Source: an uncultured Azospirillaceae bacterium
GTDB lineage: Bacteria > Pseudomonadota > Alphaproteobacteria > Rickettsiales > UBA3002
DNA: 64,000 nucleotides
Direction: 5' to 3'
Assembly (NCBI GenBank): GCA_964564675.1
Contig: CAZMBI010000006.1
Location: 30,991-94,990, forward strand
The notes under the pieces were generated by a model. It saw only the letters and a list, made by a program, of their open reading frames with translations. It ran no database searches and was not told where the DNA came from. Of the stretch, positions 1 through 64,000 are shown in pieces. Within the stretch, counting starts at the first letter, position 1, and each line of letters starts with the position of its first letter. Made by a program: the position numbers and the translations under genes.

Positions 1-219
1 CAGGCCGCCCCCAATCCGGGTACGCATGGCCGATTGCTGAGCCAGGTGCAACAAAGCACGCTTAACGACTCGCTTGGTCCACTGCGAAATGCCCTGGCCA
101 GCCAAACGTCCGAAACCGATTCCACCCGCTGGGAAGGCAGGCTGCTGGACTTATTGCGACAGGCCATCGAGCATCCGGTGGCGGTTCAACTGAGCGCATC
201 TCAGCAGAGGCAGCGGTAA
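1..219 (+). CDS. 3' end of a hypothetical protein (5'-truncated by window edge)
   Basis: Frame is open from base 1 to TAA at 217-219 (QAAPNPGTHGRLL...SASQQRQR). No recognisable domain. Converges on the tRNA 3' end. Confidence 0.55.
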   Translation, partial: QAAPNPGTHGRLLSQVQQSTLNDSLGPLRNALASQTSETDSTRWEGRLLDLLRQAIEHPVAVQLSASQQRQR

Positions 220-241
220 CGGAAAGGCGGAGAAAAAACCT

Positions 242-316
242 TGGCGACCCCTACGGGAATCGAACCCGTGTTTTCACCGTGAAAGGGTGACGTCCTAACC
301 GCTAGACGAAGGGGTC
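242..316 (-). tRNA. tRNA-Glu (TTC)
   Basis: Reverse complement GACCCCTTCGTCTAGCGGTTAGGACGTCACCC-TTTCAC-GGTGAAAACACGGGTTCGATTCCCGTAGGGGTCG-CCA gives a cloverleaf with TTC anticodon, GTTCGA T-loop and encoded CCA. Confidence 0.97.
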
Positions 317-442
317 GCATCCGAACAAACGGAACAGGTAGATACACCATTTGGCCGGGCATTAGTCAACTAAAAAATAGGTGGCCAATATGCCGGATAG
401 TGCGTTAAACATACAGTTTATTAATCGTGGAACAAGCAGATC

Positions 443-823
443 ATGTCCCTGACGGATACAGAAAAAGCGATAGTCGCAAGGTTTAAGGAGTCACACCGGC
501 ATTGTTTCGATCTATTGGAACAAAATGCCAAAATCGCCGGGGCAGATATCGCAGCCGAAGCGGCCAAAAATACGCACGCCGAGCCGAAGGAGCGGGTATA
601 TATTACTCTATTGGAGCTGGATAATAAGGAAAACGATAAGCGGTTGACCTCAGACGAAGCATTAAACCGGAATCTGGATAAACTCATCGATCCGCCGTTC
701 AGCATGAGTATGGCCGATGCTGCTATAATAGGAAAACATTTCAACCACTTGCGCAGTCAAACGGCACATACCTGTTTCGCCCGCGACGCACAGGGGATAT
801 CATCATCCTGTTTTATCCACTGA
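443..823 (+). CDS. orphan hypothetical protein (126 aa)
   Basis: ATG-started ORF fills the tRNA-recJ gap. It is AT-richer than its neighbours and its stop overlaps the recJ 3' end. Confidence 0.6.
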   Translation: MSLTDTEKAIVARFKESHRHCFDLLEQNAKIAGADIAAEAAKNTHAEPKERVYITLLELDNKENDKRLTSDEALNRNLDKLIDPPFSMSMADAAIIGKHFNHLRSQTAHTCFARDAQGISSSCFIH

Positions 824-2632
824 GGCGGCGTCATCGATCAGGAACTGGGCCGACGCCTGCCCCTGCCACTCGTTCCGGCGCAGGCTGCCATACAGATGCA
901 GGCGCCCTCCCGCCGCACCTTCCAGCATCGCCCCCAGCGGCGTATCCACGCTGTTGAAAGTAACGCCCGTGATGCGCGCCTTGCCCGCCGGATCGCCGAA
1001 GATCACGCGGTAATGCTTGTCTTTCATGATGGTGCAGGCATGAATCCGCGCCGCGGGCACCACCAGTTTGGGGCCGGGATGGCCCATACCGAACGGTCCG
1101 GCGCGCTCCAGCTGCTCAAACAGCGCCAGATTGAGTCCGGCAGCGGAGACGGTGGCATCATAGCGCCGGCTACGGGCCTCGCCATAACGCGCCACCGCCG
1201 GGCCCAGCCGGTCACGCAAAAAGGCGGCGAACGCCTCGCACTGCGCCATCTCAAGCGAGAAACCCGCCGCCATGGCATGGCCGCCGCCGGCGGTGAGCAG
1301 CCCGCGCTGGCGTGCGGCAATGACCGCCGCACCGATATCCGCCCCCGGCACCGAACGCGCCGAGGCCTTGCCCTGCCCGTCAGCGATACGGATAACCACC
1401 GCCGGCCGGTCAAAGCGCTCCTTGAGGCGGCCGGCGACGATGCCGATCACGCCCTCGTGCCAGCCGCTACCGGCGACCACGATACACGACAGGTTAGCCT
1501 GCGATTCAGCCAGCGCCAGCGCGGCTTCGAGCACACTCGCCTCAATCGCCTGCCGCTCGGCATTATATTCATCGAGCCGCTGCACGATAGCGGCGCATGC
1601 ATGCGGGTCATCCAGCGACAGCAACTGCTCGCCAAGTGCCGACTCGCCGACGCGGCCGCCGGCATTGATGCGCGGACCAAGCACAAAACCGGCATGATAC
1701 ACCGACGGGGTTTCATCCATCCGGGCAACATCAAACAGCGCGGCAATGCCCGGATTACGCCGCCGGCGCATGACTTTCAGGCCCTGCGCGACATAGGCCC
1801 GGTTGAGCCCGTAAAGCGGTACCACATCACAGACCGTGCCCAGCGCCACCAGATCGAGCCATTGCAGGAGATCAGGCAATTCCCCCTCACGCGCGCTTTG
1901 CACGCTGCCCGCTGCTTTCAATAGGGAGGGGGCGGCTCGTAGCGCCCGGTTGAGCGCCACCAGCAGCAAAAATACCACGCCGACGGCCGCCAGATGCCCG
2001 CACGGCGAATCCTGATCGACGCGGTTGGGATTGATCACCGCCCAGGCCGGCGGCAGCTGTGGCTCGGCCACGTGATGATCAACCACGATGACATCAATCC
2101 CCGCCTGCGCCGCCCAGCCGAGAGGCTCGTGCGCCAGCGTACCGCAATCCACCGTGATAATGACCGTCGCGCCCAGTCGCTGCAGTTCGGCGAAGGCGGC
2201 GGTATTGGGCCCGTACCCTTCGCGCATACGGTCCGGGATATAAGTCAGCAGCGGCTGGCCTAAGGCGGTGGCATAACGCTGCAATAAGGCGGTGGACGTC
2301 GCCCCGTCCACATCATAATCACCGAACACGGCAATGGTTTCGCCCTGTGTAAAGGCTTGAATCAGCCGGGCGACGGCCTGATCCATACCGTGCAGATGCG
2401 ACGGATCGGGCAGCGTGGCCTTAATGGTCGGGTTGAGAAATGCCTCAGCCGTCTGCGGGTTGATGCCGCGGCCGGCCAGCACCCGCGCCAGCGCTTCCGG
2501 CAGCGCCAGCTGCTGCACCATGGCCAGCGCCGTGCGCTCCTGCTCGGCGGTGGTGATACGCGGCTGCCAGGGCAGGCCGGAAGCGGTCGTGTTGTACACA
2601 CCGGCTTGGGTTACGTCGGTTTCGGGTTGCAC
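803..2632 (-). CDS. recJ: single-stranded-DNA-specific exonuclease RecJ
   Basis: DHH motifs GDYDVDG, ITVDCG, VDHH, PRINAGGR and GGGHAMAAG. Confidence 0.97.
   Translation of the reverse strand: MQPETDVTQAGVYNTTASGLPWQPRITTAEQERTALAMVQQLALPEALARVLAGRGINPQTAEAFLNPTIKATLPDPSHLHGMDQAVARLIQAFTQGETIAVFGDYDVDGATSTALLQRYATALGQPLLTYIPDRMREGYGPNTAAFAELQRLGATVIITVDCGTLAHEPLGWAAQAGIDVIVVDHHVAEPQLPPAWAVINPNRVDQDSPCGHLAAVGVVFLLLVALNRALRAAPSLLKAAGSVQSAREGELPDLLQWLDLVALGTVCDVVPLYGLNRAYVAQGLKVMRRRRNPGIAALFDVARMDETPSVYHAGFVLGPRINAGGRVGESALGEQLLSLDDPHACAAIVQRLDEYNAERQAIEASVLEAALALAESQANLSCIVVAGSGWHEGVIGIVAGRLKERFDRPAVVIRIADGQGKASARSVPGADIGAAVIAARQRGLLTAGGGHAMAAGFSLEMAQCEAFAAFLRDRLGPAVARYGEARSRRYDATVSAAGLNLALFEQLERAGPFGMGHPGPKLVVPAARIHACTIMKDKHYRVIFGDPAGKARITGVTFNSVDTPLGAMLEGAAGGRLHLYGSLRRNEWQGQASAQFLIDDAASVDKTG
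1883..1931. repeat. degenerate CCCCTCAC...GGGAGGGG palindromic element in frame within recJ
   Basis: cccctcac-N11-acgct-N13-aatagggagggg aligns, at the same 49-nt length, with cccctcac-N10-acgct-N14-aaagggagaggg at 61106-61154. Confidence 0.5.
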
Positions 2633-2646
2633 CAGCCTCTCCCCTT

Positions 2647-2713
2647 GTCATCCCGCGGGGCATGTCGAAAGACAGATGCGCAGCGGGTCCGCTGTGCGCC
2701 TGTCCGGGATGAC
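2647..2713. repeat. REP/RPE-like palindromic element (GTCATCCCG...CGGGATGAC)
   Basis: Perfect 9-bp terminal inverted repeats plus internal hairpins (tgtc-gaaa-gaca; gcgcagcgg-gt-ccgctgtgc). Lies between glpX and recJ. Confidence 0.75.
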
Positions 2714-2717
2714 GCGT

Positions 2718-3725
2718 TTATTCCGGCTTGCACCAGGGCTTGCGCGTGAAGTTGTGTTCGGCCTCGATCAGGCGTACGGTGCCGGTCTTGCTGCGCATGA
2801 TGATGGAATGGGTTATGGCGCCGGCGGCATGCATTTTTACCCCGCGCAGCATGGACCCGTCGGTCACGCCGGTAGCGGCGAACATCACATCGCCCCGGGC
2901 CAGCTCTTCAAGCGTGTATTTCTTATCCAGATCCGTAATGCCCATGCGCGTGGCGCGCGCTTTTTCCTCGTCATTCTTAAATTGCAGGCGGCCCTGAAAC
3001 TGGCCGCCGATGGAACGCAGCGCCGCCGCCGCGAGCACCCCTTCCGGTGCGCCGCCGATACCGCAATACATATCCACTCCCACATCCGGGCGGGCGGTGG
3101 CAATCACCCCGGTCACATCACCATCTTGAATCAAAAAGATGCGCGCCCCGGCTTCGCGAGTTTTGGCAATCAGCTCCTCGTGACGCGGGCGCTCCAGAAT
3201 CATCACGGTCAGATCGCTAATTTCGCAGCCGCGGGCTTTGGCGAGATTACTGAGATTCTCCTGCGGGCCGGCGTCCAGATCGACCACGTGAGCAGGCAGA
3301 CCGCCGCCCACGGTGATCTTATTCATATAGACATCGGGCGCATGCAAAAAGCCGTCTTTTTCCGACATGGCCAGCACAGCCAGCGAATTCGGGCCGCCGG
3401 TGGCGCAGATGGTGGTGCCTTCCAGTGGGTCCAGCGCAATGTCGATCTGCGGGCCGGAGCCGGCCCCGACCTTCTCGCCGATATACAACATCGGCGCTTT
3501 ATCGCGCTCTCCCTCGCCGATCACCACCGTGCCGTCGATCGTCAGGCCGTTAAGCGCCTCGCGCATAGCGGTCACTGCCGCCTGATCGGCGGCTTTTTCA
3601 TCGCCCATACCGATCCACGGCGCGCAGGCCAGGGCCGCCGCTTCGGTGACGCGCACCGCCTCCAGCGCGAAATTGCGATCCATCGTCAGTTCATCATTAT
3701 CCGGTAGCGGGGCAGCGAGTGACAT
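2718..3725 (-). CDS. glpX: fructose-1,6-bisphosphatase class II
   Basis: Motifs VRVTEAAA, ADQAAV, VIGEGERDKAPMLYIGE, DPLEGT and ATGVTDG. Confidence 0.96.
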   Translation of the reverse strand: MSLAAPLPDNDELTMDRNFALEAVRVTEAAALACAPWIGMGDEKAADQAAVTAMREALNGLTIDGTVVIGEGERDKAPMLYIGEKVGAGSGPQIDIALDPLEGTTICATGGPNSLAVLAMSEKDGFLHAPDVYMNKITVGGGLPAHVVDLDAGPQENLSNLAKARGCEISDLTVMILERPRHEELIAKTREAGARIFLIQDGDVTGVIATARPDVGVDMYCGIGGAPEGVLAAAALRSIGGQFQGRLQFKNDEEKARATRMGITDLDKKYTLEELARGDVMFAATGVTDGSMLRGVKMHAAGAITHSIIMRSKTGTVRLIEAEHNFTRKPWCKPE

Positions 3726-3786
3726 ATTTGTCTCCTTGGTAGTGGTTTGCCGTTAGTATTTTCAGCCTCTTGCTGACGGCTAAGGG

Positions 3787-5076
3787 CTATAATTTCTCAA
3801 TCCGCAGCATTTGCGGCGTGTGAATGACACTAGTCAAGTTGGCGATACGTTGCAAGCCATTGCGCATGGCTGATTCTTTGGTGTCATGGGTGGTGATGAC
3901 CACCTGCGCCGGCGCATCCGCGGCATGGCCATGCTGGATGATGGATTGCACCGAAATCGCCTCCCCGGCGAAGATGGCGGTAATCTCCGAGAGTACGCCC
4001 GGTTTGTCGCGTACCGTCAGGCGCAGATAGTAACGGCTGGTATGATTGGCCATATGCGCTTTGGGCAGCGGCTGCAACGCAGGCGCCGATACGGTGAAGG
4101 CCGGATAACGCACGCCGCGGGCAACCTGCACGATGTCGGAAACCACAGAGGAGGCCGTTGGGCCGCCGCCGGCTCCCTGGCCTTCAAGCAGGACGCGGCC
4201 CACCGCATCCCCTTCCAGCTGCACGGCGTTAAAGGCGCCGTCAATCACGCCGATGGGCGCGCCCTTGGGCACCAGACAAGGGTGCACGCGCTGCAATATG
4301 CCGTCTTCGCCGTGCTGCGCGATACCTAGCAGCTTGATGGTATAGCCCAACTCGTCGACATAGCGCATATCGTCATCGGTGATACTGCGAATGCCTTCAA
4401 TATGCACGCTTTCCAGATCCACCGGCGCGCCATAGGCGAGGCTGGTTAAAATGGCGAGCTTGTGGGCGGTATCCATACCGTCCACATCAAAGCTCGGATC
4501 GGCCTCGGCATAACCCAGCGCCTGGGCTTCGGCGAGCACGTCATCAAACGCGCGGCCAGTGCGCTGCATGGTAGTAAGGATATAATTACCGGTGCCGTTT
4601 AAAATGCCGGCAATGCGCATGAAGCGATTAGCCGCAAGGCCGTGGCGCAGCACATCGACCACCGGAATGCCGCCGGCCACCGCCGCCTCATAAGCCAACA
4701 CCGCCTCATTGGCTTCGGCCAGCCGCGCCAGTGCCGTCCCGTGATGCGCCAGCAACGCTTTATTGGCGGTGACCACATGACGGCCGGAAGCCAGCGCTGC
4801 CTCCACCAGTTCGCGGGCGATGCCTTCACTGCCGCCGATCAGCTCGACGATCATATCGACATCGGCGCGTGTGGGCAGTTGCAGCGGATCATCCACCCAG
4901 TCGATGCCGCTGAGGTCAAGCCCGCGGTCTTTTTGGCTGCGCGCCGAAACGGCGACAATCTGAATGTCGCGCCCGCTTCGGCTGTACAGCATATCTTTGT
5001 TGCGCTGCAACAGTTCGACGGTTGCCGCGCCCACCGTGCCCAGCCCGGCAATAGCGATACGTAGGGGATTAGTCAT
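3787..5076 (-). CDS. hom: homoserine dehydrogenase (C-terminal ACT domain)
   Basis: GLGTVG Rossmann motif, VVTANKA, YEAAVAGGIP, GILNGTGNYIL and EADPSFDVDG. Start refined to MTNPLRI (5076). Confidence 0.96.
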   Translation of the reverse strand: MTNPLRIAIAGLGTVGAATVELLQRNKDMLYSRSGRDIQIVAVSARSQKDRGLDLSGIDWVDDPLQLPTRADVDMIVELIGGSEGIARELVEAALASGRHVVTANKALLAHHGTALARLAEANEAVLAYEAAVAGGIPVVDVLRHGLAANRFMRIAGILNGTGNYILTTMQRTGRAFDDVLAEAQALGYAEADPSFDVDGMDTAHKLAILTSLAYGAPVDLESVHIEGIRSITDDDMRYVDELGYTIKLLGIAQHGEDGILQRVHPCLVPKGAPIGVIDGAFNAVQLEGDAVGRVLLEGQGAGGGPTASSVVSDIVQVARGVRYPAFTVSAPALQPLPKAHMANHTSRYYLRLTVRDKPGVLSEITAIFAGEAISVQSIIQHGHAADAPAQVVITTHDTKESAMRNGLQRIANLTSVIHTPQMLRIEKL

Positions 5077-5398
5077 TGGGTGGTTCCTTGATAACTTCAT
5101 CCAATTGATCTTGTAATGGCGGCAGATGGTCGTCAACGATCTCCCATAATGCATCAGCGGAAATTCGATCATAACCATGGACAATGATATTGCGCAAATC
5201 GATGATTTTACGCCATGGTATATGGGGATGTTTGTTGCGAAAATCGGGTGTCGAACAATTGGCTGCTTCCCCGATAACGGCAAGATCCCGTTCTATCGCA
5301 CGCAGCGTACGCAGATCTGCTCTATCCGACTGGGCCAGGGTTTGCATTTCGGCGCTGTAATCAAGCATATCCTGAAAGTGAGGTCCGGGGTATTTCAC
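5069..5398 (-). CDS. HEPN/DUF86-family RNase toxin (HepT-like)
   Basis: IGEAA...HPHIPWRKIIDLRNIIVHGY contains the RX4HXY catalytic motif. Directly downstream of an MNT gene. Confidence 0.9.
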   Translation of the reverse strand: MKYPGPHFQDMLDYSAEMQTLAQSDRADLRTLRAIERDLAVIGEAANCSTPDFRNKHPHIPWRKIIDLRNIIVHGYDRISADALWEIVDDHLPPLQDQLDEVIKEPPND

Positions 5399-5679
5399 AG
5401 ATCCCTCGCCTCTTTAAGCAAAGATGGACGGATGCGGGGGGTCAGCGAATCATCTGCCAACAGATCAATCGACTGGTGCAGCAAATCCTCGATCTCATGT
5501 TTCATACTTAAGCGATCCCACAGCGAGCCGCTGGGCAAATTAATGAGTATATCCACGTCGCTTCCGGTGCGCACTTCATCACGAGCAACCGATCCGCAGA
5601 CGCGAATTTCACGCGCCCCGTATTTATCAGCAATTGGGAAAATCTGCGGTTTGTAGCGGCGCAGTTCGTCCAGTGTCAT
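5395..5679 (-). CDS. minimal nucleotidyltransferase antitoxin (MntA-like)
   Basis: GSVARDEVRTGSDVD matches GSX10DXD. 94 aa; overlaps the HEPN gene by 4 nt. Confidence 0.9.
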   Translation of the reverse strand: MTLDELRRYKPQIFPIADKYGAREIRVCGSVARDEVRTGSDVDILINLPSGSLWDRLSMKHEIEDLLHQSIDLLADDSLTPRIRPSLLKEARDL

Positions 5680-6887
5680 GCTGCCCTCATCTGCGCGATC
5701 AGCTGCTGTGCATCTTCGCCCAGAAACTGTTTGATATTGCGCACAGCCTGGCGCAGTCGCTGGCGGTTTTCAACCAGCGCGATTCGCACATGACCATCAC
5801 CATATTGTCCGAAACCGATACCGGGCGCCACCGCCACTTCCGCCTTATCGAGCAGCAATTTGGAAAAGGCCAGCGAGCCGAGCTCAGCATAGGCCGCCGG
5901 CAGCGGCGCCCAGATAAACATGGAGGCCGCCGGGCTGGGCACCGGCCAGCCGGCCTTTGCCAGCCCGTCGACCAGCACATCGCGGCGCTCTCGATACATG
6001 CTGCGCAGATTTTCGACCACCTGTTGCGGCCCGTTAATAGCGGCGGTGGCCGCTACCTGAATCGGCGTGAACGCGCCGTAGTCGAGGTAGGATTTAATCC
6101 GCGTCAGCGCCCTGACCAGCGTCGGGCACCCGGCGGCAAAACCGATCCGCCATCCGGCCATCGAATAGGTTTTACTCATCGAGGTGAACTCCACCGCGAT
6201 GTCTTTGGCCCCCTGCACCTGCAGGATGGACGGCGGCGGATTATGCTCGAAATAAATCTCGCAATACGCAAGATCCGACAGGATAAAAATCTCATGATAG
6301 CGGCACAGCGCCACCACTTCCTCATAAAATTCCGGCGTCGCGGTCTCGGTGGTCGGGTTGCAGGGATAGTTGAGTATGAGCGCCAGCGGCTTGGGATTGC
6401 AATGGCGGATGGCGGTTTTGATTTCATCGATTAAATGCGTGTCATCGGTTTTGGGCAGATTCCACACCGACGCCCCGGCGATAATCGAACCATAAGGGTG
6501 AATCGGGTAGCTCGGATTGGGCACCATGATGACATCACCCGGTGAGGTGATGGCCTGCGCCAGGTTGGCCAGCCCTTCCTTGGAGCCGATGGTGACCACC
6601 ATTTCCGTTTCCGGATCAAGCGTTACTCCAAAGCGGCGTTCGTAATAGGCGCATTGCGCGCGGCGCAGTCCCGGAATCCCGCGTGACATCGAATAGCGAT
6701 GGGCTTTGGGATCCATCGCGGTTTCTTTCAGTTTATCGATGATGTGCGCTGCCGGCGGCGTGTCCGGGTTGCCCATGCCCAGATCGATAATATCCCGCCC
6801 GGACGCGCGATGCGCCGCCTTCGTCGCGTTGACCTCGGCGAACACATAAGGCGGCAGGCGTTTGATCCGGTAAAATTCATCTTGCAT
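5676..6887 (-). CDS. PLP-dependent class I/II aminotransferase (AlaC / LL-diaminopimelate aminotransferase family)
   Basis: RIKRLPPYVF, DLGMGNPD, NYPCNPT, SDLAY and SMSKTYSMAGWRIGF. This is the usual upstream partner of hom in alphaproteobacteria. Confidence 0.92.
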   Translation of the reverse strand: MQDEFYRIKRLPPYVFAEVNATKAAHRASGRDIIDLGMGNPDTPPAAHIIDKLKETAMDPKAHRYSMSRGIPGLRRAQCAYYERRFGVTLDPETEMVVTIGSKEGLANLAQAITSPGDVIMVPNPSYPIHPYGSIIAGASVWNLPKTDDTHLIDEIKTAIRHCNPKPLALILNYPCNPTTETATPEFYEEVVALCRYHEIFILSDLAYCEIYFEHNPPPSILQVQGAKDIAVEFTSMSKTYSMAGWRIGFAAGCPTLVRALTRIKSYLDYGAFTPIQVAATAAINGPQQVVENLRSMYRERRDVLVDGLAKAGWPVPSPAASMFIWAPLPAAYAELGSLAFSKLLLDKAEVAVAPGIGFGQYGDGHVRIALVENRQRLRQAVRNIKQFLGEDAQQLIAQMRAA

Positions 6888-6955
6888 AAGGCAGCCGTAG
6901 CATACGCCGCGGCGAAATCAACTGCAACAGGTGATGCGATGCGGGATGATTGGCC

Positions 6956-8257
6956 CTAATAGGCGCTGCCGCGATGCGAGTAACCACGACGCACCGCATA
7001 ACGTGAGTCATCCAGATAATTAGTTTGCGCCCCGCTATAGGCAGGCCTCGGCGGTACCAGCCCTTCCGGAGAGAGCGACTGCGACGCCGGGCGCACGCTC
7101 GGCGGATTGGGCACCTCGAGGCTTTGCGGTTCCTGCGGCGTGCGGGGGGCAGACTGCGCCATCTGCTCTACGGGCTGCGTTGCCGGCTGCGTGATCATCG
7201 GCGGCTCGGGCGGCGATGTGTCAGCGCCCGGCGCGGTGGCGGGCTGCGCAGCGGTTTGCGGCGGAGCATAGGCATCGGCCTGACCATAACGGACCTGCGT
7301 CCCGTTTTTATCCATATGCAATGCCGGCACCGATACGACCTTGGCATCCTGTGTATTAGCCGATGCACTGGCCGGTGTATTGGCCTGCCCGCCCGCTTCG
7401 CCACCAGGCGCACTGCGCTCCACATTGACCGGCTGTTGCGCCGGCTGATCGGCGGCGACGGCTCCGGCACCCTCCTCTTGCGCGGCACCATTCATCCAGC
7501 TGTCCAGATCAATGGTGGGCAGCCAGCCCTCATCTTCCTGAGCCTGCCGCATCTCCTGCCGCTTCATCTGGGAACGACTATATTCCTGCTCCATGGCGGT
7601 GATTTCGGCTTCCACGCCGGGCGCATTCGGCTGCTGCGCTGGGTTGCGCGGCGGCGTGGGCGGTAAGGCAGGTGTCGTATTTTGCGGCTGCCCGGCGAAT
7701 GGATTAGCCGGTTGTTCGGCACGCTGCGCCTGCCAGTCCGGTTGCACTGCAGGCTGTTGAGCAGCCGGCCGCTGAGCGGATTGAAACTGCGAAGCAGACG
7801 GCGCCGGCGGCATGGCAGAGACGGTATTTTGCGGCGGGACCGTGTCTTGGGATGCGGCCTGCTGCTGCATTGTCACAGGCTGACGCATCGACTGCGGCAT
7901 GGGTTGCGTTTGCGGCGGCATCCCCCTGCCCTGTTGCTGCATAGGCGGGACCGGCTGCCGACCCGGCTGGACCTGCGCCGCTTGCGGTTGCGTCCGGTTG
8001 GGCGGTTGCTGCTGGGATTGATTTTGCTGCTGCTGTTCGCCGGTCTGCTGCGGCTGGCTGGCCCCGCCGGGATTAAGCAGCGGCGTGCGGCGCGGTCCCT
8101 GTACCGTATTGTAACGCTCTGGTCCGGTCTCAAAAAACGTGCCGCACCCGCTGGCCAGCACACAGGCTGCCAGCGCCACACCTACCAATGACCATTTAAC
8201 CGCGAATACCAGGCCGTTTTCCCGTTCAATTCGCGAGAGATGCTGATCCACTGTCAT
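6956..8257 (-). CDS. Pro/Gln/Ala-rich putative lipoprotein
   Basis: Hydrophobic N-terminus ending in lipobox-like LASGC, followed by a long low-complexity P/Q/A region. Confidence 0.75.
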   Translation of the reverse strand: MTVDQHLSRIERENGLVFAVKWSLVGVALAACVLASGCGTFFETGPERYNTVQGPRRTPLLNPGGASQPQQTGEQQQQNQSQQQPPNRTQPQAAQVQPGRQPVPPMQQQGRGMPPQTQPMPQSMRQPVTMQQQAASQDTVPPQNTVSAMPPAPSASQFQSAQRPAAQQPAVQPDWQAQRAEQPANPFAGQPQNTTPALPPTPPRNPAQQPNAPGVEAEITAMEQEYSRSQMKRQEMRQAQEDEGWLPTIDLDSWMNGAAQEEGAGAVAADQPAQQPVNVERSAPGGEAGGQANTPASASANTQDAKVVSVPALHMDKNGTQVRYGQADAYAPPQTAAQPATAPGADTSPPEPPMITQPATQPVEQMAQSAPRTPQEPQSLEVPNPPSVRPASQSLSPEGLVPPRPAYSGAQTNYLDDSRYAVRRGYSHRGSAY

Positions 8258-8480
8258 AATCGATTCCTGATCGTTTTCTCATAAAAAAAATCTGTAAAAC
8301 CGTACCGCCGCTTTGTCCAGACGAAAGCGTTGAAATGTCAAGCCGCTACATCCAATCAGACGGCAAAACAGGTGATTGCTCAAATTATCCACTTTGCCGC
8401 CGACGCGCCCGCCGCCTGCAGCGGATTTTTTTTGCAGATCACCTCTCGACTCACTGCGCCTGTCACATTATAACGATGGT

Positions 8481-10361
8481 ATGAAAAAAGTTCGCAAAGT
8501 CGCCCGTAAAAAGGCTTCTCAGATTGCTACGTCGTCTCCTCGTCAAGAGGAAACATCCTCCCCGCGTCAGGAGGCAGCAACCGAGTTGCCGCCGGAATAT
8601 GATCCGGCCACATTCACAGAAAATATGGCCGAGGCCGTCAGTCTTTGGCAACAGATTGTGCAGCGCACCACGCTGGGCTATATCAAAGATCCCGATATCA
8701 GTATCGGCCATGCTGATCCGCTGAATATCAGCGAGACATTCGCCAAGCTCGGCGCGCGCATGGCGACCAACCCGTATCAACTCTATGACGCGCAGATGGG
8801 CCTGTGGCGCCAGCACCTCAAGCTCTGGCATAACACCACCCAGCGCCTGCTGGGCAAACCCGGCGACGCGATGGAAGAAGTCACCGATCGCCGCTTCCGC
8901 GATGACGCGTGGGAAAACAGCGCGGTGTATGACTACATCAAACGCAGCTACCTGATTAACAGCGAATGGGTGCGCCAGACCGTGGGCAAGGTTGACGGGC
9001 TGGATCAGCACACCGCGCAAAAGGTGGACTTTTTCACGCGCCAGTTCCTTGATGCCGCCTCGCCTTCCAACTTCCTGCTGACCAATCCGGAAGTGCTGCG
9101 CACAACGCTGGAAAGTAACGGCAGCAACCTGGTGAAGGGCCTGCAGAATATGCTTGAGGATGTCGAAGACGGCGAGGGTAAGCTGCGCATCCGCATGACT
9201 AATACCGAAGCCTTCGAGCTCGGCGAAAATATCGCCTGCACGCCCGGCAAAGTCGTCTATGAGAATGACCTAATGCAGGTGATTCAGTATACGCCGTCAA
9301 CAGAGACCGTCTATGAAACCCCGCTTTTGATTATCCCGGCCTGGATCAACAAATATTATGTGCTCGATTTGCGACCAAAAAATTCGCTGGTGCGCTGGCT
9401 GGTTGAGCGCGGCTACACCGTTTTCATGATCTCCTGGGTCAACCCGGATGAAACGCTGGGGCGCAAACATTTTGAGGATTATCTGCAGGAAGGTCCGCTC
9501 ACCGCGCTGGATGTCATTCAGCATATAACCGGGCAACAGACGGTTAATGTCACCGGCTATTGTCTGGGCGGAACGCTGCTGGCTTCAATGCTGGCATATC
9601 TGCGCGCGCACGGTGAGGCAAATCGCGTGGGTGCGGCCACCTATCTGACCACGATGGTCGATTTCTCCGAGGCCGGCGAACTTGGCGTGTTTATCGATGA
9701 CGAGCAGATTGAAAGCCTGGAAAACCGCATGAGCAGCAAAGGATTTTTAGAGGGGCGCGATTTGTCGACCACCTTCAATATGCTGCGTGCTAATGATCTG
9801 ATCTGGTCGTTTGTTGTCAATAATTATCTTCTGGGTAAAGACCCCTTCCCGTTTGATATCCTGTACTGGAATTCGGATTCCACGCGCATGCCTGCCACCA
9901 TGCACAGCTATTATCTGCGCAACATGTATCAGAAAAACCTGCTGGTCAAACCCGGCGGTCTGGAACTGCTCGACACGCCGATTAACATCACCAAGATCGA
10001 AACGCCAACCTATATTCTATCGACCAAAGATGATCATATCGCACCATGGCAATCAACCTATGCCGCCACCCAGGTCTATGACGGACCGATTACGTTTGTG
10101 CTGGCGCAATCAGGGCATATTGCCGGGGTTATCAATCCGCCGAGCAAGAAGAAATATGGCTATTGGGTGAATGACGACCTGCCACTGCGCCCGGACGCGT
10201 GGCTGGCGGATGCCAAACTGATCGATGCGTCCTGGTGGTATCACTGGCATGACTGGCTGCGGCGCCTGAGCGGGAAGAAAGTGAAAGCGCGCAAACCGGG
10301 AAGCCGTAAATATAAGCCGATTGAAGACGCGCCCGGCGCCTATGCCCGCATTCATGTTTAG
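8481..10361 (+). CDS. phaC: class I poly(R)-hydroxyalkanoate synthase
   Basis: DRRF..AW, SPSNFLLTNP, PAWINKYYVLDL, lipase box GYCLGG, DHIAPW and SGHIAG. Start refined to ATG 8481. Confidence 0.95.
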   Translation: MKKVRKVARKKASQIATSSPRQEETSSPRQEAATELPPEYDPATFTENMAEAVSLWQQIVQRTTLGYIKDPDISIGHADPLNISETFAKLGARMATNPYQLYDAQMGLWRQHLKLWHNTTQRLLGKPGDAMEEVTDRRFRDDAWENSAVYDYIKRSYLINSEWVRQTVGKVDGLDQHTAQKVDFFTRQFLDAASPSNFLLTNPEVLRTTLESNGSNLVKGLQNMLEDVEDGEGKLRIRMTNTEAFELGENIACTPGKVVYENDLMQVIQYTPSTETVYETPLLIIPAWINKYYVLDLRPKNSLVRWLVERGYTVFMISWVNPDETLGRKHFEDYLQEGPLTALDVIQHITGQQTVNVTGYCLGGTLLASMLAYLRAHGEANRVGAATYLTTMVDFSEAGELGVFIDDEQIESLENRMSSKGFLEGRDLSTTFNMLRANDLIWSFVVNNYLLGKDPFPFDILYWNSDSTRMPATMHSYYLRNMYQKNLLVKPGGLELLDTPINITKIETPTYILSTKDDHIAPWQSTYAATQVYDGPITFVLAQSGHIAGVINPPSKKKYGYWVNDDLPLRPDAWLADAKLIDASWWYHWHDWLRRLSGKKVKARKPGSRKYKPIEDAPGAYARIHV

Positions 10362-10393
10362 GGGAGACTATTGAATCCATCGGCTTTTAGCGC

Positions 10394-10478
10394 GCCATCC
10401 CCGCAAAAGCGCGGATCGTACCCAAGTAAGCGTATGACGCCACAAGATTCCCGCCTTCGCTAAATGCCGGAATGGGGC
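10394..10478. repeat. degenerate REP/RPE-like palindromic element
   Basis: gccatccccgcaaaagcgcggatc...gattcccgccttcgc...cggaatggggc resembles GTCATTCCCGCGAAAGCGGGAATC...GATTCCCGCCTTCGCGGGAATGAC. Confidence 0.6.
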
Positions 10479-10512
10479 AGGAGCCGACGTATATCATGGT
10501 CTTTAGGGGCCG

Positions 10513-11778
10513 TTAGCTGCGCTCCAGTTCGGCCGGAGCCGACTGGCGTTGCTGCTCGCGCTCAGCAAAGCTCAATGGCTGCTCGTTACTGCGCGGGACG
10601 AAACGTTCGGCGAATCCCGGCACATTATCGTTTGCCGGACGCGCCGCCCGCTCGCGCTTATACTGCAGGCGCTGGCTGTCGCGCTGCAATTCCTCTTCCG
10701 ATCGGTTCTGTTCGCTTAAACCCTGGGCCAGCTCCTCAGAGAGCGCCTGCAGCGTATCTTTTTCGACTTTGCGTAGTTGCGGTCTGGGCAGGCGCGGCAC
10801 GCCCGAGGCACGACCGACCGCGGCAAAGGCCAGTTCGTCGGCTTCGATCTGCCCGTTGTTCAAATCGGCGGTCAGTGAAGCCACCGTGCGCGGTACACGC
10901 CGCGGGTCATTATAAGGCCGGCCATAAACCGACAGCACCTCCTGCTGTTCGTCGGCCGAGAGCTTATAATAGGGTTTGTCGTAAATCGCCTCGATCATGG
11001 TGCTTAAACCCGGATTAGCCGCAACAAACACGCCGAAGACCTGCTCCTTGGTGATCGTGCGGCTGCGGTTCATGTCCCTACGGATATCCCTGATCTGCTC
11101 ATGCGCCGTTTTCTGGTTGAGGCCTAACAGCCCTTCGGCCAGCCGGTCCAGCGTGGAATTAATCAGGTTAAGCACGGTTCCGCTAAACAACACCGCGGTC
11201 AGGATAGGCGCACTCTGCCCCGCTGGCTGGAATCCCAGCATGGTGCTGGCACTATTGGCGAGGGACTGAATATTGCCGATAACATGCTCCTGGACGAAGG
11301 GTAATTGAGCAAAGCCCATGAACGCGCCCACGGTAATGGCGGCCGCCCCGCCGAGCGTGATCATGCGCAGCAATTGCCGGCTGCTCTCGCGGTCACGCGC
11401 CTGTTCCAACACCGGATTGGCGCGTACGCCTTTCTGCGGGCTGCCGTCAGCGACTTCGTGCAGATGTTCCCGTGTGACCTCTTTTTCCGGCACACCGACC
11501 TGGGCGGCGATTTCGTTGCGGTACTCATCGACCAGCCGCTCTTCAACCGCCTTTTGTTTGCGGTGCCCGATATAATATTGCACCGGCACGGTAAGCCCCA
11601 GCATTATGCCGAAAGCCGACCAGGCCGCGGTGGCATCAAATCCGGCTGTAGCTGACGGCTCGAATCCGAAGCCGACCGCCAATAAAAACGGCACCACGCC
11701 CAGCGTTAATACCTGACGCGAACTCAGATAAATCAGCTGATTTTTAAACCAGCTATTCAGGCGTGATAAAATGTCCAT
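10513..11778 (-). CDS. orphan membrane protein (two hydrophobic hairpins, charged C-terminal tail)
   Basis: 421-aa ORF with about 4 hydrophobic segments. Ends GFAERF...SFAEREQQRQSAPAELERS. Confidence 0.8.
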   Translation of the reverse strand: MDILSRLNSWFKNQLIYLSSRQVLTLGVVPFLLAVGFGFEPSATAGFDATAAWSAFGIMLGLTVPVQYYIGHRKQKAVEERLVDEYRNEIAAQVGVPEKEVTREHLHEVADGSPQKGVRANPVLEQARDRESSRQLLRMITLGGAAAITVGAFMGFAQLPFVQEHVIGNIQSLANSASTMLGFQPAGQSAPILTAVLFSGTVLNLINSTLDRLAEGLLGLNQKTAHEQIRDIRRDMNRSRTITKEQVFGVFVAANPGLSTMIEAIYDKPYYKLSADEQQEVLSVYGRPYNDPRRVPRTVASLTADLNNGQIEADELAFAAVGRASGVPRLPRPQLRKVEKDTLQALSEELAQGLSEQNRSEEELQRDSQRLQYKRERAARPANDNVPGFAERFVPRSNEQPLSFAEREQQRQSAPAELERS

Positions 11779-11839
11779 AACGGTTCCTGCCCGGATACAG
11801 TTTCCGGCACATTTACAGCCTACGTGAAGTTGGGCAGGG

Positions 11840-11872
11840 TTTAATGACGATTATGTGACAATTGTATGAAAT
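11840..11872 (-). promoter_or_regulatory. Pho-box-like triple 11-bp direct repeat
   Basis: Minus strand reads ATTTCATACAA TTGTCACATAA TCGTCATTAAA, about 60 nt upstream of the 11778 start. Confidence 0.6.
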
Positions 11873-11880
11873 ATCAGCTT

Positions 11881-12396
11881 TTAGCGATAACGCTGGGCCA
11901 GCGCAACATAATGTGCCGCCGAATCGGGTATATAATCGATCTCTTCCCGGCTCATCGCGCGGAAGCGCCTGGCCGGGTTGCCCGCCCAGATCTCACCGCC
12001 GGGCACGCTTTTTTGCGGCGTCAGCAGGGCGCCGGCCGCCAGCATGCCGCCGCTTTGCACCACGGCGTGATCCATCACCGTGGCGCGCATACCGACAAAA
12101 CTGCCGTCTTCCAGCGTGCAGGCATGGATGACTGCGGCATGCCCGATGGTCACGCCATCACCGATCGTGGTCGGCCCGGTTTCCCGCGTGACATGGACGA
12201 TGGTGCCGTCCTGGATGTTGGTGCGCTCGCCGATGCGGATCGTCTGCACATCGCCGCGAATGACACAGCCGAACCAGATATTGCTGTCTTTACCGATCGT
12301 GACATCGCCGACAATGACGGCATTCGGTGCCACCCACGCCTCGGGATGAATGGTGGGCGTTATGCCCTGATAGGGAATGGTCACAGGGTACCCCAT
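11881..12396 (-). CDS. gamma carbonic anhydrase family protein
   Basis: Hexapeptide repeats, IRGDV, TNIQDG, VH and IGHAAVIHAC His ligands, and GNPAR. Confidence 0.93.
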   Translation of the reverse strand: MGYPVTIPYQGITPTIHPEAWVAPNAVIVGDVTIGKDSNIWFGCVIRGDVQTIRIGERTNIQDGTIVHVTRETGPTTIGDGVTIGHAAVIHACTLEDGSFVGMRATVMDHAVVQSGGMLAAGALLTPQKSVPGGEIWAGNPARRFRAMSREEIDYIPDSAAHYVALAQRYR

Positions 12397-12468
12397 AGCG
12401 TTTTTTCCGTTGATCCACGCGGTCCGATACTAAACGCTATGGGGCAAATGAGAAATGAAAAACAGCGA

Positions 12469-13506
12469 TCAGGGGGTAAGCGCCGTACCCGCCAGAGCGG
12501 TCTGTTCCGGCATACCGAACATCACGTTCATGTTCTGCACCGCCTGCCCGGCCGCGCCTTTGACCAGATTATCGATCACCGAGACCAGAATCGTCTGACC
12601 TGAACGGCGGTCGGGCGCGACACTGATATGGCAGGCATTGGTGCCGCGCACGGCATGCGTTGTGGGCACCGTACCGTGCGGGCAGATATGGATGAACGGT
12701 TCGTCACCGTAGACTGACTGCAGCTGCGCCCGGATGGAAGCCGCCTCGCCCGTGACATGGATGGTGGCGCTGATGCCGCGATTCATCGGCACCAGATGCG
12801 GCGTAAAGCTCAGCGTGAGCGGTGCGCCAGCGGCGTCGCCGAGCACCTGTTCGATTTCGGCGACGTGACGGTGCCCGCCCACGCCGTAGGCTTTCACGCC
12901 TTCGGCTACCTCGCTGAATAACATGGATTGCGTCACTTTCCGCCCAGCGCCTGACACCCCCGACATGGCACTGACAATAATCGCCGCCGGATCGATCAGC
13001 TGCGCCTGCACGAGGGGTAAAAGCGGCAACAGGACCGCCGTCGGGTAACAGCCCGGATTGGCCACCAGCCGCGCCGTGTGAACCGCATCGCGGGCATGTT
13101 CGGTCAGCCCGTATACCGCCTGCGTCTGCAGGTGCGGCGCCTGATGGGCATGACCATACCATTCGGCATAGGCGTGTGGATCGGATAATCGGAAATCGGC
13201 TGATAGATCAATAACCCTGTTGGATGCCGGCAAACCAGCAATAATCGCTTGCGTGGTCCCGTGCGGCAGGCAGCAAAACACCAGATCGATCGCGTGATAA
13301 TCCACCGTGTCGTGAGTGACAAGCGGCAGGTCATAAGCAGCCGCCAGCTGCGGAAAGACGTCACCGATGGCTTTGCCGGCCTGCGAATCGCCGGTCAGCG
13401 CCTTAATCCGTGCTCCGGGGTGATGCGCCAGCAGGCGCAGCAGCTCCGCCCCGGTATAGCCCGAAGCACCGAGAATGGCGATGGTGATGGGATGCGCTGT
13501 GACCAT
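12469..13506 (-). CDS. argC: N-acetyl-gamma-glutamyl-phosphate reductase
   Basis: GASGYTG, DLSADFRL, NPGCYPT, SGVSGAG and DNLVKGAAGQAVQNMN. Confidence 0.97.
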   Translation of the reverse strand: MVTAHPITIAILGASGYTGAELLRLLAHHPGARIKALTGDSQAGKAIGDVFPQLAAAYDLPLVTHDTVDYHAIDLVFCCLPHGTTQAIIAGLPASNRVIDLSADFRLSDPHAYAEWYGHAHQAPHLQTQAVYGLTEHARDAVHTARLVANPGCYPTAVLLPLLPLVQAQLIDPAAIIVSAMSGVSGAGRKVTQSMLFSEVAEGVKAYGVGGHRHVAEIEQVLGDAAGAPLTLSFTPHLVPMNRGISATIHVTGEAASIRAQLQSVYGDEPFIHICPHGTVPTTHAVRGTNACHISVAPDRRSGQTILVSVIDNLVKGAAGQAVQNMNVMFGMPEQTALAGTALTP

Positions 13507-13521
13507 AAGCCTGCCCGCAAG

Positions 13522-13591
13522 CCGTCATGTCCGCGCAAGCAGGAATCCGGAGGTTTGCGGCTCGCGATTCCAGCTTCCGCCGGAATAACGG
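13522..13591. repeat. REP/RPE-like palindromic element ('VIPAEAGI...DSCLR' type)
   Basis: ccgtcatgtccgcgcaagcaggaatcc...gattccagcttccgccggaataacgg, a double-hairpin inverted repeat between rpsI and argC. Confidence 0.8.
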
Positions 13592-13599
13592 AAACCCGG

Positions 13600-14034
13600 T
13601 TAACGTTTCGAGAATTGGAAGCTACGGCGGGCTTTACGGCGGCCGTATTTTTTACGCTCCACCACGCGGCTGTCACGCGTCAGGAAACCGCCCTGGCGCA
13701 GCGCCTTGTGGAAGTTCGGATCATAATCATCCAGCGCGCGGCTGATACCGTGACGCACCGCCCCGGCCTGACCGGACAGGCCGCCGCCTTTGACGGTACA
13801 ATACACATCGAACTTCGATTCGCTGCCAACGGCGTGAAAGGGCTGGTTGATGATCATGCGCAGGGTCGGGCGCGCAAAATAACTCGTGACATCGCGACCG
13901 TTCACTTCAATCTTGCCGGAGCCGCGCTTCACCCACACGCGGGCGACGGAATCCTTACGGCGACCGGTGCCATAGGCACGGCCTTTGGCATCCAGTTGCG
14001 GTTCACGCGGGGTGGTCTCTTCAGCAGCGCTCAT
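13600..14034 (-). CDS. rpsI: 30S ribosomal protein S9
   Basis: [31 protein letters not shown] and C-terminal RRSFQFSKR. Confidence 0.98.
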
Positions 14035-14501
14035 GCGGCCCTCTTATTCTTTGGGTTCATTGCAGCAAAATCAATCGGCTGTGGCTTTTGCGCCGCGTGC
14101 GGATGCTCGGCACCGGGATAGACCCGCAACTTACGGAACTGACCCCGCGCCAGCGGCGATTCTTTCGGCAGCATACGCTCAACCGCTTTTTCGATCACAC
14201 GCTCGGGGAAGCGCCCCTGCAGGATTTTTTCCGCCGACGTGCCCTTAATACCGCCCGGATGGCCGGTGTGATAATAGTACATCTTGTCCTGCTGTTTGCG
14301 ATAGCCGGTCAGTTTGACTTTATCCGCGTTGATAATAATGACGTGATCACCGCAGTCCACATGTGGGGTGAATACGGGCTTGTGCTTACCGCGCAGCAGC
14401 TTGGCGACATGGGAGGCCAGACGGCCCAAAACCACGCCTTCCGCATCTATCACCCACCAGTCCGCTTTTATGTCATGCGGCTTTGCCGAATAAGTTTTCA
14501 T
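14031..14501 (-). CDS. rplM: 50S ribosomal protein L13
   Basis: MKTYSAK, GRLAS and [17 protein letters not shown]. Start refined to 14501. Confidence 0.98.
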
Positions 14502-14543
14502 TTTTATCAGCTCAAAATTGCGATTACTCAGTCGAGGCAGGGA

Positions 14544-14572
14544 AAAATAGGCAATTGCCCTGAGCCTGTCAA
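14544..14572 (-). promoter_or_regulatory. sigma70 promoter of rplM-rpsI
   Basis: TTGACA-N17-TATTTT on the minus strand. Confidence 0.7.
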
Positions 14573-14594
14573 TCACTAAATGCGCCTGCGCCGT

Positions 14595-15065
14595 TCAGGC
14601 CGGCTGATTAGCGAATAAGCGGAACCAGGCACCGCCCAGTACCGCATGAATCCCGCTATCCGGCGGGCCGCCCAGCGGCATCAGCGCCTGACGGTATTTC
14701 ACGATCACACCGCCCGGATTGGTGTATTCCCCTTCGTCAATCAGCGGGTCTCCGGTCCTGATCACTTCCTCGAACAGATGGGCGGCACGGTGCGCATCCG
14801 GTGAGATCATCTTACCGTTATAGCGATCGAGCTGGCCTTCTTCATAGGCACGCAGTAAATCGCTGCCCAGATAGGTGTAGTTGTAATAGCGGACTGCTTT
14901 TACATCCCGAATTTGTAACAGGAAACAATGGTCCCAGATTTGACTGAGCTGCTCCGGGTCGATTTCCGTTTCGTCCGGAAAGGCGCGGTCACCCCGCAAC
15001 TGGTTCCAGTACTGCAGCAAAATCAGGCTGGTGCGCCGTTCAACGCCTTGTGCTTCTAACGCCAT
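14595..15065 (-). CDS. stand-alone PAS-domain protein (PAS_5-like)
   Basis: LLQYWNQLRGDRAFP...IDPEQL and YRQALMPLG, a pattern typical of alphaproteobacterial PAS_5 proteins. Confidence 0.8.
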   Translation of the reverse strand: MALEAQGVERRTSLILLQYWNQLRGDRAFPDETEIDPEQLSQIWDHCFLLQIRDVKAVRYYNYTYLGSDLLRAYEEGQLDRYNGKMISPDAHRAAHLFEEVIRTGDPLIDEGEYTNPGGVIVKYRQALMPLGGPPDSGIHAVLGGAWFRLFANQPA

Positions 15066-15156
15066 AAGGATTCACGTTAACGGTTACTCATAAAAAAAAG
15101 TTTAATTGCTGGCAGGATTTAATACAACTTTTAGTTTTATTTTATATATTGGGTAA

Positions 15157-15963
15157 TTAGCCGTAACGTCCTGATATATACTGTTTTGTCTGGGTTTCCT
15201 GTGGATCTTTAAAGATTTGTTCCGTGGTCCCGTATTCATACACCCTGCCTAGATGAAAAAAAGCGGTGCGCGAGGAGACACGCTGCGCCTGCTGCATCGA
15301 ATGGGTGACGATGATGATGGTGTAATTGGTCTTCAGTTCGTCGATTAACGCCTCGATCTTGCCGGTAGCGATCGGATCCAGCGCCGAGCAGGGCTCGTCC
15401 ATCAAAATCACCTCCGGGCCCACTGCAATCGCCCGCGCGATACACAGGCGCTGCTGCTGGCCGCCGGAAAGGCCCGTGCCCGGCTCTTTAAGGCGGTCTT
15501 TGACTTCATCCCACAGCGCAGCGCGGCGCAGGCTCTGCTCGACCACCTCGTTCTGTTCGGCTTTGCTGCAGGCCAGCCCGTGCAGGCGCGGACCATAGAC
15601 CACATTGTCATAAATCGATTTGGGAAAGGGGTTGGGCTTTTGAAACACCATGCCTACCCGCGCCCGCAACAATACCGCATCCAGGCCGGGATCATAGATA
15701 TTCTTGCCGTCCAGCATGATGCGGCCTTCCACCCGGCAGCCTTCAATGGCGTCGTTCATGCGGTTGATACAGCGCAGAAAGGTGGATTTGCCACAGCCCG
15801 AAGGCCCGATCAGCGCCGTCACCGCGCGCCGGGGAATATCCAGCGACACCTCATACAGGGCCTGCTTGTCGCCGTAAAACACGTTGACGCCCTCGGAGAC
15901 GACTTTGGCTTCAATGGCGTGATCACGGTGTAATGTCTGCACGTCGGGCATGCGGGCTACCAT
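15157..15963 (-). CDS. pstB: phosphate ABC transporter ATPase
   Basis: [37 protein letters not shown] and DEPCSALDP. Confidence 0.97.
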
Positions 15964-17168
15964 TTGATTTCAAATTTGCGGCGCAGATATATCGCTGTCG
16001 CGTTCATCGCGAGCAGCATCATAAGCAGCACGATACTGCCCGTCGAGGTTTTTTCGATAAAGCCAATTTCAGGGCTGGACGCCCAGATATAAATCTGCAC
16101 CGGCATGGCGGTGGCCGGGTCAAGCAAGCCGCCCGGCACATCGACAATAAAGGCGACCATGCCGATCATCAAAAGCGGCGCCGTCTCGCCGATGGCGCGC
16201 GCCATGCCCAGTATGGCGCCGGTCATAATGCCGGGCAAGCTGTAGGGCAACACATGATGCGCCACCACCTGCAGGCGTGAAGCACCCAGCCCGCGCGCCG
16301 CTTCGCGCAGTGAGGGCGGCACCGCCTTCAGCGCCACGCGTGCGCTGATAATAATCACCGGCAGGGTCATCAGTGCCAGGGTCAGCCCGCCTACCAGCGC
16401 CGAGGAGCGGGACAGTTCAAAGAAATTGAGAAACACCGCCAACCCGAGCAACCCGAAAATGATCGAGGGCACAGCCGCCAGATTATTGATGTTGACCTCG
16501 ATGATGCGGGTAAACATGTTATTGGGGGCGAATTCCTCAAGATAGATGGCGCTGAGCACGCCGAGAAATAACGAAACACACAAACAAACCGCCAGCGCGA
16601 AAAACGAGCCGACCATGCTGCCCCAAAAGCCGGCGATTTCCGGCTCGCGGGAATCGCCGCGTGTGAAAAACCAGCTGTTCCATGTGCTGCTGATGTGATC
16701 CTGCGCGCCTAACTGCTCAATCCAGCCCACCTGCCGTTCGCTAAGCCCGGCGGCGACACCGCGCTTGAGGTATTGATCCACCGCATCATCAAGCAGTAAA
16801 AAGGCTTCGGATTCTCCCGCTTCGGCGGCCTGCGCCAGCTGCCCCGCCGCCGCGCTGCTGAGCATGCCGGCCAGTTCACGCCGGGCGCGCCGGTCCGCTT
16901 CCATGTCGCCTAAGCGGGCTTGCAGGGCAGCAATGGCCGCGCTGGTGGGGTTGGTCGCCGCTTTTGCTTTGACATCGGCGGTAAGCGGCACGTTCACCCC
17001 GTACTGAATGAAGCCGGGCAGGCCTGGCGTGATGATACTGACCAGCAGATAGACCAGCGCCAGCACGGCCAGTCCGATCGCCACGCGACCATACCACCGA
17101 AAGCGCGTCTCGGCGCGGTGGCGGCGCGTCAGTCTCGCTTTCAGTCGTGTTTCCTGCTCAGGCGTCAT
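15957..17168 (-). CDS. pstA: phosphate ABC transporter permease PstA
   Basis: [23 protein letters not shown] and RAIGETAPL. Confidence 0.95.
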
Positions 17169-18400
17169 TCATATTGCTCCCGGTAGCGGCGCACGATTTC
17201 CAGCGCGATGATGTTCAGTATCAGGGTAAAGACAAACAGCGTCAGGCCGAGGGCAAAGGCGGCCAACGTCTTAGCGCTGTCAAATTCCTGATCGCCCACC
17301 AGCAGCGTCACAATCTGCACGGTCACCGTGGTTACCGCCTCGAACGGATTGGCGGTGAGATTAGCCGCCATCCCGGCGGCCATGACCACGATCATAGTCT
17401 CGCCCAAGGCGCGTGAGATGGCGAGTAAGATACCGCCCATAATGCCGGGCAGCGCCGCCGGCAGCACCACCCGGCGGATGGTCTCCGAGCGTGTGGCGCC
17501 CAGCCCCATACTCGCCACGCGCAGCGTGCTGGGCACAGCGGTGATGACATCATCGGTAATCGAAGAAATAAAGGGAATAATCATCACGCCCATCACCAGG
17601 CCGGCGGCCAGCGCACTTTCGGAGGCCACATCGAGGCCGAATTGCTCGCCGAACGCCTTGATCAGCGGCGCCACCGATAAAATGGCGAAAAACCCATATA
17701 CTACGGTGGGAATACCGGCGAGCACCTCCAGCGCCGGCTTGATGATATTGCGCCAGCGGGCGCCGGCATATTCTGCTGTGTAAATCGCCGCAAACAGGCC
17801 GACAGGAACCGCCACACACATGGCGATGAGCATGATCAGCGCCGTACCGGCAAATAACGGCACCGCGCCGAAGGCCCCCGAGGCACCCGCCTGATCGGCA
17901 CGCAGCGCGGTTTGCGGGCTCCATTGCATGCCGAACAAGAAATCATCCAGCGGCACTTTGTTAAAAAAGCGGATCGACTCGCCCAGCACCGACAACACGA
18001 TCGCCAGCGTAATCAGAACCGACAGCGCGGCACAAGCGATCAACACTGCCTGCATCACGCGCTCTACCCGGTTACGTGCTTTAAAGGCGGTGGAAATCCG
18101 GCGGATACTGGCCTGCGCCCCGATCACGGCGACCGCAAAAGCCAGCACGGCCAGCCCAACCTGCTGTGAAATAGCTGCCGGCGGCTGCCATAGCTGAATG
18201 ACATAATACAGGATTGCCGCCGGAAACACCCCGACCAACACAGCCCACCAGCCATGGTAAAACGGCAGGGAATGCAGGCGCTCCCCGCTGGCCTGAATCA
18301 GCAGCCGGGCTTTGGATCTAGCGGTGTAAAAGGCATAAAGGCCCAGCCCGGCAAAACCGAGCATAGCTATCCACGGTATCCATGCGCCCCATCCGCTCAT
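17165..18400 (-). CDS. pstC: phosphate ABC transporter permease PstC
   Basis: LAGIPTVVYGFFA and SRALGETMIV. Confidence 0.95.
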   Translation of the reverse strand: MSGWGAWIPWIAMLGFAGLGLYAFYTARSKARLLIQASGERLHSLPFYHGWWAVLVGVFPAAILYYVIQLWQPPAAISQQVGLAVLAFAVAVIGAQASIRRISTAFKARNRVERVMQAVLIACAALSVLITLAIVLSVLGESIRFFNKVPLDDFLFGMQWSPQTALRADQAGASGAFGAVPLFAGTALIMLIAMCVAVPVGLFAAIYTAEYAGARWRNIIKPALEVLAGIPTVVYGFFAILSVAPLIKAFGEQFGLDVASESALAAGLVMGVMIIPFISSITDDVITAVPSTLRVASMGLGATRSETIRRVVLPAALPGIMGGILLAISRALGETMIVVMAAGMAANLTANPFEAVTTVTVQIVTLLVGDQEFDSAKTLAAFALGLTLFVFTLILNIIALEIVRRYREQYE

Positions 18401-18459
18401 GGAGCAGGGTTATAGTGCAGTCGGTTAGCGCTGTAAAGCGAGGAGGACCGGTCTGCTGT

Positions 18460-19887
18460 TTAATCCTCGAAAATCGGTAGATAAATATTAAACGTACTGC
18501 CCTCGCCGACAATGCTGTCGACCGTGATCGCGCCGCGATGGCGCGTAATGATGCCCTTGACGATGGCCAGCCCCAGCCCGGTTCCGCCGACCTGGCGCGT
18601 GCGCGCTGAATCCACCCGGTAAAAGCGTTCCATCAGCCGCGGCAGGTGTTCCTTAGAAATCCCCTCGCCCTGATCGCGCACGGTCAGCAAGACCATCCGT
18701 GCCTGATTGCGCATACGCGTATCCGCCGGCAAATCCGACGTAACCCGCGCCCGCACGGAGACATCAGTATTGGCATGGCCGTACTTAATCGCATTGCTGA
18801 CCAGATTCTGAATCACCTGCCCCAGCTCATTAGCATCGCCTTTTACAGGCGGCAGATTGTCATGCAGATCGAGCACGATACGCATGTGCTTATCAGCCGC
18901 CGGGCGTTCGCAATGCTCGGCCTGTTTGCGCACCACTTTGGTCAGCTCCACCGAATCGGTGGGAATCGCGTTCGCGTTCATCTCGATTTTCGACAGGGAT
19001 AACAGGTCATTAATCAGCTGCTGCATGCGATCGGCCTGTTCCAGCATGATGGTGAGAAATTCGTCGCGGGCGTTGGGGTCTTCCTTGGCCGGCCCCATCA
19101 GCGTTTCGATAAACCCTTTGATAGAGGCCAGCGGCGTGCGGATTTCATGGCTGGCATTGGCCACAAAGTCGGCGCGCATCTGTTCAACGCTTTTCAGCTC
19201 GGTGATGTCATTCATGGTGATCACGGTGGAAATGCCGCCTGCCGAGGGCACGGGAAAGCGCTCGATGACAGCAAGAAAGTCGCGTATAACCGGCTCTTCG
19301 ATGCGAAACTCGATCTCCCGCCCCTTTAAATCGTGAATCACCGAGTTAACCGCATCAATCAGATAGTCGTTATCGATCACTTCGCGCAGCGGCTTTTGCG
19401 CCAGATTCTGGCCGAAAATCGCGCGCGCGGCGCGGTTGGTGCGCACGATCTGCTTGTGATCGTTGATCATGATCAGGATATCCGGCAGCGTATCGACCAA
19501 AATCTCGCGTTCGGTGATGATGCTTTCCATCTGCTGCTTTTTGATTTCCCAGCTTTTCTGCAGATTCTCCAGGGCATTGGTAAGATCGAACGGGGCCGAG
19601 AGATATTTCAGCTTGGGCGCCTGCACGCGTTTGTCCTGGGCCAGCTGGTTGACATAGCCGGTCAGCATCGCGAGATTGGCCAAAAACGGGTATACAAAAA
19701 TGGTGGTGGCCAGCAGTATAACGATGTAGGCATACAGCATCAGCGGCAGGCTGAGAATGCCAAGCACCACATAAATCGACAGGACAATCAGCGGCGGCAC
19801 GGAAACCAGCATCACCGATTTCAGCAGGGCGCGGAAATCCACGGCCGGTTTTTGCTCGCTGGGCGTATGGGATTCGGTTGACTCCAT
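18460..19887 (-). CDS. phoR: PAS-containing sensor histidine kinase PhoR
   Basis: DFVANASHEIRTPL, NLVSNAIKY, ERFYRVD and GGTGLGLAIV. Lies upstream of pstCAB. Confidence 0.9.
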   Translation of the reverse strand: MESTESHTPSEQKPAVDFRALLKSVMLVSVPPLIVLSIYVVLGILSLPLMLYAYIVILLATTIFVYPFLANLAMLTGYVNQLAQDKRVQAPKLKYLSAPFDLTNALENLQKSWEIKKQQMESIITEREILVDTLPDILIMINDHKQIVRTNRAARAIFGQNLAQKPLREVIDNDYLIDAVNSVIHDLKGREIEFRIEEPVIRDFLAVIERFPVPSAGGISTVITMNDITELKSVEQMRADFVANASHEIRTPLASIKGFIETLMGPAKEDPNARDEFLTIMLEQADRMQQLINDLLSLSKIEMNANAIPTDSVELTKVVRKQAEHCERPAADKHMRIVLDLHDNLPPVKGDANELGQVIQNLVSNAIKYGHANTDVSVRARVTSDLPADTRMRNQARMVLLTVRDQGEGISKEHLPRLMERFYRVDSARTRQVGGTGLGLAIVKGIITRHRGAITVDSIVGEGSTFNIYLPIFED

Positions 19888-19961
19888 AGGATGCGGTATA
19901 CAATCGTCCGAAATTGGTGGTCAGTAGTTATTCATGCTTTAGCTTTTAACCATATAATGAA

Positions 19962-19995
19962 AATATGGAATACGGAATACCGAATCCGGGATACG
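19962..19995. repeat. degenerate heptamer tandem repeat
   Basis: aatatgg aatacgg aataccg aatccgg gatacg in the phoR/rplU divergent region. Confidence 0.65.
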
Positions 19996-20008
19996 TCAAA
20001 AATTCCCA

Positions 20009-20036
20009 TTGACAGGTTGCTTGCCGGCACTATAGT
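20009..20036 (+). promoter_or_regulatory. sigma70 promoter of rplU-rpmA
   Basis: TTGACA-N16-TATAGT. Confidence 0.75.
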
Positions 20037-20074
20037 ATCGCTCTCTTTAAAATTCTAATTGTCAGGATAATACC

Positions 20075-20578
20075 ATGTTTGCAGTGGTACGCACAGGCGG
20101 TAAGCAATATCGGGTCGCACAGGGCGATGTCATCGCCGTGGAAAAACTGCCAGGCGAAGCCGGCGATACAGTCACGCTGAATGAGGTGCTGGCCACTGGC
20201 GGTGATAAGCCGCAAATTGGCACCCCGCTGGTGAAAGACGCCAGTGTGAGCGCCGAGATTATCGGCCAAGAGAAGGCCGACAAGATCTTCATCTTCAAGA
20301 AGAAGCGCCGGCATACCTATCGCCGGAAGCTGGGCCATCGTCAGTCGCTGACCCGATTGCGGATTACGGCCGTGCCCGGCGCCACTCAGGAGTCGGCAAA
20401 GCCCAAACAAGGCGCCAAACCGAAAATGACCAAGAGTGGCGACAGCAAGGCTGCCGCGAAAAAACCGGCCGCCAAGGGCGGGAAAAAAGACGCAAACGCC
20501 GAAACGGCGAACAAGACCGCTCCTAAGAAGCAGGCTGCGAGCAAGAAAAACAACAAAATGGACACTAAGGATACTTAA
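20075..20578 (+). CDS. rplU: 50S ribosomal protein L21 with Lys/Ala-rich C-terminal extension
   Basis: [14 protein letters not shown] and [17 protein letters not shown], followed by a tail of about 65 aa. Confidence 0.97.
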
Positions 20579-20656
20579 GAAACCGTATAAACCGTCGTCG
20601 CAACGGCGGGCCGCGGCCAGTCCGGCAAAGACGGATAAAGTTAAGGAGTTTGAGTC

Positions 20657-23217
<2,561 letters not shown>

Positions 23218-23221
<4 letters not shown>

Positions 23222-23679
23222 AGCAGTCGATTGAATATGCTGGCTTTCTGCCGCGCCTGGCGGCAGTGATCATCGACACGCTCATTTTATTGCCGGTCAC
23301 CAGCTTGATTATGGGCACTGTTGGCCCGTTTTATGAAGCGCTGTTAGGGCTGATAATGACCGGCACCTATTATACCCTGTTTGTCGCCGGCACCTGGCAG
23401 GCAACGCCCGGCAAACGCCTGATGGGCGTTTATGTTATCCGCGCCGACGGCGACGCGCTCGATCCGCGGCAGGCGCTGTGCCGCTATCTTGGATACCTCA
23501 TGCCGTCGCTGCCGATTTACTCCAGTCTGGAACCTGGCACCGCGCAGGGCATTGTGATATGGCTGTCGGCGATGTGGTTTTTGCCGATCGCCTTGACGGA
23601 ACAGAAAACCGGGTTACATGACCTATTATGCCGCACCCGCGTGGTGAAAGGGCGACCGGATGATGCAATGAACCGATGA
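23218..23679 (+). CDS. RDD family membrane protein
   Basis: YAGFLPRLAAVIID, QATPGKRLMG and GLHDLLCRTRVV. Confidence 0.9.
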
Positions 23680-23710
23680 GCGCCGCGGCTGCTCATCTCG
23701 GAAAGGACAG

Positions 23711-24997
23711 ATGATGGAATCGGCCCCTATGACCCAAAACGATATACCCGCATTAATGCTGGCGCTCGGCGAGAAAGCGCGCGACGCGTATCGCGAGCTG
23801 ATGGTTGCCAGCCCCGAAACTAAAGACGCGGCGCTGCGCCATGCCGCCGAGGCATTGCGGGCGCAGCAATCCGATGTTTTAGATGCCAACGCCCGTGATA
23901 TGGCCCAGGCCCGGCAAAAAGGCATTACCGGCGCGCTGCTTGACCGGCTGGAGCTTAATGCGGAACGTATCGAAGCCATGGCCAGCGGGCTGGAGGCCAT
24001 CGCCGCGCTGCCGGATCCGGTGGGGCGCAGCCTTATGCAATGGGATGTGGCGCATAACGGCCTGCATATCGCGCGCGTCAGCATACCGCTGGGCGTCATC
24101 GGCATTATTTACGAATCGCGGCCGAACGTGACCGCCGACGCCGGCGCGCTGTGCCTGAAATCGGGCAACGCCTGCATTCTGCGCGGCGGATCAGAGAGCC
24201 TGTATTCCTCCACCGCCATTGTCGCCGCTTTACATGAAGGCCTGAGCCGAGCCGATCTGCCCACCGCAGCGATTCAGCTGGTGCCCACGCGCGAGCGCGC
24301 GGCAGTGGGCGAAATGCTGAGTATGACCGAATATATCGATGTCATCGTCCCGCGCGGGGGCAAATCACTGACCGAGCGCATCGCCGCGGAAAGCCGGATT
24401 CCCACCATCCAGCATCTCGACGGCAACTGCCATACCTATATTCATGTCAATGCCGATTATGACATGGCAGTGCAGGTGGCGGTAAACGCAAAAATGCGCC
24501 GCACCGGTATTTGCGGGGCCACCGAATCCATCGTCATTGATGAAAGCATCATCGATACCGTGCTGCCCATGCTGGCCGCAGCGCTCATGGATAAAGGCTG
24601 CGAAATCCGCGGCGACGCCCGCGCCCGCCAAGCGTTTGATGAGATCAAACCGGCCGGTGACGCCGACTGGGGAACGGAATATCTCGATGCCGTCGTCTCG
24701 GTAAAAACCGTCAGCGATCTTGATGCCGCCATCGCCCACATCAACCGTTACAGCTCGCACCACACCGACGCCATCATCACCAAGGATGAAAGCGCCGCGC
24801 GGCGCTTCAGCGAACGTGTCGACAGCGCCATCGTCATGGTCAACAGCTCGACCCAGTTCGCTGATGGCGGCGAGTTCGGCATGGGCGCGGAGATCGGTAT
24901 CTCCACCGGCCGCCTGCATGCGCGCGGGCCCGTGGGCTGCGACCAGCTTGTGACTTATAAATATCTGGTTCATAGCGACGGCGCGGTGCGCCCCTGA
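23711..24997 (+). CDS. proA: gamma-glutamyl phosphate reductase
   Basis: PLGVIGIIYESRPNVT, LRGGSE, GICGATE and FADGGEFGMGAEIGIST. Confidence 0.97.
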   Translation: MMESAPMTQNDIPALMLALGEKARDAYRELMVASPETKDAALRHAAEALRAQQSDVLDANARDMAQARQKGITGALLDRLELNAERIEAMASGLEAIAALPDPVGRSLMQWDVAHNGLHIARVSIPLGVIGIIYESRPNVTADAGALCLKSGNACILRGGSESLYSSTAIVAALHEGLSRADLPTAAIQLVPTRERAAVGEMLSMTEYIDVIVPRGGKSLTERIAAESRIPTIQHLDGNCHTYIHVNADYDMAVQVAVNAKMRRTGICGATESIVIDESIIDTVLPMLAAALMDKGCEIRGDARARQAFDEIKPAGDADWGTEYLDAVVSVKTVSDLDAAIAHINRYSSHHTDAIITKDESAARRFSERVDSAIVMVNSSTQFADGGEFGMGAEIGISTGRLHARGPVGCDQLVTYKYLVHSDGAVRP

Positions 24998-25027
24998 ACT
25001 CGCAACCATGCATAATACGGCTCGCTA

Positions 25028-25615
25028 ATGATGCAACACCACACCATCGGCCTGCTCGGGGGCTCTTTCAACCCAGCGCATGCGGGCCATGCTCATCTGA
25101 GTAAGGAAGCGCTCAAACGCTTGCAACTGGATGCGGTGTGGTGGCTGGTATCACCGCGCAACCCGCTGAAAAACACAAAAGAACTGGCCCCCTACGACAA
25201 ACGCCTGGCCTCCGCCCTGGCGCTGGCCGCCAGCCATCCGCGTCTTGCAGTGTCGGATTTTGAGCAGCGCCACGGATTGCAATACAGCATCGATACCATC
25301 GTCGCCTTGCAGCAGGCCTATCCGCGCGTACGCTTCGTGTGGCTGATTGGTGCCGACAACCTGATGATATTCCATAAATGGCGCGGCTGGGCGCGTTTCT
25401 TCCACCAGCTGCCCATCGCTGTGTTTGACCGCGCGCCCTTTTCCCACGCCGCGCTGCGCAGCAAAGCCGCGCTGCGCTTTAAACAGGCGCGGCTAGATGA
25501 ACGTGACGCCGCCTTATTGCCGCGCCTGCCCTGCCCGGCCTGGACCTATTGCTTTATGCCGCGGCATCCGCTTTCTGCCACTGAACTGCGGGAAAAAGGC
25601 GACGGCCTGCGTTAG
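25028..25615 (+). CDS. nadD: nicotinate-nucleotide adenylyltransferase
   Basis: GGSFNPAHAGH, WWLVSPRNPLK and WLIGADNL. Confidence 0.93.
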   Translation: MMQHHTIGLLGGSFNPAHAGHAHLSKEALKRLQLDAVWWLVSPRNPLKNTKELAPYDKRLASALALAASHPRLAVSDFEQRHGLQYSIDTIVALQQAYPRVRFVWLIGADNLMIFHKWRGWARFFHQLPIAVFDRAPFSHAALRSKAALRFKQARLDERDAALLPRLPCPAWTYCFMPRHPLSATELREKGDGLR

Positions 25616-25714
25616 GCAGTGTGCCGGTACGCGACACAATAAAGCGACAGGCAGGATAAAATTCACTTGGAATGCGTTTGTTTTTTATGGCATAATTGTA
25701 ATGTGAGTTACACA

Positions 25715-26113
25715 ATGGGAGAAACGCCGATTCCATCACTCCAAAAGCCGGATGCTGCGGCCGTGCGCCAGATTATCGCGGCATCACTCGATGAGGACAA
25801 AGCCGAAGAGATTGTTCACATTGACCTTTCCGGAAAATGCAGCTTTGCCGATCATATGGTGGTCGCCTCCGGGCGTTCGCAGCGGCATGTCACTGCGCTT
25901 GCTTCCAAACTGCAGGATAAACTCAAGCAGGCCGGCATCCCCCCGCTTTCCATTGAAGGGGTGGAGGCCGGAGAGTGGGTATTGATCGATGCCGGTGACG
26001 TCATCGTTCACCTGTTCCGGCCGGAAGTGCGCAAATATTATAATCTGGAAAAAATGTGGGCCATTCCGATGCCAGCGCTGGTTGATACCTCGCAGCAGGA
26101 TGCGCATGCATAA
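25715..26113 (+). CDS. rsfS: ribosome silencing factor
   Basis: DKAEEI, ASGRSQRHV and WVLIDAGDVIVHLFRPEVRKYYNLEKMW. Confidence 0.95.
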   Translation: MGETPIPSLQKPDAAAVRQIIAASLDEDKAEEIVHIDLSGKCSFADHMVVASGRSQRHVTALASKLQDKLKQAGIPPLSIEGVEAGEWVLIDAGDVIVHLFRPEVRKYYNLEKMWAIPMPALVDTSQQDAHA

Positions 26114-26126
26114 CGCGGCTTAAGGC

Positions 26127-26588
26127 ATGATGCGGATTACCATCGCAGCCGTCGGCAAAGCCAAAGCTGGCGCCGAGTTGGATTTGCTCAACCATTATCT
26201 CGCCCGGCTGAAATGGCCGGTCACGCTCCATGAAATCGACAGCAAAGCCAGCCTGCCAGCCGCTAAACGGCGGGAGTACGAAGCCCAGGGACTGCTCGCC
26301 AAATGCGCGGGCGCGCATCGACTGATTGCGCTGGATGAGCGCGGCCGGTCACTCAGCAGCGCGGACTTCGCCCGCCAGATTGCCAACTGGCAAACCCACG
26401 GCCACTCGCACCTGGCCTTTATCATCGGCGGCGCCGACGGGCTCAGCGACGGGCTACGCCAGCGCGCCGACTGGCTGCTGGCACTGGGACCGATGACCTG
26501 GCCGCACATGCTGGTGCGCGCTCTGCTTGCCGAGCAGCTCTACCGCGCGCACAGCGTGCTCTCAGGCCATCCGTATCATCGCGCGTGA
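26127..26588 (+). CDS. rlmH: 23S rRNA pseudouridine-1915 N3-methyltransferase
   Basis: ALDERG, FIIGGADG, TWPHMLVR and EQLYRA...GHPYHR. Confidence 0.96.
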   Translation: MMRITIAAVGKAKAGAELDLLNHYLARLKWPVTLHEIDSKASLPAAKRREYEAQGLLAKCAGAHRLIALDERGRSLSSADFARQIANWQTHGHSHLAFIIGGADGLSDGLRQRADWLLALGPMTWPHMLVRALLAEQLYRAHSVLSGHPYHRA

Positions 26589-26626
26589 GGCCTTGCGCCG
26601 CCTTGAATTACCATTATATTATACGA

Positions 26627-28195
26627 ATGGAACAACGCCCGAAACCGGTGGTATTATGCATTCTCGATGGCTGGGGTCATCGCGAGGAAACCGATCACAA
26701 CGCCATCGCCGCTGCCCACACCCCGACCTGGGATCATCTGCGCGCCACCTACCCGTACGGCGTGCTTAACGCTTCGGAAAGCGCAGTCGGCCTGCCCACC
26801 GGCCAAATGGGCAATTCCGAGGTGGGTCACATGAATATCGGCGCCGGACGCGTGGTGATGCAGGACCTGCCGCGCATCGATGCCGCCATCGCCGATGACA
26901 GCCTGGCCGCCAATCCGGCCCTGCAGGCCTTTATCGAGCCGCTTAAGGCCGGCGGCGGCGCCTGCCATGTGATGGGCCTGCTCTCCGATGGCGGCGTGCA
27001 TGCGCATATGGACCATATGGTAACGCTGGCCGAACAGGTGGCCAATGCAGGCGTGCCGGTACACATCCACGCCTTTCTTGATGGCCGCGATACGCCGCCG
27101 AAAAGCGCCGGCAGCTATCTTGCCCGCCTGCAAGATGCCGTTGTTGCCAATCCAATGATCACGCTGAGCACGCTGTGCGGCCGCTATTATGCAATGGACC
27201 GCGATAAGCGCTGGGAACGCGTGCAGCAGGCCTATGACCTGCTGGTCAACGGCCGCGGCGAACCGGCGGGCGATGCCGTAAGCGCTGTTCAAGCCCATTA
27301 TGCGCAGGCGGTAACCGATGAATTCATGCCGCCACTGGCGCTTGGCGACTATTGCGGCATGGCTGACGGCGATGGGCTGCTGATGGCCAATTTCCGTGCC
27401 GATCGCGCGCGGCAACTGCTCACCGCGCTGCTTGAGCCTGCTTTTGAGGGTTTTACACGCCATCGGAGCGTTCAGTTCGCTGCCACCTTGGGCATGGTCG
27501 AGTATTCCGATGCGTTGAATCTGCTGATGCCGGCTTTGTTCCCGCCGGAGCCGCTGGCCGGCATACTCGGCGAACGCGTCGCCGAGGCCGGGCTGACGCA
27601 ACTGCGTCTGGCGGAGACCGAAAAATATGCCCATGTTACGTTTTTTATGAATGGCGGGCGCGAAGCGCCGTTTGCCGAAGAGGCGCGTATTTTAGTGCCC
27701 TCGCCCAAAGTGGCCACCTACGATCTGATGCCGGAAATGGCCGCCGAAACCGTCACCGACGAACTGGTCACCGCCATTGAAACCCGGGCGTATGATCTGA
27801 TTATCGTCAATTACGCCAACCCCGATATGGTGGGCCATAGCGGACGTATGGAAGCCGCCATACAAGCGGTTGAGGCCGTGGATCACTGCCTCGGGCGCGT
27901 CGTCGAGGCGTTGCATGCGGCAGACGCGGCCATGCTGATCACCGCCGATCACGGCAATGTCGAACAAATGCACGATGCCGCCACCGATCAGGCCCATACC
28001 GCCCACACGCTGAATCCGGTGCCGGCTATCCTAGTTGGTCAGGCGTTTGAACGCGCCGATATCACCCTGCCCGGCGGCCAGTTGTCCGATATCGCGCCGA
28101 CCCTGCTCGACCTGCTGCAACTGACACAGCCCGAGGACATGACCGGTAGCTCACTCCTGACGCGGAAAACTCGCCATGTCGCCGCACGCGCCTAA
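26627..28195 (+). CDS. gpmI: 2,3-bisphosphoglycerate-independent phosphoglycerate mutase
   Basis: ILDGWG, GQMGNSEVGH, GRYYAMDRD, ETEKYAHVT and DMVGHSG. Confidence 0.97.
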   Translation: MEQRPKPVVLCILDGWGHREETDHNAIAAAHTPTWDHLRATYPYGVLNASESAVGLPTGQMGNSEVGHMNIGAGRVVMQDLPRIDAAIADDSLAANPALQAFIEPLKAGGGACHVMGLLSDGGVHAHMDHMVTLAEQVANAGVPVHIHAFLDGRDTPPKSAGSYLARLQDAVVANPMITLSTLCGRYYAMDRDKRWERVQQAYDLLVNGRGEPAGDAVSAVQAHYAQAVTDEFMPPLALGDYCGMADGDGLLMANFRADRARQLLTALLEPAFEGFTRHRSVQFAATLGMVEYSDALNLLMPALFPPEPLAGILGERVAEAGLTQLRLAETEKYAHVTFFMNGGREAPFAEEARILVPSPKVATYDLMPEMAAETVTDELVTAIETRAYDLIIVNYANPDMVGHSGRMEAAIQAVEAVDHCLGRVVEALHAADAAMLITADHGNVEQMHDAATDQAHTAHTLNPVPAILVGQAFERADITLPGGQLSDIAPTLLDLLQLTQPEDMTGSSLLTRKTRHVAARA

Positions 28196-29378
28196 ACGCA
28201 TTTTCTGCCTGATCTGTCTGCTGGCAGGCCTGCCGGCCTTGGCCGCCGAGCGGCCCGAGGCATCGCTCGCGCAAACGCTGGAAGCGCTCGAATCCTCGCA
28301 GGAGCAGCGCGAGGCGCTGGAGTCGATGCAGGCGGAAAATGCCGAAAAGCTGGCCGAGCTGAAAGCCCGGAGCCTGCAGCTGGCGGAGGATGTCCGCACG
28401 CTGGAAAGCCGGATCGCCGAGCAAAATACCGCCCTTAACGAACTGGAAGCAACCATCGCGGCCAAGCAAACCCGCCTTAACGCCCGCCGTGAGGAAATCG
28501 CCACGCTGCTTTACGGCATGGTCCGCATGCAACAGTTGCCGCGGCAATTCGTACTCGCCGCCCCCGGCAATGCCGACAGCCTGCTGCGCACGGCTAGCGC
28601 CTTATCGGTGAGTTTTGACGCCACCGAACAGGCCGCCGACAGCCTGCAGGAGGAGCTGCGCGCCTTTGCCGAGCTCAAGAAACAAGCCGCCGCCAGCCGG
28701 CGTAAACTGGCCGGGCAAAAAGAGGATTTAGGCGAAAAGATGGAGACGCTTAAAGCCTCCATGCAAAAGCGGCAGGCCATGCAGGCCAAAGTCGATGCCG
28801 ATTTGCGCAAGCTCAAGCGACAAATCGCCATGCTCTCGGAAAAATCCTCCACCCTGCAGGAACTGCTGCAACAGCTTGACCGCGAACAAGCGCTGTTTCA
28901 GGCGCTGGGTGCGCCCAAGGCCAAGCCGCAAATGCCCGCCGCAGCCGGTAGGCCGGATACGGGCCGCGCCTTTGCCGAGCGCAAAGGCGCCCTGCCCTAC
29001 CCCGCCGCCGGCACACGGCTGCACCGCTATGGCGCACGCAAAGGCCCGGGCGAAACCTATAGCGGCGAAGTGCTGCGCACCGCCCCCGGCGCCATGGTCA
29101 CCGCGCCCCATCGCGGGCAGGTGGTATTTGCCGATCATTTCATGGAATACGGCAACATGCTGATTATCCGCCACGGCGACGGCTATCATACCGTGCTCGC
29201 CGGGCTCGAAGTGATGCACGCGGCGCCGGGGCAGAAAATCCGCGCCGGCGAACCCATAGGTGTGATGGGCAAGACGCCGGATGCACGAGAACTCTATCTG
29301 GAACTGCGAAAAAACAGCAAAGCTATTGACCCGACTGCCTGGATGGGTAATCTCACTAGTGACATTGCGCGTCGATAA
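28176..29378 (+). CDS. envC: murein hydrolase activator EnvC family (coiled coil + degenerate M23)
   Basis: Signal peptide, long coiled coil and C-terminal M23 fold (YGNMLIIRHGDGY, LYLELR) lacking Zn ligands. Conserved gpmI-envC-ctpA order. Confidence 0.85.
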   Translation: MSPHAPKRIFCLICLLAGLPALAAERPEASLAQTLEALESSQEQREALESMQAENAEKLAELKARSLQLAEDVRTLESRIAEQNTALNELEATIAAKQTRLNARREEIATLLYGMVRMQQLPRQFVLAAPGNADSLLRTASALSVSFDATEQAADSLQEELRAFAELKKQAAASRRKLAGQKEDLGEKMETLKASMQKRQAMQAKVDADLRKLKRQIAMLSEKSSTLQELLQQLDREQALFQALGAPKAKPQMPAAAGRPDTGRAFAERKGALPYPAAGTRLHRYGARKGPGETYSGEVLRTAPGAMVTAPHRGQVVFADHFMEYGNMLIIRHGDGYHTVLAGLEVMHAAPGQKIRAGEPIGVMGKTPDARELYLELRKNSKAIDPTAWMGNLTSDIARR

Positions 29379-29432
29379 TTATACAACAGGCTATACGAAG
29401 AACATTCACAAGCCGACAGTCCGGAGATTTTA

Positions 29433-30785
29433 ATGACGTTTAATGGCTTTTCACTGCGCCACCTGGCTTATCTCGCCAGCGCCGCCACCGCACTGTTTCT
29501 GACGCCCGCCTTCGCGCAGGAGCAAAATGACAAACCGGCGGAGTCCGATTCGGCTATTAACACCTATGAGATGCTCAATCTGTTTGGCGATGTGTTCGAG
29601 CGGGTGCGTCGCGATTATGTGGAGCCGGTGGAGGACGAAAAGCTGATCGAATCAGCTATCAACGGCATGCTGACCTCGCTGGACCCGCATTCGGGTTATT
29701 TGTCGGAAAAAAGCTTCAACGAAATGCAGGTCCAGACCAAAGGCGAGTTCGGCGGGCTGGGTATTGAGGTGACCATGGAAAACGGGCTGGTCAAGGTGGT
29801 CTCGCCCATCGACGACACCCCCGCCTTTCATGCCGGCGTCAAAGCGGGGGATTTTATCAGCGAAATTGACGGCGAAGCGGTGATGGGCATGACCCTCTCA
29901 GAAGCGGTCGAAAAGATGCGCGGCAAGGTTGGCACCGATATCGAGATCACCATCCTGCGCGAGGGGCTAACCGAGCCCAAACCAGTCACCATTACGCGAG
30001 ATCTGATCAAGATCAAGTCGGTGCGCGCCCGTGCCGAAGGCGATGTGGCCTATCTGCGCGTCGTCTCATTCTCGGAAAACACCTACGACTCGCTGGAGCG
30101 CGAATTTAACCGGCAACGTCAGGAAATCGGCGACGGCATGAAGGGAATCGTACTTGATTTGCGCAATAATCCCGGCGGCCTGCTCGATCAAGCGATTGCC
30201 GTGGCCGATGCCTTTTTGGAACGTGGCGAGATCGTCTCCACCCGCGAGCGTGACCCGATCGACACCAAGCGCTACAGCGCCCGTAAGGGCGATATCGCCG
30301 ACGGCCTGCCGATGGTGGTCTTGATCAATCAGGGCTCCGCCTCCGCATCGGAGATTGTCGCCGGGGCACTGAAAGATCATAAACGGGCGGTGATTCTGGG
30401 TACCAAATCCTTCGGCAAAGGGTCGGTACAGACTGTCATTCCGCTGCAGGCGCATGGCGCCATGCGCCTGACCACCGCGCGCTATTATACGCCGGCGGGC
30501 GTGTCGATTCAGGCAACCGGCATCGAGCCGGATATCAAGGTCGAGCCCGCCAAGGTCGAACTGGTGGACGGGGAGGGCAACGCGCGCACTGAGTCGAGCC
30601 TGCGCGGCCATCTGCTCAATGAACAGATCCGCAAGGAACGTGAGAAATTCCGTAAACAGCAGCAAGCCGATGAGGACAACGGCGACAATAAGGCGGAAGA
30701 GGATTATCAGCTATCGCGGGCGCTGGATTTGATCCGCGCGCTGGCCATTTATGAAAAAGTGCTCTCACAAGAAGAGGCATCGTAA
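29433..30785 (+). CDS. ctpA: carboxyl-terminal processing protease (S41)
   Basis: LDPHS, PDZ GGLGIEV, DLRNNPGG, SASASEIVAGAL and FGKGSVQ. Confidence 0.95.
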   Translation: MTFNGFSLRHLAYLASAATALFLTPAFAQEQNDKPAESDSAINTYEMLNLFGDVFERVRRDYVEPVEDEKLIESAINGMLTSLDPHSGYLSEKSFNEMQVQTKGEFGGLGIEVTMENGLVKVVSPIDDTPAFHAGVKAGDFISEIDGEAVMGMTLSEAVEKMRGKVGTDIEITILREGLTEPKPVTITRDLIKIKSVRARAEGDVAYLRVVSFSENTYDSLEREFNRQRQEIGDGMKGIVLDLRNNPGGLLDQAIAVADAFLERGEIVSTRERDPIDTKRYSARKGDIADGLPMVVLINQGSASASEIVAGALKDHKRAVILGTKSFGKGSVQTVIPLQAHGAMRLTTARYYTPAGVSIQATGIEPDIKVEPAKVELVDGEGNARTESSLRGHLLNEQIRKEREKFRKQQQADEDNGDNKAEEDYQLSRALDLIRALAIYEKVLSQEEAS

Positions 30786-30827
30786 CCACGCGCCGTTTCA
30801 CGCAGCCCGTGGGCGGCTTGATGGCGT

Positions 30828-32105
30828 ATGACAAAGGAGGAAGCTGGGGTGGCACCCGCTTCAGGTACATCAAAACCGGCTGCGTTCTGGTTATTGGCCG
30901 TCATCAATGCCCTGCTGGCTGCCGCGTTGATCGCGCTTGTCGCATGGTTATTGCTCGCCCGTGAAGACGAGACCCTGCACGCCATTTCCACCGGGCAGCG
31001 CCTGACGATTTCCACCAAAACCGGCGAAATATCCGGCACCATGCGCTCGCTTCAGGCACAGGAAGCCGAAGAACCTGCAGAAACTCCGCCGGCCGAGTCC
31101 CCCGAGGTGGCACCAAAGACTGTTCCCGAAACGGAATCAAAAAAAAAACCGGCCTATGATATGGGCCCCCCGGAAGATGCCGCCGCACCCGTCGAGCAAC
31201 CCGCCGCTGCCACTGGCGTAGCGCCGGTCACGGTGGATACCGAATCCTTGATCGGCTCGGAGGATATGCCGGTCGATAATATCAAAGCGGTGCCGCGCTC
31301 GGATAAAAGCCTGCCCCGTCCTGCCGAGGGGCTGCTGGAAGACAGCGCCTTCGGCCCCCTGCCCAAAACCGGGCCGGAAGGCACGCCCCGGCGCTATTAT
31401 GCCCGTGGCTTTACCCTGCCCGATCCGCCGCAGCCCATTGTCGGGGTCTTACTGCTTGATGCTGGACTGAATCAGGATATCAGCCAGGATGCCATGCATG
31501 CATTACCGCCCGCGATTTCCTTGGCGCTGTCACCTTACGCCGCGCAGCTGGGCGAACAGGCGGATAATGCCCGCAATCTCGGTCATGAGCCCTGGCTGAT
31601 GCTGCCCGCCGAACCGGCGGACTATCCGGCCAGCGACCCCGGTCCCAAAGCCCTGCTCGGCGATTTGACCAACGCGGATAATATCACGCGTATGAAACAA
31701 GTGATGGCGGCGTACCCAGGTTATGTCGGCCTGGCGCTGCCGATCAATGAGCACTTTTCTGAAACCCCAAGCCAACTGGAGCCGATCGTGCGCGAGGCCG
31801 CCGAACGCGGGCTGGCCATGCTGGCCGCCGAGGCGCCAACCAATTCCCGCACGGCGGATATGCTGCGTTCAACCAACGGGATGGGCATGGCTGACGTCGT
31901 GCTTGATGCCCGGCTGAGCGAAACGGCCGTCACCGAGCAGCTTGCCGAACTGGAACGCCGCGCAGTCACCACTGGCCATGCTCTGGCGGTGGGGCGCCCC
32001 TTCCCGCTGACCGTTGAGCAATTGACGCAATGGAGCGCGAGCCTGGTGGAGAAAAACATCGTTCTCGCCCCGGCCTCGGCCATCATCGAAATCCGGCACC
32101 GCTGA
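30828..32105 (+). CDS. divergent polysaccharide deacetylase family protein
   Basis: N-terminal TM and P/E linker, then GHEPWLMLPAEP..YP..DPGP. Usual position after ctpA. Confidence 0.85.
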   Translation: MTKEEAGVAPASGTSKPAAFWLLAVINALLAAALIALVAWLLLAREDETLHAISTGQRLTISTKTGEISGTMRSLQAQEAEEPAETPPAESPEVAPKTVPETESKKKPAYDMGPPEDAAAPVEQPAAATGVAPVTVDTESLIGSEDMPVDNIKAVPRSDKSLPRPAEGLLEDSAFGPLPKTGPEGTPRRYYARGFTLPDPPQPIVGVLLLDAGLNQDISQDAMHALPPAISLALSPYAAQLGEQADNARNLGHEPWLMLPAEPADYPASDPGPKALLGDLTNADNITRMKQVMAAYPGYVGLALPINEHFSETPSQLEPIVREAAERGLAMLAAEAPTNSRTADMLRSTNGMGMADVVLDARLSETAVTEQLAELERRAVTTGHALAVGRPFPLTVEQLTQWSASLVEKNIVLAPASAIIEIRHR

Positions 32106-32590
32106 TGAGTCTGACCCGTTTGCTTCCCTACCGCCCCGGCGTGGGCATGATGCTGCTTAATAACGACAAGCAGGTGTTTGTCGCCAAACGTATCGACATG
32201 ACCTCGGAAGCCTGGCAGATGCCTCAGGGCGGCATCGACCCCGACGAAGATCCGCAAACCGCCGCCTTACGCGAGCTGGAAGAAGAAACCGGGGTGCGTG
32301 ACGTGGAGATTGTCGCGCAGTCGCACGACTGGCTGACCTATGACCTGCCGCAAGAGCTGATTCCAAAGCTCTGGGGCGGGCAGTTCCGCGGCCAGCAGCA
32401 AAAATGGTTTTTAATGCGGCTGACCGGCGGGGACGCGCAGATCAATATTCATACCGACCATGCCGAATTTTCCGAATGGCAATGGGTATCAGCAGCGCGC
32501 CTGCCGGAGTTGATCGTCCCGTTCAAACGCGAAATGTATCGCCGCCTCGTCGAGGAGTTTCGGGATTATCTGGCGATCACAGCGCCTTAG
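32105..32590 (+). CDS. rppH: RNA pyrophosphohydrolase
   Basis: [15 protein letters not shown] and Nudix box [11 protein letters not shown]. Confidence 0.95.
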
Positions 32591-33495
32591 TCCTGATATA
32601 TCATGGTGCTGGCGCCGTGCGCGGTGAAAATTTCCACCAGCAGCACATGCGGTATGCGACCATCGAGAATGTGCGCCGCTTCGACATCGTTTTCCAGCGC
32701 CGCAATACAGGTTTCCACCTTGGGAATCATACCACCGGAAATGGTGCCATCCTTAATCAGGCCCTGCGCTTCCGTCACGGTCAACTCGCTGATTAATTCA
32801 CTATCCGGGTTTAATATCCCCGCCACGTCGGTGAGCATCAGGAGTTTTTTGGCGGCCAGCGCCTGGGCAATCACCCCGGCGGCCGTATCGGCATTGATGT
32901 TATAGGTCTCGCCCTGTTCCCCGATACCAATCGGCGCGATAACCGGAATCACATCCGAATCCAGAAAATCATCGAAGATCGAGGGATTGACTTTCACCGG
33001 TTCGCCGACAAAACCAAGATCGAGGATTTTCTCGATGTTGGAGTCGGGGTCTTTTTTGGTGCGACGCAGCTTACGCGCCTGAATCAGATTGCCGTCCTTA
33101 CCCGACAGGCCCATCGCCATGCCGCCGGCACGGTTGATTTCGCTGACAATCTGCTTGTTGATCGAGCCGGACAGCACCATTTCAACGATTTCCACGGTTT
33201 GCGCATCGGTGACGCGCAGGCCATCGATAAACTCGGACTGAATCTTAAGCCGCTCCAGCATCTGCCCGATCTGCGGTCCGCCGCCATGGACCACAACCGG
33301 ATTCACCCCGATATGTTTAAGCAGCACGATATCACGGGCGAAATGCTGGGTCAGTTTGGGGTCGCCCATGGCATGCCCGCCAAATTTGATGACGAAGGTC
33401 TCGCCGGCGAATTCGCGGATATAGGGCAGTGCCTCCGATACCGTCTTGGCGATACGTAACAGATTCTCTTTGGGTTTTTCGTGTTTGATCAGCAT
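32587..33495 (-). CDS. argB: acetylglutamate kinase
   Basis: [28 protein letters not shown] and GGMIPK. Confidence 0.97.
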
Positions 33496-33534
33496 GATAT
33501 TCTTTCATCCTTGCCCGTAACCGGGTGTGGAACT

Positions 33535-34146
33535 CTATAGCAATTCCGCCAAAGCGTGCTGTAATTCGCTGATACCCGAGCTTTTCACGGCACTCGTAGC
33601 CAGCACATCCGGATGCATCGCGGGATAGTCGGCGCGCTGGTTCTGCAGCGAAACAATGCGCTCCGCCAGCGCCGGCGGCTTGATTTTATCCGCTTTGGTC
33701 AGCACCAACTGGTATGAAACCGCGTGGATGTCAAGCATTTCCATCATCTCACGGTCGGTGGGTTTCAGCCCGTGGCGCGCATCCACCAGCACGCACACCC
33801 GCCGCAGGGGCGCGCGCCCGCGCAGATAGCCGCTGATAAGCGCCTGCCAGCGGGCAACCGCTTTTTTAGGCGCCCTTGCATAGCCATAGCCCGGTAAATC
33901 GACCAGCATCAGCGTATCGGACAGATTAAAGAAATTGAGCTGCTGCGTACGCCCCGGCGTATTGGAGGTGCGCGCCAGTGCTTTGCGCCCGACCAGCGCA
34001 TTGACCAGGCTTGATTTGCCGACATTGGAGCGGCCGATAAAAGCAATCTCCGGCAGTCCGGCCGGCAGCAGTTGAGCGATCTCGGCCACCCCCATCACAA
34101 AGGTGCAGGGTTTAAGAAACAGCGCATGCGGTTCAGGCGCGGGCAT
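33535..34146 (-). CDS. engB: ribosome biogenesis GTPase YihA/YsxC
   Basis: GRSNVGKSSL, SNTPGRT, DLPGYG and TKADK. Confidence 0.95.
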   Translation of the reverse strand: MPAPEPHALFLKPCTFVMGVAEIAQLLPAGLPEIAFIGRSNVGKSSLVNALVGRKALARTSNTPGRTQQLNFFNLSDTLMLVDLPGYGYARAPKKAVARWQALISGYLRGRAPLRRVCVLVDARHGLKPTDREMMEMLDIHAVSYQLVLTKADKIKPPALAERIVSLQNQRADYPAMHPDVLATSAVKSSGISELQHALAELL

Positions 34147-35869
34147 AGCGCGCTTTTTGCCGCCGCATAATCACCCATTGCTGCAGGATCGATAAGGCGT
34201 TGTTCCACGCCCAGTAAATTACCAGCCCCGCCGGGAAAGATGCAAAAATGAATAAAAAGACATACGGCAGCCATTTCATGACCATCGCCTGCGTCGGGTC
34301 GTTGGGCTTGGGATTGAGCTGCTGCTGGATGACCATGGTGATGCACATGATGATAGGCCAGGCGCCGATATGCAAAATACCGGGCGGATCCCACGGAATC
34401 AGCCCGAAGAGATTGAATATCGTGGTCGGATCGGGCGCCGACAGGTCGCTTATCCAGCCGTAAAACGGCGCGTGGCGCATTTCGATGGTGACATACAGCA
34501 CCTTATACAGCGCAAAAAAGACGGGGATCTGGAGAATCAGCGGCAGGCAGCCCGAGGCGGGATTGACCTTCTCGCGCTTATAAAGCTCCATAATCTCCTG
34601 ATTCATCTTCATCTTATCGTCTTCATAGCGCTCGCGGATCTCGGTGATCTTGGGCATCAGATCCTTCAGCTGGCTCATCGCCACATAGGATTTATTGGCC
34701 AGTGGGAAGAGCAGGATTTTAATGCAGATCGTTAGCAGCATGATGGCCAGCCCAAAATTACCCAGCAGATCCTGAAAATAGGTCAGCGCCAGAAAAATCG
34801 GCTTGGTCAGGAAATACAGCATGCCGAAATCCACTGCACGGTCGAACAGCGGGATATTAAGCTGTTCGGCATAGCGATCCAGTAACGAGACTTTCTTGGC
34901 CCCGGCAAACAGATGATTGGTGATGCTGACGGTCTCACCGGGCTGAATCGTAATCGCCTGCCCGCGATAATCCATCTGGTATTTATCTTTACCGTTGCTG
35001 ATGAAATGGTTCATGCTGGCGGTCATGCGCTGCGTTTGATCCGGAATCAAGGAGGCCAACCAGTATTTGTCGGTGATGCCCACCCAGCCTTTGACCTGCT
35101 CATGGCTCTGCTTACCGTCGTCGCGCAGCGTATCATAATCGATTTCGGTTAAGGCCTCGTCAAACACCCCGATGGGGCCTTCATGCAGGATATAAATATG
35201 CTGGCCGGTATCAGCATAGGTGCGGCTGATCAGCCCGTAAGGATACAGCGTGACTGGCTGATCGCTGCTGTTTTCAACTTCCTGCTCGACTGCGAACAGA
35301 TAATCATCCCTGGCCTGAATCCGCTGACGAAAGGTAAGCCCCTGCCCGTTATCCCAGCTGGCATGTAAGGGGCGGGTTTCGCTTAAGGTGCTCTGATCGC
35401 TTGTCCACTGGGTTTTGGCACCGGGCGTTTTTACGTCCTGACCGGCCGCCAGCCAACCGAACTCGGCGAAATAACTATCTTCCCCCCCGGCAGGTGAAAG
35501 CAGTTTGACTTCGGGGCTTGTCTCATCGGTACTTTGGTGATAACGCGCCAGCGTCAGATCATCGATGCGCAGACCGCGCAAATTGACCGAACCATGCACG
35601 GCCGACGTATTGATGTTCACCCGTCTGGACGCGGCCAACCGTTGTTTACGGCTCATCCGGGTTTGTTCGGGTTCGGGCGCAGCCTCCTGCGGCGCTTGCG
35701 GCCGCACGGCACCGTCTTCCACCCGGGTTTCCTTGAGCGCCTGCGCACGCTCCATGGCGGCCTCGCGCTTGGGCTGTTCGACAAAAACCTGCCAGCTAAA
35801 CAGAATCGCCCCGCACAGCACCAAGGCGATGACAAGATTGCGTATTTCCGGCATATTATGCGACTGCAT
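34133..35869 (-). CDS. yidC: membrane protein insertase YidC
   Basis: DFGMLYFLTKP, GNFGLAI, GCLPLILQIPVFF and YWAWNN. Confidence 0.97.
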   Translation of the reverse strand: MQSHNMPEIRNLVIALVLCGAILFSWQVFVEQPKREAAMERAQALKETRVEDGAVRPQAPQEAAPEPEQTRMSRKQRLAASRRVNINTSAVHGSVNLRGLRIDDLTLARYHQSTDETSPEVKLLSPAGGEDSYFAEFGWLAAGQDVKTPGAKTQWTSDQSTLSETRPLHASWDNGQGLTFRQRIQARDDYLFAVEQEVENSSDQPVTLYPYGLISRTYADTGQHIYILHEGPIGVFDEALTEIDYDTLRDDGKQSHEQVKGWVGITDKYWLASLIPDQTQRMTASMNHFISNGKDKYQMDYRGQAITIQPGETVSITNHLFAGAKKVSLLDRYAEQLNIPLFDRAVDFGMLYFLTKPIFLALTYFQDLLGNFGLAIMLLTICIKILLFPLANKSYVAMSQLKDLMPKITEIRERYEDDKMKMNQEIMELYKREKVNPASGCLPLILQIPVFFALYKVLYVTIEMRHAPFYGWISDLSAPDPTTIFNLFGLIPWDPPGILHIGAWPIIMCITMVIQQQLNPKPNDPTQAMVMKWLPYVFLFIFASFPAGLVIYWAWNNALSILQQWVIMRRQKARYARA

Positions 35870-35873
35870 GGGA

Positions 35874-36098
35874 CTAATCCTTAGATTCCGGCACCGGGTC
35901 AAACCCCGAACTGCCACCGGGACGGCAGGACCATACCCGCCGTATGCTCAATTTCAAGCCCCTTATGACACCATGGCCCTTAATCGCCTCCACGGCATAA
36001 TGCGAACAAGTCGGATAGTGGCGGCAGGCCACCGGCAATAGCGGTGAAATCAGCCAGCGATAGAGGTAAATCGGCAACAGCAGGAGGGCTTTCAGCAT
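35874..36098 (-). CDS. yidD: membrane protein insertion efficiency factor
   Basis: YRWLISP...[11 protein letters not shown]...GFDPVP. Confidence 0.93.
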
Positions 36099-36460
36099 GC
36101 GGCATGCACCTTTCTGAGGGCATAGGTGAGGTCCTGACACAGGGTTTCATAGGGCGCACGCAGGCAGGACTGGCGGGCGATCAGCACGTAATCGTGGCCG
36201 GCATGGCCCGCGACCGGCAGAATCTGCGCGGCCATGGCACGCAGCCGGCGCTTGGCGCGGTTGCGCATAACGGCATTTCCCAGCCGCCGCGTGGCGGTAA
36301 AACCGACCCGGCAGGCATCGGGCGGCACGCTCTGGCTATCATCGGCGGGACTTGGCACCATTTGTAACACCAGACTACGGGTCCGGCAGGTATGGCCGGA
36401 TTGCGCAGCCCTGATAAAATCACGGCGGTTTTTCAATCGGATAAGGCGTAGCGACGCCAT
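36092..36460 (-). CDS. rnpA: ribonuclease P protein component
   Basis: RLKNRRDF and [24 protein letters not shown]. Confidence 0.93.
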
Positions 36461-36467
36461 ACAAGCA

Positions 36468-36602
36468 CTAGGCGCTGAGGCGCTTTCTCCCTTTAGCGCG
36501 ACGCGAGGCGATGACCTTGCGCCCGCCCACGGTCGCCATACGCGAGCGAAACCCATGGCGGCGTTTGCGTACCAGATTGCTGGGCTGAAATGTTCGTTTC
36601 AC
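36468..36602 (-). CDS. rpmH: 50S ribosomal protein L34 (not in the ORF track)
   Basis: Hand translation from GTG gives [44 protein letters not shown]. Confidence 0.97.
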
Positions 36603-36642
36603 GATATCCCTCGATAATTTACACTAATTTAAGAGCTCGGGA

Positions 36643-36671
36643 GGTATAACGGGTAAGGGTTGCAAAGTCAA
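36643..36671 (-). promoter_or_regulatory. sigma70 promoter of the rpmH operon
   Basis: TTGACT-N17-TATACC on the minus strand. Confidence 0.65.
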
Positions 36672-36744
36672 GACGGCTTTGCACCAGTGCCGGGCTCTGT
36701 GCGCCACATCCGCCCGAGAACGGCAAAACACAAGGCAAAACAGG

Positions 36745-38232
36745 ATGTTTAGTTATCTGCGCTATGTCTACGGGGTAAGCTTCCTGCTGATTGTGATCGG
36801 CGCAATCAGTGTCGGCATGGTTATGCGCTCGATCATGGCGGACGGGCTGGAACTGGCCGTTATGCGCAGTAACGATTCGCTGTCGCACAGCTATATCAAT
36901 AGCGTCTGGAGCCGTTTCACCCCGCAGAATCCGGCAAGCGATAAGGGTCAGTCGATGAAACGTTTCATCGGCCAGTCGCGCCTATTTGTCAAAGACATGA
37001 CGGCCTCACGCTTTGCCGTCTATGATAAAACCGGCAAGCGCCTGTTTGTCTCGCACAGCAGCGAGCTATTTGATACCAGCGGCCAGCCCCTGCGCGTAAG
37101 CGAAGGCAACCCCGCACTGCAGGGCCAGTTAAATGGCCGGATTGTCGGCGACGCAGAATATATCGACACCGACGACAATGCCTATGACATGGCGGTGATC
37201 CAAAGCGTCTACCCCATACCCAACCCGGCTTATCGGCCGCAATCGCGCCTGTGTCTGCAGGGCGGCGCGAACCAGACCGCCTGCCAGCCGGCTGTTGGCG
37301 CGGTGGAGGTCATCACCGATATCACACCGCAATGGGAAAAGCTGGATATAATCCAGATTGTCTCCATTGTGAGCATTGTCGGGATCTTCGGCGTGCTCAT
37401 ACTCATCCTGATTTATACTACCCAGCGAGCGGAATCGATTATCGCCAAACAGCACGAGGTTAATCTGGAGCTGACCGCCGCCGCCGCCAGCGCCGAAGCC
37501 GAAAACCGAGATAAATCCCAGTTTCTGGCCAATATCAGCCACGAGTTGCGCACGCCGCTGAATGCCATTATCGGGTTTTCCGAGATCATCAAAAAAGAAG
37601 CAATCGACCAGCTGGAACCGTCTCATCAGGAGTATATCCGCGATATTCACGGCTCGGGCATTCATCTGCTCAGCCTGATTAACGATATTCTGGACTTCTC
37701 CAAGGCCGAGGCCGGCAAGCTGGAAGTGGATTTAACCGAAATCGATATCAATAAGCTGGTGATCAACAGTATGCGGCTGGTTATCCCGCGCGCCGAGAAT
37801 GCACAGGTGACCCTCATCGAGGATCTGCCGAAAGAACACGTGATCTGTATCGCCGACGGCAAGAAGCTCAAGCAGGTAATGCTCAACCTGCTGTCCAATG
37901 CCGTGAAGTTCACACCGGCCGGCGGTGATGTACGCGTATCAGCCTGGGAGCAGGTGATCGACAACCGGGTCTGTGTGCAGGTGAAAGACAGCGGCATCGG
38001 TATCGCGCCCAAAGATATCGCCAAGGTGATGATGCCCTTTGGACAGGTTGATAATAAACTGTCACGTAAATATGAGGGTACGGGGCTAGGCTTGCCGCTT
38101 TCGAAAAAATTCATTGAAATCATGGGCGGTGAATTCGTGATCGAAAGCGAAATCAACGAGGGTACCACCATCACGCTGAAACTAAAGGGAGCCACCAACA
38201 AGGCGAATATGTATGAGCTCAAGCGCAGCTAG
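36745..38232 (+). CDS. membrane sensor histidine kinase, PleC/DivJ family
   Basis: Two TMs around a periplasmic domain. H-box KSQFLANISHELRTPLNAIIGFSEII and PFGQVDN...YEGTGLGL are typical of PleC/DivJ/PdhS kinases. Confidence 0.88.
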   Translation: MFSYLRYVYGVSFLLIVIGAISVGMVMRSIMADGLELAVMRSNDSLSHSYINSVWSRFTPQNPASDKGQSMKRFIGQSRLFVKDMTASRFAVYDKTGKRLFVSHSSELFDTSGQPLRVSEGNPALQGQLNGRIVGDAEYIDTDDNAYDMAVIQSVYPIPNPAYRPQSRLCLQGGANQTACQPAVGAVEVITDITPQWEKLDIIQIVSIVSIVGIFGVLILILIYTTQRAESIIAKQHEVNLELTAAAASAEAENRDKSQFLANISHELRTPLNAIIGFSEIIKKEAIDQLEPSHQEYIRDIHGSGIHLLSLINDILDFSKAEAGKLEVDLTEIDINKLVINSMRLVIPRAENAQVTLIEDLPKEHVICIADGKKLKQVMLNLLSNAVKFTPAGGDVRVSAWEQVIDNRVCVQVKDSGIGIAPKDIAKVMMPFGQVDNKLSRKYEGTGLGLPLSKKFIEIMGGEFVIESEINEGTTITLKLKGATNKANMYELKRS

Positions 38233-38268
38233 CTTGCATACTCGCCTGTTTGGTGCTTAAACCATTGC

Positions 38269-39090
38269 ATGTCTGCTAATATGCCGGTTTCGCGTTTACA
38301 CATCCCCGATCTGGTGGCCATGAAAGGCCATGCGCCTATCGTCTGCCTCACTGCGTATGCCGCACCGATCGCACGGCTGCTTGATGCCCATATTGATTGT
38401 TTCATCGTCGGCGATTCACTGGGCATGGTGTGCTATGGCCAATCATCCACGCTGGGAGTCAGCGTGGATACGATGATTCGGCACGGCCGGACCGTGGTCG
38501 AGCATTCGCAGCGGGCCTGTGTGATGATCGATATGCCGTTTGGCAGCTATCAGGCCTCGCCCGAAGACGCCTTTCACCACGCCGCCCGCATCATCTGTGA
38601 GACCGGGGCGCAGGCTGTCAAACTGGAAGGCGGTGAGGAAATGGCCGAAACCGTCATGTTTCTGGTGCGTCGGGGCATCCCGGTGATGGCGCATATCGGG
38701 CTCAAACCGCAGCATTATCACACGATGGGCGGCTATAAATATCAGGGACGCGATGAAGCCGGACGGGCGCAGCTTTTAGCCGACGCATACGCCATGGTCG
38801 CCGCCGGGGCGTTCGGGCTGTTGCTGGAAGGGCTGGCCGAGCCGGTGGCGCGAGAAATCACCCAGTCCATGCCCGTTCCGACGATCGGTATTGGTGCGTC
38901 ACCGCAATGCGACGGTCAGGTGCTGGTCACCGATGATTTGCTGGGCCTCACCCCGTCGGCCCCGCGCTTTGCCAAGCGTTACGCTAAGCTGGATGAAACC
39001 ATCAGCCAAGCGGTGCAGCGCTATAGCGAGGATGTGCGCAACCGGCACTTTCCCGAACTTGCGCATTGTTTCGGGGTTAAAAAAAGCTGA
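38269..39090 (+). CDS. panB: 3-methyl-2-oxobutanoate hydroxymethyltransferase
   Basis: LTAY, VGDSLGM, DMPFGSY, VKLEGG, TIGIGA and DGQVLV. Confidence 0.95.
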   Translation: MSANMPVSRLHIPDLVAMKGHAPIVCLTAYAAPIARLLDAHIDCFIVGDSLGMVCYGQSSTLGVSVDTMIRHGRTVVEHSQRACVMIDMPFGSYQASPEDAFHHAARIICETGAQAVKLEGGEEMAETVMFLVRRGIPVMAHIGLKPQHYHTMGGYKYQGRDEAGRAQLLADAYAMVAAGAFGLLLEGLAEPVAREITQSMPVPTIGIGASPQCDGQVLVTDDLLGLTPSAPRFAKRYAKLDETISQAVQRYSEDVRNRHFPELAHCFGVKKS

Positions 39091-39101
39091 GTCAGTTAAC
39101 A

Positions 39102-40184
39102 CTAACCGCTTGCGCGGTTGCTTTCGGCTTCGCTGTAGGTGCGATATTCGGTTGGCGAACAGCCAGCGAGTAATTTGAAGACGCGATTGAACGACGCAAT
39201 ACTGCTAAACCCGACCTCGAAGGCGATGGCCGTCACTGGGGTGTGTTCTTCGCGCAGGCGCCTTTTTGCCTCGGCCACACGATAGCTGTTGACGAATTCA
39301 TTAAAGTTGCGGCCGTAATGCTGGTTGATAACCCGCGATAAGGTATGCTCCGCCAGGCCGAGATGCCGCGCCAGGCTCTCACGGCTGAAACCCATTTCGC
39401 GATAAAGCTGCTCGTCACGCATCGCGGCTTCAATCTGCGTAATGATGGCCGGATCAATCGGCTTGGGCGGTGTAAATTGCGGCTGTCCCATGCCGAAGGG
39501 AGAAGACTGATCAAAGATACGGAATAAGGATGTCAGCATCAGATAAACAAAGCTGATACGCACCACCGTGGCGCTCAGGTCGCGCCCGCTGCGCTCGACG
39601 ATGCCGCTGATCCAGGCCAGATCGAGCCCCATTAGGACTAAATATAACGATATGAGGGCAATAACCAGCCAGTATTTATGCCGGCGTAACACATCGCCGC
39701 CGCTGGCCAGGTGAATATGGGAGAAATAGCTGATTAAGAAGAGAAATATAATGCCCGTGGCGACCATACCATAAATGGTCTGCAGGGCCGTGGCGGAAAG
39801 GCAGTCTCCGCGTAATACGCAGTCCGGCTCGATCAGGTCCGCATGGTACATCCCGGCCAGAAACGCCGACAGCGGTACCAGCAGAATCAGCCAGTAATTG
39901 CGGCGGGGGATCTCGCCGGAGAGAAACTGAATGATCAGCAAAAAGCACAGGCCGGGCTGCAGGGCCTGTAAGGCGAGTAGTGCGATATGTATACCCGGCT
40001 GCTGTATCCCGAGCCAGTCACGCAAGGGCGGCATAAAACTGCACGCCAGGCAGATAAAATAAGCAACCGGTATGAGAATACGATGCGGGTCACGCGTAAG
40101 AAATGCCAGCAGGCCAATCACAAACAGGCAGGGCAATAACCCGGCTATCTGTAACGCATCAATGACACGTATCGAGTCTCCCAT
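39102..40184 (-). CDS. AraC-family regulator with multi-pass N-terminal membrane domain
   Basis: About 7 hydrophobic helices followed by AraC HTH (LSRVIN, FNEFVNSYRV, IAFEVGFSSIASFNRVFK...SPTEYR). Confidence 0.9.
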   Translation of the reverse strand: MGDSIRVIDALQIAGLLPCLFVIGLLAFLTRDPHRILIPVAYFICLACSFMPPLRDWLGIQQPGIHIALLALQALQPGLCFLLIIQFLSGEIPRRNYWLILLVPLSAFLAGMYHADLIEPDCVLRGDCLSATALQTIYGMVATGIIFLFLISYFSHIHLASGGDVLRRHKYWLVIALISLYLVLMGLDLAWISGIVERSGRDLSATVVRISFVYLMLTSLFRIFDQSSPFGMGQPQFTPPKPIDPAIITQIEAAMRDEQLYREMGFSRESLARHLGLAEHTLSRVINQHYGRNFNEFVNSYRVAEAKRRLREEHTPVTAIAFEVGFSSIASFNRVFKLLAGCSPTEYRTYSEAESNRASG

Positions 40185-40258
40185 GGGACCACACGCAAAT
40201 TATGAACCTATGGATAACCTAAATTAAATGACCGGGGAAGGGAACGAAAAAGCTGAAT

Positions 40259-40960
40259 TTAGGGCGTTTTACTGTTCCGCTCGTGGAGCTTCTCCAGCCG
40301 GTTCAAACGCTCCTCAATAAAATACTGCATAAACCGCAACTCGCCTTCCGACAGGTTCTCCGCGTTTTCCTGAATCTCAGTAATGATGCGGTAGGCGTCC
40401 TCCATCTCACCGCGCTGTTCATGAATAAAGGCAGGTAGCTGCTGCGCCCAGATGGGAATGTCACGCATACCCTCCAGCCGTTTCGCCGCTTCCAGCGCGA
40501 GGTCTTTATCTTCCAAGCGGTGATTCGCCAGATAAACTGCCTGCACCAGCCACCACCATTTGTCTTTGGCGTCGGTGCGGGACACATGTTCCAGCAGATA
40601 ATCGACAATATAACGCACGTCCTGCCTATTAGGGGTTTGCGCATAATAATAACTGGCCATGGTCGGCACGAAGTTTGAACGTGCATCCAGGGTATCAAGC
40701 AATCCGAACCATAAATAAAGCTTGCGATAATCGTATTTTTTCAGCGACGTGAAGCGCCCGAACGTATCGCCTGCCATCTGAATTTGTAAGCCCAGCAACC
40801 GGAAAAAAGATTGCGAGTCCCCTAATGCCAAGGCGCCAAGCGCCGACTCGCCGGGCACTTCGGGCACAATGTCCATATGCGGCAGCCTTTCCCGCGCGTG
40901 CTGCCAGAACACCACCTGCGCCGCGAGTATGCCGGCTATTGCGATCACCCATTTGATCAT
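40259..40960 (-). CDS. hypothetical membrane-anchored helical (TPR-like) protein, pilus-cluster associated
   Basis: N-terminal TM and helical body. Translationally coupled to the permease gene. Confidence 0.7.
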   Translation of the reverse strand: MIKWVIAIAGILAAQVVFWQHARERLPHMDIVPEVPGESALGALALGDSQSFFRLLGLQIQMAGDTFGRFTSLKKYDYRKLYLWFGLLDTLDARSNFVPTMASYYYAQTPNRQDVRYIVDYLLEHVSRTDAKDKWWWLVQAVYLANHRLEDKDLALEAAKRLEGMRDIPIWAQQLPAFIHEQRGEMEDAYRIITEIQENAENLSEGELRFMQYFIEERLNRLEKLHERNSKTP

Positions 40961-41724
40961 CAGAACTGACGCCGCTTGAAATCAATAATCGCCGCCATTA
41001 TCAGCAGCGGAATAAAAATGGCGGCCTGGGTGGTAAACCAAGCCCATTCAAACCACGTATCCAGTCCGTATACCAGCCAACGGGTCTGGGCAAAGAAATC
41101 CAGCCGCGGAATGAGAATCGCCACCCCGTCTACAATCCGCTGAAACACAGGTACCAGCTCGGAATCACCGGTGGCCATGGTGTTTTGTGCGGTGGCAATA
41201 AAAAAACCCATCATGCGCGACAGCGCATAAAACCCCATACTCGCCAGCACGGCACTGACCGCACTGCGCAGGGCGAATCCCGCAAACAGGGCGATAGCGA
41301 CTACCAGCCAGCTCTCCAGTAACAAGCTCAGCGCCCAAAACCAAAAGCCGGCTGACGACAATACACCCAGCATATAATGTAATAGCACCGTGGCACCCGC
41401 CAGCAGCGTAGCGACACAGGCAAACCCCAGCCAATAGGCTATCACGATGGCGGGGCGTGTGATTGGCCGTGAGAGCAGGACATCTATTTCCTTCGTATGA
41501 AACGCGGCGCGTAAATGAAAACAAACAAACACGATGAGTCCCACCATCAGCACCAGCCGGCTGCCGGCGGCACTGAGGCTGAGTGTCATTTCATGCGGTT
41601 CGACAAGCGCCGTTTGGCCCATCACATAGGCAATGCCTATGATCACTAACACGGCGGCGATCAGTGCGAAAAACAGCCGGTCCCGCGTGGCGGTCAGCAA
41701 GACATATCGAATCGTGGGTCCCAT
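40960..41724 (-). CDS. ABC-2-type permease-like membrane protein
   Basis: About 6 TMs, LLSRPITRPAIV motif and C-terminal DFKRRQF, typical of ABC-2/PilI-like permeases. Confidence 0.8.
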   Translation of the reverse strand: MGPTIRYVLLTATRDRLFFALIAAVLVIIGIAYVMGQTALVEPHEMTLSLSAAGSRLVLMVGLIVFVCFHLRAAFHTKEIDVLLSRPITRPAIVIAYWLGFACVATLLAGATVLLHYMLGVLSSAGFWFWALSLLLESWLVVAIALFAGFALRSAVSAVLASMGFYALSRMMGFFIATAQNTMATGDSELVPVFQRIVDGVAILIPRLDFFAQTRWLVYGLDTWFEWAWFTTQAAIFIPLLIMAAIIDFKRRQF

Positions 41725-41743
41725 TGCCTGGCGTCATGCCTTG

Positions 41744-43594
41744 TTAGAATACGAGGGGGCGCGGATCATCGGTAAATTTATCATAAATCATTTTATCCGC
41801 CGGCTGATAGCTACCGGACGGGCTGATGATGGAGGCTTTGATAAAAATAATCAGTTCCCGCTTGGTGGTTTGTTTATTGGTGCTTTTGAAGGCGTTGCCG
41901 ATCCAGGGAATGGCACTGGCATAGGGCACGCCTTCATCCGTATTCTGATTGATATCCTCCATCAAACCACCGATCACCATCACGCTGCCGCTGTTTAATT
42001 TCATTACCGAATCCAGCTCGCGCACCTCGACCACCGGCACTTCATTGACAAATTGCTGATCGGCATCCAGATCCTGATTGAGAATGGCCGAACCGGGATC
42101 CTGCACGGTATCCACCTGGCGCGACAGAGTGGGCCGGACATTCAGGGTGACCGTATTTTTATCCAGATTGATCGACGGCAGGATGCTCAGGATAATGCCA
42201 ATCGGCACCGAGCGCCGGGTGGTTTCAACGGAACGGCTGCCTTCCGTGCGCGTGCCGTCCGGTAAGGTTTGATCCGCCTCTTCTTGAATATCCACCTCAA
42301 AGAAAATACGGTTCTCGGCAAAGGTTAACACCGCCTGCTGATTATTAATCGCGTGTAGCCGTGGGCTGGACAGTGTGCGCGACGTTCCAAATTGCTCGGT
42401 TAATTGTACCACTGCATCCAGATTGACGCCGAGATTATTATCCCCCTCAGGGTTGACAGCTCCTACGTTATCAGAGTCAATACCGGGACCAAGCACGGTT
42501 ACAGTAGCGCCATTGGTAGAAGTGGTCGGAAAATTGAGGTTTAAATCGGTATTACCAATAACCGAAGACCAGTCTACCCCGCTTTGATAGCCTTGGTTCA
42601 GTTCAACTTCGACGATTTTTGCTTCAATCAGCACCTGAGCCGATGCATTCCGTTTGAGGTGCTGGAGATAATGCTTGAGCATTTCATGCTGACGCTGGGT
42701 AGCCGACGCCGAAAGCAGACCTGCTTGACGATTGATGATAAAATAACTGCCCGGTATCCCTCCTTGCGTTGGTTGTGCGGATGTCACCGACGAAGCGGCT
42801 TGAAATTGTCCGCCATTTTCTCCTTCTATTGGTTCCATGCCTTCGACAGGCTGTGAATTTAAAATCTGGTTCACGTGCTCTCGCACGGAATCCCAGAAAT
42901 CACTTTCCGTAGTGGACGAAATGGAAGAGGATGAGCCGGTAGACAATCCTTCACCGCCGCCGCCGCTGCTGCCTCCACCACTACCGCCTCCACTGGCGGA
43001 AGAAAGCACATCGGTGGACACACTCACTTCGCTTTGACTGTTGCGCACGATATTGAGGAAATCGAGCGGATAATTTTTCAGGTAGGGTTTGTCCAGCTCA
43101 ATCCGCAAAACCCCATTATGCATTTCATAACGCAGCCCAGTTAAACCCGCGATACGGGCGATGACCTCGTTAAACGGTCGGTTTTTGGCGCTGAACGAGA
43201 TGCCGCCTCGAATGCCCGGACCGAGTTCGATATCGACATCCGCCAGGCGAGCCAACTCAAGCAAGACGTCCTTGATCGGCACATCGTCGGTGACGGAAAC
43301 CGTCACCAATTTCTCACGGCCGACTTCCGGCGGCTTGGGCGCTGCCAGAATCTGCGCCATTTCAGGAATGGGGGGGGCGGAACTGAACGCTTCTGGCGGA
43401 TTTTGTCCATATTCGGACTCTTTGGGCGCCACCATGTTCTGATAATCATCGCGGTTCAATTCCAAATCGCGATCGATAAAATCATAGCTGGCGTCATCAA
43501 ATATGCCGCCCTCCGAGGCGCACGCAGCGACCAGCAGCAAGGCGCCTGCACCGATGATTTTCGTTAGCCGCTGGCGGCATCTGAAGCCGAACAT
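41744..43594 (-). CDS. outer-membrane secretin (MshL/PilQ/GspD family, lipoprotein type)
   Basis: Lipobox LLVAAC, Ser/Gly-rich N-domain insert, QVLIEAKIVEVEL, LSSPRL, VIGGLM, IPWIGNAFK and RELIIFIK. Confidence 0.92.
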   Translation of the reverse strand: MFGFRCRQRLTKIIGAGALLLVAACASEGGIFDDASYDFIDRDLELNRDDYQNMVAPKESEYGQNPPEAFSSAPPIPEMAQILAAPKPPEVGREKLVTVSVTDDVPIKDVLLELARLADVDIELGPGIRGGISFSAKNRPFNEVIARIAGLTGLRYEMHNGVLRIELDKPYLKNYPLDFLNIVRNSQSEVSVSTDVLSSASGGGSGGGSSGGGGEGLSTGSSSSISSTTESDFWDSVREHVNQILNSQPVEGMEPIEGENGGQFQAASSVTSAQPTQGGIPGSYFIINRQAGLLSASATQRQHEMLKHYLQHLKRNASAQVLIEAKIVEVELNQGYQSGVDWSSVIGNTDLNLNFPTTSTNGATVTVLGPGIDSDNVGAVNPEGDNNLGVNLDAVVQLTEQFGTSRTLSSPRLHAINNQQAVLTFAENRIFFEVDIQEEADQTLPDGTRTEGSRSVETTRRSVPIGIILSILPSINLDKNTVTLNVRPTLSRQVDTVQDPGSAILNQDLDADQQFVNEVPVVEVRELDSVMKLNSGSVMVIGGLMEDINQNTDEGVPYASAIPWIGNAFKSTNKQTTKRELIIFIKASIISPSGSYQPADKMIYDKFTDDPRPLVF

Positions 43595-43691
43595 GAAAAC
43601 CCTTCGCAACCACTACCAATAGTATTAACAAAATATATATACCACAATATCATCGAAGCACAATCACGTAGCATGTTATCCACAACAAAGC

Positions 43692-44459
43692 TCACGGCGC
43701 CAACAACCGCGCCCAGTCCGGAAACAGGACGCAAAGCAGCAAGGATACGGCAAGCGCCGGGCCGAACGGGAAATAACTGCCCCGGCCACACAGGCGCCAT
43801 ACCAGCGCGAAGAGGATACCAAGTATACCCGATAACAGCATGAATAGCACAAAGCCGTAGCCGCCAAGCCATAGCCCGGCCACGGCAAAGAATTTGACAT
43901 CGCCCAGCCCCAGCCCCTCTTTATGGCGTAACCAGCGAAAGCCGGCGCGCAGCCCCCACGCCAGGCCGCCGGCAACCCCGGCCATCAGGAGATGCGCCGC
44001 CCACGGCGCCTGCATCACATACAGATAAACAAGCCCAAGGGCGGCCATGGCAACCTGCAGTTCATCGGGCATGAGGTAATGTTCCAGATCAGTCATAATC
44101 AGCGCGATCACGCAGACCAACAGGCCCATCAGGATCAGCGTATGCCAGCTCGGCCCGTGCAACCATAACACGCCGATGAAACTCAGCGCGGTGAGCAGTT
44201 CCAGCGCCGGGTAACGCGGGGAAACAAGCGTATGACAGTAGCGGCACCGCCCGCGGCTTAACAGGTAAGACAGTACCGGTATCAGATCACGCGCCCGCAA
44301 CACGGTGTCACAGTGCGGGCAGCGTGAGGGCGGCGTGACAAAGGAGATATCGCGCGGCAGCCGGTAACTCAGCGCCGAGATAAAGCTTCCGCAGCACAGC
44401 CCGAACAGCACGGTTGCAGGGTAGAGAATTTCCGGAAGCAAAAGCCATTCGAGCTGCAT
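43692..44459 (-). CDS. pilD: type IV prepilin peptidase/N-methyltransferase (A24)
   Basis: GSF...YRLPR, SRCPHC, GRCRYC, DLE, GLGLGDVK and PFGPAL. Confidence 0.93.
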   Translation of the reverse strand: MQLEWLLLPEILYPATVLFGLCCGSFISALSYRLPRDISFVTPPSRCPHCDTVLRARDLIPVLSYLLSRGRCRYCHTLVSPRYPALELLTALSFIGVLWLHGPSWHTLILMGLLVCVIALIMTDLEHYLMPDELQVAMAALGLVYLYVMQAPWAAHLLMAGVAGGLAWGLRAGFRWLRHKEGLGLGDVKFFAVAGLWLGGYGFVLFMLLSGILGILFALVWRLCGRGSYFPFGPALAVSLLLCVLFPDWARLLAP

Positions 44460-44680
44460 AAGGCACCGTCATCATACCGATCCATGCCGGCACGCTGCTT
44501 GAGCATATCCTGTTTTGCGCGGGAGGGAAAACACAAGACCGTATTGTGTATAAGCGACGCAGCAGGCTGAACCGGCATAATTTTGTTGCGTACGGGTTGA
44601 ATCCATGGCAATAACACATACAAAATGTAGTAGGTTAACTACACTAACATAAACAATAACGGCAAGTATAAGACGTGTGT

Positions 44681-45115
44681 ATGATCGCAAAACCCGTGGC
44701 CATCGCCTGTGACCATGCCGGCTATGGCCTGAAACAGTTACTCATCCCGGAAGTGGAAGCGCTTGGCTACACGGTCCTCGATCTGGGCACGGATTCCGAG
44801 CAATCTGTCGATTATCCCGATTTCGGCACGAAAATAGCCGATACCATCCTGCGCGGCGGTGCCGAATATGGTATCATTGTATGCGGCTCGGGGATCGGTA
44901 TTTCCATTGCCGCCAATCGCCATGCGGGCATTCGCGCCGGCGTATGCCATAACGGGCTTTCCGCCGAGCTGGCCCGCCGGCATAACGATGCCAACGTGCT
45001 GGCGCTGGGTGCGCGGCTGATTGGCCCGGATGTTGCCAAAGAATGTGTGCGCCGCTTTTTGTCCACCGCGTTTGAGGGCGGCCGTCACCAAGCCCGAGTC
45101 GATAAACTCGGATAA
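44681..45115 (+). CDS. rpiB: ribose-5-phosphate isomerase B
   Basis: [26 protein letters not shown] and FEGGRH. Confidence 0.96.
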
Positions 45116-45141
45116 TGCCAGACCAAGAAAAGGAGTCCCTG

Positions 45142-46491
45142 ATGACCGTTGTTGCCATGAAAGATCAACCGCATGCCATTGATGGCTTTTTCACCCGTTC
45201 GGTAGCCGAGACCGACCCCGAACTCAATCGTGCCATTGAACAGGAGTTACGCCGTCAGCGCACCGGCATTGAGCTGATCGCCTCAGAAAATATCGTCAGC
45301 AAGGCCGTGCTGGATGTCCAAGGCTCGGTGCTGACCAACAAATACGCCGAAGGCTATCCCGGCAAGCGCTATTATGGCGGCTGCGAATATGTCGACATCG
45401 CCGAGGAGCTTGCCATCGAACGTGCCAAACAACTGTTTGGCTGTGCCTATGCCAACGTCCAGCCCAACTCCGGATCACAGGCCAACCAGGGTGTGTTCAC
45501 CGCCCTCATCAAGCCGGGTGATACCATTCTCGGCCAGTCGCTGGCCGCCGGCGGGCATTTAACGCACGGTGCGGCCCCCAACCAGTCGGGTAAATGGTTT
45601 AAGGCGGTGCAATATGGCGTGCGTGAAGCCGATGCCCTCATAGATTATGACGAGGTTGAAGCGCTGGCTAAAGAACATAAGCCGCAACTGATCATTGCCG
45701 GGTTTTCCGCCTATCCGCGTGTGATCGACTGGCAGCGCTTCCGCCGCATCGCCGATGAAGTGGGCGCCTGGCTGCTGGTGGATATGGCGCATATCGCCGG
45801 GCTGGTCGCCGCCGGGGTGTATCCCTCGCCGCTGCCACATGCCCATGCTGTCACTACGACCACGCACAAAACACTGCGCGGACCGCGCGGCGGGCTGATT
45901 CTGTCGAACGAGCCAGACACGGTGGTGCGCAAAACCGCCTCAGGTAAGGAGATCACGCTGGGACAGGCGCTGAATTCAGGTATCTTCCCCGGTATCCAGG
46001 GCGGCCCGCTGATGCATGTGATCGCCGCCAAGGCCGTCGCCTTCGGCGAGGCGCTGCAGCCGACCTTCAAAACCTACGGTGCGGCGATTGTGGAAAATGC
46101 GCGCGCGCTGTCTGCCAAACTGCAATCGCGCGGGCTCGATATCGTCTCGGATGGCACCGATAACCATCTGGTGCTGGTCGATTTGCGGCCCAAAGGGCTG
46201 ACCGGCGATATCGCCGAGGCGGCACTCGAGCGCGCCGGGCTGACCTGCAACAAAAACGCCATCCCGTTCGATCCGCAGCCGCCGATGACCACCTCCGGCA
46301 TCCGCCTGGGCACCCCGGCCGGCACCACCCGCGGATTCGGCGTGGCCGAATTTGAGCAGGTCGGAGAGCTGATCTGCGACGTACTGGACGGGCTCGCCAG
46401 CAATGGCAGCGCCAGCAATACATCAGAGGAAGAACGGGTGTTCGCTAAGGTGGAAGCCTTGTGCGCAGAATTTCCGATTTATGAAGGATAA
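45142..46491 (+). CDS. glyA: serine hydroxymethyltransferase
   Basis: [21 protein letters not shown] and [23 protein letters not shown] precedes ATG 45142. Confidence 0.98.
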
Positions 46492-46562
46492 ACGTGCGAT
46501 GAAACCCCGGTGCCCGTTCGGCGGGCCTTCGGGTGGCGTCAATATCAGGTCAGGGGGAATGC

Positions 46563-47021
46563 ATGCGCTGTCCGTTTTGTGATAATGATGATACGCAGGT
46601 TAAGGATTCGCGGCCCAGCGAAGACGGCTCCACCATTCGCCGACGGCGCTACTGCCCGGCCTGCAACTCCCGTTTTACGACGTTTGAACGCGTGCAGCTG
46701 CGCGAGCTGACCGTGCTTAAATCCAACGGCGAACGCCGCCCCTTCGACCGCGATAAAATCATGCGATCGCTATCCATCGCCTTGCGCAAACGCTCAGTCG
46801 ATGAAGACGTCATTGAAAAAACCGTTAATCGCATTGTGCAGAAACTGGAAAGCCAAGGTGAAAGCGAAGTCAGGACCGAATATATCGGTGAGCTGGTGAT
46901 GGAAGAGCTGATCAATATCGATAAGGTGGCCTATATCCGTTACGCGTCGGTTTACCGGAATTTCCGGGAGGCAAAGGATTTCGAGGACTTTGTCGAACAA
47001 ATGGCCGGCCCGGCCGCATAA
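46563..47021 (+). CDS. nrdR: transcriptional repressor NrdR
   Basis: MRCPFC, IRRRRYC..C..RFTTFER, ATP cone and [10 protein letters not shown]. Confidence 0.97.
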
Positions 47022-47025
47022 CATG

Positions 47026-47138
47026 CTCGTTGCCGCGCAAGCGGAAATCCGGCGTCGCTCGTCCCATATGCCGGATTCCCGATACCACCTTGTTACTCAA
47101 GGCTTATCCGCTTTCGACTACGTCAGCCCGGAAATAAC
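47026..47138. repeat. degenerate, interrupted REP/RPE-like palindromic element
   Basis: ccgcgcaagcggaaatccggc...gccggattcccg-[~46 nt]-ccggaaataac. Same family as 13522-13591. Confidence 0.6.
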
Positions 47139-47147
47139 ACGCGCACA

Positions 47148-48206
47148 ATGAATAAGCACGAGATGTACAACCACCTTTCCCTCATGCATTACGCCCTGCG
47201 CCTGGCCGAACGCCAACTGGGTCAGGTGTGGCCCAATCCGGCGGTGGGCTGTGTCATCGTGCAGGACGGTGAAATTGTGGGCATCGGCAACACCCAGCCG
47301 GGCGGCAGGCCGCATGCCGAAACCCAGGCACTGGCCATGGCCGGCGAGCGGGCGCGTGGGTCCACGCTATATGTATCGCTTGAGCCGTGCAACCATCACG
47401 GGCAGACCCCGCCTTGCACCGAGGCGATCATCGAAGCCGGCATTAGCCGCGTGCTGATCGCCTGCGCCGACCCGGACCCGCGCGTGGCCGGCAGCGGTAT
47501 GGCGGCGTTGCAGGCTGCGGACATCGAGGTGCGCATCGGCCTCGCTGAAGAGGCGGCGCGCGCGCTGAATGAAGGGTTTTTCCGCCGGATCACGCAGCAG
47601 CGCCCGCTGGTGACCGTGAAACTCGCCACTTCAGCGGACGGGAAAATGGCATACGACAAGCAGTCTCCACCGTTTATAGCTGAGGAGGGACCGCGCTGGA
47701 TAACGGCGGCGCACGCCCGCGCCTATAGCCACCTCCTGCGGGCGCGGCACGATGCGATTCTCACCGGCATCGGCACCGTGCTTGCCGATGACCCGCTGCT
47801 AACCTGCCGCCTGCCGGGGCTTGCGCATCGCTCGCCGGTGCGTGTCGTGCTCGACCGCCAGGGCCGCCTGCCGGCTGAGAGCCGATTAATGCACTCGCGT
47901 GAGATCGCCCCGCTTTGGCCGATGGATGCCAGCGCAGGCGAGCTCCCCGCCGTGCTGACCGAGCTCGCCGGGCGCGGCATTACCCGCCTGCTGGTCGAGG
48001 CCGGGCCAAGCCTAACCACCGCCTTTTTAGCCTCCGGGCTGGTGGACTGGGTCTATTGGTTTGAAGCGCCGCTGGTGATCGGAGATGGTGGATTACGCGC
48101 TTTTACCATCGCCGTGCCGGCTTTTCCTAAGCCGCAGCGTCGGTTTTCGCTTGGCGTGGATAGATGCAGCGTCTATCGAATGAACTCGTTCCCCTTAAAC
48201 GGGTGA
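47148..48206 (+). CDS. ribD: bifunctional riboflavin deaminase/reductase RibD
   Basis: PNPAVGCV, HAE, LEPCNHHGQTPPC and DDPLLTCR. Confidence 0.96.
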   Translation: MNKHEMYNHLSLMHYALRLAERQLGQVWPNPAVGCVIVQDGEIVGIGNTQPGGRPHAETQALAMAGERARGSTLYVSLEPCNHHGQTPPCTEAIIEAGISRVLIACADPDPRVAGSGMAALQAADIEVRIGLAEEAARALNEGFFRRITQQRPLVTVKLATSADGKMAYDKQSPPFIAEEGPRWITAAHARAYSHLLRARHDAILTGIGTVLADDPLLTCRLPGLAHRSPVRVVLDRQGRLPAESRLMHSREIAPLWPMDASAGELPAVLTELAGRGITRLLVEAGPSLTTAFLASGLVDWVYWFEAPLVIGDGGLRAFTIAVPAFPKPQRRFSLGVDRCSVYRMNSFPLNG

Positions 48207-48233
48207 TAGAAAACCAAGAGAAAGACAAAGGCA

Positions 48234-48830
48234 ATGTTTACCGGCATCATTACCGACCTTGGCACCGTCACCGCGCGGCAAACGCAAGGAGAAAACACCG
48301 CGTTTCGCATCGCCACCGGCTATCCTGCCGCCGAGATCCCCCTGGGCGCTTCGATCGCCTGTGACGGCATCTGCCTGACCGTAACGGCAACCGGCGATAA
48401 CTGGTTTGGCGTGACCGCCTCACCCGAAACCCTGAGCCTGACCACCGCCGGCGCTTGGGAGGAGAACAGGCAACTCAACCTCGAGCGCGCGCTGAAAGTG
48501 GGCGATGAGCTGGGCGGTCATCTGGTCACCGGCCATATAGACGGCATGGGCACCGTCCGTTCCATCCGCGAACAGGGTGGCTCCTGGCAACTGGAGGTCA
48601 GCGCGCCGGCTGATTTGCTACCGTTTATCGCGCCCAAGGGCTCGATCGCGCTTGACGGTATCTCGCTGACCGTTAATGCCGTGGCCGATCCGGCATTTGA
48701 GTTGATGATCATCCCCCACACCTGGGCGCATACCACCTTGCAACACAAACACCCAGGCGATACCGTCAACCTGGAAATCGACCTGCTGGCACGCTATATT
48801 TCACGCCAGATGCAATGGAATCGCGCATGA
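48234..48830 (+). CDS. ribE: riboflavin synthase (alpha chain)
   Basis: MFTGII, GASIACDGICLTV, NLERAL and GGHLVTGHID. Confidence 0.96.
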   Translation: MFTGIITDLGTVTARQTQGENTAFRIATGYPAAEIPLGASIACDGICLTVTATGDNWFGVTASPETLSLTTAGAWEENRQLNLERALKVGDELGGHLVTGHIDGMGTVRSIREQGGSWQLEVSAPADLLPFIAPKGSIALDGISLTVNAVADPAFELMIIPHTWAHTTLQHKHPGDTVNLEIDLLARYISRQMQWNRA

Positions 48831-49933
48831 CCGATCGCTCCCATCTCGCCTCGATTGAAACCATTCTGGCGGACGCACGCGCCGGACGCATGTTTATACT
48901 GATCGATGACGAAGACCGCGAGAATGAGGGCGATCTCATCATCCCGGCGGAGAAGGCCACCTCCGACAGCATCAATTTTATGGCCAAGTACGGCCGCGGA
49001 TTGATCTGTCTGGCACTGGCCGAGCAGCGCGTACAGCAATTGCAACTGCCGCTGATGGCCAATAAAAACAGCTCGCGCCACCAGACCGCGTTTACCGTGT
49101 CCATCGAAGCACGCGAAGGCGTGACCACCGGTATTTCTGCTGCCGACCGCGCGCATACCATCGCCACCGCCATCGACCCGCAACTGGGTGCGGACGCGCT
49201 GGCCTCGCCGGGACATGTCTTCCCGCTGATGGCGCGCGACGGCGGGGTGCTGGTACGGGCCGGGCATACCGAAGCGGCGGTGGATGTGGCGCAACTGGCC
49301 GGGCTCAACCCATCGGGCGTCATCTGCGAAATCATGAATGACGACGGCAGCATGGCCCGCCTGCCCGATCTCGTTCCCTTTGCCCGGGAACACGGACTCA
49401 ATATCGCCACCATTGCCGATTTGATCGCCTATCGCCGCAAATCGGAAAAGCTGGTAGAGCGCATCGTTGAAACCCCGTTTCACAGCCGTTTCGCCGGAGA
49501 ATTTGCGCTTTCGATTTATGCCACCACCATTAATTACGCCGAGCATCTGGCACTGGTGAAAGGGGACATTCACACCGAGCGCCCGCCGCTGGTGCGTATG
49601 CATGCCTTCAATATTTTGCAGGATGTGCTGGGCGACGGCGAAGGCGATAAAACCGGCGTCTTGCACGCTGCGATGCAGCAAATCGCCGAAGCTGGCAGCG
49701 GCGTCATAGTGATTATCCGCGAGCCGCGCAAACGCGCCGTCTCGGATATGCTCAAAACCCGCCTCGGCCAGCCGGTGACGCCTGAGCCGCTGCGTGACTA
49801 CGGTATCGGTGCACAGATCTTGCTCGATCTGGGGGTGCGCGAGATGGTCTTGCTCACCAACGCGGCACAGCGTAGTATCATCGGGCTGGAAGGTTATGGC
49901 CTGGAGATTAAAGGATATCAACCCATCGGATAA
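48827..49933 (+). CDS. ribB: DHBP synthase fused to a degenerate GTP cyclohydrolase II domain (RibBX type)
   Basis: DDEDRENEGD, GVTTGISAADR and GHTEA. The C-terminal domain LVRMHAFNILQDVLG lacks the Zn-binding cysteines. Confidence 0.93.
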   Translation: MTDRSHLASIETILADARAGRMFILIDDEDRENEGDLIIPAEKATSDSINFMAKYGRGLICLALAEQRVQQLQLPLMANKNSSRHQTAFTVSIEAREGVTTGISAADRAHTIATAIDPQLGADALASPGHVFPLMARDGGVLVRAGHTEAAVDVAQLAGLNPSGVICEIMNDDGSMARLPDLVPFAREHGLNIATIADLIAYRRKSEKLVERIVETPFHSRFAGEFALSIYATTINYAEHLALVKGDIHTERPPLVRMHAFNILQDVLGDGEGDKTGVLHAAMQQIAEAGSGVIVIIREPRKRAVSDMLKTRLGQPVTPEPLRDYGIGAQILLDLGVREMVLLTNAAQRSIIGLEGYGLEIKGYQPIG

Positions 49934-49936
49934 CTC

Positions 49937-50449
49937 ATGGCACATCTGCTTATTGTCAACGCCGATTATTATCAGGAGATTGCCGCCACCCTCGAGCAGG
50001 GCGCAACCGCCGTACTGGATGCGGGCGGGCATACGCACGAGCGCATCGCGGTGCCCGGCGCATTTGAAATTCCCGGCGCCATCCGCTCGGCAATCGAATC
50101 CGCCCGCTTTGACGGCTATATTGCGCTGGGCTGCGTCATTCGCGGGGAGACATCGCATTATGATTATGTCTGCGGTGAATGCGCCAACGGCCTGCAGCAT
50201 CTGGCCGTGCACTACCATGTCGCCATCGGCTTTGGTGTGCTCACGGTCGATGCCATGGGTCAGGCCCAAACCCGCGCCGACATCCGGCAGGGCAATAAAG
50301 GGGGCGAGGCGGCCGAGGCCTGCCTGCGCATGATCGAGCTGAAAGCGCATTTTGCCCATGCCTACCGGCCAAGCGGCACGCTGTTAACTGGTAAAACGCA
50401 CCTTGAAGGCGAGCACCGCCCGGTGCTTGACGATCATTCCGGGCAGTAA
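49937..50449 (+). CDS. ribH: 6,7-dimethyl-8-ribityllumazine synthase
   Basis: VPGAFEIP, LGCVIRGETSHYD, FGVLT and NKGGEAA. Confidence 0.96.
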   Translation: MAHLLIVNADYYQEIAATLEQGATAVLDAGGHTHERIAVPGAFEIPGAIRSAIESARFDGYIALGCVIRGETSHYDYVCGECANGLQHLAVHYHVAIGFGVLTVDAMGQAQTRADIRQGNKGGEAAEACLRMIELKAHFAHAYRPSGTLLTGKTHLEGEHRPVLDDHSGQ

Positions 50450-50465
50450 CACGAAAAGGCAGCGA

Positions 50466-50969
50466 ATGCATGCATTAACCACCGAATCGCTTCGCCGCAA
50501 ACGCGCCGCCCGTCTGGCCGCCATGCAGGCGCTGTATAACCGTCAGGTCACCGACAGCACGCTGTCAGCCGAGCGGCTGGCCGAACAGGTCAGCAGCCAG
50601 TGGCGCGACGCGCTGGCTGCAAAGGAAGCCGAATGGCCGGGCGACGAACTGCCTGAACAGGCATTGCTCAAGGAAGTGATCACCGGCGTGATGCGCCATG
50701 AGGCCGACATCGACGCCCATATCGGCTCGGTTATCAAGGAGAGCTGGCGGCCGGAGCGTATCAGCCCGGTCATGCGCAATATATTGCGCTGCGCCATTTA
50801 TGAATTGCAGCATCATACGGAACGAAAAGATGCCGTTTTGATCGACGAATACGCCACTATCGCCGCCAGTTTTTTCGACGATTCGGAAATCGGCTTCGTG
50901 CACAGCGCACTGCAGCGACTGGCGCAATCGTTGCGCGCGCCGGATAATATTGCCGAAAAAGATGCATGA
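50466..50969 (+). CDS. nusB: transcription antitermination factor NusB
   Basis: RAARLAAMQALY, ILRCAIYEL and IDEY. Located in the ribH-nusB-thiL order. Confidence 0.92.
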   Translation: MHALTTESLRRKRAARLAAMQALYNRQVTDSTLSAERLAEQVSSQWRDALAAKEAEWPGDELPEQALLKEVITGVMRHEADIDAHIGSVIKESWRPERISPVMRNILRCAIYELQHHTERKDAVLIDEYATIAASFFDDSEIGFVHSALQRLAQSLRAPDNIAEKDA

Positions 50970-51924
50970 ATTTGAGTGGATTGAAACCTATCTGCGGCCA
51001 CTGACAGGGGGGCGAAAAGAGGCGCTCGCCCTGCGTGATGACGCCGCCATCATCAGCTGTGCCCCCGGGCAGGAGCTGGTTGTCACTACCGATACCATCA
51101 ATGAGGCGATTCACTTTTTACGCGACACGCCGGCCGATGCCATCGCCCATAAAGCGCTTGCCACCAACCTGTCGGATCTGGCTGCCAAAGGTGCCACGCC
51201 TTATGCCTATTCGCTGGCGCTGTCACTCACCGAAGCCGAGCATGAGGCATGGCTGGCGGCGTTCTGCGACAGCCTTGCTGCACTGCAACAGGACTATGGT
51301 TGTTTTTTACTGGGCGGCGATATGACACGCAGCCGTGGCGGGCTGTCGATAGCGATCACCGCGCTCGGCTGGGTAGCACCCGACACGGCGCTGCGCCGCA
51401 GCGGGGCGCAGCCGGGCGATATGGTCTATGTCAGCGGCACCATCGGCGATGCGCTGTGCGGCCTGCACCAGTTACAGCACCACCCCAACACCGACCCCAC
51501 CGGATGGTTGACCACACGTTATCAGCGCCCCACCCCGCGCTGTGCGCTTGGCCGGGCGCTGATCGGCACCGCCACCGCCTGTCTGGATATCTCCGACGGT
51601 CTGCTCCAGGACGGTGGACATATTGCGGCATGTTCGCAGGTCGCGCTGGAGCTCGATGCCACGCGTATCCCGATATCTGACCCAGCACGCGCCTACTGCC
51701 GGCAGCATCACCTCCCGCTTGGTGAGTTGTTAGCCGGCGGCGATGATTATGAATTGTTATTTACCGTCCCGGCTGAACAGCATAAAGTCCTGCCGGCTAT
51801 CGCAGCGGAGACCGGCCTTGCACTGACCGCCATCGGCCACGTGGGCGAAGGTGCGGGCATCCGGCTGGTGGATGCGCACGGTCAGCCCATCGCCTATGAC
51901 AAGTCGGGCTGGCAGCATTTTTGA
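50962..51924 (+). CDS. thiL: thiamine-phosphate kinase
   Basis: DDAA, NLSDLAAKGA, GGD, DISDGL and GGDDYELLF. Confidence 0.95.
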   Translation: MHEFEWIETYLRPLTGGRKEALALRDDAAIISCAPGQELVVTTDTINEAIHFLRDTPADAIAHKALATNLSDLAAKGATPYAYSLALSLTEAEHEAWLAAFCDSLAALQQDYGCFLLGGDMTRSRGGLSIAITALGWVAPDTALRRSGAQPGDMVYVSGTIGDALCGLHQLQHHPNTDPTGWLTTRYQRPTPRCALGRALIGTATACLDISDGLLQDGGHIAACSQVALELDATRIPISDPARAYCRQHHLPLGELLAGGDDYELLFTVPAEQHKVLPAIAAETGLALTAIGHVGEGAGIRLVDAHGQPIAYDKSGWQHF

Positions 51925-51930
51925 CGGAGG

Positions 51931-52389
51931 CTAACGCCGCGGGCGGTTGGCATCGACCGTGCGGTCTTTATTGAAACGGCCGATATTGCCGAAGACCTGC
52001 TCAAAAAAGCCCAGACTATGGCCTTCCGTCGGCGTTTCATCGTCGACAATCGCAACTTTGCGCGCATCGCCTTTGCCGTATTGATCAATGGATTTGACCG
52101 TCTGATCAGGATAAAATGTAATTTGCACTACGTCCTGTTTGGTGATTTCCGGTGCGAGGAAAGCCTTGGCTTCCTTGTGCATCTGAATGTAATACCAGGT
52201 TTCATCACCGAAATTGGAGCGGCTCGAGGGCGAGCCAAAACGGTCGCGGATGGCCGACTGGGTAGTTTCGCCGACTCTGACAAAATCAATGATCTTATCG
52301 TCGGCGACATGCCCACGATTATGCACAATCGGCTCGCAGGCCGTCAGCATGAAGGTGATTGATAATATGATAAATAGCCTGACTTGCAT
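51931..52389 (-). CDS. bamE: outer membrane assembly lipoprotein BamE
   Basis: Lipobox LTAC, HNRG, FGSPS and WYYI. Confidence 0.9.
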   Translation of the reverse strand: MQVRLFIILSITFMLTACEPIVHNRGHVADDKIIDFVRVGETTQSAIRDRFGSPSSRSNFGDETWYYIQMHKEAKAFLAPEITKQDVVQITFYPDQTVKSIDQYGKGDARKVAIVDDETPTEGHSLGFFEQVFGNIGRFNKDRTVDANRPRR

Positions 52390-52418
52390 GTTGCATCCGT
52401 TAGCGTATAACTGGTGAC

Positions 52419-52991
52419 ATGTTCGCGCAATTCGCTCGCTGGTTAAAGCCGTCTCCTGCCATCGATCAGGCGAACAAGCTTTATATTACCTTGGTTCAGC
52501 AGGCCCGTCAGCCGGTTTTTTATGATGAATTGGGAATTCCCGATTCGCTGGACGGGCGCTTTGAAATGATCCTGATTCATTTGTTCCTGCTTACCAAGCG
52601 CCTGCAGGAGCTCGGCACAGAAGAGGCGGACGCACTAGCCCAGCACGTCACCGAGACTTTTTTCAACGATATGGACCGTTCGCTGCGCGAAATCGGGGTG
52701 GGCGATATGAGCGTTGGCAAAAAGGTCAAGGCCATGGCGAATGCTTATAATGGGCGGCTGACGGTATATGCCGACGCCATGGGCGAGCCATCGGCGCTGG
52801 CTGAGGCCCTGCGCCGTAACGCCTACGGCACGGCCCGGCCAGATGACGCACAGCCGCATCAGCTGGCAGCATATATGATGACCGCCCAAACTGAGCTTAG
52901 CAAGCAGGCGCCTGCCGACATCCTCGCGGCAACCATCACCTGGCCCACCCCGCAGCCACCGGCTGAGGGTGACGGCAGAACCGCCGGGTGA
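52419..52991 (+). CDS. ubiquinol-cytochrome c chaperone (Cbp3/UQCC1 family)
   Basis: QARQPVFY, PDSLDGRFEM and DMDRSLREIGVGDMSVGK. Confidence 0.92.
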   Translation: MFAQFARWLKPSPAIDQANKLYITLVQQARQPVFYDELGIPDSLDGRFEMILIHLFLLTKRLQELGTEEADALAQHVTETFFNDMDRSLREIGVGDMSVGKKVKAMANAYNGRLTVYADAMGEPSALAEALRRNAYGTARPDDAQPHQLAAYMMTAQTELSKQAPADILAATITWPTPQPPAEGDGRTAG

Positions 52992-53001
52992 GGGCTGTAA
53001 C

Positions 53002-53508
53002 ATGAGCGGGGTGATGATTGTCGTCATACTCACCGGGCTGCTTCTGATCGCCTGCGCCTATGACGCCAGCCGTTTCATCATCCCCAACTGGCTGAACGGC
53101 CTGCTGGTTGTGCTTTATCCGCTGTGGGTCTGGCAGGCTCCGCACGCCGTGGACTGGCAATCCGGCCTGGGCTTTTTCGCCATTCTGCTGCTGACCGGCA
53201 TCGTTTTACATATGTTTAAATTATTCGGCGCGGGCGACGGCAAATTACTGGCCGCCTGCGGGCTGTATTGCGGGATCACGCCGGCCGGATTTCAACTGGT
53301 GTTATATATGGCCATCCTCGGCGGGGCGCTCGCGCTGGTGCTGATTGTGATGCGCTACCTGGCGCCGATGCTGGCGCCGAAGCTCGGATGCCACACCCTG
53401 CCCCGGCTGTTGACCATGGGCGAACCGGTGCCTTATGGCCTGGCCATTGCCGGTTCATTCCTTATCCTGCTTTGGAGCGCCCGCCTGCCGGGAATGGCGA
53501 CCGGTTGA
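53002..53508 (+). CDS. cpaA: Flp/Tad prepilin peptidase (A24, CpaA/TadV type)
   Basis: D..RFIIPNW, FGAGDGKL and VPYGLAIA. No N-terminal Cys domain. Confidence 0.85.
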   Translation: MSGVMIVVILTGLLLIACAYDASRFIIPNWLNGLLVVLYPLWVWQAPHAVDWQSGLGFFAILLLTGIVLHMFKLFGAGDGKLLAACGLYCGITPAGFQLVLYMAILGGALALVLIVMRYLAPMLAPKLGCHTLPRLLTMGEPVPYGLAIAGSFLILLWSARLPGMATG

Positions 53509-54411
53509 TGAGCCATGATTGGTCAGTTCAATTTCTTCAGAGTGCGCGGCATGCTCGCGCTCTTCCACCCGCGCGCCCGTGGCAATCAGGATCATATGAT
53601 TAAATTCCGCGCCATAAATCAGAATAATATTGAGCAGAAAGAAAAACAGCAACGTTGCGATAAACCCGCCGAGACTGCCATAGATAATACTGACCTGATC
53701 GACATTGGTGATATAAAGCGTAAATAGTTCCGCGCCGTTTAGCCATAGCACCACCGCCAGCGCCGCGCCCGGCACCACCGCCAGCAGCGACTGGCGGATA
53801 TTGGGCAGAAAATAATACAGGCTCGAGACAATCAGAAACAGCACGAACGCGCCGATATAAAAGAAGTACCGGTTCCACAATGCGAGCGGGCTTTCCATTT
53901 TCATGGTCAGATTGAGATATTCCGGTATCAGCGGAAACAAGACAATCGCCAGCAGTACCACAATCACCAGCAGGGTGAAAAGGATCAGCTGCATGATGCT
54001 CATCATGCGCCGGAAGATATAGGTGGGCGGATTGCTCACCTGATAGGCGCGATTGAGCACGGTGCGCAAACCTTCCACCGCCGAGGACGACGTCCAGATC
54101 GCTCCCATAATCGAAACGGTCAGCAAGCCCTGCGGCGGGCCGGACATGATTTCTTCCACCCGCGGCTTGATGGCGACCACCGCTTCCTGCGGCAGGTGTT
54201 CGATGAGCAGCGCAATAAACTGCGCCCCGAGTTCGCCCTGACCGATAAAACCGGCGGTGGCGACAATCAGCACGAGAAAGGGAAACAATGCCAGCAGGCT
54301 CAGAAAGGTCATATATCCGGCCAGTTCAATACCGTCATGCTCGATGAGATTATCACCCGCCTTATAGACGAGATACCCGCCCTGTTTGATCCACTGCCAG
54401 AGTTTCATCAT
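53455..54411 (-). CDS. YihY/virulence factor BrkB family membrane protein
   Basis: LALFPFL, LNRAY, YYFLPN, YGSLGGFI and GAEFN. Confidence 0.92.
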   Translation of the reverse strand: MMKLWQWIKQGGYLVYKAGDNLIEHDGIELAGYMTFLSLLALFPFLVLIVATAGFIGQGELGAQFIALLIEHLPQEAVVAIKPRVEEIMSGPPQGLLTVSIMGAIWTSSSAVEGLRTVLNRAYQVSNPPTYIFRRMMSIMQLILFTLLVIVVLLAIVLFPLIPEYLNLTMKMESPLALWNRYFFYIGAFVLFLIVSSLYYFLPNIRQSLLAVVPGAALAVVLWLNGAELFTLYITNVDQVSIIYGSLGGFIATLLFFFLLNIILIYGAEFNHMILIATGARVEEREHAAHSEEIELTNHGSSTGRHSRQAGAPKQDKE

Positions 54412-54524
54412 GCCTCATTACTGCCTGAGCAGACGCTAAAAGTCTAGGTTTCGAAAAAAACGGGCTTCATTCTCTGGCGGAAAAATATAACCGGCTGATA
54501 TATCTATCTCTTTTATAGCGGGCG

Positions 54525-54558
54525 CAGTCATCATTCTGTCACGCAAGTCATATAAGAT
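54525..54558 (+). promoter_or_regulatory. Pho box + -10 hexamer
   Basis: CAGTCAT-catt-CTGTCAC (54525-54542), exactly 10 nt, then TAAGAT (54553-54558). Confidence 0.7.
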
Positions 54559-54564
54559 GAATAG

Positions 54565-56028
54565 ATGCAGGCCCACGCACATGATAGCGGTTTTCTGGCT
54601 CCGGGCGTCCGGCTTATCCATCAGGATGCGTTGGTGATTCTGGCGAACGGCTCATGCATGACACTGGGAAAATGGCTACCCTCTGTCACCACCGACCTTA
54701 GACACAAAACGCTGCCGAATAGAGATAAAAATAACCCGTTAGTGTTAGACGGGATTCCACTGGCCATTATCAATCCCGCAGACAATACGCCGCAAGGGTT
54801 AGCGTCTTTGTTAAACAGCGCATTTTATAAACAACAATTCGTGCGCACGGCAGATGCCCTGATCACCGGCCAAGGGCTTCGTGACGCGGCCCTGTGGGCT
54901 CGGGTATTCAATATACCGGTCCATACGATCACGCCGATAGCAGCGGATTTACCGCGTCGCCTAAATACCCAGACGCGTCAGGACACATTAGGAAAACTGT
55001 ATGATCTGGCCTGCGCAGAAAAGCGCTTGACGACTGATGCAACCCACATTCAGGGCTGGCACGAAGAACTGAATACCATCTATGCCACAGGATTGGGGAA
55101 CGGCCGGCGAGTGCGGGAAGACCTGCGGCGCGGCCGAAACCACCTGCGCTACAGCGAAGTGCCGGCGGAGCGCATTGAGTCGCTGCCCGTTTTTATTACC
55201 AGACCCACACTCCCTCAGTCAGATGCGCAAAACATCGCCAGAGGCGCATTAGACGGGTTCGTCAAGCACAACAGGCAATCCCGTCACCTGTTACACCCGC
55301 CCCTTGACCGCAGCCACAGCGAGGCAACCATTACCGGCCTGTTGGCACAATTGCCGCCTGCTTTTCGCACCATTCTGGCGCGCTATCCCGTCAACATCAT
55401 CGTCACCGACGATATGCTGTGGCTTAAGCCGGAATTAAATCATATCGGAGAGCTGGGAGAGTCGATAGCACGGCATCAGCTCATCACTATAGAGCGCGGG
55501 CGTTCGCACGGCAAGGCAAACATCCCATGCGCCTTTCTGGAGGAGATGGTGCACCACATTGAAGATCATATCATTCAAAGCAAACCCGGAAAGGCATGGC
55601 ACAAAGAATGGAAAAACGCGGTCAAACGCGATAAAGAGCACCCGCAGACAATTGAAGCGACCCGACATCTAAGACACTTAATTAGCAAGGGGGAGATTAT
55701 CGGTCAGGACAAGCGGCGCGGTCCGTACACGGCAAAAGACATTCCCCACGAACTCCTGGCGGAATTATGCATCATCGATCAATTCCAGGAGCAATATGCC
55801 ATTCTGCCCAACCCGCCCGCCGGGCAGAGGCAATCTTTGGCACATCGCGCATTGCTGCAGCATTACTTTCCAAACACTGCGCCGGTTTATTTTCGATTTC
55901 AGGAAGTGGTAGAGGAAATAGCAGCGCAGGACAAAGCGACTGATCCGCCGGCACAGCGCCCGCCAGCAGGCAGTCACCGCGCCCGCCTCGCAAGTGAAAG
56001 AAAACAACAGAACCACCAACGCCGCTAA
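54565..56028 (+). CDS. orphan protein with C-terminal zincin-like (lethal-factor/PPEP-like) domain
   Basis: [10 protein letters not shown] ... [11 protein letters not shown] ... LLQHYFPNT. Codon usage differs visibly from neighbours. Ends [19 protein letters not shown]. The start could alternatively be 54658. Confidence 0.7.
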
Positions 56029-58619
56029 GCCGCCGCCTGGCCATCCACCGCAATATGCAGCCCCAGATCATGGCCGGTGACCACGACGTGATCGCCGTCG
56101 CTGATATCACCACTTAACAGCTTGGTGGCCAGCGGATCCTGCAGCTTTTTCTGGATGACGCGTTTCAGCGGCCGCGCGCCGTAGATCGGATCATAACCCT
56201 GCTCGGCCAGCCATTTTTGCGCCGTTTCATCAAGCTCCAGCGTGATGCGTCGGTCAGCCAGCAGTTCCTCAAGGTGCTGGATTTGAATGCTCACCACTTC
56301 GGCCATATGCTCACGACTTAAGCGGCTGAACAGCAGGATTTCATCCAGCCGGTTTAAAAATTCCGGCCGGAACGAGGTCCGCACCACTTCCATCACCGAT
56401 TCGCGCGCCTCTTCCACCGGTGCCTCGTCGGGCAGATCGGCGATATACTGCGCCCCCAGATTGGACGTAAGAATGATAATGGTGTTGCGGAAATCGACAG
56501 TACGCCCCTGTCCGTCGGTAAGGCGGCCATCGTCCAGCACCTGCAGTAAAATATTAAACACGTCGCTATGCGCTTTTTCGATCTCGTCGAATAAAATCAC
56601 CTGATAAGGCCGCCGCCGTACGCTTTCGGTGATCACGCCGCCTTCTTCATAGCCGACATAGCCGGGTGGCGCCCCGACCAGCCGCGCCACTGCGTGTTTT
56701 TCCATATATTCAGACATATCGATGCGCTGCATGGCGCTTTCATCATCGAACAGGAATTCAGCCAGCGCTTTGGCCAGTTCGGTTTTACCCACGCCGGTGG
56801 GGCCTAAAAACAGGAAAGAGCCGATCGGCCGCGCCGGGTCTTTAAGCCCCGCGCGCGAGCGGCGCACGGCGTCACTGACCGCCTGAACCGCCTGCATCTG
56901 ACCCACCACGCGGCTGCCGATGGCCGCTTCCATGCCAAGCAGTTTCTCGCGTTCGCCTTCAAGCATCTTATCGACCGGAATCCCTGTCCAGCGGGATATC
57001 ACTTCGGCGATTTCCTCAGCCGTAACCACTTCTTTTACCAGATCGCCGGTTTCCTGATCCTGCGCGTCATCAGCCGCGGCAATCTGTTTTTCCAGCTGCG
57101 GAATGATGCCATAGGCCAGTTCGCCGGCACGCGCCAGATCGCCTTCGCGCTGGGCCTGTTCAAGCTCAAGCCGCGCCTGCTCCAGCTGTTCCTTCAGTTG
57201 CGAGGAGCCAGCAAGCCGCGATTTCTCCGCCTGCCATTGCTCGGTCAGCCGGTTCGACTCCGCCTCCAGTTCCTCGATCTGCTCATTGAGTTTGTCCAGA
57301 CGCTCCTGCGAGGCTTTGTCGTTTTCCTTCTTGAGCGCCTCACGCTCGATTTTCATCTGGATCAGCTTGCGATCCACCTCATCGAGGGCTTCCGGCTTGC
57401 TATCGACCGCCATGCGCAACCGGCTGGCGGCCTCATCCATCAAATCGATGGCCTTATCGGGCAGGAAGCGGTCGGTAATGTAGCGATTCGACAAGGTCGC
57501 CGCCGCCACCAGTGCCGCATCGGAAATACGAATACCGTGATGCACCTCGTATTTTTCTTTCAGCCCGCGCAGGATGGAAACGGTATCCTCCACCGTTGGT
57601 TCGGAGATGAATACCGACTGAAAACGGCGGGCCAGCGCCGCGTCTTTTTCGATATGTTTGCGGTATTCGCTCAGCGTCGTTGCACCCACGCAATGCAGTT
57701 CGCCGCGCGCCAGCGCGGGTTTGAGCAGGTTGGAGGCATCCATCGCGCCTTCCGCCGCACCAGCGCCCACCAGCGTATGCAATTCGTCGATAAACAGAAT
57801 AATGTCGCCTTCCGCGGCATGAATTTCCGCCAGCACCCCTTTCAGGCGTTCCTCGAACTCACCGCGGAATTTAGCGCCGGCCACCATCCCCCCCAGATCA
57901 AGGGCGAGCAGTTTTTTATCTGTCAGATTCTCCGGCACGTCGCCGGCAATAATCCGCTGCGCCAAGCCTTCGACAATCGCCGTCTTGCCCACACCCGGCT
58001 CACCGATTAATACGGGATTGTTTTTGGTCCGCCGGGAAAGCACCTGCATCGAACGGCGGATTTCTTCATCGCGGCCGATGACGGGATCGAGCTGGCCTTC
58101 TTTGGCCGCCTCGGTGAGGTCTTTGGTATATTTCTGCAAAGCCTCGTATTGGTCTTCGGCATTGGCAGTGCTCGCCGTACGCCCCTTGCGCATGTCATTG
58201 ATGGCTTCATTCAGGGCCTGCGGGGTAACGCCCGCCTGTTTGAGCAATTCCGCGGCGCGGCTCTGCTCGATACTTAACGCCTGTAAGAGGCGTTCGGTGG
58301 TGACAAATTCGTCCCTGGCCTTTTCCGCTAGCTGTTCAGCCGATTCGATCACGCGCGCGGCTTCCGGTGTCAGATACAGCTGGCCGGCGCCGCCGCCTTC
58401 GACCTTTGGAATCTTGTTTAATTCGGCTTCGAGTTGCTGTTGCAGCATATCGGCCTTGCCGGCGGCGGCGATGATGAGCCGCAGTGCCATGCTGTCTTCT
58501 TCGAGCAAGCTTTTGCAGATATGCTCCGGCGAAAAACGCTGATGGTTCGAGCGCAGCGCCAGCGCCTGGGCTTCCTGGATCACCTTACGGGCCTTATCGG
58601 TATATTTTTCGAAATTCAT
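56025..58619 (-). CDS. clpB: ATP-dependent chaperone ClpB
   Basis: Two AAA+ modules ([16 protein letters not shown]), coiled-coil M domain and GARPLKR. Start refined to MNFEKYT. Confidence 0.98.
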
Positions 58620-58654
58620 AGGCTTATCATTAGTTTGAATTCGTTTCCTTTTCT

Positions 58655-58692
58655 TACATATATAACTTAAGCTATCTAAAACAAGTTTTAGA
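58655..58692 (-). promoter_or_regulatory. putative sigma32 promoter of clpB overlapped by an 8-bp inverted repeat
   Basis: Minus strand CTTG-N16/17-TTATAT. TCTAAAAC-aa-GTTTTAGA lies at 58675-58692. Confidence 0.5.
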
Positions 58693-58700
58693 CTCATATC

Positions 58701-59477
58701 ATGCGTCTGATTTTAATGATTCTAGCTATCGCCGCGCTGGCGTTGCCCGCGCTGGCGCAAACCCCTTACAACGCGCGAGGCACCTGGTATATTGCCTGGA
58801 ACGGCATTGCGTTCGCCAAGCTCTGGATTGCCGTGCAGGAGAACGCGCAAGACTATGAACTGACCGCCGCCTACAAGAATCGCGGCATTGTCAGCCTGTT
58901 CGATAAAAGCAAAAGCCTGACGCGCAGCCATGGCGTGCGGGTGGGGGGTGGTATCCAGGTGCTGGAATATGCCTATGACAACGAGGTGCGCGATAAGTCG
59001 ACGCATCTGACATTTGACCGCGCCGGCGAGTTGATCCGCCGGCAGGTGGTGCCCGAAGACGATCCCGATCATCGTCCGCCGGTGCCATCCGCCGCGGTCA
59101 AAGGCGCGGCCACGCCGGGGAATCTGCTGTTCGCGCTGCGCGAAGCAGCCCGCCGCGCCAAAGACCTGCCTAACCCCACCTTCTCCTTCCGGTTTTATGA
59201 CGGCAAGCGCCTGATGCAGATCAATGGCGAGATCTTGGGCCCGCGCCGCTACGAAATTGACGGGCGCGCGTATGATACGCTGCGGCTTGTCGTCTCGCGC
59301 CGGCTGCTCGGTGGATTTACGCAAAAGGAGATCGCCCGTTACCACGAGGGCGAACCGCCGCTTTATCTGTATGTTGACGACGCGACGCTGTTTCCGCTGG
59401 CCATGGAAATCGAGGTGAAACTCGGCACCCTGCGCGCCGAATGGGATGCGGAATCAGACAACGCACAGAATGAATAA
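58701..59477 (+). CDS. DUF3108-like exported protein
   Basis: Signal peptide (ALA-Q), Y..AWNGI, FYDGKR and a beta-rich body. Confidence 0.75.
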
Positions 59478-59485
59478 TGTGATAA

Positions 59486-59519
59486 TCGTCATCAAATTGA
59501 CATAATTAACATCTATACT
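59486..59519 (+). promoter_or_regulatory. Pho-box-like repeat + -10 hexamer
   Basis: TCGTCAT-caaa-TTGACAT (59486-59503), exactly 10 nt, then TATACT (59514-59519). Confidence 0.6.
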
Positions 59520-59548
59520 CATTGCTATAGTAACAAGGTATTGTTCCT

Positions 59549-59878
59549 ATGGCAAGTTACTGTCAAACACAAGCGTCAATCGCGGCTAAAAAACTGGCGG
59601 AAGAGCAGTCCGGAACTGCCTGTGCCGTTGGTAGAGTGATCGGTTTTGGCATTGATGCTGCTACTGGGGGGCAAACGTATGGCGCCGGCACCATTTTCGG
59701 TTGTCAGGTCGGAGAAACCATCCGTTATTATACTTTGAGTGAGATGGACCAAAAATCGGTAAGAGAAGAATATTACTCAGCCTTAAGGGCGTGCCAGGTT
59801 GAGGCCGGTGAAACGCCAACTCCCTTTCTACCGGCTCCCAATCCAATAAGACGACGCGAAATGGGTATTTCCTACTAG
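59549..59878 (+). CDS. small orphan protein with glycine-zipper-like segment and 4 Cys
   Basis: 109-aa AT-rich ORF with its own promoter. Contains GRVIGFGIDAATGGQTYGAGTIFGCQVG. Confidence 0.7.
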   Translation: MASYCQTQASIAAKKLAEEQSGTACAVGRVIGFGIDAATGGQTYGAGTIFGCQVGETIRYYTLSEMDQKSVREEYYSALRACQVEAGETPTPFLPAPNPIRRREMGISY

Positions 59879-59879
59879 G

Positions 59880-60245
59880 TTACTCCGGTGTCCAGGGGAC
59901 ATAGTCGGCGGTATTTTTCTGCCGCTTGGCGCCGCGCAATACATGGCCTTTGGGCAGATAGCGGTGTTCGGTGCCGGTTAAATTCGGCACGTGCGGCTTC
60001 TGCCATTTATATTTGTGATAGGCATCGCTTTCGATGGGCGGCGTATCAACCGTATAATGCAACCAGCCATGCCAGTGCGCCGGTACTTTTGAAGGTTCCG
60101 CCACCCCGTTATAGACCACCCAGCGCTTACGGCGGAGCCTGTTTTTAGGCACCTTACGCTCCAGATAATACTGATTGCCAAACTCGTCGCGGCCAACAAA
60201 CTGGCCGTGCAAGAATGTATAAAGCTTAGTGCCGATGGTTATCAT
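59880..60245 (-). CDS. NADH:ubiquinone oxidoreductase accessory subunit NDUFA12
   Basis: VGRDEFGNQYY, RWVVY, VPAHWHGWLH and PNLTGT. Start refined to 60245. Confidence 0.93.
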   Translation of the reverse strand: MITIGTKLYTFLHGQFVGRDEFGNQYYLERKVPKNRLRRKRWVVYNGVAEPSKVPAHWHGWLHYTVDTPPIESDAYHKYKWQKPHVPNLTGTEHRYLPKGHVLRGAKRQKNTADYVPWTPE

Positions 60246-61750
60246 ACAGTGTGTGTAGCGCATGCCCGGCGCACGCGCAACCACAATAGCCAGCACAGTA
60301 TGCTGATGAGAATCGGCCAGATCAGGTAGCGGATCTGCAGGTTGGGCACGATAAAAAACAACGGCGCGGCCATTAGCCAGGCGCTGAGATTAAGCGTCAG
60401 CCCCAGCCCGGCGTGCGGATGCCGGCGCATCTGCCAGAGCAGGCCGGCCGTGATCAGTAAACTCAGCAGATACGGCCAGCCACTCATGAGGATGGTGTGC
60501 GCGCGCAGCCAGTCGATACCCTGGCTGATACGCGTGCCCAGCGGGTTGTCGAGCGTGCGCAGCTGCACGCCGATCGATTCCGGCGGCGGGCCTTCATACC
60601 AGTGCCCCTCATAGGCGGAGTGCGGGAAACTGTGCACTAAAATGCCGCGCATGTGAAACGGGCACAGATCGAGCACGAAACAGCTAATGCGTGCGCGGTG
60701 ATGCAGATAGGCCAGCGGGTGTTCGAGGATCAGCTCAACCCAGTGCCTGAACAATGGGGTGACTTCCTCCGGCGAGAGCAGCTGACCCCGGATCAGCGGG
60801 ATTTTCTCCATACATGCCACTGGCCGGCCGCGCCCTGCGATATAACGGCAGATGGTGGTATTGGTCGCCGGTGAGAATTCGCGCCTGAGTTCGGCTAATG
60901 TCAGATCGGGCACCCCCCATGCCGCTTCGGGCATCAGCATGCGGTCGCTGGCCACCGAGATGGCGGCGACATCCCACAGGCCGATGGTCGGCCACATCGA
61001 GGTGCGCGCCACGCCGATATTCGTCACCGCCCAGCCGATTGTTGCGATGGCGACCGTGATGAAACTTGTGGCAGCAATATATAGTAATACCAGCCGTTTC
61101 AACCTCCCCTCACCCGGTTCGCTACGCTCACCACCCTCTCCCAAAGGGAGAGGGTTTCCATGTCCCCCATTCGCGTGAGCGTAGCGAGCGCTTCCCTCTC
61201 CCTGAGGGAGAGGGCTAGGGTGAGGGGCAAGCCAGCGCCAGCTCAGCCAGAATATCAGCGGGATCAGCGCCGGAATCGCATTGTGGCGGATGGCGGCAGC
61301 AAAAAGCAGCGCCACAAAACCCGCCACGAGGTAGCGCCGCGATGGCCTGGACAGATCGGACAGCATCGCCCATACTGCAAACAGCAGTGCGATCACCAGC
61401 CAGCTATCCTTCCAGATGGCGGTGGTGATATAAAGATGCGGCGGCCACAGCCCGAGCAGCACTGTAACGACCAGCCGCGCCCAGGTGCTTTCAAACAGGC
61501 GCCACGCCACCAGCCCCACCCCCAGCCAGTAAAGCGCCACTGCAAAGGCCCAGAACATGCCATAATCGGGATGAACGGCATCGGCCAGTTGCCACAGATA
61601 GGCCATCAGCGGCGGGTGTAGGTTGCTGATCAGGCCGGTTTTCACCTGCACATATTGAAACGCGCCGTCTCCGGACATGATGCCCGGATAATACAGCCAG
61701 CATACGAGAATGAAGCAGGCAGTCGCGCAGAATGGGGGAAGAAACCGCAT
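60242..61750 (-). CDS. polytopic membrane protein, probable GT-C-fold glycosyltransferase-like
   Basis: YPGIMSGD..QY...HPPLM, WKD, RHNA and C-terminal RY motifs with about 10-11 TMs. Carries an in-frame palindromic insert. Confidence 0.75.
   Translation of the reverse strand: MRFLPPFCATACFILVCWLYYPGIMSGDGAFQYVQVKTGLISNLHPPLMAYLWQLADAVHPDYGMFWAFAVALYWLGVGLVAWRLFESTWARLVVTVLLGLWPPHLYITTAIWKDSWLVIALLFAVWAMLSDLSRPSRRYLVAGFVALLFAAAIRHNAIPALIPLIFWLSWRWLAPHPSPLPQGEGSARYAHANGGHGNPLPLGEGGERSEPGEGRLKRLVLLYIAATSFITVAIATIGWAVTNIGVARTSMWPTIGLWDVAAISVASDRMLMPEAAWGVPDLTLAELRREFSPATNTTICRYIAGRGRPVACMEKIPLIRGQLLSPEEVTPLFRHWVELILEHPLAYLHHRARISCFVLDLCPFHMRGILVHSFPHSAYEGHWYEGPPPESIGVQLRTLDNPLGTRISQGIDWLRAHTILMSGWPYLLSLLITAGLLWQMRRHPHAGLGLTLNLSAWLMAAPLFFIVPNLQIRYLIWPILISILCWLLWLRVRRACATHTV
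61106..61227. repeat. composite palindromic element inserted in frame in a CDS
   Basis: Termini cccctcaccc/gggtgagggg, two ccctctccc-NNN-gggagaggg hairpins, and a tcgctacgctca/tgagcgtagcga stem. Confidence 0.9.
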
Positions 61751-61762
61751 AAGAACTAATTA

Positions 61763-61930
61763 CGTCATTCCTGCGAAAGCTGTCTATCATTCTTTCCCAT
61801 GACAACACCATCTGATCATAGGGTGGCAGTTGATTGGTGAATTGAGGGAATCTCTTTTGAATCTCTTTTGCACTCCGCGCCAATTCCGCGGGATCCCGGA
61901 TCAATCGCGGAGCGATTGTGCGGGATGACG
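61763..61930. repeat. REP/RPE-like element with about 100 bp of unrelated internal sequence
   Basis: cgtcattcctgcgaaagc ... gcgggatcccggatcaatcgcggagcgattgtgcgggatgacg. Confidence 0.7.
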
Positions 61931-61969
61931 AATTCGTAATCTCGTTTGCTCCTCGCTAACGCAAATCCG

Positions 61970-63973
61970 TCAATTATCCAGGAAACTCCGCATTTTGCGT
62001 GAACGGCTGGGATGTTTGAGCTTGCGCAGTGCCTTGGCTTCAATCTGGCGAATCCGCTCCCGCGTGACCGAGAATTGCTGGCCAACCTCCTCCAGCGTAT
62101 GGTCGGTGTTCATACCGATACCGAAACGCATACGCAGCACGCGCTCTTCACGCGGGGTCAGCGAGGCCAGCACGCGCGTGGTCACTTCGCGCAGATTGGT
62201 ATGAATCGCCGAATCCACCGGCAGGACGGCGTTTTTATCCTCGATGAAATCACCCAGATGTGAGTCTTCTTCGTCACCGATAGGGGTTTCAAGCGAGACC
62301 GGCTCCTTGGCGATTTTCATCACCTTGCGCACCTTGTCCACAGGCATCACGAGGCGCTGCGCCAGTTCTTCCGGCGTCGGCTCACGCCCCATCTCATGCA
62401 GCATCTGACGGCTGGTGCGCACGATCTTGTTGATGGTTTCGATCATATGCACCGGAATACGGATGGTGCGCGCCTGATCGGCAATCGAGCGCGTAATCGC
62501 CTGGCGAATCCACCAGGTGGCGTATGTGGAGAATTTATAGCCGCGGCGATATTCGAACTTATCGACCGCTTTCATCAGGCCGATATTGCCTTCCTGAATC
62601 AGATCCAGAAATTGCAGGCCGCGGTTGGTGTATTTCTTGGCGATCGAGATCACCAGGCGCAGATTGGCCTCGATCATCTCCTTTTTAGCGCGCGTGGCGT
62701 CGCGTTCACCTTTGCTGACCGCCTGCACGATGCGTTTGAATTCGGGAATGGCGGTGCCCACCTCAAACGCAATCCGGCGGATGGCATCTCGCGTTTCGGC
62801 GATTTCCGCCTCGTGTTGCACAAAGTCTTTCCATCCTTTTTCCTTCAGCCTGGCGACTTCCGTCAGCCAGTCCGGGTCGATTTCGCGGCCCTGATAATGC
62901 TGCAGGAAGCTTTTTCGGCTAACTTTCGATTTCTCGGCGATGCGCATCAACTGCATCTCATAGCTGAGCAGCAGCTTGTGGATTTCCATCAGCGTTTCCA
63001 TCAGCTCTTCCACGCGCAGATTGTTGAAGCGCAGGTTGAGCATAATCTCGACAAGTTCCGCATGCAGCTTGTCGTATTTTTTCTGATCGGCCTCGGTGAA
63101 TTCTCCGTCCCCCAGCGAGGCGGCCAGCCGCTTTTCATGCAGCTTGGTCATTTTCTTGGCAGTTTTGGCAAATGCATCCAGCGTCTCGAGCACCTGTGGC
63201 ATCAGGGCGTTTTCCATCGCCACCAGCGACATGGTGGTATCGTCAAACTCTTCATCCGCCTCGTCTTCAGTGGGTTTGGCCTTGACTGCTTCGTCCGTTT
63301 CTTCTTCGTCGGTTTCCGCTTCAACATACTCCTCTTCCAGACTGGCCTGCTCACGCGAGACATCGGCGAACTTATCTTCCGTTCCCGCGCCGTAGGTTGC
63401 GTCTAAATCGATAACATCGCGTAGCAGCATGTCGCCGGCGGCCAGCGCGTCACGCCAGGCCAGGATTTCGTTGATTACGGTCGGGCTTTCGCTCAGCGAG
63501 CGGATAATCATATCACGGCCGGCTTCGATGCGCTTGGCGATTTCGATTTCTCCGTCGCGCGAGAGCAGTTCGACACCGCCCATTTCGCGCAGATACATAC
63601 GCACCGGATCATCGGAACGGCCATATTTATCATCGCCGCTGCTGCTGTCAGATTCCTCTTCGCTGCTGGCGACGCTGTCTTCGTCGGTCATAACTTCCAG
63701 CGCCTCTTCATCACTGCCTTCCGGCAGCTCGATGACGCGGATTTTCTCTTTCTCCAGCCGCTCGATCAGTTCTTCAATGGTCTCAGGCGTCACATCAGAC
63801 GGCAGATGTTTATTGATTTCATCCAGTGTCAGCACATTTTTCTGGCTTTTGCCGATTTTCACCAGCTTGGCGATGAGGTTATCGGATGCGGGCGCAGAAA
63901 CCGCTTCCTCAGCGGGAACCGCTGCGGGAGCCATTTTTGATCTTGATTGCTTGGTTTCGATCTTGGTGTTCAT
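61970..63973 (-). CDS. rpoD: RNA polymerase primary sigma factor
   Basis: [50 protein letters not shown] and [16 protein letters not shown]. Confidence 0.99.
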
Positions 63974-64000
63974 AGCGGTGTTTGCACTCTCCTTGTTGCT

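Follow-up and report, generated by a model that had tools for sequence, protein, structure and literature searches.

In the genome of an uncultured environmental alphaproteobacterium, about 100 promoters carry a common element, made of two or three (G/T)TCAY half-sites that recur every 11 bp and are separated by an A-rich spacer, and the genes headed by these promoters include those of a type IV secretion system (T4SS) together with many lineage-specific genes of no known family. Judging from sequence, we consider it probable that the GTCAY repeats are the sites of a tandem-binding activator of the OmpR/PhoB family, most likely PhoB, and that the secretion machine and its cargo are co-switched through them. 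In this mechanism, dimers or oligomers of phosphorylated PhoB would bind the repeats and recruit sigma-70 RNA polymerase, as at the E. coli pho promoters, so that machine and cargo would be turned on together; many of the family-less proteins would be T4SS substrates, and the input signal, the least secure step of the proposal, would be phosphate limitation acting via PhoR.

A preliminary description of the window (the whole stretch of 64,000 nt that was analysed) had claimed three such sites, upstream of three unrelated genes, here called a, b and c, each site being followed by a -10-like hexamer, and had reported no similar repeat upstream of pstC, phoR or in the other intergenic regions inspected there. 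The three sequences and their hexamers are indeed present (Table 1); all three sites are intergenic and each is oriented towards its own gene. No other non-coding site in the window reaches 12 bits, and the regions upstream of phoR and pstC hold no site of that strength. Within the window alone, the enrichment of the three sites is marginal, with three matches to GTCAYN6GWCAY versus 0.60 expected and three matches reached in 2 of 100 shuffles, as would suit chance matches in AT-rich intergenic DNA. The counts in the whole genome leave that explanation, or its variant in which the sites are copies of a small mobile repeat, with a negligible probability, as detailed below.

Table 1. Promoter sites, genes and proteins considered in this analysis. 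Plain positions refer to the window; positions preceded by a contig label refer to other contigs of the same genome.
Feature	Position	Strand	Remarks
Site a, CAGTCAT-CATT-CTGTCAC	54525..54542	+	two half-sites, 11-bp period; PWM score 17.7 bits
TAAGAT, -10-like hexamer of gene a	54553..54558	+	10 nt past site a; class 1 spacing
Gene a	54565..56028	+	487 aa, ATG at 54565; true orphan; low codon-usage score
Site b, TCGTCAT-CAAA-TTGACAT	59486..59503	+	PWM score 24.5 bits
TATACT, -10-like hexamer of gene b	59514..59519	+	10 nt past site b; class 1 spacing
Gene b	59549..59878	+	109 aa, ATG at 59549; orphan; glycine-rich middle
Site c, phased half-sites ATTTCAT / TTGTCAC / TCGTCAT	11840..11872	-	three half-sites; PWM score 26.3 bits
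TAGGCT, -10-like hexamer of gene c	11817..11822	-	21 nt past last half-site; class 2 spacing
Gene c	10513..11778	-	421 aa, ATG at 11778; all-helical; hydrophobic N-terminal segments; no known family
phoR-type histidine kinase	18460..19887	-	no motif upstream
pstC-pstA-pstB, phosphate ABC transporter	15157..18400	-	no motif upstream
Site before virB2	C8:9467-9488		20.0 bits
Site before virB3-virB4(I)	C14:2057-2089		20.0 bits
Site before virB4(II)	C18:14796-14828		22.6 bits
PG_binding+M23 protein			786 aa; motif-headed; no Sec signal
Glucosaminidase+CHAP+amidase_3 protein			1032 aa; motif-headed; no Sec signal
PG_binding_1 protein			501 aa; motif-headed; no Sec signal
Lipase_3 (class-3 lipase)			580 aa; motif-headed; no Sec signal

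The 1.94 Mb genome contains 47 strict GTCAY-N6-GTCAY repeats, compared with 2 for a reversed-pattern control. Thirty of the 47 lie in DNA called non-coding, which makes up 12.7% of the genome; genes were called with a crude codon-usage ORF picker that overlooked gene b along with further ORFs of low score, and these non-coding counts are approximate. In 1007 intergenic segments, strict repeats numbered 29, whereas 20 dinucleotide shuffles gave 0.5 on average (maximum 2). A PWM scan of the same segments, which had been suggested as a check, returned 106 matches of at least 14 bits against a shuffle mean of 2.2 (maximum 4); the matrix was trained on the 30 strict non-coding sites, and the count is circular for those 30. 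Thirteen high-scoring sites were flagged as coding, and four of them fall inside or beside ordinary genes (gyrB, a Mur ligase gene, the aconitase gene and a GlnA-like gene). These excesses, the flanking sequences, which vary from site to site, and the conserved position of the site in other genera all speak against chance matches or a mobile repeat, and we regard this explanation as already refuted. The earlier idea of a regulon of dispersed genes holds for the dispersal and falls short on scale, with about 100 promoters in place of three genes.

The spacing between the site and the -10 hexamer is sharply bimodal. Among 94 sites with a good -10 hexamer, 59 have it at 10-11 nt (class 1, 22 sites, with sites a and b among them) or at 21-22 nt (class 2, 37 sites, with site c), the two classes differing by one helical turn. 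Apart from the repeats themselves, no -35-like hexamer appears in the consensus of either class, and this absence, together with the strict phasing, is a signature of activator-dependent promoters. In tandem intergenic regions, 51 sites share the orientation of the downstream gene and 11 have the opposite one, counts that are approximate given the crude ORF picker. As in the Pho box of E. coli and other Proteobacteria, each half-site is a TGTCA(T/C)-type sequence, the half-sites recur every 11 bp with an A-rich spacer of 4 bp between them, and in class 1 the -10 box follows 10 nt after the site; the usual description of a Pho box, two or more 7-bp direct repeats of TGTCA type that have an 11-bp period and an A/T-rich spacer, applies here. 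Unlike in the Pho box, a second and commoner class lies one helical turn further upstream. The proposal of a Pho-box-type promoter is borne out, in the sense that a real activator-style element is common to dispersed, mostly family-less genes. We also considered that the repeats could be operators of a repressor or silencer acting on recently acquired genes of lower GC content: the GC3 of regulon genes is lower (0.589 versus 0.682), the sites overlap the -35 region, and OmpR-family proteins bound at that region can also repress. The two-class phasing and the lack of any -35-like hexamer beyond the repeats speak against repression, as does the presence of the site before core T4SS genes conserved across the order, and we judge it very unlikely.

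The T4SS of this genome is of the rvh type, with a duplicated virB4 and several copies of virB6. The motif stands at the head of virB2, of virB3-virB4(I) with virB6 copies, and of virB4(II)-virB6-...-virB10-...-virD4, so that virD4, virB10 and virB6 copies sit downstream of motif-headed virB4 and virB3. Among related genomes, virB2 is the most conserved position of the element in the order: a site within 400 nt upstream scoring at least 12 bits is present in 27 of 31 genomes that encode a PhoB above the curated cut-off and in 1 of 7 genomes without such a PhoB, and a tandem site before virB2 also occurs in two other families (genomes G030 and G040). The site upstream of virB3-virB4(I) is retained in only 6 of 30 genomes. 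All 24 genomes sampled from the family, and several neighbouring families, show an enrichment of the motif, so that it should serve there too as a guide to candidate cargo.

Only five proteins with a Trans_reg_C domain are encoded in the genome, and their presence was compared with that of the motif. As in the classical Pho regulon, a PhoB equivalog is present: the PhoB protein (C27:8894-9637) scores 334.9 bits with TIGR02154, above the cut-off of 296.2. Among PDB entries, its DNA-binding domain is closest to that of E. coli PhoB (3T72, 1GXP; E 2e-26), and its recognition helix is identical to that of E. coli PhoB but for two conservative changes. A KdpE-like regulator was not found in the complete, motif-bearing genomes G012 and G030; an OmpR-like regulator is encoded by G026, G035, G038 and G039, genomes classed as motif-less; a receiver-less winged-helix protein of 212 aa was not found in 7 genomes with the virB2 site; and CtrA was assigned to its own family. 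Within the OmpR family, PhoB alone occurs in step with the motif. Recognition helix, TIGR02154 score and phyletic pattern point to PhoB, already proposed in the preliminary description, as the best candidate for the regulator of the element. The motif does not precede any of the five regulator genes, which leaves no clue to autoregulation.

The core phosphate genes raise the question of whether another protein may bind the element. Upstream of phoB, phoR, pstC and pstS in this genome, no site of at least 12 bits was found and the best scores in the orientation of the gene are at most 4.8 bits; elsewhere, pstS is the most conserved PhoB target, and here just 1 of 30 relatives has a pstS site of at least 12 bits. 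The regulon differs in this respect from a Pho regulon, as it does in that PhoU was not found in this genome and in its targets, which are T4SS genes and family-less proteins in place of phosphate-scavenging genes; the earlier suggestion that classical phosphate scavenging is not what is controlled agrees with these results. The loss of PhoU as a family-wide trait was ruled out, PhoU being present in 22 of 40 relatives. The phoR-type kinase scores below the cut-offs of its models (TIGR02966, 295.8 bits, cut-off 334.2; PnpS, 332 bits, cut-off 400).

We therefore weighed a reading in which element and regulon are as described and the binder is the OmpR-like protein, the receiver-less protein or a protein of an unrecognised family, with PhoB playing an ordinary or vestigial role. 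Besides the siteless phosphate genes, this reading would accommodate two genomes without a PhoB above the cut-off, G038, with 12 strict repeats versus 2 in the control, and G011, a MAG that is 80% complete and has the motif. It would also suit the frequent half-site variants GTAAC and TTCAC. In addition, few events underlie the joint occurrence of PhoB and motif: in the VirB4 tree, G026, G035, G028 and G038, which have no PhoB, group as one clade, with G027 adjacent, and the correlation may reflect a single loss. On the other side, the distribution of each of the three other candidates among genomes agrees less well with the motif and CtrA stands apart, the recognition helix of E. coli PhoB is found in PhoB only, and PhoB would be left without any over-represented TGTCA-type repeats to bind. 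On balance, a binder other than PhoB appears rather unlikely to us, and PhoB remains the regulator that we favour.

The ORFs downstream of the element throughout the genome were then compared with other ORFs of the window. No Pfam hit at 1e-7 was obtained for 74 of 86 motif-downstream ORFs, versus 8 of 58 other ORFs of the window. The 12 Pfam-positive members include VirB2, VirB3, VirB4, a PG_binding+M23 protein, a glucosaminidase+CHAP+amidase protein, a Lipase_3 protein and a PG_binding_1 protein, and about 70 regulon proteins, those of genes a, b and c among them, are lineage-specific and belong to no Pfam family. Other motif-headed genes encode two M48 peptidases, a Bmp/PnrA-type binding protein, a carbonic-anhydrase-like protein and a RadA-like protein. 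An all-against-all BLASTP showed that the regulon proteins are mostly unrelated, with four small paralogue groups only and no shared C-terminal domain. The C-termini are rich in P, Q, S and R, a feature that, like the Sec-less hydrolases and the scarcity of hydrophobic N-termini, is an indirect hint of putative translocation by the T4SS. Of the basic tails that had been ascribed to the proteins, a slight excess of positive charge in the last 10 residues stands (+0.76 versus +0.18), whereas tails of strongly basic character (+3 or more over the final 25 residues) are rarer than in the remaining proteome (8.4% versus 16.5%).

The peptidoglycan hydrolases and the lipase lack a Sec signal and would have to leave the cell by a route other than Sec. 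As the same element heads these genes and those of the T4SS, the gene set resembles a predicted secretion-linked arsenal, in line with the arsenal proposed in the preliminary description, and the sharing of the element between the secretion machine and the unique proteins suggests that the latter are likely cargo. Alternatively, the regulon could be a PhoB phosphate-stress regulon in which the family-less members are envelope, membrane or stress proteins and the T4SS is merely co-induced. Such a regulon could explain the crude transmembrane segment predicted in about 45% of the proteins, the hydrophobic N-terminal helices of gene c, the members with M48, Bmp/PnrA-type, carbonic-anhydrase-like and RadA-like annotations, and the fact that no strong secretion signal common to the regulon proteins was found, nor a common C-terminal domain. 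It fits poorly with the Sec-less hydrolases and lipase, with the scarcity of hydrophobic N-termini in regulon proteins (4.8% versus 15.9%), with fast-evolving and mostly mutually unrelated members, as in effector sets, and with virB2 as the best conserved position of the element. For these reasons we hold a regulon without cargo to be quite improbable, and the co-regulation of a T4SS with its putative substrates remains our preferred reading.

Among known systems, the PmrA regulons of Legionella pneumophila and Coxiella burnetii come closest. In these, an OmpR-family regulator binds a tandem repeat that immediately precedes the -10 box of Icm/Dot genes and of many unrelated effector genes; the PmrA motif has reportedly been used as a feature in effector prediction (PMC2701608). 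The response regulator family, the tandem repeat and the pairing of a machine with unrelated genes are predicted to be alike here, and the same logic is seen, with one site both before T4SS structural genes and before many unrelated lineage-specific genes. The PmrA regulons differ in their regulator, their repeat, their type IVB system and their hosts, Gammaproteobacteria with intracellular lifestyles, whereas the present system is a P-type rvh T4SS of an environmental alphaproteobacterium, known from its genome sequence only. In Agrobacterium, the OmpR-family regulator VirG acts through the vir box to activate a VirB-type T4SS operon and substrate genes; phosphate starvation feeds in via virG, and plant phenolics are the main signal. 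That circuit is plasmid-borne and has a small regulon and a different box, unlike the system described here.

For the rvh system itself, a bacteria-killing T4SS has been proposed in basal, free-living Rickettsiales, modelled on the X-T4SS effectors of Xanthomonas, with peptidoglycan-binding and M23 proteins as putative effectors (Schoen et al. 2022, PMC9352585; Verhoeve et al. 2024, PMC11077975). The part of the former paper drawn on here assigns no verified effectors (Schoen et al. 2022, PMC9352585). The corresponding parts of both papers offer no cis-regulatory link (PMC9352585; PMC11077975), and the words 'promoter' and 'PhoB' have no occurrence in the main text of PMC11077975. Our literature search likewise found no published link of a promoter motif or of PhoB to the rvh system. 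The system found here resembles the proposed one in its rvh type, duplicated virB4 and several virB6 copies, and its peptidoglycan-binding and M23 proteins are Sec-less and under the T4SS promoter element. Like X-Tfe effectors, the set includes cell-wall- and lipid-degrading domains without a Sec signal; the shared C-terminal recognition domain of those effectors was not found by BLASTP. Immunity-like neighbours were not seen at five enzyme-type loci, where a crude inspection of ORFs showed housekeeping-like neighbours and no small lipoprotein-like ORF.

A promoter element common to the T4SS and about 100 other genes turns the search for cargo in an uncultured lineage into a concrete list of candidates that can be tested, and it ties proposed peptidoglycan-targeting proteins to the T4SS through predicted co-regulation. 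If PhoB is the regulator, this would be a striking repurposing of a textbook nutrient regulon. We put forward tentatively, as a possibility, that PhoB in environmental Rickettsiales-like bacteria has been redirected from phosphate scavenging, that the ancestral rvh system was a contact-dependent weapon used for bacterial killing or predation, and that the motif could serve as an effector catalogue in every genome of the group.

Finally, we looked at the three genes of the window, all of which had been called orphans; the term suits a and b and does not suit c, for which 19 of the 40 related genomes hold relatives. Gene a has no Pfam or NCBIfam family and no relative in a search of 5.8 billion proteins, and only weak matches in 2 of the 40 related genomes (G011 and G019); the motif stands some 40 nt ahead of the ORF start in both of these weak relatives, with scores of 21.9 and 23.3 bits. 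Its transcript is predicted to start at about 54565, directly on the ATG, so that the mRNA would be leaderless. The Atlas matches of gene a were all below 0.9 (0.87 for metallopeptidase-like clusters), and no HExxH was seen by eye in the translation. Gene b gave a single sub-threshold match to DUF3482 in family searches and no match among the 40 related genomes, and its predicted transcript start is at about 59526. For gene c, a start is predicted at about 11810, some 7 nt past the -10 box. Its AlphaFold2 model, built with 9 sequences, is all-helical (mean pLDDT 69.5) and had no fold match in the PDB at E 0.001 or better by Foldseek, and a search of the genome contigs collection with gene c for related loci found none. 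Five sequencing runs containing this DNA are listed, with no RNA run among them, and all five are of microbial-mat or sediment DNA. Gene c belongs to a lineage-restricted family in which the motif recurs: it is found upstream of the relatives in 6 of 7 genomes, the seventh having a TTCAC-N6-TTCAC variant, with TATACT, TACAAT or a similar hexamer at the equivalent -10 distance, and a paralogue in the same genome (C1:89103-90221) is likewise motif-bearing.

The three tandem repeats placed by the preliminary description before genes a, b and c proved correct in position, sequence and spacing. All are intergenic, and each is oriented to an open reading frame (ORF), of 487 aa (a), 109 aa (b) and 421 aa (c), respectively. 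No Pfam or NCBIfam family was found for these genes, the sole match being a sub-threshold one of b to DUF3482. Within the window, the motif (direct repeats of Pho-box type, here as GTCAY-N6-GWCAY) was found three times with 0.60 expected, a marginal excess, with at least three copies in 2 of 100 shuffles. A third GTCAT follows site a at 54547-54551; its distance to the second half-site is 9 nt instead of 11, which puts it out of phase with the repeats, and it overlaps the -10 spacer. The motif is absent from the AraC-regulator/secretin/prepilin peptidase cluster and from the second A24 peptidase-like gene.

Features of the window, with the motif sites and the genes that they head
Feature	Position	Strand	Remarks
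Site a	54525-54542	+	10 nt to -10-like TAAGAT; class 1
Gene a	54565-56028	+
Site b	59486-59503	+	10 nt to -10-like TATACT; class 1
Gene b	59549-59878	+
Site c	11872-11844	-	three phased half-sites; TAGGCT hexamer 21 nt further; class 2
Gene c	10513-11778	-
Cluster with an AraC-type regulator	39102-44459
Two family-less genes	40259-40960, 40960-41724		in the cluster
Secretin	41744-43609		in the cluster
Prepilin peptidase	43692-44459		in the cluster
Second A24 peptidase-like gene	52969-53508

The assembly containing the window (1.94 Mb, 32 contigs, 99% complete) holds 47 copies of the strict repeat (GTCAY-N6-GTCAY) versus 2 of a reversed control; crude gene calls leave 12.7% of the genome non-coding, and 30 of the 47 lie there. 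From these 30 sites we built a 22-nt position weight matrix (PWM), which at 14 bits or more matches 147 times genome-wide, 118 of them in non-coding DNA. The strict pattern is present 29 times, and the PWM matches 106 times, in the 1007 intergenic segments scanned, compared with means of 0.5 (maximum 2) and 2.2 (maximum 4) in 20 dinucleotide-preserving shuffles, a strong excess. The claim in the preliminary description of a promoter type shared by three genes was right as to the sharing and fell short in scale, as about 100 promoters are involved.

More specifically, at the 94 sites with a good -10 hexamer, the best hexamer follows the last half-site at a sharply bimodal distance, with 22 sites at 10-11 nt (class 1) and 37 at 21-22 nt (class 2); the remaining 35 are scattered, with one to three per position. 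The 21-nt spacing originally described at site c therefore represents the commoner arrangement. In the consensus of both classes, the repeats are accompanied by an A-rich spacer and by TAtAaT, and a separate -35 hexamer is absent. Such an anatomy is that of an activator-dependent promoter served by a winged-helix protein that binds in tandem. Of the sites in tandem intergenic regions, 51 share the orientation of the downstream gene and 11 are opposed to it, part of the latter probably reflecting small genes overlooked by the crude caller, gene b being one such miss. Because further good copies (17-22 bits) point off the end of a contig or into a gap, with targets beyond reach (C6:107111-107132, C20:31644-31665, C14:57838-57859, C12:4450-4471 and C9:82779-82800), the regulon is undercounted.

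Downstream of the 94 site clusters that score at least 15 bits and are non-coding lie 86 distinct ORFs, just 12 of which have a Pfam family at 1e-7: VirB2/TrbC pilin, VirB3, VirB4, a PG_binding + M23 peptidase (786 aa), a glucosaminidase + CHAP + amidase_3 protein (1032 aa), PG_binding_1 (501 aa), Lipase_3 (580 aa), an M48 peptidase, and Lactamase_B_2, carbonic-anhydrase-like, bPH/SHOCT and RadA-like proteins. The family-less share is 86% of motif-headed ORFs versus 14% (8/58) of the other window ORFs at the same threshold. Thirteen extra high-scoring sites were flagged as coding by the caller; these yielded seven family-less ORFs, a second M48 peptidase and a Bmp/PnrA-type binding protein, and four of the 13 lie inside or beside ordinary genes. 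An ORF of 421 aa without Pfam family (C3:35139-36404) has a class-2 site at its head (C3:36410-36431, 19.6 bits), which makes it a regulon member; hemF lies near it, at C3:33456-34517.

The type IV secretion system (T4SS) of this genome is of the Rickettsiales vir homolog (rvh) kind, and two VirB4 paralogues are present in all 41 genomes compared. On contig C14, one motif is followed by virB3, virB4(I) and three virB6-like genes; on C18, another is followed by virB4(II), a virB6-like gene, virB10 and virD4; and on C8, virB2 has a motif of its own. The dispersed, effector-like regulon of PhoB/OmpR type first described was thus largely right in kind and incomplete, the link to the T4SS having been missed.

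Enrichment of the strict repeat extends to all 24 genomes sampled from the same family (20-80 copies versus 2-12 for the control) and to five further families of the order, the remaining families being near background; the window DNA itself is present in microbial-mat metagenomes. In two genomes of two other families (G030 and G040), a tandem site just upstream of virB2 was predicted beforehand and confirmed with Pfam. The position of the virB2 site is conserved, with an extended -10 of TGTG-n-TA type usually right after the repeats in several families (loci L175-L212). The virB3-virB4(I) site is retained in just 6 of 30 genomes, and membership of the predicted regulon is fluid across genomes. 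For gene c, previously labeled an orphan, 19 of 40 genomes contain relatives; of the seven fetched, six retain the motif at class-2 spacing and one shows TTCAC-N6-TTCAC at that place. Among the same 40 genomes, gene b has no relatives and gene a just two, both weak (L215 and L216), with the motif about 40 nt upstream of the ORF start. In gene a (window 54553-54567) and in both of these, the -10 hexamer is merely 5-6 nt ahead of the ATG, suggesting that mRNAs may be leaderless in part of the regulon.

Five Trans_reg_C proteins are encoded in the genome: PhoB, CtrA, an OmpR-like protein (of an OmpR/EnvZ-like pair), a KdpE-like protein and a 212-aa receiver-less protein. PhoB scores 334.9 bits against TIGR02154 (cut-off 296.2), and the best alignment of its DNA-binding domain is to that of Escherichia coli PhoB, known from structures on DNA and with sigma-4 (3T72 and 1GXP; E 2e-26); the next family is six orders worse. 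Its recognition helix is that of E. coli PhoB except for two conservative changes, and those of the other four differ. In all genomes with a located virB2, we scanned the 400 nt preceding it: a PWM match of at least 12 bits is present in 27 of 31 genomes with PhoB above the curated cut-off and in 1 of 7 without (G011, an 80%-complete MAG), a statistically weak association, since the PhoB-less G026, G035, G028 and G038 form one clade of the VirB4 tree, with G027 beside it, and one to three losses account for the pattern. The phyletic distributions of the other candidates agree poorly with that of the motif: the KdpE-like protein went undetected in 17 of 40 relatives, among them G012 and G030, which are complete and bear the motif; motif-less G026, G035, G038 and G039 do have the OmpR-like protein; and the receiver-less protein was not found in G025, G029, G030, G032, G033, G037 and G040, all with a virB2 site. 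This leaves PhoB as the sole family member tracking the motif.

Several observations nevertheless count against PhoB. No site lies upstream of phoB, phoR, pstC or pstS in this genome, as first described for pstC and phoR, and 530 nt upstream of pstS, scanned as a control for virB2, reach 12 bits in just 1 of 30 genomes of the order. Moreover, G038, from another family and without PhoB above cut-off, has 12 strict repeats versus 2 for the control; their spacers are T-rich, not A-rich, and they may belong to a different regulator or to the opposite orientation. On balance, we consider PhoB the probable, if far from assured, regulator binding the motif, in which case it would be uncoupled from phosphate uptake genes in the whole group. 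The dispersed, effector-like set and the core pst/pho genes without site agree with the earlier view that this is not classical phosphate scavenging.

A weak site (11.6 bits, below threshold) at about 20060-20085, upstream of phoR, is oriented opposite to it and faces a plus-strand ORF (20075-20578). Directly upstream of pstS, which has a sigma-70-like TTGACA promoter without repeat, lies a motif-bearing (19.6 bits) 190-aa family-less membrane-type ORF (C5:30418-31070). No PhoU (PF01895) was detected in this genome, 99% complete, where phoR, pstCAB, pstS and phoB are present; it was found in 22 of 40 relatives, its loss being patchy.

Site architecture, -10 placement, occurrence both at T4SS operons and at about 100 further promoters, and conservation elsewhere are read from sequence. 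In the mechanism that we propose, a phosphorylated PhoB-type dimer or oligomer would bind the repeats and recruit RNA polymerase, T4SS machine and cargo would be co-induced, and many family-less regulon members would be T4SS substrates; phosphate as input signal is the least supported step. The regulatory logic, an OmpR-family regulator acting through a tandem repeat at the -10 on T4SS and effectors, is already known. VirG of Agrobacterium, an OmpR-family regulator, controls the T4SS and its effectors by the same logic. Likewise, in the portions of the PmrA literature covered, this OmpR-family regulator of Legionella and Coxiella acts at a tandem repeat beside the -10 on T4SS and effectors. 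No published promoter-motif or PhoB link to the rvh system was found by full-text literature searches (main texts): the main text of PMC11077975 contains neither "promoter" nor "PhoB", and the sections consulted of PMC6863919 and PMC9418006 hold no such link.

PMC9352585 and PMC11077975 propose the killing of other bacteria as a role of the rvh system in free-living Rickettsiales that branch early, and regard peptidoglycan-binding and M23 proteins as its putative effectors. The peptidoglycan hydrolases and lipase of the regulon are without Sec signals, which would fit this idea. Candidate targets of the putative arsenal are bacteria, protists or something else, with no immunity-like neighbor seen at five loci and no common C-terminal domain found by all-against-all BLASTP. 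A hydrophobic N-terminus is present in 4.8% of regulon proteins versus 15.9% of the remaining proteome. The basic tails noted at first find weak support: the last 10 residues are slightly more positive (+0.76 versus +0.18), and a charge of at least +3 in the last 25 residues is rarer (8.4% versus 16.5%). Compared with the rest of the proteome, regulon proteins have more P, Q, S, R and H and fewer hydrophobic residues at their C-termini, and their GC3 is lower (0.589 versus 0.682, p 4e-16). By BLASTP, the proteins are mostly mutually unrelated, with four small families of 4, 3, 2 and 2 members; one pair consists of gene c and C1:89103-90221.
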